Assembly (NCBI RefSeq): GCF_016433145.1
Contig: NC_058136.1
Location: 926,141-990,140 of the forward strand
Source of the DNA: Gracilinanus agilis
Lineage: Eukaryota
Reading direction: 5' to 3'
DNA: 64,000 bases
Shown here: positions 1 through 64,000 of the stretch, one piece after another
How the letters are laid out: each line of letters begins with the position of its first letter
Numbering within the stretch: position 1 is the stretch's first letter
The notes under the pieces: generated by a model
Database searches by the model: none
Told to the model about the DNA's origin: nothing
The model's input: only the letters and a program-made list of their open reading frames with translations
Position numbers and translations under genes: made by a program

Positions 1-183
1 TTGTATCTAATTAGGAAAAATGTTTTCTGTGTCCTGCTTTGAAGGCTTAGAGACTTTGCTTTATATTTTTCAGAGGGAATATGGAATCAGTGGCCTTGAC
101 AAGTCATACTGTGTGCCAGGTGGTATCCTTATGCCTCCATATACTCTATGAGAATTTTCTCTGGCCTCCATCGCTCTGACCCC

Positions 184-253
184 TGGTGATGGTGTCTGGT
201 GCAGTGGATGACCTTGATATCTTCAATGTGTCTGACCAGGCACTAAGAGCTCC
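184..253 (+). repeat. 70-bp copy of the RTE-related segment at 39885-39954 (mirror 39168-39237 on minus)
   Basis: 69/70 identical to 39885-39954; the single mismatch is 226 A vs 39927 G. Flanks are unrelated to the donor flanks. Confidence 0.92.
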
Positions 254-417
254 TTACCCATAGAATTTCTCTTAAGTCTCTGATCAGATCTGCTTCTTGT
301 CCCCATAATTTATTAATCCTGAATGTCAGAATTCTTAGTCTTTGTGGTTTTGATGGTATTTGTCCTTCAATCAGTCTTTTACTAGTGGCTTCCCAGAGGC
401 TTTCTGCATTCTCTAGA

Positions 418-620
418 GGCAACTTGGTGGCATAGTGGATAGAAGTCTGGAGTCAGGAAGACCTGAATTAAAAATCTTGCTTCAGATATTTACAAGCTGT
501 GTAATTCTGGACAAATCACTTAACAAATCACTTAACTTCAGTTTTTTTCAATCTACAGAATGGGGTTAATAGTAGCATTTTCTTCCAATGGCTCTTTTGA
601 GGATAAAATGAGATCTTATG
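418..620 (+). mobile_element. MIR/CORE-type SINE, old (mirror 38801-39003)
   Basis: tRNA-like head ggcaacttggtggcatagtggatag, CORE-like gctgtg...aaatcacttaac, tail gaggataaaatgag; internal 12-bp tandem duplication caaatcacttaa x2. Confidence 0.75.
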
Positions 621-1319
621 CATTACATACTAGTGAAGTAGAGTTACTATAAAAGTAACTCTAGTGGCTGCTTTTGAAAATACACAAATAATTCAGATAA
701 GCATTAAGGAAATTAAGGCTTGAAGAAAAGCACATGTGATTTCATTGGAAAATGTGAAGAGAGGAATGGATCTGCCAGAGACTCTTCTCTAAATTTAAAT
801 TTAATCTCAAGTGAAAAAGAAAAAAAAGAAAACAAAAGGAACCCTTCATGCCTTTCTAAGTAGGTAGTCAGTTCATAAGATCTGACAGTTTGCTGAACCA
901 TGTCTTTTTTTTTTTTTTTTTTACTTTAGGACAAAAATCACAGAATTAGAAAATGAAAGAGCCTCGCTGGACTAAAGAGGCCTTGTCTCTGGCAAAGTAG
1001 TTCATATTTGTGGGTCAACATTTTACTAGAGGTCTCTTCTGCCCTTGCTCCAGGGTTAGATATCATTGAACCTAAAGTAAAACTGTTTTTCTCAGCCCTA
1101 GTCATTATGACATATTGTCACATTGAACAGTAACACCATTCCTCTTTGCCCCTGCAGGGAACCTTGCCTTTGTTTAAGTCCAAATTTATCAAATCTTCTG
1201 TATGATCCTTCCAGAATCATTGGATGATGAGTTGAATGATTGATTCAACCAACAATTAGTTTACATTCTATGCAAGGCTCCCTGTCAGACAAAGAGGAAT
1301 ATAAAACCAAATGGGAGAT

Positions 1320-1540
1320 AGTATTGCATAGAGGAAAGAATTCTGACCTTGGTGTCAAGAGACCTTCATTTGAATCTCATCTCAGGTGATTGCTAGATTT
1401 GTGACCAGAGAAAAGTCACTTAATTCTTGCCAACCTCATTTTCAACTCTAAAATGGCAAAAATACTTGTACTATACAGTGTTCATAGTGTTGTGAGGAAA
1501 CAGATTTTGAAACCTTAAATCCATTTATAAATTATTACTA
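1320..1540 (+). mobile_element. MIR/MIR3-type SINE (mirror 37881-38101)
   Basis: Degenerate CORE (gtgacc...aagtcacttaa...ctcattttc) and MIR-like 3' end gttgtgaggaaa...ccttaaa. Confidence 0.65.
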
Positions 1541-1799
1541 ATCTCTCATCTCAAGTAGCTTATGACCCGATAGAAGAGATAAGATGTTCAACAAACATTT
1601 TATTCATTCGATAAACATTTATTTAAAAAGGAAGATTTTCAAGGCTAGGCACTAGGGGCTCAAAGATAGATAATGATTCAAAAGCTCTGCTGTCCAGAAA
1701 ATTAGTGTCAAAATAGGCTAACTTGGGACACTGACAGACTGGAGCATGTTCAGGGAGGTGCAAACAGGATTGGATATGGATCATTTCATACAGAGATGG

Positions 1800-2058
1800 T
1801 AGGCAGTTAGGTGACACAGTAACCAGTACCAGACCAGGAGTAAGGAAGACATCTTCCTGAATTCAACTCTGACTTTGGATACTAGCTGTATGATTCTGGG
1901 CAAGTCACTTGACCTTGTTTGCCTCAGTTTCCTCATCCATAAAATGTGTTGGAGAAGGAAATGGTGAACTTATCCAGTACCCTTTTCAAGAAAAACTCAA
2001 ATGGGGTCACAATAAGTTGGACATGACTGGAAAATGATTGAATAGCAGCAACAACAAA
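1800..2058 (+). mobile_element. MAR1-like marsupial CORE-SINE with RTE-derived tail (mirror 37363-37621)
   Basis: CORE ctgggcaagtcacttgacc...gcctcagtttcctc followed by gagaaggaaatgg...ccagtac...aagaaaa...caaatggggtcac...ggacatgactg and a caacaa tail. Confidence 0.85.
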
Positions 2059-2064
2059 TGTAAA

Positions 2065-2458
2065 GATGGTCAGAAAGAACTGGCAATATTTAATCTGGCA
2101 AGACAAAACTTTGGGGAACCTGATTGAGCATCTGAAGCATTGCCATGTCAAAATATCTGTAGAATTGTTTGCTTGACTTCAGAGGACAGAATTAGGAGCA
2201 GGAGTGAATGCTGAAGAGAAATAGATTCAGCTTGATATGAGAAGCAAACACCTACTCCCAAATCTCTTCTGATCAGTTAGAGCTGTGCAACAGTGAAATA
2301 GGTCACCTTAAGAGGTAATGGATTCTATCTACTTTACTGGAAATCACCAAGAGGAGACAAGTGACTATTTCAGAGGTATTGTGGAAGGGATTACTACTGT
2401 CCAGGTACAGATCACATTAGATAATATTAAAGGTCCTGTCCATGTCTGTGATTTTTGA
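2065..2458 (+). mobile_element. CR1/L3 LINE 3' fragment (mirror 36963-37356)
   Basis: Resembles the CR1 3' region (...gaggacagaattagga...gattcagcttgatat...ttagagctgtgcaacagtg...aaggtcc...ctgtgatt). Confidence 0.7.
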
Positions 2459-2551
2459 AAATCTATTGTTACGGAGGCAAAAGAACATAAGGAGTTAGCC
2501 AAATGAAAGAAAAGCTTAAGCCTTGGTATAACCAAAGCTATAGTTCTAGAT

Positions 2552-2790
2552 TAGTGGTCCTCAAACTTTTGGGCCTCAGGACTCTTATACATTCATAAAA
2601 GACACTTTCAAGGGGTCCATATGGTCAAAAGTATTTTCAAAACAGCACTAAGACCTTTTAAGTTCTAATTAACTAAACCTCAGCAGATATTTGCATAAAT
2701 AAAAATCATTGGGGTTGGGGATACCAGTCAGTTGTGGAGCCTTACATTTCAAGGAACCCTCCCAGGGAGTCCATTGAGAAACTGGACTGT
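2552..2790. mobile_element. Old hAT-Charlie-like non-autonomous DNA transposon fragment (mirror 36631-36869)
   Basis: Starts tagtggtcctcaaacttttgggcctcagg after ttctagat (hAT-like TIR and CTAG target); the right end is degenerate. Confidence 0.5.
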
Positions 2791-3189
2791 CCATTTCTAA
2801 TGACAAAAGTCACCCTTTCCAATTAACTCAGTAAGCACTTACGAAGAGCTTATATTCAAGACATTGGGTTCAATGCTGAAGATAGAGAAGTAAAAAAAAA
2901 AAGGAAATTACCTTTTCTTTCTAAGAACATATTCTTCTGAAGGAGAAAAGAGAGTTGATTGTACCATCTTGAAATTTCAGAGTTTTGTCTTTATTTGCCT
3001 ATTGTGTGAAAGATATTACAGGTCACTACTGTTGGGTTGGAGGCATACCAATATGAATAAGAAAGTCATTAATCGTGGATTTGAGCTGGAAGGGAACTTA
3101 GGGTTCATCCATTTCAAAGCACTAATTTTATAGATGAAGAAACTGAAGTCTGATGAGATTAAGTGACTTTCCCAAGGTGACACAACTAT

Positions 3190-4030
3190 TGTCTCTGTCC
3201 TCAGGGAGCTTACAAACTAGGCATGCAAAAAGCTATACTGTGGTTATTACACAAAGTAAGCCATTTCTATATTTTTAAGAGTACAATGTGAAAATATCAT
3301 GGGAAATATCTAAAAATGTACCAAAAGAGATCAGAGGAGGGAAACTGGTGGGAGAGATGGATATGGGGAGGCTTCATGGAAGAGGTGATACCTAAGCTGA
3401 GCCTTAATTGGTTGGAATTGACCAGGCAAAGATCAGGTAGCGTGGCCAGGGAGTCTTCCACTTGGAGGGAACATGTGAGCAAATGAATAGCACGTAGGTT
3501 AGTTTGGTTGTTTTGAATTATCGAAGGGGAGAAGACTAATGGGATGGAGAGATTGGGGTCACATTACAAAGGAGGTCATTTGCAAAGCTGCAAATCTGGG
3601 GAGAAATTTATACGTTTATCTATAGACAATAGGAGGTCACTGTAGCTTTTTGAGCAAAAAGGTGACATAAGATCTAGCAGAATTTAAGGAAGATGAACAT
3701 AGTAGTGCTTTGTAGAATGAATAGAAATAAGAAAAGTATGGATGCAGTAAATCAGTTTGGAGACTTTTTCAGCTATCCAGGTAAGAAGGTATTGAAGCCT
3801 TGAACCAGGGCTATGGCCATGGAAAAAGAGGGGAAGGGTTGGTTGGAAGGAATATCATGTGGGTAGAATTTAGTTGTTGCTGGTGGGGAACACAGTGGTG
3901 GAAGGCTGTAGTGGGAAGGGTAGATTGAAGCGGGGGCTGGGAGTAGAAAGAAATAGCTTAAAGATTAGGTGACTGGAAATTTAGTGGTACCTGGAACAGA
4001 TATGTTTTAGGGAAATGAAGAGAAAGTTTT
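3190..4030 (-). mobile_element. L2 LINE fragment, antisense (mirror 35391-36231)
   Basis: Purine-rich, L2-like antisense motifs (ggcttcatggaagaggtga...gctgagcctt...ggaggtcactgtagctttttgagcaaaaaggtgacat...). Confidence 0.7.
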
Positions 4031-4856
4031 CAAGTTTTCTTAAAATGAGGCACGCCCTACCAGGGACTAGTTAGTGCAGTATTTGCCAAGAAAGTAATTC
4101 TCAGTAATCAAACCTTCTATTTTCTTTTTAAAATGACTCTTCTGTCCCTTGTACCCCAGCCAGGAAACAAAGGGGAAATACAGAGTCTCCCCGATATTTT
4201 GTTTGGAGTGAGAAAAGTCCAAAATTACATTGTCGATAAGCGAAAGACACAGGAGTGAAAACCACCCACAAGCCTCAGCAATGAAGTCACTCAGACCCTT
4301 CCTCACCTTGAAGCCAAAAGAATTCCCTTCCTTCCTTCCCCCCCAGCCCCCTTCATTTTTGACAACCTCCTCAAGTCTTCTGTTGGAAAAAAGGAACAGG
4401 TCCCCTTCGATTAAGCTGTGTGAGAACCATGGACTTGGTCAGCCAGAATCCTTTGCCTGTAGTTGTCAACAAAGGCTTGTTTTACTAGGAACAATGACTA
4501 CGCAGGTTTGGGGAGAGTGTTGTGTGCAAAAGATTTAATCAGTAAGCAGCTTGAGCCATACTCAAAATCTCTTTTACATAGTTATTTTGCTGTTTAGGGG
4601 CTATTGTGTTTCTGTCAGTTGGCACCGTCTGAAAAAGGAATTCATCAGTATGCTGGGATGCTTCTAACATAGAAAGCTTGACTCAGTCTTTTTTTTAAAG
4701 TTCTCTTTAATCAGTTTCCACCAGTTTACAGCCCAGTTATTATTGCTGTTTAAGTACAGAAAAGTGATTAAATGATAATGATCTTGGTGCCTGTCCAAGA
4801 TGACAGATTTTTTTCCCCCTGCTTCAGAAATATTGCAGTATCCTGATCATGGTGTT

Positions 4857-4858
<2 letters not shown>

Positions 4859-4892
<34 letters not shown>
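4859..4892 (+). repeat. (AC)17 microsatellite; the mirror at 34531-34562 is (GT)16
   Basis: Counted directly: 34 nt on the left, 32 nt on the right. Confidence 0.95.
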
Positions 4893-4896
<4 letters not shown>

Positions 4897-6487
4897 CTTA
4901 ATCACACAGAAACTAGAAATGAGGGCTCCTGGCAATTGGGAGAGGTATACAGCTAGAGCCAATAGGACTAACTGGGGAGAATTCTTCTGTTGGATTTGGC
5001 TCTTATCAAAAGGGTTTAGTACAAGAAATTCCCTTAGCCTAATTCTTGCAGGGTTTTAATGACCAAGTAAAAGCTGTTGGAAACTAGGAATGGGGGTGGG
5101 GGAATAAGTGGTGGAAAACAAAGTTGGCCTTGAGGCTTAATGCCTCCTTAGTGTGTGGAAGCCCCCTTCATTTGGGGATTGTCCATTCCTATTTTCAAAT
5201 TCTATTGCTAAATACTCTCTCTCCAGTCCATACTTCTGTGTTGTTAAAGGTTAGAAAAGGTGAGTGTGTGAGATAAATCTTTAGGACACTCCTCATATTC
5301 ATTCCAAGTATTTTACTTTATGGTGGACTACAGGGAGATCTAATTAACACATCCACTGGGAACAAAACTTATTTTTAACAGAGTCAGTTTGTGTGTGGAC
5401 AGGGTTGTGGGAACTTCCTGTCTCTTCGGAACCAGGCTGGGAAGAGAGGTGAGGAGGCAGTGGCACTGTCTCAGGTAGGAGCCTCTCTGGAGAAGGAAGG
5501 CAAGCCCTGAAATGATCATGTGCATTCATTCTTGCCTGCACATTGCTGGGAAGGGATGGAGAATCCTTGGGGAGACAAAGAAGCATCATAGTCCTGAAGA
5601 AGGAGAGGCACTATATTTGAAGACAGAGGACAAGGATTTAACAGCTGGTTGTGTTTCTTACTACCTATGCGGCATTGGGCCAAATACTTCCTTGGGTCCT
5701 TCGTTCCTCATTAACAAAATGACCATTGAAGTAGATGGCCTCCTCCAAGGCCATTCCCATATGAAATCTATGATCTTATGATCTTAGGCTATATAGGAAG
5801 TGTATTTCTCTTGCAATATAGAGAGTGATAATGGGAGAGAAGGAATGTATCCCCAAAGATACTCTTATTCCTACCTTTGATAAATAAAGTTACTGGCAAG
5901 AAAAGTAAAAAGAGTGGAAGCCATTCCTGTAATGGAGACTTTCAGTAGGGAAGGTTCTATCCCGATAACTCACATTTTTATAGATCTTTTAAGGTTTATA
6001 AAGCACCTTCTGCTCAATATCTCTGTTAGTTGGGTAGTACAGGGATATATCAATTATCCCCATTTTAAGGATGAGGAAACTGAGACTCTGATAAGTTGGG
6101 AGCTGCCCAAGGTTAATTTTTAATAAGTCCCAGTGTGGAGATTGAACCCAAGTACTCTGAGTCTAGGTCTAGCATGCTTTCCATAATGCAACTCTGCTTC
6201 TCCATAGAGATTATTGATTAATTAGCCAAGAGAAAAACATTAATCAATATATTACTAATTTAAAAATTAATTAATATTCCAGGCACTGTGCTAAATATTA
6301 GGATATCAAGAAAGGCAATAATAACCCCTGCCCTCAAGGAGTTTACATTATAATCGGGGAAGGAGACAACAGGTAAATAAATCATTACAGATAAGAGAAA
6401 TACAGTCAGCTGGTACACTGTGTACAAGAAACTGGAAACTAATATCTGCAGGGAAGAGAGGCAGAATGTATTTCTTTTTTCTTTTTA

Positions 6488-6683
6488 TTAAAAAAAAAAA
6501 ACCTTACCTTTTGCCTTGGAATCAGTACTATATATTGGATCCAAGGCAGAAGAGTGGTAAGGGTGATGGGGGGGGGGGTTAAGTGACTTGCCCAGGGTCA
6601 CATAGCTAGGAAGTGTCTGAGGCCAGATTTGTATCAGGACCTCTAGGCCTGGCTCTCAATCCACTCAGCTACCCAGCTGCCCC
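6488..6683 (-). mobile_element. SINE1_Mdo-like opossum SINE (mirror 32740-32935)
   Basis: Antisense copy of ggggcagctgggtagctgagtggattgagagccaggcctagag...gacacttcctagct...gggcaagtcacttaaccc...ccactcttctgccttgg...ggtaagg. Confidence 0.9.
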
Positions 6684-7022
6684 TTCTAAAAGTCTTTCTT
6701 GACAAATTCAGTCACAAATTTTTCTTCTCTTGATATTGTTTCAAAATGTTTCTCTTCCTTGTTACCAGCCCCCAATTCTCACTGAATCTTGTAGAATTTA
6801 GTAATTATAAATCATTAAATAAGTCAAGTGATGTGAAGATGGGTCCATCTAATATTTGAAGTTTATTTTGTTTGACCAAGTGTTGTATAGACAACTATTA
6901 CTTCCAAACTTACTTGAAGAATCAGTGATGGTGTTGGAGGAGGTCACTCTTCACTTGTGCAAACGGCAACCCTTCCATTCTTTAGCAGATAGTCCTGGAG
7001 ATTTACTGTTATAAAAAAAGAA

Positions 7023-7225
7023 GGGGCAGCTGGGTAGCTCAGTGTATTGAGAACCAGGCCTAGAGATGGGTGGTCCTAGGTTCAAATCTGGCCTCAGACA
7101 CTTCCTAGCTGTGTGACCCTGGGCAAGTCACTTGATCCTATTGCCTACTCTTACCACTCTTCTGCCTTGGAGTCAATCTACAGTATTGACTCCAAGATGG
7201 AAGGTAAGGGTTTAAAAAAATAATT
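7023..7225 (+). mobile_element. SINE1_Mdo-like SINE with target-site duplication (mirror 32198-32400)
   Basis: Full-length head to tail (ggggcagctgggtagctcagtg...ggaaggtaagggtttaaaaaaa); aaaaaaagaag flanks it at 7013-7023 and 7226-7236. Confidence 0.93.
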
Positions 7226-7301
7226 AAAAAAAGAAGAGGAAGAATGCATCATATGTAGAGAGCCTTGACAAACCTTTAAAGTGCCATATAAATGCTAGAT
7301 G

Positions 7302-7302
<1 letters not shown>

Positions 7303-7346
<44 letters not shown>
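7303..7346 (+). repeat. (ATT)n microsatellite, probably an expanded tail of a MIR-like 3' end (mirror 32077-32120)
   Basis: Direct; follows aaagtgccatataaatgctag. It explains the poly-Tyr ORF. Confidence 0.95.
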
Positions 7347-7352
<6 letters not shown>

Positions 7353-8134
7353 CTCTGGTCATGAACTTAATTAAGCTGGGTCTTTTGAAAGATAGGTGTA
7401 TTCTGTTGCTGGTTCTGCACCTAAAGCCCAAAGTTTCTGTTCTGCTGGATAGTCTTCAAAGCCTTGTGATCACTTCCACATTGCAGTGAGGCACTGAAGA
7501 AGGACATTAAATCAATATAGCCCAACTCAACAAGCATCTATTAAGTCCCTACTGAATGTCTGATGATGTACTGGGTAATCTACATCATAAGAGGAATTAA
7601 AGATTAATAAAGAATTAAAGGTGAAAATAATACATTTTCCCCATCATTTCTATCAGCTTTAAAAATAAATCCTGTCAAGACTAGAATTATTTTAAAAATT
7701 GGTGCTACTAATTAATATAAGATCATGGAACTTTATAAAGACTCTTAGAATCATGTAACCATGGAAAAATTTTCTAATAAAAATAAAATAAAGGATGAAT
7801 TTTACAAATAGAAAAAAATAAAGACTCTTAGAGAATAGCTAGTGTATTTTCCAGTCCTTCATTTAACAAAGAGGGAAACTGAGGCCAAGAGAGGGAAAGT
7901 GATTTTTCCAAGGCTATCTTGCTTATAAGTAGTTGAACCATAATTTGCATCCAGAGCCTCTCATTGTAAATTCTGTTTTGTTTTTTTTTCAACTGCATGA
8001 CCTCATAGTGAGGTTGTTGTATGAAGGAAAACCATTGTATTTATCATTCATTTTGTTGTGGGCTGAGGGTAGCCTAGAGTAAAGAAGAATGACCAAAAGG
8101 TCCCCTGCTCCAAACTATTTTACTCAATACATTC

Positions 8135-8250
8135 TCAGTGGTTAGATTGCAAGCTCTTTGAGGGCTGGAACTGTCTTTTGCCTCTTTCTGTATCTCTAGC
8201 ATTTAGCATAGAACCTGGCACATAGTAGGTGCTTAATAAATCTTTTTTTA
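8135..8250 (+). mobile_element. L2 3' end (mirror 31173-31288); a similar fragment lies at ~10735-10800
   Basis: Canonical L2 terminus: gattgcaagctctttgagggc...tagcatttagca...cctggcacatagtaggtgcttaataaat. Confidence 0.88.
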
Positions 8251-9234
8251 TTGGATTGGATATTCATTTTGATTAACAAGTGAATTATAGGTTCTCTGGG
8301 TACTCGCTGGGAGAGACTATGATGGCAATGGGAAACAGGGCTTTAATCATACTTTAATAAGGCACTGAGGACATGAGGGCAAATAGCACAGAAAGAACAT
8401 AGACATGTGGCAAAATGGGTAAAGAAGCAGATGATTTCGAGGCAGGGGATAGGATGGTAAGGCAAAGGCAGGCAACATGAGGAAGAGGATAAGGAGGGGA
8501 GAGGCAGAGAATATCACTCATATATCCATGTATTAAAGTTGGAAACACTAGACAGCATGGGCCTGATGAAGATGGAAGAGTCTTTGGGGGAGGGCTGGTT
8601 TCTGAAGCCTTATTTACATAGGCTTTGGAGGGGAATAGATTCATGCCCTCTGGGGGTTAGTTCATTAACATATCCAAATCATTTCAAAGTTGTCAGTAAA
8701 ATGTTAACCTCAACATGTTTGCATGATCTCGAAATCATCAAAGCCATTTGGCGATCTGCTGGTCTTTATTGTGGAGGTCTGGAATTTGTCTGGAATTTAC
8801 ATATCATAGGATCAAAAGGTGCTGACAGCAAAGTTATAGTTCCCTAGATTCCACATATATTATCAGGATGTGATTTTTGGTTAATATGTTATATAATTTG
8901 TAAATTATGCTCCTTTGAGATGGTTCACATGAGGCTTCAGGGTTCTCCTTTGCATTCTTACTTCCTATTATTATTCCTTTATACTGACTAGTTAGGAACT
9001 TTATTCTGACTACAAGGGAGGGGATGGTCAGGGGAAGCAGAACAATATACAAATTTAACACAACAAAGCTATTCATAATCCATCTGCTTAAGCAAATGAC
9101 AACTAGTTGAAATCTTTCTTCTTGAATATGAGTGGAATATTAGGGAAGAGAGAAGAGGAGAGATAAAAGAAGAAAGATAAAGAAGAAATCTGAGTCAACT
9201 TAATTCAGATTCCAACTCCTTTTTTTATATTAAT

Positions 9235-9460
9235 CATGATAAATAACTCACATTTCAGTAGTGCTTGGAAGTTTACAAAGAAAGCACACAATGATCTTTT
9301 GCTGTAGTGGTGTTATTATTTCTCATTCTACAGATGTGGAAACTGAGGCACAGGGAGATTACATGACTTTACTAAGGCACAGAATTATTAAATGTTATAA
9401 CCCATGCTTTGAACCAAGATCTCTAGCTCCAAAATCCAGTTTTCTTTCCATTATTACATA
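9235..9460 (-). mobile_element. MIR-type SINE (mirror 29963-30188)
   Basis: Antisense CORE attctacagatgtggaaactgaggcacagggag...tttgaaccaagatct. Confidence 0.75.
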
Positions 9461-10428
9461 GTTGCCCAGTTCATCAATCTGTGGGCTCCCAGAAGACCTT
9501 TCACTCTGGGTTTTCTATAATTAAGTAAGGTACTCTTACTGCAGCAGTTCTGAAAATAGAGGATCTGATTTCCTCTTGTGGTTATCTTGATTGGACAAAG
9601 TTTGGAATAAGCCTCTTAGTCCTACCTTGAATGTAGGATGTCAACCTCAACTAACGTTTAAAAAGAATAATATTAGGAAAGAAGCAAGTTTCCAGAATTT
9701 CTCCTCAAAAACCAGTTTTCAAAGGATGTGACATTTGATATGATAGAACCATGAGTATAAACTTCCTCTTTAGCTTTTAGATGTGTCCTTGTAAAATAGC
9801 TGAATAATCCTCATGAACCAATTTTTCTTTCTTTCTTTTTTTTTTAATGACATTATTTTGGGTCAGGAGGCAATTTTTCTTTATACCAAGGTTGGAATTT
9901 CTAAAACAATAACAAAAATATAAACAGTTTATTTTGTAAAAAACCAAGCAATTTCTAAATTAATAAACTACAATTCCAGAAACTATTCTTGCCCTGGACT
10001 TCTTAGGATGCTTCCGGGACTGTTGGATCATAAAAATGCCCCACTGCTTCTTGTGTTCACTATAAGTTTCAAGTAGCCCATAGTGGAATAAACTGGTTGG
10101 CATTTTATCTGAGCTCAAAGCCTGAACTTTGCCTAATGACTTGCATTAGGGTTTATTTTAAGACACCCAAAAGACTGAATTCATCAGCCACATGCAAATC
10201 TCACTAGCTATTGAGCTGAACTTTAAATAGAGTATTTATTTCATCATTATCTTCTTAGAGACTTTTTCTTTGCCCCTGTGATCTTAGAGGAAAGGGATTC
10301 TTTTCCTTCTCTTTCTGTCTTTTTGGGAAACATATTTTTTGGGCTTTTGGCAACAACAGGATAAAGATCTACTGTAAGGAAATCAGCACACACAGACACA
10401 CAAAAATCCTTTCAGTTCTCTGTTTTCA

Positions 10429-10443
10429 GCAATAGGTGGCACC
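10429..10443 (+). promoter_or_regulatory. CTCF-like motif GCAATAGGTGGCACC in unique DNA (mirror 28980-28994, minus)
   Basis: Matches the CCASYAGRKGGCRS core at 12/14 positions. Motif only; no binding evidence. Confidence 0.3.
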
Positions 10444-11546
10444 AGCCATTTCTGTATTGATGCTGGATATAGACAGATACATCATCATTTTTATCATTTT
10501 TCATTTCATGCTGCTGTCTCTGTAAATGACTAAAAGCAAAGAAATGTCTTCCTGCAAATCTAGCTTCCTTCACATATATACATGCATGTCTGAAATCTGG
10601 TGAGAGGGACAGAATGGTGAACCATCTCTGTTGGAGACTTTATGTGGAGCCCTGCCTAAATGCTTGTGATATTCATGATCCCTTTTGACTCCATGATGCT
10701 CTGAACTTCCACTTCCCAAATTCCAGGGTGTTTGTAGTGTAGTGCCTTTAGCATTGTTCATGGTACATAGTAGGTGCTTAATAAATGTTTATTGATTGAC
10801 CAGTAGTGAACATTAGAGTTATTTTATTTAGTCAACAGACGTAGGCACTTAATTTAATTGCTCTGAGTTTCCTTATCTATATAAAGGGGATCATGCTATT
10901 TATACTACTTGCCTGGCAGGGTTTTTGTGGGAAAGGTGAAGTGATGAGTTTAGAAGCATGATGTGTGTTGTATTTCTTAAAAGATAAACATGTTTCCTTT
11001 GAGTCTAAATAGGGTAAGCACAAGAACCTGCAGAATAACTTCTGTCAATTGGATTCACATCTAGTTTAGAAGTTCTACTAGATGACCTCTGAAGTGACAT
11101 CCATTGCTAAGATTCTTTGATTCCAATGAACATTGGGAAGTAGGGGCATCTTTGGAAAAAAGCAAACAAACAACATACTATTATAAGCTCACCACAGCTC
11201 TTCCCACATTCAATATCCTTAGCTGTCAATACCTGAAAAATAAACAAAATTGTAAGGAAGAAGCATAGGCTAGCCAGTTGTGTGTGGATGGGAGGGAGCA
11301 ACCAAATCACTGAAACCACAGACTCCTTTAAGTACTGTTTCAGAGAGCAGAATTGAACTCTTTATAAGGGCACTCTTGCACTGACTGAACAAATATTTTG
11401 AAGTATATCTCCTATGAATTTGTTTGAAACTTTGATATATCAAGGATCAGATGTATGGCTCTTACATAAGTTATTTTTAGAGTGTATATAATCATAGTTT
11501 CAACTATTACCCATATGTGGGTGACTCATATCTTTGATCAGGTGTT

Positions 11547-11750
11547 CTTTTTTTTTAAATCCTTACCTTCCATCTTAGAATCAATACTAAGTATTGGTTT
11601 CAAGGCAGAAGAGAGGTAATGGCTAGGCAGTGAGGGTCAAGTGACTTGCCCAGGGTCACACAGCTAGGAAGTGTCTGAGGGCAGATTTGAACCCAGGACC
11701 TCCTGTCTCTGGGCTTGGCTCTAAATTCACTGAGTCACCCAGCTGTCACC
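11547..11750 (-). mobile_element. SINE1_Mdo-like SINE (mirror 27673-27876)
   Basis: Full antisense copy; tgatcaggt is duplicated at 11535-11543 and 11751-11759. Confidence 0.9.
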
Positions 11751-11754
11751 TGAT

Positions 11755-11975
11755 CAGGTCTACTTAACCTTTTTTTTTTTGTCATAGAAAAATTCTGAAA
11801 GCCCAATCAACCCTATACATTTCTTCACAGAATAATATTTTTAAATGCATATAATGAAAAGCTAAGGATTACTAAGAAAAAGTTATATTGAAGTATAATT
11901 ATTAAACTATTAAAAAAACAAAAAAATTCATATACTATCTAAAATCTGTCTGTGGATCTTGTGAAGGGCTCTTGC
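11755..11975 (+). mobile_element. Old hAT/MER-type non-autonomous element, same family as 40951-41130 (mirror 27448-27668)
   Basis: cttaacctttttt...cagaataatatttttaaatgcat...ggattac...tatattgaa...ttc core shared with the 40951 copy. Confidence 0.6.
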
Positions 11976-11982
11976 TCTGGAT

Positions 11983-12175
11983 CAGTGATTCCCAAAGTGG
12001 GTGCTACTGCCCCCTGGTGGATGCTGTAGCAATCCAGAGAAGCAGTGATGGCCACACTTTTCTTGTATTTCATTCTATTCTCAGTTCAATAAATAGTTTC
12101 ATAATTTCCAGGGGGCACTAAGTAATATTTTTTCTGGAAAGGGGGTGGTAGGCCAAAAAAGTTTGGGAACCTCTG
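11983..12175 (+). mobile_element. hAT-Charlie MITE, 193 bp, containing a perfect CTCF core (mirror 27248-27440)
   Basis: TIRs cagtgattcccaaagt / agtttgggaacctctg; 8-bp TSD ctctggat (11975-11982) vs ctctagat (12176-12183). Confidence 0.92.
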
Positions 12176-12389
12176 CTCTAGATCCTCCTCATCAAAAACT
12201 TCCTATAATTTTCTTTGTAGCTACTTCTCCTTGTGGGATCTGGGGAATGGAGGAAGTTCCTCCATTGCTGGCATACATTCCAAGGGCTAAGAGAAGAATA
12301 GGCAGATTAAATGGAATAAGAATCTAAAAAAAGATAGCCAGTATCCTATGGAACTTTGGGCATGCAATGTCACCCTGTAGATTCCCACA

Positions 12390-12985
12390 TCCTATTTTCT
12401 TTTTTCTAATTACTCACTATCTAACTCCTCTGCTCCAGTTTTCCTCAACCTTGCCCTTACCTTCTATTTCTTCTAACATGAATTTCCCTGGCTTGATTTG
12501 GTCTCTCACACATTACCTCTCTAGCTCAAACTATTGACACCGCCCAAGTACCTCATTCTTGCTCCATCATCTTATTGAATATTATAACCTAAAATTCAAC
12601 ATTTACTAAAATAATTCGTCTCCTTTTCTCCACTTCAGATTTTTTCCCTTACCTATTTTCACCATTGTTGTCAGTCACTTAGTCTTGAAAACTTCTAATC
12701 ATTTTGATTTGTTTTTCTTCTGCTTCCTTCTGTTTCTCATTGGACTTTGAGTATTCCTTCTAATAATGCCTTCCAAACTTTTCTTTTCTTTTTTGATTGC
12801 CCTTAGTTCAAGTCTTCATCACTCTGGGTCTTCATTATCACTAGTCTCCCGAACTAGTTTCATTGCCTCTCCATCATACAATACATTCCACATAAACTCA
12901 GCCTAAAGCCTTCAATAATTCCTTATTCATCACAGGAGGAAGTCCAAACTCTTTAGATGGGTCCTCAAAAGTTTCCTAACTTACT
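12390..12985 (+). mobile_element. L2 LINE fragment, sense (mirror 26438-27033)
   Basis: Pyrimidine-rich L2 ORF2-like motifs (attcaacat...gtcagtcact...aaaactt...gcccttagttcaagtcttcatc...aagtccaaactcttt). Confidence 0.65.
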
Positions 12986-14842
12986 GCTCCAGCTCTAGGG
13001 CTGGCAATTGTGATGAGTACCATACTTAAAGAGATCCTGGTGATATCAGTGGCTTGAGCTGTGATGGAGAAAAACAGTCAATGGATAATAAGGGATAAAA
13101 GTTGATGGTTCTACCAGTGGGTGCTAAAAATGGGCTCCTCTTTTTCTTTGCACCCCTTCTACAATTCCATGTTGTTCATTTTATAATTCCTTTCCCCCTT
13201 AAAGATTGCAGAGATGTTTATGTAGATCTAGTTTCTTGCTTTGATATCTGAAGGATCTGGAATTTCATGAGAATGAGAGTTAAAAAATTTTTTGAATGAC
13301 TACACACTGCTAACTTCCATTCTTAAGTAAAGCACTTTATGAGTTTCTATGACCAAAAATATCTGTCAATTATTGCTAACGTGGTAATAAGCCTTTTACG
13401 AGATAACCTGTTCCTTGGAAAGCATTCACAGAAACCATCTTTGAGTCTATACTTGATCATAGCTTGGAAGGGCCTGCCAGTACAAGTACTCCACTGGTAT
13501 AGTCTTTGAGCACTCAAGGTCATCTGTATAGCCTAGTAAAGAAAGCTTATTTTTACTGTAATTAAAATGTTTTAGTCTTATAGGATCACAGAATTAGAGC
13601 TGAAAGGGATTGAAGAGATTGTCTAATTCAATCTTCTCACTTTTGCAGGTGAGGAATCTGAAGCCTAGAAAAATTAAGTGACATTTCTTAAGGACTCAGA
13701 AGCAATAAGAAGCAGTCAGTTGAAATGAATTTATTTACTAGATGCTGGATTTTATGCTATTCTTTGAGGTTAAAGGGGGAAGCAAAAACACAGTCACTGC
13801 CCTCAAAACCACCACTGCCTAGCAGTTCACATTTTAACGGAAGAAACAACATACAAAAAAAGTACCCACAGAATCCATTAGAACTCCAACCCAAATCCTT
13901 TGCCTATAAATCTGGTATTCTTTCTACCTACTATGTGTATGTGTACACATGGACGGCAATACAATGTGTGATTTCCCTCTGATACTCACTTAAAGATGGC
14001 CCAGGGCTCTGAATCTGAGAAAGGAGAAAGAATTCTGCTTGCTTTTAAATATGAATGTTTCTTGTTTCTTGGGAATTCACTTCTAGGCTATACTGTGAAG
14101 AACTGATCAAAAGGATCCAGAAAGCAGTCCAGTTTTTTTTTTTAACTTGATCCTTACTTAACTCAATCCACTCCATGAGAGCAATGTGGACCACATTCCT
14201 CTCTGATAGAGTACAACCCTAAATAGAACTTTAGGTATTGCAAATTTCCATAGAGAGGAGCAGAGAGAATGGCTCAAGTGTTATGGTTTCAAATAATTTT
14301 CTTACTGGGCTATAGGCAGCATGCAAATCAGAGAAAATAGTGAAAACACATGATATTATCCAGGTATCTCTTCCCCATCTCAACTTTCCCCATCGTGGTT
14401 TCAATATGTAGAGGTCTGGTATAAGAAATTAAATGAGAATTTGGGGGGAATATTGCAGAAGCCCCAGACAACATAAGCCCAGCAGAAGACACAGAAAAAG
14501 TTTAGAAACTTAGAAATGCATAAAATATATGTATAGTATTGTATTAAATCAATATTTTTATCATTTAATGCCATAAGTAAACACTTTTTCTTTTTTAAGG
14601 CTAAAATAAGCAAAAACAAATAAAGTTTATGAAAAGAACAGAACACCCAAAGGCTAGAAGGGTAGAGATATCTTTCAAAGTTTAATAATTCATAAATGCA
14701 CACAAGGTACTGTGAGCACTTCATAAAAGAAAAAAATCAGACTTCTTCCTTGGTACAATGGGAAGGTAATGAAATTTTAGGCTGATTATCCAGATCATGG
14801 GGGTGACATGCCCCTAACCCTTGAGATGTGGAAGGGATACCC

Positions 14843-14843
<1 letters not shown>

Positions 14844-14904
<61 letters not shown>
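14844..14904 (+). repeat. (TA)n microsatellite at a SINE tail (mirror ~24519-24579)
   Basis: Direct; one internal G interruption. Confidence 0.95.
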
Positions 14905-14907
<3 letters not shown>

Positions 14908-15086
14908 AAACACTTACTTTCTATCTTAGTATCAGTTCTAAGACAGAAGAGCAACATGGGCTGGGCAGTTGTGGTTAAGTGGTTTGCCCAGGGTCACACA
15001 GCTAGGAAGTGTCTGAAGCCAGATTGGAGCCCAAGTCCTCCTGACTCCAGGCCTGGCACTCTATCCGCTGTGCTAACTAGCTGCCC
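14904..15086 (-). mobile_element. Opossum SINE (SINE1_Mdo-related subfamily; mirror 24337-24519)
   Basis: Antisense of gggcagctagttagcacagcggatagagtgccaggcctggagtcagg...gacacttcctagctgtgtgaccctgggcaa...tactaagatagaaagtaag. Confidence 0.88.
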
Positions 15087-16095
15087 TGATAATATATTCA
15101 TATACATATATGAATATATATTCTATATGAGTGTATATATTTAAGTATACATACTAAATAATTAAATATCTAAATAAATATATGTATATATCTTTATGCA
15201 AATTCATTTACTTATTGCTCACAAGTGAAAGGAAAAGTTTAAATGTTTAATCTGATTCTTGATAAGTCTGAACATATTCTAAGATATGCTTCCTCTGAAT
15301 CTAATATCCCTAACAGGAAAGAAGGATTGACAATTAGGAAGTAGGGTTCTAGCTGTCATTTGCTCTAGTGTTTATTATTAACTTGACTAAGTCCTTTTGT
15401 TTTGATTATGGGTGTCAGGAAAATATTAATTTAGACTTTATTGGACTGCTTAATTTAAGTGTGAGCATTACAGAATCCTTTTTTTTAATTCCAGAAGCAT
15501 TTTATTTTTAAGTTTTTTTGTTTTAACATCATCTTCATATCTGAATATTCTCATCCTTCTTCCATTCCATCTTTTGTAACATTTAAGAAAAAGAAAGAGA
15601 GACTCCTCCAAAAAATGGAGGAAAAACAGTTGATAAAAACTAACACACAAAGCAATTAATTCTGGGCATTGTTGCACACCCATAGTGCCTTATCTTTGCA
15701 AAGAAGGGGGTGAGTGTATTTTCTCATCTCTTTTCCTTAGCTACATTTAGTCACTGTATCATTATAATTATATAGCTTTCTTCAGTAAGCACCTACTTTG
15801 GGCCAGGCACTGTGCTACTTGCTGGGGGAAAAAGGAAGTAATTAAACAACCCCTATTTGTGAGGATTTAAGAACATACACATAGATGGACTGAGATGGAG
15901 TGTATATGCAATGTAATTTATATTCTCTCTATATAATAGATATCATGCATAATATAATTTTTATATTTTTACAGCTATCTGTCTATCTATCTAGAGTAGA
16001 AACAAAGTAGTTTCTAAAGACACAAAGAATTGACAACTAGAAGGGGTCCCAGGGGATCAGATAAGCCACATGGAAGTGAATATATTTGAATTGAG

Positions 16096-16281
16096 TTTTT
16101 TTTTTAATTTCCTACCTTCTTAGGATTGATGCAAAGTATTGATTCCAAGGCAGAAAGGCAGTAAGGTATAGGCAATTGGGGTTAAATGACTTGCCCAGGC
16201 TTACACAGCTACGAAATACCTGAGACAGATTTGAACTCCAATCTCTAGCCTGGCTCTCTATCCACTGAGCTACCTAGCCCC
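16096..16281 (-). mobile_element. SINE1_Mdo-like SINE (mirror ~23140-23327); its T tail is 10 nt here vs A12 in the mirror
   Basis: Antisense of ggggctaggtagctcagtggatagagagccaggctagag...gggcaagtcatttaaccccaattgcc...ccttactgcctttctgccttgg. Confidence 0.85.
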
Positions 16282-16338
16282 TTGAATATAGTCTTAAGGG
16301 AAGCTAGGGATTTTTTTCTTTTCTTTCTTTTTTTGGGG

Positions 16339-16368
16339 GGTGGTGGTGGTGGTGGTGGTGGTGGTGGT
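16339..16368 (+). repeat. (GGT)n microsatellite (mirror 23053-23082)
   Basis: Direct; explains the poly-Gly ORF. Confidence 0.95.
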
Positions 16369-16499
16369 AATGGTATTGGAGTGGGATTGGGGGAAGATTG
16401 GGTCTCGATTTCCTATCCTCTTCATCCTTCCTTACAGAGCCTGTTGATACCTTTGCTCTCAAGGGCACACTATGTTGGGCTAGATCAATTTCAGTCCTA

Positions 16500-17370
16500 T
16501 TCTAACTCAGAACTTCTAAATTCAAGTAATTCAGTCTTGGCTTTACCCAGTAGCAGGGATTATAGGTAATGAGCTACTATGTCCAGCCAGAGTTTGGGAT
16601 TCTAAGAGGTTAAAGTTAGAAGCATTTGCATACCAGACATTTGAGAAAGGCATGGAGGTAGGAGAGGGAATGTTCTTTGCTAGCCACAGCCAGCAGGTCC
16701 ATTTTGCTGGAATGTAGTGTGGCACTTTAAATGTCAAAGAAATGATTTTGTACTTTAAATGACTAATATTTCTTGAAGAACAGTGCCCTAGTCATATATA
16801 TGCTTTAGGACTATCAACTGGACAGTTGTGTGGAGGAGGGATTGTAGAGGGGAAAGGTTTGGAAGGAGGAAGACCTTTTAAGAAACTCGTGGAATAGTCC
16901 ATGACGGAGGCAAGAGCCTAAACTATTGTGGGGTCTATATGAATTGACAAGACTTGATAATCTTGGCAGATTGGATAACAGGAGAAGGGAAAGTGTAGAA
17001 TTGAGAATATGTTGCAGGTCGCAAACCTGAGTGGAATTATGATGTTATACTTTTTGGAAACCTCAGGAAAAGGAGATTTGGAAGGAAATATAGAGTTCAA
17101 TTTTGTATTAGTTAAGCATGAGATGTCTTTGGAATACACAGATGGAAATGTCCAATAAGACCTTTATAATAAAGAGAATTCATGGGAGCTGGTCAAATTA
17201 ACAAGAGAACAAGAGAGGGAAAATAAAGGGGTCCAGAGAAGAGCATTAAGGTATGTGAACAGTTGGACATTGGATGTGAAGATCTTTGAAAGAGGAGATT
17301 GAGAAGAAGGCAGAGAGGTAGGAGAACAATAACATGAAACACAAAGGAGGAGAGACTCAGGAATCAGAGT
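16500..17370 (-). mobile_element. L2 LINE fragment(s), antisense (mirror ~22051-22921)
   Basis: Purine-rich L2-like antisense sequence (ggattggat...gagttcaattttgtat...gagatgtctttggaatac...atggaaatgtccaata...). Confidence 0.6.
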
Positions 17371-18829
17371 GGTAGAGGTGTAAGTAACTTTTTAGAAATT
17401 ATCTAGTCCAACTCCATTATATAGAGGGGGAGACTGATACCCAGAAAGGTTGAAAGAACAGACAGCAAGTTGTAAGGCTGTGATTTGAAGTGAGGTTTTC
17501 TGAAGACTCAAAACCATTCTGGTAGCATAAGAATGGATGCTAAAATAATTAATAGAGTTATAGGTTTTTAGAGGTAGTAGGGACTTTACAGATCATGTAG
17601 TCCAACATCTTATTTTACAGAGGAAGAAACTGAGTCCCAGAAATATTATGTGACCACCCAAATAGCAGAGTTGGAAATAGAGTTTGACCAAATCTCTCTA
17701 CTCCCAGGCCAGTGAACTTTCTACTACACATAATTTGCTAACAGATTTTTCTGAGCTTGAAACTGATACGTAATACATATATAAAATATGCCTTTTTGCA
17801 ATTTTGGCCAAAGTTGGAAGCTTTATTGAAGTTTCAAATTATCTTTACTTTTGTAATTGATGCATATTAATAGAATCATAAAATGTTAGAGCTAGAAGAG
17901 ATTTTAGTGATTTAGTTTAACCCTCTTGTTTTACAAATGAAGAAACTGAGGCTTAAAAGGTTACATTTGATGTCTTTCTCTTACCACTCAAATTTATGCT
18001 TCTTATGATGAATAGACAAGAGTTTATTCATGGTTCCAGAGTTCAGGTTGTCAATCTTTCCCCTTCTCATGCATTTAATAATTTTAGTCACTTGGAAATT
18101 AAGAATACTTGAACTTCATGACTCTTTTTCAGATGTGGTTGAAATAATGTTCAAAGTTGCTGAGGTCACCCTCACCCTCAAGGAACAGCTAATGAGATCT
18201 TCCCTTAGGTTAGACTGGTCTAAATTTCATGGACCACTACTGAATTCATTTCAGGAGGCCTGGTGATTCAAACAGCAGTTTATATACCCTGAATGACTCT
18301 TCTCTAGCAGCCCACATGAAAGCATTTATGTTTCTGGTTAGGTTGCAGGAATGAGTTTTCTTAATGCCATCACTGAATTCCAAGGATGAAGAAAAAAATT
18401 ACTCATGCATTTTCTAATGACTAAAAAATTTTCCAGTGTCTCGGCTGTCTAGTTCTCATCATGTAGCAGTTCCATTACCAAATCGTCATCGGTATAATTT
18501 GAGTAGCAGGCAGGTACTACTTAGAAAGACCAACTAAATAAAAAATCTGAGCCATAAATTCCAAGACAAAATTGCAGAGTAAACTCTTTTGAGAGGCTCC
18601 CTTTATGATCCTAACTAAAGTACCAATTATATGTTTAACTTTTGGCCATACAAGATCATACTGTGCAGAACATTAGTGAAGATGAACCTTTCAGTACTGG
18701 GATGGTTTGGTCATAGTGTGAATGTTTTATATTCCTGGCAAAGTGGAGTGGGCTGCTGAAAAATGAGCATGACCAAAGACACCATTCTGGCTTTTGTTGA
18801 GTGGGTGGAGCATGGGTGGGTAAGTTTTA

Positions 18830-19280
18830 CTGATGTGTTTTGGTTTTTTAAACACCCATCATTTCCCAGCATACCCTATCTTCATTAACAGACACAGCAA
18901 GCCCCCCCTTTTTATAACAAAGTTAAAACAGTTAAGTAAAAATGTCTGATAAATACTGATAGTACATGTGTCATTTTTGTACCTGTAGTCTACCCCCTTT
19001 CTATAAAAGAGGACGGAGACATTACTTGTCCTTTATTTTCTGGGTATAAAATGAATACAGTTAATTTGAGTTCAGTTGCCCTTTTGTGTTGTTCCCTCGC
19101 TACCCTGAACCTTTGCCTCTTGTAGTTGTACACATTGTTCTGGTTCTGTTTACTTTTTTCTGCATCAGGGCATATGTTTTCCATGTTTCTCTTAATTCCA
19201 AATATTTTTCAATTCTTGTGACACAATAGAATTCCATTCCACTCACCTAGTACAATTTGATCATCCTTAATTAATGAATA
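18830..19280 (-). mobile_element. Old marsupial L1 3' end (mirror 20141-20591, plus)
   Basis: On the mirror: gaatggaattctattgtg...aaacatggaaaac...atgcagaaaaaagtaaacagaaccagaacaatg, the L1 ORF2 end plus 3' UTR. Confidence 0.7.
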
Positions 19281-19400
19281 TCCACTTTTCCCCTAGGTTT
19301 TGTTTTTGTTGTTGTTGTTATATGACAAATATTTTGAATGGATCCTTTCTTTTTGTTTTTGATCTCCTTGGGGGTAAACATCTATTTTTCTTTGCCTTCT

Positions 19401-19460
19401 TTCCTTCCTTCCTTCCTTCCTTCCTTCCTTCCTTCCTTCCTTCCTTCCTTCCTTCCTTCC
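19401..19460 (+). repeat. (TTCC)n microsatellite abutting the gap; mirror (GGAA)n at 19961-20020
   Basis: 60 nt of TTCC repeat visible on each side of the gap. Confidence 0.99.
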
Positions 19461-19960
19461 NNNNNNNNNNNNNNNNNNNNNNNNNNNNNNNNNNNNNNNN
19501 NNNNNNNNNNNNNNNNNNNNNNNNNNNNNNNNNNNNNNNNNNNNNNNNNNNNNNNNNNNNNNNNNNNNNNNNNNNNNNNNNNNNNNNNNNNNNNNNNNNN
19601 NNNNNNNNNNNNNNNNNNNNNNNNNNNNNNNNNNNNNNNNNNNNNNNNNNNNNNNNNNNNNNNNNNNNNNNNNNNNNNNNNNNNNNNNNNNNNNNNNNNN
19701 NNNNNNNNNNNNNNNNNNNNNNNNNNNNNNNNNNNNNNNNNNNNNNNNNNNNNNNNNNNNNNNNNNNNNNNNNNNNNNNNNNNNNNNNNNNNNNNNNNNN
19801 NNNNNNNNNNNNNNNNNNNNNNNNNNNNNNNNNNNNNNNNNNNNNNNNNNNNNNNNNNNNNNNNNNNNNNNNNNNNNNNNNNNNNNNNNNNNNNNNNNNN
19901 NNNNNNNNNNNNNNNNNNNNNNNNNNNNNNNNNNNNNNNNNNNNNNNNNNNNNNNNNNNN
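19461..19960. other. Assembly gap of exactly 500 N at the palindrome centre
   Basis: A run of 500 N. The round length is typical of a placeholder scaffolding gap, not a measured size. Confidence 0.99.
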
Positions 19961-22900
19961 GGAAGGAAGGAAGGAAGGAAGGAAGGAAGGAAGGAAGGAA
20001 GGAAGGAAGGAAGGAAGGAAAGAAGGCAAAGAAAAATAGATGTTTACCCCCAAGGAGATCAAAAACAAAAAGAAAGGATCCATTCAAAATATTTGTCATA
20101 TAACAACAACAACAAAAACAAAACCTAGGGGAAAAGTGGATATTCATTAATTAAGGATGATCAAATTGTACTAGGTGAGTGGAATGGAATTCTATTGTGT
20201 CACAAGAATTGAAAAATATTTGGAATTAAGAGAAACATGGAAAACATATGCCCTGATGCAGAAAAAAGTAAACAGAACCAGAACAATGTGTACAACTACA
20301 AGAGGCAAAGGTTCAGGGTAGCGAGGGAACAACACAAAAGGGCAACTGAACTCAAATTAACTGTATTCATTTTATACCCAGAAAATAAAGGACAAGTAAT
20401 GTCTCCGTCCTCTTTTATAGAAAGGGGGTAGACTACAGGTACAAAAATGACACATGTACTATCAGTATTTATCAGACATTTTTACTTAACTGTTTTAACT
20501 TTGTTATAAAAAGGGGGGGCTTGCTGTGTCTGTTAATGAAGATAGGGTATGCTGGGAAATGATGGGTGTTTAAAAAACCAAAACACATCAGTAAAACTTA
20601 CCCACCCATGCTCCACCCACTCAACAAAAGCCAGAATGGTGTCTTTGGTCATGCTCATTTTTCAGCAGCCCACTCCACTTTGCCAGGAATATAAAACATT
20701 CACACTATGACCAAACCATCCCAGTACTGAAAGGTTCATCTTCACTAATGTTCTGCACAGTATGATCTTGTATGGCCAAAAGTTAAACATATAATTGGTA
20801 CTTTAGTTAGGATCATAAAGGGAGCCTCTCAAAAGAGTTTACTCTGCAATTTTGTCTTGGAATTTATGGCTCAGATTTTTTATTTAGTTGGTCTTTCTAA
20901 GTAGTACCTGCCTGCTACTCAAATTATACCGATGACGATTTGGTAATGGAACTGCTACATGATGAGAACTAGACAGCCGAGACACTGGAAAATTTTTTAG
21001 TCATTAGAAAATGCATGAGTAATTTTTTTCTTCATCCTTGGAATTCAGTGATGGCATTAAGAAAACTCATTCCTGCAACCTAACCAGAAACATAAATGCT
21101 TTCATGTGGGCTGCTAGAGAAGAGTCATTCAGGGTATATAAACTGCTGTTTGAATCACCAGGCCTCCTGAAATGAATTCAGTAGTGGTCCATGAAATTTA
21201 GACCAGTCTAACCTAAGGGAAGATCTCATTAGCTGTTCCTTGAGGGTGAGGGTGACCTCAGCAACTTTGAACATTATTTCAACCACATCTGAAAAAGAGT
21301 CATGAAGTTCAAGTATTCTTAATTTCCAAGTGACTAAAATTATTAAATGCATGAGAAGGGGAAAGATTGACAACCTGAACTCTGGAACCATGAATAAACT
21401 CTTGTCTATTCATCATAAGAAGCATAAATTTGAGTGGTAAGAGAAAGACATCAAATGTAACCTTTTAAGCCTCAGTTTCTTCATTTGTAAAACAAGAGGG
21501 TTAAACTAAATCACTAAAATCTCTTCTAGCTCTAACATTTTATGATTCTATTAATATGCATCAATTACAAAAGTAAAGATAATTTGAAACTTCAATAAAG
21601 CTTCCAACTTTGGCCAAAATTGCAAAAAGGCATATTTTATATATGTATTACGTATCAGTTTCAAGCTCAGAAAAATCTGTTAGCAAATTATGTGTAGTAG
21701 AAAGTTCACTGGCCTGGGAGTAGAGAGATTTGGTCAAACTCTATTTCCAACTCTGCTATTTGGGTGGTCACATAATATTTCTGGGACTCAGTTTCTTCCT
21801 CTGTAAAATAAGATGTTGGACTACATGATCTGTAAAGTCCCTACTACCTCTAAAAACCTATAACTCTATTAATTATTTTAGCATCCATTCTTATGCTACC
21901 AGAATGGTTTTGAGTCTTCAGAAAACCTCACTTCAAATCACAGCCTTACAACTTGCTGTCTGTTCTTTCAACCTTTCTGGGTATCAGTCTCCCCCTCTAT
22001 ATAATGGAGTTGGACTAGATAATTTCTAAAAAGTTACTTACACCTCTACCACTCTGATTCCTGAGTCTCTCCTCCTTTGTGTTTCATGTTATTGTTCTCC
22101 TACCTCTCTGCCTTCTTCTCAATCTCCTCTTTCAAAGATCTTCACATCCAATGTCCAACTGTTCACATACCTTAATGCTCTTCTCTGGACCCCTTTATTT
22201 TCCCTCTCTTGTTCTCTTGTTAATTTGACCAGCTCCCATGAATTCTCTTTATTATAAAGGTCTTATTGGACATTTCCATCTGTGTATTCCAAAGACATCT
22301 CATGCTTAACTAATACAAAATTGAACTCTATATTTCCTTCCAAATCTCCTTTTCCTGAGGTTTCCAAAAAGTATAACATCATAATTCCACTCAGGTTTGC
22401 GACCTGCAACATATTCTCAATTCTACACTTTCCCTTCTCCTGTTATCCAATCTGCCAAGATTATCAAGTCTTGTCAATTCATATAGACCCCACAATAGTT
22501 TAGGCTCTTGCCTCCGTCATGGACTATTCCACGAGTTTCTTAAAAGGTCTTCCTCCTTCCAAACCTTTCCCCTCTACAATCCCTCCTCCACACAACTGTC
22601 CAGTTGATAGTCCTAAAGCATATATATGACTAGGGCACTGTTCTTCAAGAAATATTAGTCATTTAAAGTACAAAATCATTTCTTTGACATTTAAAGTGCC
22701 ACACTACATTCCAGCAAAATGGACCTGCTGGCTGTGGCTAGCAAAGAACATTCCCTCTCCTACCTCCATGCCTTTCTCAAATGTCTGGTATGCAAATGCT
22801 TCTAACTTTAACCTCTTAGAATCCCAAACTCTGGCTGGACATAGTAGCTCATTACCTATAATCCCTGCTACTGGGTAAAGCCAAGACTGAATTACTTGAA

Positions 22901-24515
22901 TTTAGAAGTTCTGAGTTAGAATAGGACTGAAATTGATCTAGCCCAACATAGTGTGCCCTTGAGAGCAAAGGTATCAACAGGCTCTGTAAGGAAGGATGAA
23001 GAGGATAGGAAATCGAGACCCAATCTTCCCCCAATCCCACTCCAATACCATTACCACCACCACCACCACCACCACCACCACCCCCCAAAAAAAGAAAGAA
23101 AAGAAAAAAATCCCTAGCTTCCCTTAAGACTATATTCAAGGGGCTAGGTAGCTCAGTGGATAGAGAGCCAGGCTAGAGATTGGAGTTCAAATCTGTCTCA
23201 GGTATTTCGTAGCTGTGTAAGCCTGGGCAAGTCATTTAACCCCAATTGCCTATACCTTACTGCCTTTCTGCCTTGGAATCAATACTTTGCATCAATCCTA
23301 AGAAGGTAGGAAATTAAAAAAAAAAAACTCAATTCAAATATATTCACTTCCATGTGGCTTATCTGATCCCCTGGGACCCCTTCTAGTTGTCAATTCTTTG
23401 TGTCTTTAGAAACTACTTTGTTTCTACTCTAGATAGATAGACAGATAGCTGTAAAAATATAAAAATTATATTATGCATGATATCTATTATATAGAGAGAA
23501 TATAAATTACATTGCATATACACTCCATCTCAGTCCATCTATGTGTATGTTCTTAAATCCTCACAAATAGGGGTTGTTTAATTACTTCCTTTTTCCCCCA
23601 GCAAGTAGCACAGTGCCTGGCCCAAAGTAGGTGCTTACTGAAGAAAGCTATATAATTATAATGATACAGTGACTAAATGTAGCTAAGGAAAAGAGATGAG
23701 AAAATACACTCACCCCCTTCTTTGCAAAGATAAGGCACTATGGGTGTGCAACAATGCCCAGAATTAATTGCTTTGTGTGTTAGTTTTTATCAACTGTTTT
23801 TCCTCCATTTTTTGGAGGAGTCTCTCTTTCTTTTTCTTAAATGTTACAAAAGATGGAATGGAAGAAGGATGAGAATATTCAGATATGAAGATGATGTTAA
23901 AACAAAAAAACTTAAAAATAAAATGCTTCTGGAATTAAAAAAAAGGATTCTGTAATGCTCACACTTAAATTAAGCAGTCCAATAAAGTCTAAATTAATAT
24001 TTTCCTGACACCCATAATCAAAACAAAAGGACTTAGTCAAGTTAATAATAAACACTAGAGCAAATGACAGCTAGAACCCTACTTCCTAATTGTCAATCCT
24101 TCTTTCCTGTTAGGGATATTAGATTCAGAGGAAGCATATCTTAGAATATGTTCAGACTTATCAAGAATCAGATTAAACATTTAAACTTTTCCTTTCACTT
24201 GTGAGCAATAAGTAAATGAATTTGCATAAAGATATATACATATATTTATTTAGATATTTAATTATTTAGTATGTATACTTAAATATATACACTCATATAG
24301 AATATATATTCATATATGTATATGAATATATTATCAGGGCAGCTAGTTAGCACAGCGGATAGAGTGCCAGGCCTGGAGTCAGGAGGACTTGGGCTCCAAT
24401 CTGGCTTCAGACACTTCCTAGCTGTGTGACCCTGGGCAAACCACTTAACCACAACTGCCCAGCCCATGTTGCTCTTCTGTCTTAGAACTGATACTAAGAT
24501 AGAAAGTAAGTGTTT

Positions 24516-24580
<65 letters not shown>

Positions 24581-27500
24581 GGGTATCCCTTCCACATCTC
24601 AAGGGTTAGGGGCATGTCACCCCCATGATCTGGATAATCAGCCTAAAATTTCATTACCTTCCCATTGTACCAAGGAAGAAGTCTGATTTTTTTCTTTTAT
24701 GAAGTGCTCACAGTACCTTGTGTGCATTTATGAATTATTAAACTTTGAAAGATATCTCTACCCTTCTAGCCTTTGGGTGTTCTGTTCTTTTCATAAACTT
24801 TATTTGTTTTTGCTTATTTTAGCCTTAAAAAAGAAAAAGTGTTTACTTATGGCATTAAATGATAAAAATATTGATTTAATACAATACTATACATATATTT
24901 TATGCATTTCTAAGTTTCTAAACTTTTTCTGTGTCTTCTGCTGGGCTTATGTTGTCTGGGGCTTCTGCAATATTCCCCCCAAATTCTCATTTAATTTCTT
25001 ATACCAGACCTCTACATATTGAAACCACGATGGGGAAAGTTGAGATGGGGAAGAGATACCTGGATAATATCATGTGTTTTCACTATTTTCTCTGATTTGC
25101 ATGCTGCCTATAGCCCAGTAAGAAAATTATTTGAAACCATAACACTTGAGCCATTCTCTCTGCTCCTCTCTATGGAAATTTGCAATACCTAAAGTTCTAT
25201 TTAGGGTTGTACTCTATCAGAGAGGAATGTGGTCCACATTGCTCTCATGGAGTGGATTGAGTTAAGTAAGGATCAAGTTAAAAAAAAAAACTGGACTGCT
25301 TTCTGGATCCTTTTGATCAGTTCTTCACAGTATAGCCTAGAAGTGAATTCCCAAGAAACAAGAAACATTCATATTTAAAAGCAAGCAGAATTCTTTCTCC
25401 TTTCTCAGATTCAGAGCCCTGGGCCATCTTTAAGTGAGTATCAGAGGGAAATCACACATTGTATTGCCGTCCATGTGTACACATACACATAGTAGGTAGA
25501 AAGAATACCAGATTTATAGGCAAAGGATTTGGGTTGGAGTTCTAATGGATTCTGTGGGTACTTTTTTTGTATGTTGTTTCTTCCGTTAAAATGTGAACTG
25601 CTAGGCAGTGGTGGTTTTGAGGGCAGTGACTGTGTTTTTGCTTCCCCCTTTAACCTCAAAGAATAGCATAAAATCCAGCATCTAGTAAATAAATTCATTT
25701 CAACTGACTGCTTCTTATTGCTTCTGAGTCCTTAAGAAATGTCACTTAATTTTTCTAGGCTTCAGATTCCTCACCTGCAAAAGTGAGAAGATTGAATTAG
25801 ACAATCTCTTCAATCCCTTTCAGCTCTAATTCTGTGATCCTATAAGACTAAAACATTTTAATTACAGTAAAAATAAGCTTTCTTTACTAGGCTATACAGA
25901 TGACCTTGAGTGCTCAAAGACTATACCAGTGGAGTACTTGTACTGGCAGGCCCTTCCAAGCTATGATCAAGTATAGACTCAAAGATGGTTTCTGTGAATG
26001 CTTTCCAAGGAACAGGTTATCTCGTAAAAGGCTTATTACCACGTTAGCAATAATTGACAGATATTTTTGGTCATAGAAACTCATAAAGTGCTTTACTTAA
26101 GAATGGAAGTTAGCAGTGTGTAGTCATTCAAAAAATTTTTTAACTCTCATTCTCATGAAATTCCAGATCCTTCAGATATCAAAGCAAGAAACTAGATCTA
26201 CATAAACATCTCTGCAATCTTTAAGGGGGAAAGGAATTATAAAATGAACAACATGGAATTGTAGAAGGGGTGCAAAGAAAAAGAGGAGCCCATTTTTAGC
26301 ACCCACTGGTAGAACCATCAACTTTTATCCCTTATTATCCATTGACTGTTTTTCTCCATCACAGCTCAAGCCACTGATATCACCAGGATCTCTTTAAGTA
26401 TGGTACTCATCACAATTGCCAGCCCTAGAGCTGGAGCAGTAAGTTAGGAAACTTTTGAGGACCCATCTAAAGAGTTTGGACTTCCTCCTGTGATGAATAA
26501 GGAATTATTGAAGGCTTTAGGCTGAGTTTATGTGGAATGTATTGTATGATGGAGAGGCAATGAAACTAGTTCGGGAGACTAGTGATAATGAAGACCCAGA
26601 GTGATGAAGACTTGAACTAAGGGCAATCAAAAAAGAAAAGAAAAGTTTGGAAGGCATTATTAGAAGGAATACTCAAAGTCCAATGAGAAACAGAAGGAAG
26701 CAGAAGAAAAACAAATCAAAATGATTAGAAGTTTTCAAGACTAAGTGACTGACAACAATGGTGAAAATAGGTAAGGGAAAAAATCTGAAGTGGAGAAAAG
26801 GAGACGAATTATTTTAGTAAATGTTGAATTTTAGGTTATAATATTCAATAAGATGATGGAGCAAGAATGAGGTACTTGGGCGGTGTCAATAGTTTGAGCT
26901 AGAGAGGTAATGTGTGAGAGACCAAATCAAGCCAGGGAAATTCATGTTAGAAGAAATAGAAGGTAAGGGCAAGGTTGAGGAAAACTGGAGCAGAGGAGTT
27001 AGATAGTGAGTAATTAGAAAAAAGAAAATAGGATGTGGGAATCTACAGGGTGACATTGCATGCCCAAAGTTCCATAGGATACTGGCTATCTTTTTTTAGA
27101 TTCTTATTCCATTTAATCTGCCTATTCTTCTCTTAGCCCTTGGAATGTATGCCAGCAATGGAGGAACTTCCTCCATTCCCCAGATCCCACAAGGAGAAGT
27201 AGCTACAAAGAAAATTATAGGAAGTTTTTGATGAGGAGGATCTAGAGCAGAGGTTCCCAAACTTTTTTGGCCTACCACCCCCTTTCCAGAAAAAATATTA
27301 CTTAGTGCCCCCTGGAAATTATGAAACTATTTATTGAACTGAGAATAGAATGAAATACAAGAAAAGTGTGGCCATCACTGCTTCTCTGGATTGCTACAGC
27401 ATCCACCAGGGGGCAGTAGCACCCACTTTGGGAATCACTGATCCAGAGCAAGAGCCCTTCACAAGATCCACAGACAGATTTTAGATAGTATATGAATTTT

Positions 27501-28190
27501 TTTGTTTTTTTAATAGTTTAATAATTATACTTCAATATAACTTTTTCTTAGTAATCCTTAGCTTTTCATTATATGCATTTAAAAATATTATTCTGTGAAG
27601 AAATGTATAGGGTTGATTGGGCTTTCAGAATTTTTCTATGACAAAAAAAAAAAGGTTAAGTAGACCTGATCAGGTGACAGCTGGGTGACTCAGTGAATTT
27701 AGAGCCAAGCCCAGAGACAGGAGGTCCTGGGTTCAAATCTGCCCTCAGACACTTCCTAGCTGTGTGACCCTGGGCAAGTCACTTGACCCTCACTGCCTAG
27801 CCATTACCTCTCTTCTGCCTTGAAACCAATACTTAGTATTGATTCTAAGATGGAAGGTAAGGATTTAAAAAAAAAGAACACCTGATCAAAGATATGAGTC
27901 ACCCACATATGGGTAATAGTTGAAACTATGATTATATACACTCTAAAAATAACTTATGTAAGAGCCATACATCTGATCCTTGATATATCAAAGTTTCAAA
28001 CAAATTCATAGGAGATATACTTCAAAATATTTGTTCAGTCAGTGCAAGAGTGCCCTTATAAAGAGTTCAATTCTGCTCTCTGAAACAGTACTTAAAGGAG
28101 TCTGTGGTTTCAGTGATTTGGTTGCTCCCTCCCATCCACACACAACTGGCTAGCCTATGCTTCTTCCTTACAATTTTGTTTATTTTTCAG

Positions 28191-28230
28191 GTATTGACAG
28201 CTAAGGATATTGAATGTGGGAAGAGCTGTG
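28191..28230 (+). other. Candidate 40-nt internal exon (only frame 0 open: VLTAKDIECGKSC); mirror 11193-11232, minus
   Basis: Branch-like ccttac, pyrimidine tract ttttgtttatttttcag acceptor, and donor GTG|gtgagc. No homology recognised. Confidence 0.3.
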
Positions 28231-31200
28231 GTGAGCTTATAATAGTATGTTGTTTGTTTGCTTTTTTCCAAAGATGCCCCTACTTCCCAATGTTCATTGG
28301 AATCAAAGAATCTTAGCAATGGATGTCACTTCAGAGGTCATCTAGTAGAACTTCTAAACTAGATGTGAATCCAATTGACAGAAGTTATTCTGCAGGTTCT
28401 TGTGCTTACCCTATTTAGACTCAAAGGAAACATGTTTATCTTTTAAGAAATACAACACACATCATGCTTCTAAACTCATCACTTCACCTTTCCCACAAAA
28501 ACCCTGCCAGGCAAGTAGTATAAATAGCATGATCCCCTTTATATAGATAAGGAAACTCAGAGCAATTAAATTAAGTGCCTACGTCTGTTGACTAAATAAA
28601 ATAACTCTAATGTTCACTACTGGTCAATCAATAAACATTTATTAAGCACCTACTATGTACCATGAACAATGCTAAAGGCACTACACTACAAACACCCTGG
28701 AATTTGGGAAGTGGAAGTTCAGAGCATCATGGAGTCAAAAGGGATCATGAATATCACAAGCATTTAGGCAGGGCTCCACATAAAGTCTCCAACAGAGATG
28801 GTTCACCATTCTGTCCCTCTCACCAGATTTCAGACATGCATGTATATATGTGAAGGAAGCTAGATTTGCAGGAAGACATTTCTTTGCTTTTAGTCATTTA
28901 CAGAGACAGCAGCATGAAATGAAAAATGATAAAAATGATGATGTATCTGTCTATATCCAGCATCAATACAGAAATGGCTGGTGCCACCTATTGCTGAAAA
29001 CAGAGAACTGAAAGGATTTTTGTGTGTCTGTGTGTGCTGATTTCCTTACAGTAGATCTTTATCCTGTTGTTGCCAAAAGCCCAAAAAATATGTTTCCCAA
29101 AAAGACAGAAAGAGAAGGAAAAGAATCCCTTTCCTCTAAGATCACAGGGGCAAAGAAAAAGTCTCTAAGAAGATAATGATGAAATAAATACTCTATTTAA
29201 AGTTCAGCTCAATAGCTAGTGAGATTTGCATGTGGCTGATGAATTCAGTCTTTTGGGTGTCTTAAAATAAACCCTAATGCAAGTCATTAGGCAAAGTTCA
29301 GGCTTTGAGCTCAGATAAAATGCCAACCAGTTTATTCCACTATGGGCTACTTGAAACTTATAGTGAACACAAGAAGCAGTGGGGCATTTTTATGATCCAA
29401 CAGTCCCGGAAGCATCCTAAGAAGTCCAGGGCAAGAATAGTTTCTGGAATTGTAGTTTATTAATTTAGAAATTGCTTGGTTTTTTACAAAATAAACTGTT
29501 TATATTTTTGTTATTGTTTTAGAAATTCCAACCTTGGTATAAAGAAAAATTGCCTCCTGACCCAAAATAATGTCATTAAAAAAAAAAGAAAGAAAGAAAA
29601 ATTGGTTCATGAGGATTATTCAGCTATTTTACAAGGACACATCTAAAAGCTAAAGAGGAAGTTTATACTCATGGTTCTATCATATCAAATGTCACATCCT
29701 TTGAAAACTGGTTTTTGAGGAGAAATTCTGGAAACTTGCTTCTTTCCTAATATTATTCTTTTTAAACGTTAGTTGAGGTTGACATCCTACATTCAAGGTA
29801 GGACTAAGAGGCTTATTCCAAACTTTGTCCAATCAAGATAACCACAAGAGGAAATCAGATCCTCTATTTTCAGAACTGCTGCAGTAAGAGTACCTTACTT
29901 AATTATAGAAAACCCAGAGTGAAAGGTCTTCTGGGAGCCCACAGATTGATGAACTGGGCAACTATGTAATAATGGAAAGAAAACTGGATTTTGGAGCTAG
30001 AGATCTTGGTTCAAAGCATGGGTTATAACATTTAATAATTCTGTGCCTTAGTAAAGTCATGTAATCTCCCTGTGCCTCAGTTTCCACATCTGTAGAATGA
30101 GAAATAATAACACCACTACAGCAAAAGATCATTGTGTGCTTTCTTTGTAAACTTCCAAGCACTACTGAAATGTGAGTTATTTATCATGATTAATATAAAA
30201 AAAGGAGTTGGAATCTGAATTAAGTTGACTCAGATTTCTTCTTTATCTTTCTTCTTTTATCTCTCCTCTTCTCTCTTCCCTAATATTCCACTCATATTCA
30301 AGAAGAAAGATTTCAACTAGTTGTCATTTGCTTAAGCAGATGGATTATGAATAGCTTTGTTGTGTTAAATTTGTATATTGTTCTGCTTCCCCTGACCATC
30401 CCCTCCCTTGTAGTCAGAATAAAGTTCCTAACTAGTCAGTATAAAGGAATAATAATAGGAAGTAAGAATGCAAAGGAGAACCCTGAAGCCTCATGTGAAC
30501 CATCTCAAAGGAGCATAATTTACAAATTATATAACATATTAACCAAAAATCACATCCTGATAATATATGTGGAATCTAGGGAACTATAACTTTGCTGTCA
30601 GCACCTTTTGATCCTATGATATGTAAATTCCAGACAAATTCCAGACCTCCACAATAAAGACCAGCAGATCGCCAAATGGCTTTGATGATTTCGAGATCAT
30701 GCAAACATGTTGAGGTTAACATTTTACTGACAACTTTGAAATGATTTGGATATGTTAATGAACTAACCCCCAGAGGGCATGAATCTATTCCCCTCCAAAG
30801 CCTATGTAAATAAGGCTTCAGAAACCAGCCCTCCCCCAAAGACTCTTCCATCTTCATCAGGCCCATGCTGTCTAGTGTTTCCAACTTTAATACATGGATA
30901 TATGAGTGATATTCTCTGCCTCTCCCCTCCTTATCCTCTTCCTCATGTTGCCTGCCTTTGCCTTACCATCCTATCCCCTGCCTCGAAATCATCTGCTTCT
31001 TTACCCATTTTGCCACATGTCTATGTTCTTTCTGTGCTATTTGCCCTCATGTCCTCAGTGCCTTATTAAAGTATGATTAAAGCCCTGTTTCCCATTGCCA
31101 TCATAGTCTCTCCCAGCGAGTACCCAGAGAACCTATAATTCACTTGTTAATCAAAATGAATATCCAATCCAATAAAAAAAGATTTATTAAGCACCTACTA

Positions 31201-32070
31201 TGTGCCAGGTTCTATGCTAAATGCTAGAGATACAGAAAGAGGCAAAAGACAGTTCCAGCCCTCAAAGAGCTTGCAATCTAACCACTGAGAATGTATTGAG
31301 TAAAATAGTTTGGAGCAGGGGACCTTTTGGTCATTCTTCTTTACTCTAGGCTACCCTCAGCCCACAACAAAATGAATGATAAATACAATGGTTTTCCTTC
31401 ATACAACAACCTCACTATGAGGTCATGCAGTTGAAAAAAAAACAAAACAGAATTTACAATGAGAGGCTCTGGATGCAAATTATGGTTCAACTACTTATAA
31501 GCAAGATAGCCTTGGAAAAATCACTTTCCCTCTCTTGGCCTCAGTTTCCCTCTTTGTTAAATGAAGGACTGGAAAATACACTAGCTATTCTCTAAGAGTC
31601 TTTATTTTTTTCTATTTGTAAAATTCATCCTTTATTTTATTTTTATTAGAAAATTTTTCCATGGTTACATGATTCTAAGAGTCTTTATAAAGTTCCATGA
31701 TCTTATATTAATTAGTAGCACCAATTTTTAAAATAATTCTAGTCTTGACAGGATTTATTTTTAAAGCTGATAGAAATGATGGGGAAAATGTATTATTTTC
31801 ACCTTTAATTCTTTATTAATCTTTAATTCCTCTTATGATGTAGATTACCCAGTACATCATCAGACATTCAGTAGGGACTTAATAGATGCTTGTTGAGTTG
31901 GGCTATATTGATTTAATGTCCTTCTTCAGTGCCTCACTGCAATGTGGAAGTGATCACAAGGCTTTGAAGACTATCCAGCAGAACAGAAACTTTGGGCTTT
32001 AGGTGCAGAACCAGCAACAGAATACACCTATCTTTCAAAAGACCCAGCTTAATTAAGTTCATGACCAGAG

Positions 32071-32121
<51 letters not shown>

Positions 32122-34526
32122 CATCTAGCATTTATATGGCACTTTAAAGGTTTGTCAAGGCTCTCTACATATGATGCATTCTTCCTCTTCTTTTTTTAAT
32201 TATTTTTTTAAACCCTTACCTTCCATCTTGGAGTCAATACTGTAGATTGACTCCAAGGCAGAAGAGTGGTAAGAGTAGGCAATAGGATCAAGTGACTTGC
32301 CCAGGGTCACACAGCTAGGAAGTGTCTGAGGCCAGATTTGAACCTAGGACCACCCATCTCTAGGCCTGGTTCTCAATACACTGAGCTACCCAGCTGCCCC
32401 TTCTTTTTTTATAACAGTAAATCTCCAGGACTATCTGCTAAAGAATGGAAGGGTTGCCGTTTGCACAAGTGAAGAGTGACCTCCTCCAACACCATCACTG
32501 ATTCTTCAAGTAAGTTTGGAAGTAATAGTTGTCTATACAACACTTGGTCAAACAAAATAAACTTCAAATATTAGATGGACCCATCTTCACATCACTTGAC
32601 TTATTTAATGATTTATAATTACTAAATTCTACAAGATTCAGTGAGAATTGGGGGCTGGTAACAAGGAAGAGAAACATTTTGAAACAATATCAAGAGAAGA
32701 AAAATTTGTGACTGAATTTGTCAAGAAAGACTTTTAGAAGGGGCAGCTGGGTAGCTGAGTGGATTGAGAGCCAGGCCTAGAGGTCCTGATACAAATCTGG
32801 CCTCAGACACTTCCTAGCTATGTGACCCTGGGCAAGTCACTTAACCCCCCCCCCCATCACCCTTACCACTCTTCTGCCTTGGATCCAATATATAGTACTG
32901 ATTCCAAGGCAAAAGGTAAGGTTTTTTTTTTTTAATAAAAAGAAAAAAGAAATACATTCTGCCTCTCTTCCCTGCAGATATTAGTTTCCAGTTTCTTGTA
33001 CACAGTGTACCAGCTGACTGTATTTCTCTTATCTGTAATGATTTATTTACCTGTTGTCTCCTTCCCCGATTATAATGTAAACTCCTTGAGGGCAGGGGTT
33101 ATTATTGCCTTTCTTGATATCCTAATATTTAGCACAGTGCCTGGAATATTAATTAATTTTTAAATTAGTAATATATTGATTAATGTTTTTCTCTTGGCTA
33201 ATTAATCAATAATCTCTATGGAGAAGCAGAGTTGCATTATGGAAAGCATGCTAGACCTAGACTCAGAGTACTTGGGTTCAATCTCCACACTGGGACTTAT
33301 TAAAAATTAACCTTGGGCAGCTCCCAACTTATCAGAGTCTCAGTTTCCTCATCCTTAAAATGGGGATAATTGATATATCCCTGTACTACCCAACTAACAG
33401 AGATATTGAGCAGAAGGTGCTTTATAAACCTTAAAAGATCTATAAAAATGTGAGTTATCGGGATAGAACCTTCCCTACTGAAAGTCTCCATTACAGGAAT
33501 GGCTTCCACTCTTTTTACTTTTCTTGCCAGTAACTTTATTTATCAAAGGTAGGAATAAGAGTATCTTTGGGGATACATTCCTTCTCTCCCATTATCACTC
33601 TCTATATTGCAAGAGAAATACACTTCCTATATAGCCTAAGATCATAAGATCATAGATTTCATATGGGAATGGCCTTGGAGGAGGCCATCTACTTCAATGG
33701 TCATTTTGTTAATGAGGAACGAAGGACCCAAGGAAGTATTTGGCCCAATGCCGCATAGGTAGTAAGAAACACAACCAGCTGTTAAATCCTTGTCCTCTGT
33801 CTTCAAATATAGTGCCTCTCCTTCTTCAGGACTATGATGCTTCTTTGTCTCCCCAAGGATTCTCCATCCCTTCCCAGCAATGTGCAGGCAAGAATGAATG
33901 CACATGATCATTTCAGGGCTTGCCTTCCTTCTCCAGAGAGGCTCCTACCTGAGACAGTGCCACTGCCTCCTCACCTCTCTTCCCAGCCTGGTTCCGAAGA
34001 GACAGGAAGTTCCCACAACCCTGTCCACACACAAACTGACTCTGTTAAAAATAAGTTTTGTTCCCAGTGGATGTGTTAATTAGATCTCCCTGTAGTCCAC
34101 CATAAAGTAAAATACTTGGAATGAATATGAGGAGTGTCCTAAAGATTTATCTCACACACTCACCTTTTCTAACCTTTAACAACACAGAAGTATGGACTGG
34201 AGAGAGAGTATTTAGCAATAGAATTTGAAAATAGGAATGGACAATCCCCAAATGAAGGGGGCTTCCATACACTAAGGAGGCATTAAGCCTCAAGGCCAAC
34301 TTTGTTTTCCACCACTTATTCCCCCACCCCCATTCCTAGTTTCCAACAGCTTTTACTTGGTCATTAAAACCCTGCAAGAATTAGGCTAAGGGAATTTCTT
34401 GTACTAAACCCTTTTGATAAGAGCCAAATCCAACAGAAGAATTCTCCCCAGTTAGTCCTATTGGCTCTAGCTGTATACCTCTCCCAATTGCCAGGAGCCC
34501 TCATTTCTAGTTTCTGTGTGATTAAG

Positions 34527-34564
<38 letters not shown>

Positions 34565-35041
34565 AACACCATGATCAGGATACTGCAATATTTCTGAAGC
34601 AGGGGGAAAAAAATCTGTCATCTTGGACAGGCACCAAGATCATTATCATTTAATCACTTTTCTGTACTTAAACAGCAATAATAACTGGGCTGTAAACTGG
34701 TGGAAACTGATTAAAGAGAACTTTAAAAAAAAGACTGAGTCAAGCTTTCTATGTTAGAAGCATCCCAGCATACTGATGAATTCCTTTTTCAGACGGTGCC
34801 AACTGACAGAAACACAATAGCCCCTAAACAGCAAAATAACTATGTAAAAGAGATTTTGAGTATGGCTCAAGCTGCTTACTGATTAAATCTTTTGCACACA
34901 ACACTCTCCCCAAACCTGCGTAGTCATTGTTCCTAGTAAAACAAGCCTTTGTTGACAACTACAGGCAAAGGATTCTGGCTGACCAAGTCCATGGTTCTCA
35001 CACAGCTTAATCGAAGGGGACCTGTTCCTTTTTTCCAACAG

Positions 35042-35114
35042 AAGACTTGAGGAGGTTGTCAAAAATGAAGGGGGCTGGGGGGGAAGGAAGGAAGGGAATT
35101 CTTTTGGCTTCAAG
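35042..35114 (+). other. Candidate 73-nt exon; mirror 4307-4379, minus
   Basis: Acceptor cctgttccttttttccaacag| and donor AAG|gtgagg; two frames open. Lies in a CpG-retaining unique segment. Confidence 0.25.
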
Positions 35115-38100
35115 GTGAGGAAGGGTCTGAGTGACTTCATTGCTGAGGCTTGTGGGTGGTTTTCACTCCTGTGTCTTTCGCTTATCGACAATGTAATTTT
35201 GGACTTTTCTCACTCCAAACAAAATATCGGGGAGACTCTGTATTTCCCCTTTGTTTCCTGGCTGGGGTACAAGGGACAGAAGAGTCATTTTAAAAAGAAA
35301 ATAGAAGGTTTGATTACTGAGAATTACTTTCTTGGCAAATACTGCACTAACTAGTCCCTGGTAGGGCGTGCCTCATTTTAAGAAAACTTGAAAACTTTCT
35401 CTTCATTTCCCTAAAACATATCTGTTCCAGGTACCACTAAATTTCCAGTCACCTAATCTTTAAGCTATTTCTTTCTACTCCCAGCCCCCGCTTCAATCTA
35501 CCCTTCCCACTACAGCCTTCCACCACTGTGTTCCCCACCAGCAACAACTAAATTCTACCCACATGATATTCCTTCCAACCAACCCTTCCCCTCTTTTTCC
35601 ATGGCCATAGCCCTGGTTCAAGGCTTCAATACCTTCTTACCTGGATAGCTGAAAAAGTCTCCAAACTGATTTACTGCATCCATACTTTTCTTATTTCTAT
35701 TCATTCTACAAAGCACTACTATGTTCATCTTCCTTAAATTCTGCTAGATCTTATGTCACCTTTTTGCTCAAAAAGCTACAGTGACCTCCTATTGTCTATA
35801 GATAAACGTATAAATTTCTCCCCAGATTTGCAGCTTTGCAAATGACCTCCTTTGTAATGTGACCCCAATCTCTCCATCCCATTAGTCTTCTCCCCTTCGA
35901 TAATTCAAAACAACCAAACTAACCTACGTGCTATTCATTTGCTCACATGTTCCCTCCAAGTGGAAGACTCCCTGGCCACGCTACCTGATCTTTGCCTGGT
36001 CAATTCCAACCAATTAAGGCTCAGCTTAGGTATCACCTCTTCCATGAAGCCTCCCCATATCCATCTCTCCCACCAGTTTCCCTCCTCTGATCTCTTTTGG
36101 TACATTTTTAGATATTTCCCATGATATTTTCACATTGTACTCTTAAAAATATAGAAATGGCTTACTTTGTGTAATAACCACAGTATAGCTTTTTGCATGC
36201 CTAGTTTGTAAGCTCCCTGAGGACAGAGACAATAGTTGTGTCACCTTGGGAAAGTCACTTAATCTCATCAGACTTCAGTTTCTTCATCTATAAAATTAGT
36301 GCTTTGAAATGGATGAACCCTAAGTTCCCTTCCAGCTCAAATCCACGATTAATGACTTTCTTATTCATATTGGTATGCCTCCAACCCAACAGTAGTGACC
36401 TGTAATATCTTTCACACAATAGGCAAATAAAGACAAAACTCTGAAATTTCAAGATGGTACAATCAACTCTCTTTTCTCCTTCAGAAGAATATGTTCTTAG
36501 AAAGAAAAGGTAATTTCCTTTTTTTTTTTACTTCTCTATCTTCAGCATTGAACCCAATGTCTTGAATATAAGCTCTTCGTAAGTGCTTACTGAGTTAATT
36601 GGAAAGGGTGACTTTTGTCATTAGAAATGGACAGTCCAGTTTCTCAATGGACTCCCTGGGAGGGTTCCTTGAAATGTAAGGCTCCACAACTGACTGGTAT
36701 CCCCAACCCCAATGATTTTTATTTATGCAAATATCTGCTGAGGTTTAGTTAATTAGAACTTAAAAGGTCTTAGTGCTGTTTTGAAAATACTTTTGACCAT
36801 ATGGACCCCTTGAAAGTGTCTTTTATGAATGTATAAGAGTCCTGAGGCCCAAAAGTTTGAGGACCACTAATCTAGAACTATAGCTTTGGTTATACCAAGG
36901 CTTAAGCTTTTCTTTCATTTGGCTAACTCCTTATGTTCTTTTGCCTCCGTAACAATAGATTTTCAAAAATCACAGACATGGACAGGACCTTTAATATTAT
37001 CTAATGTGATCTGTACCTGGACAGTAGTAATCCCTTCCACAATACCTCTGAAATAGTCACTTGTCTCCTCTTGGTGATTTCCAGTAAAGTAGATAGAATC
37101 CATTACCTCTTAAGGTGACCTATTTCACTGTTGCACAGCTCTAACTGATCAGAAGAGATTTGGGAGTAGGTGTTTGCTTCTCATATCAAGCTGAATCTAT
37201 TTCTCTTCAGCATTCACTCCTGCTCCTAATTCTGTCCTCTGAAGTCAAGCAAACAATTCTACAGATATTTTGACATGGCAATGCTTCAGATGCTCAATCA
37301 GGTTCCCCAAAGTTTTGTCTTGCCAGATTAAATATTGCCAGTTCTTTCTGACCATCTTTACATTTGTTGTTGCTGCTATTCAATCATTTTCCAGTCATGT
37401 CCAACTTATTGTGACCCCATTTGAGTTTTTCTTGAAAAGGGTACTGGATAAGTTCACCATTTCCTTCTCCAACACATTTTATGGATGAGGAAACTGAGGC
37501 AAACAAGGTCAAGTGACTTGCCCAGAATCATACAGCTAGTATCCAAAGTCAGAGTTGAATTCAGGAAGATGTCTTCCTTACTCCTGGTCTGGTACTGGTT
37601 ACTGTGTCACCTAACTGCCTACCATCTCTGTATGAAATGATCCATATCCAATCCTGTTTGCACCTCCCTGAACATGCTCCAGTCTGTCAGTGTCCCAAGT
37701 TAGCCTATTTTGACACTAATTTTCTGGACAGCAGAGCTTTTGAATCATTATCTATCTTTGAGCCCCTAGTGCCTAGCCTTGAAAATCTTCCTTTTTAAAT
37801 AAATGTTTATCGAATGAATAAAATGTTTGTTGAACATCTTATCTCTTCTATCGGGTCATAAGCTACTTGAGATGAGAGATTAGTAATAATTTATAAATGG
37901 ATTTAAGGTTTCAAAATCTGTTTCCTCACAACACTATGAACACTGTATAGTACAAGTATTTTTGCCATTTTAGAGTTGAAAATGAGGTTGGCAAGAATTA
38001 AGTGACTTTTCTCTGGTCACAAATCTAGCAATCACCTGAGATGAGATTCAAATGAAGGTCTCTTGACACCAAGGTCAGAATTCTTTCCTCTATGCAATAC

Positions 38101-39462
38101 TATCTCCCATTTGGTTTTATATTCCTCTTTGTCTGACAGGGAGCCTTGCATAGAATGTAAACTAATTGTTGGTTGAATCAATCATTCAACTCATCATCCA
38201 ATGATTCTGGAAGGATCATACAGAAGATTTGATAAATTTGGACTTAAACAAAGGCAAGGTTCCCTGCAGGGGCAAAGAGGAATGGTGTTACTGTTCAATG
38301 TGACAATATGTCATAATGACTAGGGCTGAGAAAAACAGTTTTACTTTAGGTTCAATGATATCTAACCCTGGAGCAAGGGCAGAAGAGACCTCTAGTAAAA
38401 TGTTGACCCACAAATATGAACTACTTTGCCAGAGACAAGGCCTCTTTAGTCCAGCGAGGCTCTTTCATTTTCTAATTCTGTGATTTTTGTCCTAAAGTAA
38501 AAAAAAAAAAAAAAAAGACATGGTTCAGCAAACTGTCAGATCTTATGAACTGACTACCTACTTAGAAAGGCATGAAGGGTTCCTTTTGTTTTCTTTTTTT
38601 TCTTTTTCACTTGAGATTAAATTTAAATTTAGAGAAGAGTCTCTGGCAGATCCATTCCTCTCTTCACATTTTCCAATGAAATCACATGTGCTTTTCTTCA
38701 AGCCTTAATTTCCTTAATGCTTATCTGAATTATTTGTGTATTTTCAAAAGCAGCCACTAGAGTTACTTTCATAGTAACTCTACTTCACTAGTATGTAATG
38801 CATAAGATCTCATTTTATCCTCAAAAGAGCCATTGGAAGAAAATGCTACTATTAACCCCATTCTGTAGATTGAAAAAAACTGAAGTTAAGTGATTTGTTA
38901 AGTGATTTGTCCAGAATTACACAGCTTGTAAATATCTGAAGCAAGATTTTTAATTCAGGTCTTCCTGACTCCAGACTTCTATCCACTATGCCACCAAGTT
39001 GCCTCTAGAGAATGCAGAAAGCCTCTGGGAAGCCACTAGTAAAAGACTGATTGAAGGACAAATACCATCAAAACCACAAAGACTAAGAATTCTGACATTC
39101 AGGATTAATAAATTATGGGGACAAGAAGCAGATCTGATCAGAGACTTAAGAGAAATTCTATGGGTAAGGAGCTCTTAGTGCCTGGTCAGACACATTGAAG
39201 ATATCAAGGTCATCCACTGCACCAGACACCATCACCAGGGGTCAGAGCGATGGAGGCCAGAGAAAATTCTCATAGAGTATATGGAGGCATAAGGATACCA
39301 CCTGGCACACAGTATGACTTGTCAAGGCCACTGATTCCATATTCCCTCTGAAAAATATAAAGCAAAGTCTCTAAGCCTTCAAAGCAGGACACAGAAAACA
39401 TTTTTCCTAATTAGATACAATAATTTCAGAAGAACTACCCTATTCCTCCAGAGAGTCTAGTC

Positions 39463-39669
39463 CAGGGGTCGGCATCGTATGTCTCTTGAGCCATATCTGG
39501 CTCTTTTGAGGGCCAGATATGGCTCTTTCTGCAGGAGCCATAAAGTCAATTTTTTTTCAGGTGCTGTTTTACAGGAGCGCACTGTGAGCACTGTACGGCT
39601 CTCATGAAATTACATTTTAAAAAAGGTGGCGTTTATGGCTCTCACGGCCAAAAAGGTTGCCCACCCCTG
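39463..39669. mobile_element. Young hAT-Charlie MITE, 207 bp
   Basis: TIRs caggggtcggcatc / gttgcccacccctg; perfect 8-bp TSD gtctagtc (39455-39462, 39670-39677); six CpGs retained. Confidence 0.95.
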
Positions 39670-39724
39670 GTCTAGTCCATGCTCCTTACCTCTCCCCTCA
39701 TCCTAATACTTAGGCCTCAATATG

Positions 39725-40175
39725 CTGTTATTTGTTCTTTCTTTTTTTGATGAGGACACCAAGAAAGTGATATTTTAATTTGCATTTGAATTATATTTAA
39801 GTGAGGCAGAGTTACACAGTCATCAGCCTCACTCTCTCTTCCAGAGGCATTGAAGTCCAGTGGCAAGACAAAAGTCAGGACAAGTGGTGATGGTGTCTGG
39901 TGCAGTGGATGACCTTGATATCTTCAGTGTGTCTGACCAGGCACTAAGAGCTCCACAGTGCCTGCTTCAGCCACCTTCATGGGCATTGGAACCAATTGTT
40001 CTTATCCACTCATTCTGCTAGGGGAAGTCTTCACACGCTTGGGGGTAGATACCCCACTATCTCACTGATAGGCTTTAGGCTTCTTGATTACCTTCAGCTT
40101 GGTTTAGCCTATCTTCTAAGACAGTTTTACCAGCATATGGCCACTGTATGTGCTATAGCTCCTTGGAACAACTAG
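39725..40175 (+). mobile_element. Marsupial RTE 5'-region / RTE-derived SINE-like element
   Basis: tatttaagtgaggcagag...cagcctcactctctcttccagag...gtccagtggcaagac...tgcagtggatgaccttg...ggggaagtcttcac motifs typical of marsupial RTE-related repeats. Confidence 0.75.
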
Positions 40176-40254
40176 TATTATTCTTATGTAAGGTTTTTTT
40201 TTGTGCAGTACCGATTATCAGTTGAAATATCACATTTATGTTCTTGCTTTTCAG

Positions 40255-40780
40255 GCCTCGGTGGACTACATGATGCAAAAATGATCACTAAGAAAATGAG
40301 GTCAGGAAGAATAGCTGGACTGAACCAAAATACAGAAAAAAATCCATCCGAGATGCAATACAAATACAAAGTTATTATTAGTTTCAAAATATTTGAAAGA
40401 GGGGCAAGATTCCAAAGAGTGGCAAAAAATCACAAATGGAAATTTAATGCTATCCAATCACATATTGATAACTACTACTTGCTTTTTTTTCACTAAAAAT
40501 ATGCATCATAATGGTTTACATTAATAATATCCTTTATGAATACACTAGAAAAGAAAAGTTAAACTCTGAATATGACATTTTTCCAACAGATAACATCTTC
40601 AAGATTGATTCCTAGGTGTGGACAACACAAAGAGTGCATTATATTTATTATTTGTTGGTGTAAAAAGTATTTGACTTAATAATGTATTCACTGGAAATGT
40701 ATTTGTAATTGTAAATGTAAAAAGTATTTGACTAAATAATGCATATAATAATAAAGGGTCTCTACTAACAAGATGTCTCA
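40255..40780 (+). other. Candidate terminal exon / 3' UTR with polyadenylation signal
   Basis: Acceptor gttcttgcttttcag| at 40254. AT-rich non-repetitive body, clustered TGTA motifs at 40659-40720, AATAAA at 40750-40755. Gene not recognised. Confidence 0.3.
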
Positions 40781-40950
40781 TACATATGTTAGGAGCATAG
40801 AACATTTTTTAAAGATTCAACCAAAAGGACAACTTTGCCCCGCATGTATAAATTGTATGCAAAACAGAGAAATATGATCATAAAATATAATTTGTCAGTG
40901 CCATGGAGGATACCCTACATAAATCCAAATAGAAGGTGGATGTTATAAAT

Positions 40951-41130
40951 CAGAAGTTCTTAATCTTTTTTTTTTTTGAGTCATCTCTTGATAGTCTGAT
41001 AAAACCTACAGATCCCTTCTCAGAACAGTTCTTAAATATATAAAATAAAATACATAAGATTGCAAAAGGAAAGCAATCATATTAAATAATTATCAAAATA
41101 TTTTAAAACATGTTCATAGGTCCCATTTTA
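40951..41130 (+). mobile_element. hAT/MER-type non-autonomous element (family shared with 11755-11975)
   Basis: cagaagttcttaatctttt...gatcccttctcagaa...aaataaaatacataagattgcaaaagga...ttaaaaacccatg; degenerate TIR-like ends. Confidence 0.7.
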
Positions 41131-41479
41131 AAAACCCATGCAATAGAGGACGGGGATATCTTAATGCTCCTATTTATGGAGTACAGTGTTATTTACTGCA
41201 TCAAGCCACTATAGGGTCTCCTAAATGCTATCCACAACCACAGATAAGTTACAGTTTGAGGGATATATACAAGAAAAGTCAAGTGAATAAAAATATATGT
41301 TGCTGAGATTATGACATACAACTAATCTAGCACATTATTTCACTTGGTCCACTGATACGTATATCTTAGACAGCTGCGACAAAAAATTGGGTAGAAAGAG
41401 GAGAGAGAGCTTATCCATATTTTGGAAACGACATAATACTTTCAGTGATATCACACTATTCCATGTTGCTAAGACCATT

Positions 41480-43300
41480 CTTTTAACATCAATATTTTCA
41501 CTAGCAATATAAAAAAATTTAAAGGGGAATTCAAAACAAATGAAGAAAATAATAAAAGATATTATTAGAAACTGCTTTACTCAATTATATGCTATTAAAA
41601 CCAAGTTAAGTAAAGTGAATTATTATTTACAAACATATAAAATATCCATATTAGCAAAACAAGAAATAGAGAATTTAAACAACTCAATCTCAGAAAATAG
41701 AATGAACAAACCATGCATGAACCCCCAAAATAAAAAAAAATACTAGGACGGGATGGATTTATTAACAAATTCTCTCAAAGCAATTAATTCCAATATTATA
41801 CAACTGCAGAAATAGAAAAAAAGATATCTGACAAATTTCTTTTCATAATACAAATTTGGTTTTGATATTCTAAATCAAGAAGAGTCAAAGTAGAGAATGA
41901 AAACTATAAATTAATATACCTAGTAATATCAATGCAAGATTTTAAAATATAATATTAGCAAAGGGGCTAGATCAACACATTACAAAGAGAGAGTATAAGT
42001 AAATTGGATCAAAACCAGAATTCAGGGCTGTCTCAATATTATGGGGAAAAAACACAGCTGACCATATTAATAACAAGAACAAAAAAAACACAGTGATATG
42101 AATAGCTGCAGAAAAATCTTATAACAAAATATTACACTTGTTTTTGCTATGAAACACTAGATAACAAAAAATAGAAAGAATTTTCATCAATAAAGGAATA
42201 GGAAGGGGAAAGAGTTGGTTTTTATGTAGTACCTGCTATGTGTCAAGCACTATGCTCAGCATTTTTACAAATATTATCTCATTTGATCCTTACAATAGCC
42301 CTGCAAGGTAGATGCTTTTATTATGCTTTACATGGCAAGTAGTATATGTCTATACTCAAGAATCATTATATTCAATAGAGATAAATTACATGCCTTTCCA
42401 AAAAGATTAGGGGTAAAACAATGATGTCCATTGCCACCACTAATCTTTAATATAGTGCTAGAAATGCTAGCTAAATCAATGACAAGAAAAATAAAATGGA
42501 AGGATTAAACATAGACAAAGAAGAAATAAAATTATTGCTTTCTACCACTGTTATGATGGTATATTTAGAGAACCCTAGAGGGTCACCTAAAAACGAATTA
42601 AAACAATAACTCCAGCTGCATTTCAAAATATTAAAAACATTCACATAATTCATTGGCATTTCTATATATTACAAAAAACAATAAGAAGAGATAAATTCCA
42701 CATAAAATAAATATAGAAGCATAAAATAATTCTGTCTACCTACTAAGGCAGATGTAAAAACTACATGAATACAAATATGAACATAAAGATAGATTTAGAT
42801 AATTTTTTAAAAAATTAATTGCTTTTGGGTAGGCCAAATCAATACAAATGATGATATATCCTAAATCAATTAACTAATTTGATGCCATATGAGTCAAATG
42901 ATCAGAAAATTAATTTATAAAGCTAGGAGAAAGAAAACAAAATTCACCTGATGGGAAACCATGAAAAATTGGGAAGGGCACAAGTCAAGCAGTATCAGGT
43001 CTCAAACTATACCCAAAGTGGCAAAAATAATCACAATTTGATATTGGTAGAGAAATAGAGATGTTGATCACTGTAATAGATTAGGTACACAACATACATA
43101 AGTAAATAAATATGGTAGTCTATTGTTTGTTTGATGAACACAAAGACCCCATCTACTAATGTAAGATATTATTTGAGAAAAAATATTGAAAAAACTAGGA
43201 AGTAGACTGGCAAAAGCTAGGAAAAAGCCATCATCTCATACCACATGCCAAGATAAGGTCCAGATGGGTAAATGACTTAAACATAAAGAATGGCATCAGT
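41480..43300 (+). mobile_element. Old L1 ORF2 (reverse transcriptase region), decayed; resumes at 44941-45185
   Basis: ORF 41540-41746 (IIRNCFTQLYAIK...QEIENLNNSIS) parallels L1 ORF2 IREYYKHLYANK...EEVESLNRPIT; downstream remnants resemble QGCPLSPLLFNIVLE and FADDMIVYLENP; many stops. Confidence 0.9.
42225..42335 (-). mobile_element. MAR/MIR-type SINE 3' fragment inserted in the old L1
   Basis: tacctgctatgtgtcaagcactatgctcagc...tattatctcatttgatccttacaatagccctg interrupts L1 ORF2. Confidence 0.75.
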
Positions 43301-44940
43301 CTATACCTAGTTTCTGCCAAACTAGTTTCTAGTTATCCCCGGCAATTTTTGCCAAATAGTGATTTCTTTTCCCAAAAACTTGGATCTATAATTTTTTCAA
43401 ATACAAGATTACTAAAATGTTATTGCTCTTTATTATATGCCTATTCTGCTCCACTGATGTATCTTTTTATTTCTAAGGTTGTACTCGATATTTTTCATGA
43501 TTATTACTTTATAATACAATTGAAAATCAAGTACTAATAGATTTCCTTCCATTATTTTTATTAATTCTTTTGATATTTTGATCTTTTATTCACCCAGATT
43601 AATTTTATTACTTTTTCTAACTCAAAATATTTTTCTTAATTTAATTGAGATATCTTACATAATTGAAATAGCTTACATAATATCTTACATGATCCTAAGA
43701 TAGGATCAAAATGGACACATGATCTAGACATAAAAAGAAATATCACAAGTAAACTAGAAGAACAAAGAACACGCTACCTATCAAATTTATTTATAGGAGA
43801 GGAATTTTATGAATCACCAAGAGATGGAGAGCACTATAAAATGTAAAATGGATAATTTGGGGTATATTAAATTGAATCATTTTTGTACAAATAAAACAAA
43901 TGATGCCAAGATTAGAAGGAAAGCAGAAAATTGGGGAAAATGTATATAGATGGCCTCTCAGATAGAGGTCGCATATCTAAAATACATAGAGAACTATGTC
44001 AAATTTGTAATAATAACAGCCAACCCCCAACTAAAATGGGGCAAAAGATATGAACAGACAAATTTAGATGAAAAAGTCAAAGCCATAAATAGGTTTATAA
44101 AAAATGCTCTAAATCACTAATGACTAGAGAAATGCAAAGCAAAACAACTCTGAGATGTCAACTCAGTCCATTAGACTGACTAAAATGGGAAAAAAAGACA
44201 AAATAACAAATGTTGGAGAAGACGTGGGAAAAATGGGGACACTAATGCATTGTTGGTGGAGCTATGACTGATTCAGCCATTTTGGAGTGCAATTTGGAAT
44301 TACACTTAGAGAGTTATAAAACTCTGTATACCCTTAGATCTTACAATATCATTGCTGGATCTGTTACCCAAGGAGATCAGGGAAAAAGAAAAAAAAACTC
44401 TCATGTTTCAAAATATTTATAGCAGTTCTTTTTGTGGTGGCAAAGAGTTGGAAACTGGGGGAATGTCCATCAATTGGGGAATGGCTGAAAAGTTGTGATA
44501 TTTTATTGTGATGAAATACTACTATAACATAAGAAATTATGAACAGACTGGTTTAAAAAAAACTTGGAAAGAACTACATGAGATTGAGATAATGAACAAT
44601 GAAATAATAGAACCAGGAGAACATGATACACAACCACAGAATAAATGCTGGAAAAATAAACTGTGAACATTACCTCCAGAAACTGAAGAGAAAGCTAAAA
44701 CACAAAAGATTTAATTTATATGTATACGTGTTCATCTTCCTGATAATATCTTATGTGGTGCAGGAAGGCTAAAGAGGGACCAGGACACTTATGGACAGGA
44801 TTTATTATGAATCTATGAAAAAATAAGCTAAACATATGGAAGATTCATGACTTCATTTACATACTATCTTCTTTTTCTTTCTTTATGGAAATGCTTCTTT
44901 GGTTTTGTAAAATTAAGAATAAATAATAAAAATTTTTTAA
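43300..44940 (+). mobile_element. Younger 5'-inverted L1 nested in the old L1 (inverted 43300-~43650, sense ~43681-44940 with 3' UTR)
   Basis: The antisense ORF2 segment ends (in L1 orientation) at ctaggtatagac. The sense segment starts at the adjacent L1 position (atcttac...aagataggatcaaaatgg) and runs through the ORF2 C-terminus and 3' UTR to an A-rich tail. Confidence 0.78.
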
Positions 44941-45187
44941 AAGATGACACAACCAAATGAAAAGAACACACAGCTATTGCCTTTCTGATCTATGGATAAG
45001 GAAAGATGTCATTGCCAAATAAAAAATAGAGAGAATCACGGAAGATAAAAATAACAATTTTGACTACATATTATTGAAATGTTTTTGTATAAACAAAACT
45101 AATAGAGATAAAATTAGAAAAGAAATAGGTAACTAGGGGGAAATCTTTGCAACAAACTCTGATAAAACTCACATTTTCCAAGATATA

Positions 45188-45327
45188 CAGGGTGTACCAT
45201 AAATCGTTGTGTAATTTTAAACTTTAATCACTTCAAAAATATAAATGGTATAATTTGCTCTCCAAAACTTTAAAGTTTAATTACTCAAATGCATTTTACA
45301 CTTATTTCAACAATACGGGATACCTTG
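45188..45327. mobile_element. Tc1/mariner-type non-autonomous element fragment
   Basis: ta|cagggtgtacc... start and ...gggataccttg end resemble CAGGGTGTCCC TIRs with a TA target. Confidence 0.6.
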
Positions 45328-45959
45328 TCATTATGCATAACATGCATGACTGTTTCTGAATGATGCAATAACCAGCCATGATATCAGAAAAGTCCCTGTC
45401 TCCTAATAAAGAAATGATGGATTTGGGGAAAATAATAAGCCTTCTTTTTGGACATAGGCAATGCAGTCATTTGTTTTACTTTTTATTTTTTTTTTATGAG
45501 ATTTTTTTGTTTGTTTTTGTTTTGTTTTCTAGTGGAAAAAATTGTTTTGTTCATTAAAAAAAATGAACAACCACCAAAAGAATCATCAATATTCTCCCCT
45601 TGAGGGAATGGATAGCTTGGTAGATAAAAAAGTGGCCAGCCTTAGAGACTTGAGTTCAAATCCTACCTCTAACACATACCAGCTGTGTAATCTTGGGCAA
45701 ATCATTTAATTTCTCAATGCCCCAGACAATTTTCTAACACAAGTTGCAGTGAAGTTGCTACCCTCCATCAGTAAAGGAGGTTTCTAAACCATGAGTTTCC
45801 ACAGTGATGGAATCAGTTTCATCTATTCTAGACCAAAAAAAAAAAGAAAAAGAAAGAAAATCTCCCAGTAATTCTAAATGCCTGTGAATCATAATTTCAG
45901 AATGATGGAAATCACAAGTAACCCTAAGGGCAATGAAACACATGTGTCTGATAAAATAG

Positions 45960-46235
45960 GTTGTAACGTATTACTAGTAATATGTTGAATGCACAAAATA
46001 GCACCAGAAGACTAGTAGAAATGAACCAGTGGAAAGAAAGTGGGTCATGTAGCCAAAGTGGAAGATGAGAGTTAGATACCTCACATACTGCATTTGTTGT
46101 CATGAAATGTTTAAAGACCAAAAAGAAGGCAGCAAGCACTGTTGGGTAAATTATGGTGAATTTACAAAAGGGCATAGACAAGAATCACACAGGCTGAGAA
46201 GGTAGGAATGGATTTCAACTTGTGCTAGCAGTGCT
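45960..46235 (+). mobile_element. RTE LINE 3' fragment
   Basis: gtgggtcatgtagcc...agcactgttgggt...catagacaagaatcacacaggctgagaagg resembles the marsupial RTE 3' end. Confidence 0.65.
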
Positions 46236-46826
46236 CAGACTGATATGATTATGGATCAACCTATTAAACCTTTGAAGTATCATTTTGCATAATCATTTTT
46301 CAGTATATTCTTGGGAGCACAAACTAAGTAACCTCTAAGGTCCCTCCTTGGTCTAATCCTATGAAATCCTGTGACTTTAAATGTGTTATTTTGAAAGAGT
46401 TCTAATGGAGGGAGGGAGGTGAAGGATTGTCTATATTTGGAAGTAGCTTATATTCAGGCAAATAAAACATGTCTCCTTCAATTTGCCTGTTGAGAATTCT
46501 TTCTGCATTCATTGTCTTCCTGCCAAAATTCTTCAGGACAATATTTCCCAGAAAATCCTCCTCATACTCTAAAAGTTATGAGTCAACTGGCTGAGTTAAG
46601 ACTCAGTCAAATCAATCCTAGAGGAGAGATCTTGGAGAACTTCCTATGACTGTCTCGAGAATCTTTTCCTGGGCTTCCTGGGGTACTGTGATAATAGACT
46701 CAAAAAAAAAAAAATAGGAGAGACTAAAGGGTAAAGTCTGTTTTTTAGAAGAAAGGGAATGTGGTAACATTTAACTCATGATATATAAAAAAGACAAGTT
46801 GGTTTTTTTTCCATCATATAATTTAC

Positions 46827-47002
46827 CTTAACAATCTTTCCAATTTGCCAATAGTAGGATGTTATTCCATCTTGGTTTGGTTTGGGGAAGAAGGCATGTG
46901 TCTCTAATCTTTTTGAAATTGAGATTTGTCTGCCCTTTTGAGAGTACATATTAATCTTCCCCCAAAACTCTGTCTTCATTCCAGGAATATTCCGGGTCCA
47001 GA
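46827..47002 (-). CDS. Candidate 176-nt coding exon, unidentified (xWTRNIPGMKTEFWGKINMYSQKGRQISISKRLETHAFFPKPNQDGITSYYWQIGKIVK)
   Basis: Minus-strand acceptor aatcttaactataaacag| and donor AAG|gtaaat; one frame open across the whole exon and the other two closed. No protein recognised. Confidence 0.3.
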
Positions 47003-48104
47003 CTGTTTATAGTTAAGATTAAATAGATAAATAAGTGCCACAATCTCCACCCTCACCCCTACCCTGCAGAACCCCAGTCACTTATTATGAAGACTTCTAT
47101 GAGTCAGGCAAAATAACTTCAACCTGGAAGGAGCAATATAATTAATGTGTCACCTCTGTTCCTTTTTCAGATGACTAGTTATTTTAATCTTCTTAATTCT
47201 TGAAATTAAGTAAAAAGCAAATTCCAGGAAAAGTTTTCATCACACTCTATTTCTTCCCACTACTCACTCTTTTTCTATGGAATAATGGATTGGCACTGAG
47301 CCAAGAGGGACAGCGGAGTTTGCTCTCTCCCAGTAAGGTACCCTTAGTTCTGGTCTTATGTGTGAACAAGTTTCAGTACTAGAAGGACAGGAGACAAGTT
47401 CTTTTTCATATTCATTGGTTCTTTATGCCCCTACTCTAGGGCCTTAGAGAAAATTACTTAATCATGGCACAAGTCTAGCATTGCCCCAAAGGGAAATAGA
47501 AAGATGCTTAATGTAAAATGTAAATCTGATATATTTATTATTTTGTTATTATTTATTTGGTATTTATTTGTATTTATTACTTCAATTATTTATTATTTCA
47601 ATTATTTCTTTTTTCTTTATTTCCTTTTAAAATTTATTTTATTTCTTCAACACTATTTATTACTTCAATTCAAAAGACTCAAAAATTCAAGTGCAACACA
47701 GAAACTTATAAATATTACATTACTAGCAAGAAGTTGATCTTTAAAATATTAAAACAAAGGATATTTAAAGAGACTGCTAAATAGACATTGGACCTTTACC
47801 TAAGTTTTATATTGGTCAAACAATTCCTTCAGATTACTTTGGCAAACCAAGGCAGGGTTTGGTCTCTCTCCAAAGTGCTTTTCTTCTGCTTTAAGCATTA
47901 TAGTAATTGTAAAGGGCAACAAATAGGGAACCCAAGAATTTCCAAATCTCCAAGATAGCCACTTCCAAAAATTCTCTTTAATGATTGCTATTTAGTCACC
48001 TATTCTTAGGGAACAAAACACAAAGCAGAGATGACCCACCCTTAAGCTCATCAAGGTAGGATATGCTAGATGATATTTATAGACAATTGTCTTTACTTGG
48101 AGCA

Positions 48105-48365
48105 TGGGAAAGAAAGAGAATCATCTCCCCAGGGGAAAAAAGGGGTAGAGGAGGGAGGAAGGAAAAAAAATATAAAAGGAGAGGAAGAGAGGGAAATAGG
48201 GAAAGAGATAGGGAAGGAAAGAGAAAGAGAAAGAGGAGAAAAGAAAGAAAAAGGCAAGGAGAGAGAGGAAAAAACAGAGACAAAGAGGGAAAAGAGGGAA
48301 AGGGAAGAAGATAGAAAGGGTGAAAGAGGGAAAAGGAGGGAGAAGAGAGAACAGGAAGAGAGAGA
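48105..48365 (+). repeat. GA-rich low-complexity tract
   Basis: Direct; source of the E/K/R-rich and S/L/F/P-rich spurious ORFs. Confidence 0.9.
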
Positions 48366-48669
48366 TCCTGAGAACGTGCTTCAGAAAGGGTTGAAAAAGT
48401 CTGAAAAGACAAAGCTCAGGCAGCCTTTTCAGGATCTACTAAGTAGGTGGCCACCGTTGCCTCATTGGCTGTTAAAAAGATTGTTTCAACACTCCAAAGC
48501 ATCAAGTCCTTCAATATTGAACCTGTTCACATTGAATTCTGAACTCATCAGATGTAGCCTCGGGTCCCACAAATGAAGGGAAAGGGAGGGAATCACCTAT
48601 TTAAACTACTATATCCACACTCATGAATTGTACTACCTCTTGATACACACCTGACTTTGTTTCTCAAAT

Positions 48670-49995
48670 ATGAATCATACATTCCTGAAGGCATAGAATT
48701 ATAGAGTTCCCAAATATCCCAAGGAGTTAATATGATTTCTGAGCCATCGTTAGTGATCACAGAATTGGGCAAAAACAGGAAAGATGCCACATGACTAAAG
48801 AAGGTCAAATATCCCTGTGTTTGTCTTTAAAGGAAAAATAATTAAGTGCAAAGTAATCAATAAGTTTAACTTTTGTTTCTGGAAAAATTCTAGTAGAGAT
48901 CTTTAAAGAGAAAGCTAATGATTCCCTAGAAAACAATGCAGTGATTAACAGAACCAACACACCTACATAAAGAATAAGTCATGCCATACTAATTTTATTT
49001 CCTCTTTTGACAGGACTTCTAAACTGATAAGCCTAGGGAATGCTTTAGACATAGTTCATCTAATTTTTGGCTGCAGACTTAATAATACAAATAATTTAAT
49101 TTATGCTATTTAATAACTTAGTAAAATCATCCTTGTGGAAAATATGGCAGAATATGAACTAGACAATTTCAGGACAAGAAATTAGATAAAATTCTGAACT
49201 GGTTGAAGGCCCAGACCTAAAGAGTTCAAAATCTGTGTGGTAGGACATCTCTAGAAAAGAACCCGAGGGGCCTCTATTTGTTCCTGTGCTTTTCAATATG
49301 TTTATCAACAACACATAAAATCAGAAATGGCATGTAGAGGAACTTTGCAAGCTGGATGACAAAGTCAAGATTCAAAGAGATCTTGACAGGCTAGATGAGG
49401 GGTGAATTGATCTGTTCAGTGTGCTTGGGAAAACTGAGAATTGTTTTTACATTTTAAAGCTCATAGGACATACAGAAAGAGTTGGTGGGCCAGACCTGAC
49501 CCTGAGACCATAGTTTGTCAACCCCTGGGCTAGATCATTAGAACCAATCTAATAAGATGAACTCCAACATGAAGAAATGTAAAGTCTTGTACTTAAAGTT
49601 CAAAAAATCAGCTTTATACATACAGAACCAGGCACGGTTTGTCTGAAAAATATCTGGAGATATTTGTGGACTACAAGCTTAGTATGACTCAACAATACCC
49701 TATGATGGCCAAAAAAGTTAATGGAATCTTGGGCTATATTAAGAAAGGTATGGAGGCATCCAGGACTAGGAAGAAGAGAGGTCTTCTGCAATTTTCTCTA
49801 ATCAGAGAATTGTATTCAGTTCTGGACACCACAATAGGTGGCAAACAGAAAGGAACAGGATCTGGAGTCCACTTCATACGAGGATCAGTTGTAGGAAGTG
49901 GTCATGTTTAGCTTAGAGATGACTTAGAGAGGACATGATAACTTTCTTCAAAAGCTATCCATGGGAAGGGGGCTAAATTTGTTCTGTTTGTCTCC
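48670..49995 (+). mobile_element. CR1/L3 LINE, reverse-transcriptase-to-3' region, decayed
   Basis: ORF 49639-49911 (EKYLEIFVDYKLSMTQQYPMMAKKVNGILGYIKK) parallels CR1 [34 protein letters not shown]; upstream remnants resemble SCQTNLISFFD. Confidence 0.88.
49397..49527. mobile_element. hAT-Charlie (MER58/Cheshire-like) MITE nested in CR1
   Basis: Right TIR gtttgtcaacccctg; perfect 8-bp TSD ggctagat (49389-49396, 49528-49535). Confidence 0.85.
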
Positions 49996-50019
49996 AGACA
50001 GCAGAATCAGGAACAATGG

Positions 50020-50126
50020 ATACAAGTAATGACACTGTTCTAATGATGATCAACTATGAAAGATTTTGCTGTACTATCACATCAAGGATCCAAGATAATC
50101 CTGAAAGACTCATGATAGATAGATAA

Positions 50127-50187
<61 letters not shown>

Positions 50188-50430
50188 GATAGAGATATAG
50201 AATACTATCCAATTCCAGAGAGAGAACTAAGAACTCTGAATGTAAATTCAAGTATAATTTTCTCAGTTTATTTTGGGGGAGTTTTGTGATATGACTAATA
50301 TAGAAATGCTTTACATGATTTCATAGGTATAATTGATATTTGTTTTCTCAATGAGTAGGGTGGGCCTGGAGGGAGGGAGGGAGGGAATTTGGAACTCGAT
50401 TAAAAGAATATTAAAAATAAAAAACAGTTT
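50020..50430 (+). mobile_element. Old marsupial L1 3' UTR with internal (AGAT)n at ~50116-50185
   Basis: atgatcaactatgaaaga...gatccaagataat...ctatccaattccagagagagaact...gggagggagggaatttggaactc, ending in an A-rich tail. Confidence 0.72.
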
Positions 50431-51519
50431 TCAAAACAAAATTATTTCACCCATTTAAAGCTGTGGAAACTGAGACCCAGAGAGGTTGTGCATTAACCAA
50501 GGAAAATAAGATGCCTTTCTCGCAAAAACTCTGTGAGGTAGACAATTTAACAGTGATTATCTCTATTTTACAGATGAGGCAACTGAGTACCAGAGAAGTC
50601 AAGTTACTTGTCCAACTGTTACACAATTAACAAATTTTGGATCCAGGACTCAAGCCTAGCACCTTTATCAGGCAGGGTTATAGATTGCAAGAAATAGGCA
50701 AGGACCCCAAGCCTAGCAATGATACGATGGCATCACCCAGGAAGAAGCTGCATATTCCTTGTCACTCTCTCACCTCTGTCTATGACAATAGCTCTCTCAA
50801 TCTCAATCTCAGGATCATTTTTTTTGTTTGTCCTTTCTTTCTCTAATGTTCGGTTGCTTTTTACATTCTCATTTCCAGAGTACCTCCAAGAAAAGGGAAA
50901 ATAGGTGCCAACCAATCTATAGTAAAATTGCTCTGAGATGGATGGCTATGATCCAAGAAATCTTATACTGTGTTCTTACCAGACCTCTTCTAAAAAAACA
51001 AGCCACTTTATTCAGAGTTCTATACAATTCTAGCTTCTTTCTTTGAAGTAAAATCAACAAGAGAGGGGCTATAACAAACTCTCAATCTTAACATGAGGTT
51101 CTGACTCCACTGGTTATTGAATGTGACTCCTGCCTGCCCTGATACCTTAGCTTCCTGAAGTTAGTTGTCTAAGGGCATAAACAATGCATCAGTTCTCCAG
51201 AATCTATGTGTGATAAGCCTAGCCCTTATTATAATCACTTAGAGTCTATTATAGCATGGATAAATTGGCCTGTGGTAGTCATTCCTTAGAATCTGCACAT
51301 ATATTTTTCTTCCTGTTTCCCCTCTACTGTGAGGGTGCTTAGGGAAAAAAGACTTTTGTCCATGAATGACTGAGAGGCTTACAATTAATTAATGAGGAAG
51401 AATTCTCTAATAGGCTGTTGAGCCCCAAGGACTGATGACTCAGGGGATTTCAGTGGGAGATGACAGAGTTCCCTAACTAGCTACAAAGCTGAAATTAAAT
51501 AATTAATAATAAAAATAAC

Positions 51520-51750
51520 AAAATTAGCCTTTATATAGAGGTAGGTATTTTTTTTAAAACTATCTCATCTTCACAACAACACTAAAAGACAGATGCTATT
51601 GTTACTTTTTACAGATGAAGAAACTGAGGCATACAGTGGTTAAGTGACTTGCCCAAGGTCACACAATTTAATAAGTGTCTGAGGTGGGTTTTGGACTCAG
51701 GTTCTACTGATCTGAGGTCCGGAATTCTATATACTGAACAACCTTACTGT
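51520..51750 (-). mobile_element. MAR/MIR-type SINE
   Basis: Antisense CORE ttttacagatgaagaaactgaggca...gttaagtgacttgcccaaggtcacac. Confidence 0.8.
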
Positions 51751-52344
51751 TTTAATAAAGATGTAAAGAAGGCAATCTGCCATTCTCTCTCTCTCTCTCT
51801 CTTTCTCTCTTCTTCCCAATGGCTATGAAAGAAGTAGAACTGGTTTGAGCTGTCTTCCAGAAAGTAGAGAAGAGGTACCTGGTCCCCATTCCTATGCTGT
51901 GGCTATAAGCATTTGGCTGGGGGATTAGGTTTCCCCAAAGTTTTAGGGATTGATACAAAGCAGAAAATAGCTCGTGTGCTACAAGGAATGGACCCCTTAG
52001 GGCAGACCATTCTACCCTGGACACAGTGTAAGTCTGCCCACCACACTAGGAGTTTACCACAAGGAAAAAGTAAGACTGTGATCTGAGGGGATGCCAGAGA
52101 GGGATTCCTGCCTAAAATTAGCAACCTCAGTGTCACCTATCCCTCTCTTAGTAGGAATTTATTTACTTGGATCCCAAATGCTTTTCATCTTCAAGAGTCC
52201 TGTGTTGTTGTTGTTATCCCACAGTAGTTAGCTCTGTGCGTAGAAAAAAAGAAGGCTTTTAATAAATGCTTATTGAATTATTATCGACAGCAATGTATGC
52301 TCCCTCCTCTCAGCAGGAAAGTAGTGGACTTTTGTTGCTGTTAT

Positions 52345-52582
52345 TGATTCTAGTCGGTCATTTCAGTAATATTCAATTTCATGAACGCATTTTGGGTTTT
52401 CTTGGCAAAGATACTAAAGAGGTTTGCCACTTTCGTCTCCAATTCGTCTTACAAATGAGGAAACTAAAGCAAACAAGGTTAATGGATTTGCCCAGGTTGG
52501 TACAGCTAGTAGATATCTGAGGCCACATTTGCTTTCATATCTTCCCTGTCCCGGGCCCGATGCTCTATCCACTGTGCCACCT
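52345..52582 (-). mobile_element. MAR1-like SINE
   Basis: Antisense RTE-derived tail (ttttcttggcaaagatact...gtttgccac) plus CORE and head (ctctatccactgtgccacct). Confidence 0.82.
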
Positions 52583-53047
52583 AATAATGGACTACAGGTA
52601 TGGAATAAAACACACTTCATCAGTCAAGCAAAGATGAAGATTTGGTGTATTTAACTATACTTCTCCACACAAAGGGGAGGAGAATACTGAGGAGTGCTAG
52701 ATTTTTAAAAAGTTAATAAATCAAACATTTTGTCAAACATCTACAATATTTTAGGTACTGAGTAAGTAAAGACAAAATTGAAATATTCCCTGCACTCAAA
52801 GATATTACATTCCATAAGGGGAACCTATATGAATATATTAAGTATATATGAAATGAGTGTACACCATATATATGTGTGTGTGTGTGCATCTATATTATAT
52901 ACATAGGTATTTACAGATATATAATTAATCCAAAGTAATTCATTGAGGGCAACACTTAGAGAAAACACAAAGACCTCACGTAGGAGATGACATTAGAACT
53001 ATGTCTAGAAGGAAACTGTGGCTATCCATTAAGATTCAACTACCACA

Positions 53048-53235
53048 GGGACAGCTAGGTTGCAGGATGCATTGAGAGCCAGGCCTAGAAATGGATGGTT
53101 CTAGGTTCAAATCTGACAAATTGTGGCAAAACAGTGGGCAAATCACTTAACCCCCATTGCCTAGCCCTTACTCCTCTTCTACTTTGGAACACAGTATTGA
53201 TCATCAGAAAGAAGATAAGGATCAAAAAAAAAAAG
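53048..53235 (+). mobile_element. SINE1_Mdo-like SINE, internally deleted
   Basis: gggacagctagg...attgagagccaggcctaga...cacttaacccccattgcctagcccttac...cagtattgat...aaaa. Confidence 0.8.
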
Positions 53236-54344
53236 ACTCAACTACTCCAGAGAAGTATCTTCCATCTCATGTTAAATATTTGCCCCAAATTATGTAACCT
53301 TCAGAGAAGTGATTTCCATCAGAGAGAGTAGGCCCATCTTGGCTAAGACTATAAAAATGGAACACTAGATAAGAGATAGGGAAAGGGAGAGTGCAAAAAA
53401 AAAGACAAAGATAGACAAAGAAACTTTTGTTTCCTTTACAGTTTTGCTTTAGGGAGGGTCCCAATACAAAACTCAGATTCTGTACACATTAATGCAATAC
53501 TAATGCAAATACTTTTTATAGTTAATTTGGCTATTGTACAGAAGAAGTTCTTATTTTCCTCCTTCCACTTTTCTCTTTGGTTGATGATGTAAATCATGAA
53601 AAGAAGCCATTAAACACAATATGATTCCAACATATGTAATAAAATAATTATTGTTTAATAATCACAATAAAATAATTATATAACTAAACACTTTAACATA
53701 ACAAAGATTGTGTAAATACCTACTATGTTAAGAGCTCTAACAGGACAGCTTACCTTAAAGAAAAAAAGACTTAAGAAAAGAAAGGTGTATAAAGATCTTC
53801 AGCTGCAGAAGGACTGGCCAACAGAGAATGGTGAAACCAGATGGAATACTGAGGAAGGTAATGACATCTATTAAAGTTTCTTAAAATAGAGTTCTTCTTC
53901 TCCACTGTCTGGGAATTTTAGTTGTGGCCTTAATTCAAGATGGAAGAATGACTAAATGAACACTCAAGACTCATTCCCACTGATCCTAAGGATTTTCTAA
54001 ATGAACTGGAAAAGAATCTTCCCTCTTTCCTCTTAGTCTGAGTACATTTCCTGGGTTTTGAATAAAAGGAGGTATGGCTGGGGGGATGTCACAGTTCCAT
54101 TTCTCCTTAGAAAACAAGCTTCTATTCCTTGACTGACTAAGGAAAAAGGGAAATTACCTTTTACTTCAATGTGAGAAAGAATCCACTCTTTAAATAGATT
54201 GAACTCATGTGCTTCATATGCCTAAGACTGGGGCAGGCTACCTTCTGATTCCTCCCATAATACAGAGTTCATAGTGGTAATGCTAAGTCACTCACCCTAT
54301 GACTACCTTAGTACAGTGCAAAAATCCAGGCTAGACTAAAACAG

Positions 54345-54600
54345 GGCAACATGGTGACATGATGGATAAAGTCCTGGGCCTGAAATTGGGAAAACATTTC
54401 CTAGAGTTCAAATCTAGCCTCTGACACTAGGTAAGTGTGACTCTGACATTATGACTCTAGGTAAGTCACTTCATCCTGTTTGCCTCAGTTTCTTCACATA
54501 TACTAGAGAAGCAAATAGCAAATCACTCCAGATCTTCGCCAAGAAAATCCCAAATGGGGTTACAATGAGTCAGACATGACTGAACAATAACAACAAAAGA
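54345..54600 (+). mobile_element. MAR1-like SINE
   Basis: Head gggcaacatggtgac..., CORE gcctcagtttcttca, and tail gagaagcaaatagcaaatcactccag...ccaagaaaatcccaaatgggg...tgactgaacaataacaac. Confidence 0.82.
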
Positions 54601-57600
54601 GTGAAGTAGGTCTGGGTGACCTCTCATCTTACTGGATGTTTCCACTTGGATAATCCCCTTACACTTCAAACTCAGCATGTTTGAAGTCAAAATCGTTGGC
54701 TTTGGAGCCAGAAAGAGCTGAGAGTAAGCTAGTCTACAGCTACCATCAAAGCCTTTCCCTTCCCTGCCCCCTTGCATTTTACACTGAGAAACTTGAAGAT
54801 GATAGAGAAAAAAAACAGGGAGACTTCCCCAAATTCACACAGGCAAGTAAGCCACTAAGCCTTGTTTTATACTTAGGCTTTCTAACTCCACATCAAAATG
54901 CTGTGAAATTTGGAGTTGTTATCATCAATTCTAAATTGGTCTTTAAATGATTTTTTAAGATCACCGCCTTAAAGCTGGAAGAAAACTTAAAGAACAATTC
55001 CCTCATTTTATAGATAAGCAAACAGGCTTAGAGAAATTAAATGATTGGCAAAAACCACATAGGTAAAGAATGGCTAGGTTAAGAACTGAACCCACATCCT
55101 CTGTTCCTAAAGCAGTTCTCTCTGCACTGTATGGAAGGTTGTCCTGGGAAATCAAATGGGACATTGTGGACAAGAGTGACTTGAAAATTATAACAAACTA
55201 CACAAACATAAGAGATTATTAGGACACAGATTATCTCAGTATTAGACAGATGGATGGATTGATGATTGATAGATGGACACATGTGAGGCTGTACTCCTTC
55301 AAAGCTTTGGAGCAAGTGACTCAAAATCTGAATCAAATAATTCCCTGACCCTGATGACAGGAAGACACAACGTTTAATGTCAATGCGGGATTTTTCAGAT
55401 AAACCAGATGAAGCCCAAATGCCCTGACATCCTCTAATAATGTCCTTTTCTTCCCAACCATTATCAAAGGTGAGCCTACTTTACTAGTAGATCTATGGCA
55501 TAATATTCCAAATGATAACCAAGCTGCCTAAGACTTATTGACTTTACCTTCTTGTCACTGTCTTGCTAATCTTTATGTTCTTTTTCAGCTTGCTTAGTAA
55601 ACCACAAAAAGGGTGAATCAGAGAAAAGAAAACTCACTTCTCTGTGCCTGCTTACTCACTTTTCCAACTCTGGGCATCCCCTGCCCAATTCTAACTAACA
55701 ATCCTGATTTTCAAAGCAATTAAATCTCAATGCTGAAAAGCATTAAGTCCTAGGGAAACAATTTCTTTACCCTGAAAGGTTAAAATATCTTTGTCAAAAT
55801 TTGAAGTGAATCCACACAAACAAACAGACATTCACTCTGCCTGGAGGAAGAAACAAGTCACAGTTGTTTCTCCAAGAACTCAGATAACAAAGTTTCTTTG
55901 CCACCTAGCTAAAGGCAAAATATTTCCACAGCTCTCCAGGGGGCCTTGTGGGGCTGCAATTTACATGCACTTTTCTTAAAAGCTCTCTTTTCTATTTCCA
56001 TTTTCTTTTGCCAGTTCTGAGGGTCTCTAGTGCTTGCCCCTAGAGTTGAACTTGGGAGACATCACTTGGAGCTAAAACTTCTACCCATTCAAAAATCATC
56101 TTCCTTCCAAGATAGAAGCATCAGGTCAGTTTTAGCACCTGCTGGAATTCTCATGGAATTCATTTCTAATGGGACATTTATAATGTCTGGGATTATTATT
56201 TTTCTTCCTAAGGTGTCAAGTCAAACATTTCCCAAATAAAACCAAGCCATGAACTTGCTCTCTTTAGAGTCCTGAACTGGCTCTGTGAGTTCTTTTCTTT
56301 TGAAAGCAATAAAGCTACGCATTTTTTTATTTGTTTTAGTATAAAATTGTCTAAGGAGACATTCTCTCTCTTTTTCCTGGAGCCATCTTCTCCATTTCAC
56401 TTGTTCAAACATTAGCACTATCTGACTGAGTGCCCTTCTCTCTGCTAAGTAAGCCAGGCTGCTGCTACATATTGCTTTCATTTCAAACAGATCCCAAAAG
56501 CAGATACATTAGATGCCATCAAATTCATCCTTCTACTATTAAAAGATTATCCTCTTTCTCAGTTAAATCCTGCTCCATGTCAAAATTATTTTGTTCTCTT
56601 TTCCCAAATTCAACAAACACTTCATTTTCTGGGTCCTCTTTACCTTTCTTTCTCTATGCACTCCTTCAATGTATATCAGTTCTCAGATTTACACTTATAG
56701 GCTCATAGATCTAGTGTCTGATGGGGTTTTAATTGCCATTTAATATAAACTTCTCATTTTATATGTAATCATCCTCTGGAACAACTATCTCAACTTCCAC
56801 TTGAATTTGCAAAATACATCCCCAAAAAGTGGCTTCTACTTGTTCTTTCAGGGCTCTAAGATGGTGGTGTTTATATAAGTGGGGGCCATGAAACCACATT
56901 ATATGGATCATTCTAGGCTACATATTGCTGTAGAAAACCTCTTATTCATCATCCATTTTGCACACATTTGCTAGTATTCACTCTAAAATTAACAAAAGAT
57001 CATAGGATTAGAGCCAAAAAAGGTCATAGACACCGTCTATCCATTCATATCCCATTTATCCCTATCATATTCCAACCCACCCATCTTGCAGATGAGGAAA
57101 ACAATGAGAAATGTGAAATGACCTTCACAAGTCACAAAAGAGATGAGTTTGGGGGACATAGATGCTACAATACCAGAACCAGTGTCCTTTAAACTTTGTC
57201 CGCCTCTTATCTTGGAACATAAGATTATGGATTTAGGGAACAGAGGGCATTCACAAAATATCTAATGGAAATCAATAAGTGGGGGAAATATATTATTGAG
57301 TTAAGCCATTGTGGTATTCTTTATATTCAATACAATTTGACAAAGAAATAATAAGAGCCTAATGTATGCCAAGGATCATCAGATATGAGGACAGAGACAA
57401 AGTTTGGATAAGCATTGTCCTTTGTGGGCCCAGAATTATATTCATTCTCCTTTCACTCCAATTTATACAAGAGTGGATCCACATTCTTTCAATACCCAGT
57501 GAAACCAAAGGCCTGTGCAACTGACAAATATTTTTAAAACCCTAATCCTAAATTTATTTTTTATTATCAACACAAAACCCCTGAAGTCATCCAGAAATCA

Positions 57601-57853
57601 ACCTTTTTTTTGTAAACACTTGCAGACCAATATGGCTCTATTATCTCCTATATTCTCCTCAATATATCCTATTCCTTCTCTGAATATGTTTCATTTATGC
57701 TTAATAAGGATGGAAATTCCACCCATAGGATGCCATCTCAAGCTAAGTATAGACCTCAAAACATTGTAGGTAAATCATAGGTAGTCAAAAAAGATTTTAA
57801 AAAATTAAAGCTAGAATGGTTTTTAGATATCATCTAGCCCAGATCCCCTAGAT

Positions 57854-58044
57854 CAGTGGTTCCCAAATTTTTTTGGCTTACCGCACCCTTTCCAGAAAAA
57901 ATATTACTTAGTCCCCTGGAAATTAATTTTTTTAATTTTAATAGCAATTAATAGGAAAGATAAATGCACCTGTGGCCATCACTGCCTCCCTGGATTGCTC
58001 CAGCACCCACCAGGGACTAGTAGCACCCACTTTGGGAATCACTG
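57854..58044 (-). mobile_element. hAT-Charlie MITE, 191 bp, same family as 11983-12175, opposite orientation
   Basis: TIRs cagtggttcccaaa / tttgggaatcactg; perfect 8-bp TSD ccctagat (57846-57853, 58045-58052). Confidence 0.95.
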
Positions 58045-61000
58045 CCCTAGATAATCAATTATGATTATGAACCTTTAAGATCAGCCTGATCACTCTTCAT
58101 ACTGACCACATCTCACACCCATGCCAGTCAAGCTATTAAGCATTTACAATGGAAAGGGAGGCTAGAAATTAATGTGATCCACTCCCTTAATGTATCTGAG
58201 ACAGTGAACAGAGTAATTGGTGTCTCTGCTTTGTTTTCTCTTTGTAAGCCTCCTCCCCCTTATATGGTAGTTAATCTCCTGGACTTTATTTTTCAGGTAA
58301 GGAACATGAAGTGTAGAAAAATTAAGTGATTTGCTTACAGATAGAACTAAAACTGGATTAAGGTCTCCACTCAAGGTTATTAGTCTTTTCGTCATTTTAT
58401 GTAGTCTTGCCCTAAATAACAAACTTTCTTGGAGTTCAAAGATGTAAAAAAGCATCTGAATGTCCATATGTGTCTCCCCCAAATGAAAGAGATAAGTGGG
58501 CAGAAGCAGTCAATGATAAAGACCAAGCTTTATCAAAAGCCATTCCTTTCTTTTATCAATAAGTCAACAAGAATCTGTTAAGTAACTCTGGGCATAAAGG
58601 AATTCACTTTAATGCTTATAAATGGTCTATTATAGAAAGTGCTAAAGACTCTCACTCAATTACAGCTATGAAGAATTCAGTTCCCCCAAGCACAAACAGG
58701 CAGTTTTCTTGTGATTCAAAAACATTTGACCCTACAATTCCAGAAAGAATGGATTTTGGACCACCCGTCCCAGGATTTTACCAGGGCCAACATCAAGGAG
58801 TTAAATGGAAGAGACAAAAAAAATGGAGACTCAGAAGATTACAACTGGGACAATATTCTGTTGAAATTTTCCATACATGACTTTAATCTCTTTCCTCTAT
58901 GCTTTAAACATACTACTTCCTATGCCTTCTTTGTTTCTACCTCTAAGAAGGCCTGCTTCTACTAAAGGCTCCCTTGTTGTTGGTCCAAAACTTACCTGAT
59001 ATATCTACTTTGCATTATATTTATATATATTTATGTGTGAGTATATTTTGCATTTATTTACCTACATATACAGTTTCTCTAAATAGAATGCAAACTTGAG
59101 TGCGAGAACTCTTTTATTATTGCCTCCCACCTCATAGCCTGATATTCCTTTTTAATTTATCTGAATTGTCACCTAGAGCATCAAAAGAGGGTACTTCATT
59201 TACACAATGATCCAATACATGGAAAGTTGAAAGAAGGAGCAAAGTCTAATTGCATGACCCTGCCAATGAACTTCAAAAGGAATATTTCCTTTCGGGGAAA
59301 GATGAGAGAGTTTTGGACTCAGTATTTAAGAGACAAGGAAGAAATCATATATATAAAAAAAGAAGATGGCCATTTGAGTATACAAATACAAGTATTTATT
59401 TAGTGTCAACCATGTATCTGACACTCTGAACATATTGCCCCTCCTCATCTCTTCCTTCCTTGTCATGACCTCCTTAGTTTCCCTTCTACGTAAGTGGAAT
59501 TCAGACCAAAGTTTGAACCTAAGAGCTTCAGTGTTATGCAAGGGTGATTCATGGAAAGGAAGATAATGCTTAACTAAAGCAAAGGAAGCAAGATCTGTCC
59601 CAACTTGCCTTTTAATTCACAGAGAAAGAAGAGTAGTGAAATAAAAATTGTACTTTGTCACCATGACATACAGACCAAGCAAACTGTTAATCTTACATCC
59701 ATGTCTTTTAAGACTTCCTGGGATAAAATGCCACCTGGTAATTTGTTTCTTTTTTCTTGGGGAAGGGATGGGAATATTCTCCCTTCCCAGGTAAATCAAA
59801 AGTAGTAAAAGGAAAGAGCAGAAAACTATCTCAGAAGTAGCAAAAATCAGTTTCAAATACAAGTTAACTACAAATCTGTCCATCTGTTCTCTGAACCTTA
59901 AAATTCAAAAGTATCAATTGTAACTCCTATTCTATGCAAATATAGCCTTCACTTGTCTTGCTTGAGATCATTTAAATTTACAAGGATCAGATATTATAAA
60001 TGCTAGCAAAATAGTCTCCGATTATCCATTAAGGTGAGGCACTCAGGTCCAAGCTCACAAACCAATGTTCCAAAACTCATTGATCAGGTAATTGCTTGGA
60101 ACTCAGGAGCATCTTGCTATAGAAATGCTATAAATTATGATTAGGTTCCTAGAATGAACCCACAAAAAATTCCTGAACCCAGAGTATAACTAGACCATTA
60201 CATTAATAGAACTAGATTGAGTTTGGGTTCTAGAAAGAGAGTTCTCCTTTGTAGGGCAGGAAGAAGAAGAGAAGAAAGTTTCCATCTTCTTTGGATACAC
60301 AGCCTCAAATAACTGTTTGTATGGATAGGTCATTTGTAAGTCAGATGTTTGTGAGCCAGTTTACCAGCATATATCTAAAGGGGAAACTCTTATCTAAGAA
60401 ATATGTGCAAAGCTCATTAATATTCATTAAGCATAATCTATCCATTTAAATTTTTTAAATATTTATTGGGCTGTTAGATACAAGATATTATGTTTATCAA
60501 TGTCTCTCCTTTACTTTATTACAACCCAACCACCCATAGAAATATGAAAGCACACGTAAAGAAGTCCTTTTGTCAGAATATTATGGTGATGCTGAATATC
60601 ATTGTCCTTTTCATACATAAATCCTCTTTGGGTTTCCTATTTGGAGTTTTTCTGAAGGAGGAGGAAGAGGAGGAGGGAAAGCAATAGGAACAGTAATGAA
60701 GGAAAGTTAGTATTGTTACTTCAGTCCTCTCAGTTGGAAAAAAAATCTATAATCATTACATTCTAGCCATGGTAAGTCACAAGAGATTTGTCCACTCCAC
60801 ACCCTGGAGTCCTGCATCATCTCTCAGGGCACTGGGTTGATAGTGAGAAACTCTGGAATGATGTCAAAAGTTAGAACTGGGTCAAAACACAGAGAGAAGC
60901 TTTCCTTGGCAAAGCCGCTTTTCAAAATACGATTTTGTTTGGATCCATTCTTTCTTTTCTCTCTGCAAACACAAAGGGACCAATTCTGCCTCTGTGAAGT

Positions 61001-61329
61001 TTAAATGTAATTCTTCTTAAAATCAGTGGGATACATATTTCAGCCGTAGGCATTAATGGGGAGTCTTGTGAACATCTCTCTAAGTGAGATTTTGCATCTG
61101 TATTTGTGAATTTCTACGTAGCTCTTGCTGTTTATTGAACATTGTAAACATGTCAGTGGGAAATAGTAAAACCACCTTCTCAGCCTCTCTCTGCCCATAT
61201 ATGCAAACACAGCCAACTAGAATCATATCTTTGTAAAACTTCTTATAAGAAAAATTCTAATGACCTAGACAACTGAGTCAACATAGTACAGTAAGAAGTA
61301 CTAAACTGGGGGAGGATGGAGCTAGGGTG

Positions 61330-61485
61330 GGAGAGAGGAACTAGGTGGCACAGTAGATAGAGTGCCAGGTCTAGAGTCAAGAAGGCTTGAGTTTAAATCT
61401 GGCCTCAGTCATTTACTAGCTGTGTGACCCTGGGCAAGTCACCCTGTTTCCCTCAGTTTCCTCATCTGTGAAATGAAAAAAAAAT
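61330..61485 (+). mobile_element. CORE-SINE (MIR/MAR type)
   Basis: actaggtggcacagtagatagagtgccagg...ctagctgtgtgaccctgggcaagtcac...ctcagtttcctcatctgtgaaatg. Confidence 0.85.
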
Positions 61486-61589
61486 GAACTTCAAAAACTA
61501 GATTTGGGAGATACAGAATTACTCAGCATTGTGGGTAGAAGTGACTTCAAAGACCTCTTAATCCAATTTATATTTTAACAAGCATCCCT

Positions 61590-61790
61590 TCAACAGTATC
61601 CCCAGTGAGTGGTGAAAGTTATGTCCAATTTATCCTGTATATAACTTATTTGCACATAGTTGCTTGCATGGTGTCTCCTCTATGAGACTATAAGCCTCTT
61701 GAGAACAGAAGCTGCCTTTCTGTCTTTCTTTGCATTCCTAGCACTTAGCACAGTTTCTGGAAGAGATAAGACATTTGAAAAATTCTTTTT
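61590..61790 (+). mobile_element. L2 3' end
   Basis: ttgcatggtgtctcc...gactataagcctcttgagaacag...cctagcacttagcacagtt. Confidence 0.75.
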
Positions 61791-62460
61791 GACTAAAGAA
61801 CAATGAAGAGGACAGTGATTATTTCATTCTTCAAAAGGCATAGGTAGCGCCAAGAATGAGTTTTCCAGACCTATTTATAAACCGATGTGATACTGATTGC
61901 TAAAGAAGAAAAAAGAGCAAATCCATCATAGAGATCCTGATCAAATAGGAGAAGGTTGCTAGTCACAGTCTGACATGCAATCTAGTTTTTGAGGGTAGAT
62001 TCTAAAGAGATTAGAGAATGGATAAATTATGTTCAATGACCTAATAATTTGAAGAAATTGGCCCCAAAGTAAAAGGGATGTCCCAAGAATGAAAATTTGA
62101 AGATCCAAGAAAAAATTATTCAAATAAAGAGAAAAGAATGGAGACATTAAAACAGTACAAGGTACATACATATTCATCCATCTACATATAAACACATATA
62201 TTACTATTGATTCATAAAAGTGATGAGAAATGAAAGCAAAATCAAGTATGTAAAAAGCTTGACATGAGATCATATTAAACTATACTACTCAGATAATATT
62301 CATAGATAAAACAAGCAGGAAGCCTACAGGAAGAAAATGAAATGGATTTGTTGGCATTTCTTTAATGATCCAATCTAATAACTAATAAAAGTAGAGCCAT
62401 CATATTTAAAATTAATCTCCAATATACTTTAGAAGGAAGAGAAAATGGTACTTAAGAAGT

Positions 62461-63810
62461 GAGGCAGCCAAGATGGTAGAGGACAGGCACCAACCCAGGT
62501 GAATTCTCCCAAGTTTCCACTCCAAACAACCTTAAAATAATGCTTCAAATCAAATTTTGGAACAGCAAAGCTAGCAAAAAGGTCTGGGTGACCAACCAAG
62601 ACAATTAAGGATGTTGGCAGGAGGGGTCTGTGACACTCAGGTTGATGCCTGTCCAGAGTGCAGACCAGCAGCAGACCTTGGAGGTAGCACCAGCAGCAAC
62701 TATTTTGGGATGGTTAAGGGGTCAGAAAACTAGTCAGAATGAAATTACAGGTAATCCGTTGCTGTCACAGAGTGCGGCTGGCACTGATTGGCAACTCTAT
62801 TGCTCATAAGTAGTTCTGGGTTACATTTTCAGGGCTGAGAGGAGTACTTGGTCACAAGGGAACAAGGTCCCTGGTTCAAGTTTCAAAGAAGAGCACTAGC
62901 ACTTATTGCTATAGGAAATCAGGGAACCTGGTCACAGTTCTAGCACCAAGAGGAACACTAATACTTGCAACTTCAGGGAAAAGGGGTCTTTCCTGGGTAA
63001 AGATTAGAATTCTGATGAGGAGAACAGTGACCATATCTCTCTCCACATCACACCACTTTGGAAGCACCTAAAAATTGCAGGCTCCCAGTACTAGCTCTGA
63101 AACAACAGATGCATAAAAAGCCTAAACTTGGGACAGTGCCTCCCTAAAACTAAGGTGAGCAAAATCGAAATTTAGCATAAAGTTCAAAGGTCAAGAAATA
63201 GGTTGGAAAAATGAGCAAGCAACAAAAAAAAAGGACTTGACCATAAAAATCTATTATGATGGCAGGGAAGAAGACAATGTAAAAATCCCTACAACCAAAA
63301 TCTCAATGAAAAATGCTAATTAGATCCAAGCCCAACAGGAATTCCTGGAAGACTTCAAGAAAGTCACAAAACTGACAGAGAAAGAACTGGGAAAAGAAAT
63401 GAGAGCAGTGCAAAAAAATTATGAAAGAAGAATTAATAACTTGGCAAAAGAGACATAAAAATACTGAAAAAAATAACACCTTGGAAAATAGAAATGTACT
63501 AATGGTAAGAAGACAAAAATTCACTGAAGAAAAGAATTCCTTTAAAAACAGAACAGGTCAAATGGAAAATAAGGATCAACAATTCAGTGAAGAAAAGAAC
63601 TCATTGAAAAGTAAAATTGACCTAATAGAAAAAGAGGCACAAATACTCATTGAAGCTAATCATTCTTCAGAAATTAAAATAAGGTATCTATAAGGTAATG
63701 ACTCTATGGGACATCAAGAAATTATAGAATAAAGTCCAAAATATGAAACAATAGAAAAAATATGAAGTATCTCGTTGGAAAAGCAACTGTACAAAAAAAA
63801 TCAGAGAGAT
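62461..63810 (+). mobile_element. Marsupial L1 5' UTR plus decayed ORF1 (start codon 63211), truncated by a later insertion
   Basis: 5' end ccaagatgg. ORF1 reads MSKQQKK...QEFLED...EKELGKEMRAVQKNYERRINNL, with coiled-coil repeats EEKNSFKNRTGQMENK / EEKNSLKSKIDLIEKE; contains stops. Confidence 0.9.
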
Positions 63811-64000
63811 CTTTTTTGTTTTATATTATTTTTATTTTAATTGTTAAATATTTTTCCATATTTACATGATTTATTTTCTTTCTCTCCTCTCTTCCCTCCT
63901 GCCTCCTAGAGCCAAGAAGCAATTCCACAGGTTGTATAAATGTTATCACTTGATAACTATTTCCATATTATTCATTTTTGCTATAGAGCGATCTTTTAAA
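63811..64000 (-). mobile_element. L1 3' end in antisense, continuing beyond the window
   Basis: T-rich tail then tttacatgatttattttctttctctcctctcttccc...gagccaagaagcaattccac..., the antisense of an opossum L1 3' UTR. Confidence 0.82.

What the first reader, a model, noticed from the sequence alone, without database searches (positions are those of the whole stretch)
1..39420. 39.4-kb near-perfect palindrome centred on a 500-N gap
Seen: two 19,460-nt arms that are reverse complements. The four differences found total 6 nt (~99.97% identity, although not every base was compared). Established: real mammalian sex-chromosome palindromes have arm identity in this range, maintained by gene conversion, and often carry testis genes. 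Also established: scaffolders can place an uncollapsed allelic haplotig next to its partner in inverted orientation, joined by a fixed-size gap. Inference: an artefact is more likely, because the gap is a round 500 N, both arms stop at the same point in a microsatellite, and no spacer sequence is visible. If real, it would be an unusual marsupial palindrome. The left boundary is not visible because the arm reaches the window edge.
Basis: partly seen in the sequence, partly recalled or inferred. Interest (0 to 1): 0.7.

Follow-up and report, generated by a model that had tools for sequence, protein, structure and literature searches.

The report
Mirror-image 19-kb duplicate around a gap
Two almost identical 19.5-kb stretches lie as mirror images on either side of an unread gap on what seems to be the X chromosome of a male mouse opossum. 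I could not decide whether this is a true sex-chromosome palindrome or a doubled piece made by the assembly software, because no read depth could be obtained.

Summary
Window 1-19460 is the reverse complement of 19961-39420 at 99.969% identity. The arms differ by two transitions and two 2-nt length changes, one in an (AC)n run and one in a poly-T run. They are joined by 500 N, and both end in 60 nt of pure (TTCC)n.

- 500 N is the fixed join of 3D-DNA and SALSA2.
- Identical sequence handled by a deterministic assembler stops at the same base.
- Any spacer would lie inside the gap.

The genome is probably Gracilinanus agilis. That assembly came from one adult male (stLFR reads, Supernova, 3D-DNA). 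Earlier notes place X-linked genes on this same piece. A male marsupial has one X and no X-Y shared region, so an allelic haplotig is not possible there. The two substitutions would then mark two real copies.

Against a real palindrome: short-read assemblers usually collapse such repeats, false duplicates beside gaps are common, the X placement is untested, and the arms carry no gene.

My odds:
- real inverted duplication: 0.45
- false duplication: 0.38
- real copies, arrangement unproven: 0.13

The parts
1..19460 (+). Left arm. It is cut by the window edge, so its outer boundary is unknown.
   Evidence: Reverse complement of 19961-39420, 99.969% identical over 19,462 columns.
19401..19460 (+). 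60 nt of pure (TTCC)n ending the left contig.
   Evidence: A 61-nt pure (ATAG)n at 50127-50187 is read through, so the stop marks a longer, unresolved microsatellite.
19461..19960 (.). Assembly gap of 500 N. This is the fixed-size join of a Hi-C scaffolder. Its letters were neither looked up nor filled.
   Evidence: 500 N is the default in 3D-DNA and SALSA2 (PMC9292758). 3D-DNA v1.12 was used for the G. agilis assembly (PMC8390783).
19961..20020 (+). 60 nt of pure (GGAA)n starting the right contig. It is the exact mirror of 19401-19460.
19961..39420 (-). Right arm.
651..651 (+). Substitution between the arms: A here, G in the mirrored right arm at 38770. It lies in the loop of a 9-bp local hairpin and is not a CpG site.
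4859..4860 (+). One extra AC unit in (AC)n: 17.5 units here against 16.5 at 34530-34562.
5155..5155 (+). Substitution between the arms: G here, A in the mirrored right arm at 34268. Not a CpG site.
16086..16095 (+). Poly-T of 10 nt (start coordinate approximate), against 12 in the right arm (A run 23316-23327).
   Evidence: Homopolymer length is the main error class of Supernova (PMC5411770; PMC6191289).
39421..64000 (+). Continuation of the right contig with no N. Its status is unknown: it is either more arm, with its partner lying left of the window, or unique flank.
   Evidence: It has no inverted or direct partner inside the window.

Best explanation
Two real, paralogous copies of a stretch of at least 19.5 kb lie head to head on the X chromosome of the sequenced male. 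In other words, this is a genuine inverted duplication of the sex-chromosome palindrome kind. Its centre starts with a long (TTCC)n microsatellite on each side and could not be assembled from 100-nt reads. Each arm was assembled outward from its own flank. The linked-read barcodes kept the two versions apart at the few sites where they differ. Both contigs died at the same base of the microsatellite, and 3D-DNA then joined them with its standard 500 N.

The near-identity (1 substitution per 10 kb) would come either from arm-to-arm gene conversion, as in primate X and Y palindromes, or from a very recent duplication.

What is shown: the mirror structure, the four differences and the fixed gap. 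What is inferred from a paper and from earlier notes: the species, the male sex and X linkage. What is inferred only: that both copies exist in the DNA, and that gene conversion acts on them.
For: The arms are at least 19,460 nt long and 99.969% identical in inverted orientation. This meets the published working criteria for X palindromes, arms >8 kb and identity >99% (PMC8327919).

The genome fits Gracilinanus agilis AgileGrace. It has seven pieces, matching 2n=14. Earlier notes call it a small American or mouse opossum. It has 500-N joins. The best-holding sequencing run dates from 2021. That assembly is from one adult male, built with stLFR reads, Supernova 2.1.1, GapCloser and 3D-DNA.

The same piece carries ADGRG4 18.4 Mb beyond the window end and PLXNB3/SLC6A8 70.1 Mb beyond it. 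Both are X markers. Marsupial X and Y share no homology (PMC1557784), so a second allele cannot exist at an X locus in a male.

Two transitions in a roughly 100x short-read assembly are unlikely to be consensus errors.

For alleles in an outbred animal, two or fewer substitutions in 19.5 kb has probability 0.07-0.14 at pi = 0.2-0.1%. Haplotype-type false duplicates concentrate in more divergent regions, not less divergent ones (PMC9516828).

A pure duplicate would have almost no uniquely mapping Hi-C reads with which to be anchored. This last point is my inference.

No other near-perfect duplicate around a gap was noted in 625 windows of this genome.
Against: Short-read whole-genome assemblers normally collapse near-identical duplications (PMC8327919), so seeing both arms is itself unusual.

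A gap between two copies on one scaffold is a listed hallmark of false duplication (PMC9516828). Supernova plus 3D-DNA assemblies are known to need duplicate purging.

The orientation of short pieces in Hi-C scaffolds is unreliable.

Species, sex and X linkage rest on a paper and on unchecked earlier notes. All same-piece notes lie beyond the window end, so the window may sit near the scaffold's start, where mis-anchored pieces gather (my inference).

The arms hold no recognisable gene: there is no ORF of 110 aa or more, and the ten longest arm ORFs give no Pfam hit. By contrast, 21 of 26 human X palindromes carry genes.

Inverted repeats and palindromes were reported as rare on marsupial X chromosomes (PMC3308322).

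Two of the four differences are of the error-prone repeat-length type.
Confidence: 0.45

Rival explanations
1. False duplication. One genomic segment is present twice in the assembly. The extra copy came out of Supernova as a separate scaffold, and 3D-DNA put it beside its twin in an arbitrary, here inverted, orientation. There are two sub-cases. (a) The pair is really autosomal, or otherwise diploid, and was anchored wrongly on the X scaffold; the copies are then the two haplotypes, a heterotype duplicate. (b) The pair is truly X-linked, and the second copy is an error-driven duplicate of the same molecule, a homotype duplicate.
For: A gap lies between the two copies on one scaffold, and the join is fixed-size. 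This is a listed hallmark of false duplication (PMC9516828).

Homotype duplicates outweighed heterotype ones in an Illumina-only assembly, 27.2 against 13.7 Mb.

Supernova v2 plus 3D-DNA assemblies needed purge_dups afterwards.

Two of the four differences are repeat-length differences, Supernova's main error class.

Real near-identical repeats are normally collapsed by short-read assembly.

There is no gene cargo.

The window seems to lie near the start of the scaffold.
Against: Sub-case (a) needs a diploid locus, but the piece carries X markers and the animal is male. It also predicts many more substitutions than two, and it predicts a region of raised divergence.

Sub-case (b) must explain two transitions at about 100x coverage. 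It must also explain how a copy with no uniquely mapping Hi-C reads was anchored (inference).

Supernova flattens closed bubbles to one branch and drops reverse-complement edges. Two 19-kb paths that differ at sites 4-11 kb apart are therefore not its expected output for one locus (inference).

No similar case was noted in 625 other windows.
Confidence: 0.38
2. Two real copies exist in the genome, but the head-to-head arrangement is only the scaffolder's guess. The copies could be tandem, or some distance apart on the X, or one could be on the Y. Each would be followed by its own long (TTCC)n.
For: It shares the support for two real sequence versions in a male. Hi-C cannot orient short pieces reliably, and reads inside 99.97%-identical arms map ambiguously (plus inference).
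Against: 3D-DNA did place the two microsatellite ends facing each other. Inverted arrangement is the one known to keep arms this similar on sex chromosomes. A tandem pair this similar would have to be very young. Marsupial X and Y are held to share no homologous region.
Confidence: 0.13

Closest known systems
Large palindromes of primate X chromosomes (human P1-P26; Jackson et al. 2021, PMC8327919)
   Same: Inverted arms longer than 8 kb. Arm-to-arm identity above 99%, here 99.97% against values up to 99.99% in human. Location on an X chromosome. A structurally difficult centre.
   Different: Presence of both arms in the DNA is unproven here. The spacer is unread. No protein-coding gene was found in the arms, whereas 21 of 26 human ones carry genes, and every one conserved between human, chimpanzee and macaque does. 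The host is a marsupial, where such structures were reported as rare (PMC3308322).
Human Y palindromes P1-P8, kept alike by arm-to-arm gene conversion (PMC8600007 abstract; the 99.97% figure is from my own knowledge of Skaletsky et al. 2003)
   Same: The level of arm identity is the same, and the differences are a few isolated substitutions plus repeat-length changes.
   Different: Those palindromes are far larger, carry testis gene families and were proven by clone-based sequencing. Here there is only a short-read scaffold.
False duplications in genome assemblies, heterotype and homotype (Ko et al. 2022, PMC9516828)
   Same: Two copies lie on the same scaffold, separated by an assembly gap, in a short-read or linked-read assembly scaffolded with Hi-C.
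   Different: Heterotype duplicates need a diploid locus and sit in unusually divergent regions. This locus is probably hemizygous, and its copies differ by 0.01% in substitutions. The depth and k-mer criteria could not be tested.

Membership tests
Mammalian sex-chromosome palindrome (criteria of PMC8327919) | Arms longer than 8 kb | tested here: met
   At least 19,460 nt per arm, cut by the window edge.
Mammalian sex-chromosome palindrome (criteria of PMC8327919) | Arm-to-arm identity above 99% | tested here: met
   99.969% over 19,462 columns, with 2 substitutions and 2 two-base indels.
Mammalian sex-chromosome palindrome (criteria of PMC8327919) | Arms in inverted orientation around a spacer in the real chromosome | tested here: inconclusive
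   The arms are inverted in the scaffold. However, the join is a 500-N Hi-C join whose orientation is not reliable for short pieces, and the spacer is unread.
Mammalian sex-chromosome palindrome (criteria of PMC8327919) | Both arms exist in the DNA (double depth relative to single-copy flank) | not testable with these tools
Mammalian sex-chromosome palindrome (criteria of PMC8327919) | Lies on a sex chromosome | not tested
   This rests on earlier notes that place ADGRG4 and PLXNB3/SLC6A8 on the same piece, and on chr7 = X in PMC8390783. No X-linked gene lies in this window.
Mammalian sex-chromosome palindrome (criteria of PMC8327919) | Gene cargo in the arms (usual, not defining: 21 of 26 in human) | tested here: not met
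   No ORF of 110 aa or more outside the N run within the arms. No Pfam hit for the ten longest arm ORFs. No Rfam or tRNA hit. Short exons were not excluded.
False duplication of an assembly (criteria of PMC9516828) | Gap between the duplicated pair on the same scaffold | tested here: met
   500 N at 19461-19960 lies directly between the copies.
False duplication of an assembly (criteria of PMC9516828) | Half depth (heterotype) or very low depth (homotype) on the copies | not testable with these tools
   No reads could be laid.
False duplication of an assembly (criteria of PMC9516828) | Heterotype: a diploid locus with haplotypes more divergent than the genome average | tested here: not met
   Substitution divergence is 1 per 10 kb. 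P(two or fewer substitutions | alleles) is 0.07-0.14. The locus is probably on the single X of a male; this last point comes from literature and notes, not from a test.
False duplication of an assembly (criteria of PMC9516828) | Discordant linked reads or barcodes across the pair | not testable with these tools
   The stLFR reads are held at CNGB (CNP0001147) and cannot be reached here.

The most novel reading that the evidence does not exclude
A genuine, gene-poor palindrome with arms of at least 19.5 kb, at 99.97% arm identity, on the X chromosome of a didelphid marsupial. [quoted passage not shown] This would show that large X palindromes are not confined to placental mammals, and that they can persist without an obvious protein-coding cargo.
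Probability: 0.45. Interest if true: 0.55.

Novelty: new member of a known kind. Interest (0 to 1): 0.35.

Why it matters
If it is real, it is one of the few large X-chromosome palindromes seen in a marsupial. A 2012 review suggested that such structures might be specific to placental mammals (PMC3308322). A gene-less example would also sit oddly with the view that selection on gene families is what preserves X palindromes (PMC8327919).

If it is an artefact, it is a useful warning. On a hemizygous chromosome the usual "haplotig" label cannot apply, so either a contig pair is anchored on the wrong chromosome or the assembler duplicated one molecule.

Either way, a single depth measurement in one male settles it, because in a male the X gives a clean 1x against 2x contrast.

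Tried and rejected
- **The look-up of encoding contigs** was tried in order to get the record name, the coordinates and up to 10 kb left of the window.
- **ORFs over the two substitutions.** I looked for ORFs spanning them, to look up both versions by exact protein. No ATG-started ORF of 30 aa or more covers either site, so the idea was dropped.
- **The search of earlier findings.** The 'near' look-up was blank. Word searches for other near-perfect duplicates around gaps in this genome found none. The species name is not in the notes.
- **A k-mer-limit explanation of the contig end.** The pure run is 60 nt, and a 61-nt pure (ATAG)n is read through elsewhere. This fits no known Supernova k exactly, so I claim only a deterministic stop.
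- **Supplement of the genome paper.** It is not held, so I have no heterozygosity estimate and no Supernova output style.
- **Literature on a Supernova-specific inverted-duplicate artefact.** Nothing specific was found.
- **Rfam, tRNA and Pfam scans of the arms.** All empty.
- **Foldback chimeric reads.** Rejected, because they act at read scale, not at 19 kb, and would leave no gap.
Full report
**1. The observation**

The window holds one N run, 19461-19960, of exactly 500 N. BLASTN of 1-19460 against the rest of the window gives a single minus-strand alignment to 39420-19961. It is 99.969% identical over 19,462 columns.

A global alignment places four differences:
- A/G at 651, against 38770.
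- One extra AC unit at 4859-4860 in an (AC)n run.
- G/A at 5155, against 34268.
- A poly-T of 10 against 12, at 16095 against 23326-23327.

Both arms touch the gap with 60 nt of pure (TTCC)n/(GGAA)n. The left arm reaches window position 1. So 19,460 nt is a minimum arm length, and 39421-64000 may be either more arm or flank. That stretch has no partner inside the window.

The two sides of the gap are mirror images. Nothing shows that they are continuous. The long ORFs listed across the gap are only translated N.

**2. What lies in the arms**

- No Rfam family and no tRNA.
- No ORF of 110 aa or more apart from the N artefacts.
- No Pfam match for the ten longest arm ORFs.
- No CpG island. CpG observed/expected is 0.09 for the whole window.

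The arms are ordinary AT-rich, repeat-bearing, apparently non-coding DNA with several microsatellites. Short exons cannot be excluded.

**3. Which genome, and how it was built**

Earlier notes of this scan describe the genome as a small American or mouse opossum with notes on seven pieces. The sequencing-run search found one strong holder, dated 2021 (X23, 0.94 of sampled words).

This fits the Gracilinanus agilis assembly (PMC8390783):
- 2n=14, with seven pseudochromosomes.
- One adult male, LMUSP501.
- stLFR linked reads of 2 x 100 nt, assembled with Supernova 2.1.1 and GapCloser.
- Scaffolding with 3D-DNA 1.12 and Juicebox.
- Contig N50 of 57 kb.
- chr7 is homologous to the Monodelphis X.

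**4.

- 500 N is the default join of 3D-DNA and SALSA2 for every join (PMC9292758). It says only that two separate assembler scaffolds were joined by Hi-C.
- Stopping at the same base is what a deterministic assembler does with two near-identical sequences that run into a microsatellite too long for 100-nt reads, whatever the origin of the two sequences. A 61-nt pure (ATAG)n elsewhere is read through, so the (TTCC)n must be longer than what is shown.
- A missing spacer is uninformative, because the spacer would lie in the gap.

**5. The new element: a male X**

Earlier notes place two loci on the same piece. An SSU72 retrogene beside ADGRG4 lies 18.4 Mb beyond the window end, and PLXNB3/SLC6A8 lies 70.1 Mb beyond it. 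These are X-linked loci. I did not check these notes myself.

Marsupial X and Y are held to share no homologous region (PMC1557784).

Of the four differences, two are repeat-length changes. These are the main error class of Supernova (PMC5411770; PMC6191289) and count for little. The two transitions are harder to dismiss at about 100x coverage. They point to two real sequence versions in the DNA.

Even if the locus were diploid, two or fewer substitutions in 19.5 kb has probability only 0.07-0.14 for a nucleotide diversity of 0.2-0.1%. Haplotype-type false duplicates cluster where haplotypes are more divergent than average (PMC9516828).

One substitution per 10 kb is, on the other hand, typical of sex-chromosome palindromes (PMC8327919).

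**6. What speaks for an artefact**

- A gap between two copies on one scaffold is a listed hallmark of false duplication. In an Illumina-only assembly, error-driven duplicates even outweighed haplotype duplicates.
- Supernova plus 3D-DNA assemblies have needed duplicate purging.
- Short-read whole-genome assembly usually collapses near-identical duplications, so a resolved palindrome is unexpected.
- Hi-C cannot orient short pieces reliably.
- All same-piece notes lie beyond the window end. The window may therefore sit near the start of the X scaffold, where poorly supported pieces tend to collect (my inference). A mis-anchored autosomal pair is possible.
- The arms carry no gene, unlike most primate X palindromes.
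- Inverted repeats and palindromes were reported as rare on marsupial X chromosomes (PMC3308322).

**7. Weighing**

I see no natural route in Supernova from one hemizygous locus to two 19-kb paths that differ at sites 4-11 kb apart. Closed bubbles are flattened, one megabubble arm is kept, and reverse-complement edges are dropped.

Two copies with different outer flanks and a dead end at the microsatellite would escape that flattening. Alleles next to a very divergent haplotype block would escape it too. This is inference about software behaviour, not a test.

A pure duplicate would also have almost no uniquely mapping Hi-C reads to anchor it (inference).

No other near-perfect duplicate around a gap was noted in 625 windows of this genome. 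So this is not an obviously pervasive artefact.

I put the chance that the locus is truly hemizygous at about 0.7. That gives these odds:
- real inverted duplication: 0.45
- false duplication: 0.38
- real copies in an unproven arrangement: 0.13
- other: 0.04

- Only Logan contigs were on offer, so depth would not have been available in any case.
- The gap's letters were neither looked up nor filled.

**9. Verdict**

The structure in the sequence is confirmed exactly. Whether it exists in the animal is open, at roughly even odds.

If real, it is a new member of a known kind, a marsupial X palindrome without evident cargo, and of moderate interest. If not, it is an assembly duplicate of an unusual type, since it sits on a chromosome present in only one copy.

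One depth measurement in this male decides it.

Noticed in passing
window 39463-39669: A 207-bp miniature inverted-repeat element. Its terminal inverted repeats begin CAGGGGT(C/G)GGCA, and it is flanked by a perfect 8-bp target-site duplication, GTCTAGTC. That is hAT-like by duplication length. It is the only copy of these ends in the window.
   Followed up: partly
window 39168-39237 and 39885-39954: A 70-nt inverted repeat, 69/70 identical, with 647 nt between the copies. It brackets the small element above and straddles the visible end of the right arm at 39420. The sequence looks like the tail of a common marsupial SINE present in two orientations. The very high identity over just 70 nt is unexplained.
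   Followed up: partly
window 1-6000: A small run from the same study as the likely source sample (X24, 101 million letters, kind unknown) holds 21% of the sampled words of this stretch. If it is one of the study's RNA-seq runs, about 1 kb of the outer arm is transcribed in kidney, muscle or liver. This could not be checked, because no reads could be laid.
   Followed up: no
window 7027-7220 and 11550-11745 (mirrored at 27678-27873 and 32203-32396): Two roughly 195-nt repeat copies, 86% alike, lie in opposite orientation inside each arm. They are ordinary interspersed-repeat copies.
   Followed up: no
window 63421-63693 and 63514-63632: An ORF rich in E, K, N and S with a 63-nt unit repeated 1.9 times. 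It looks like a decayed LINE-1 ORF1 coiled-coil region.
   Followed up: no
window 48063-48576: A purine-rich low-complexity block (AG-rich imperfect 22-26-nt repeats). It produces the only long ORF outside the gap (168 aa of E/K/R/G). It is probably not coding.
   Followed up: no
whole window: CpG observed/expected is only 0.09, and there is no CpG-island-like 500-nt window. G+C content is 28-41%.
   Followed up: yes
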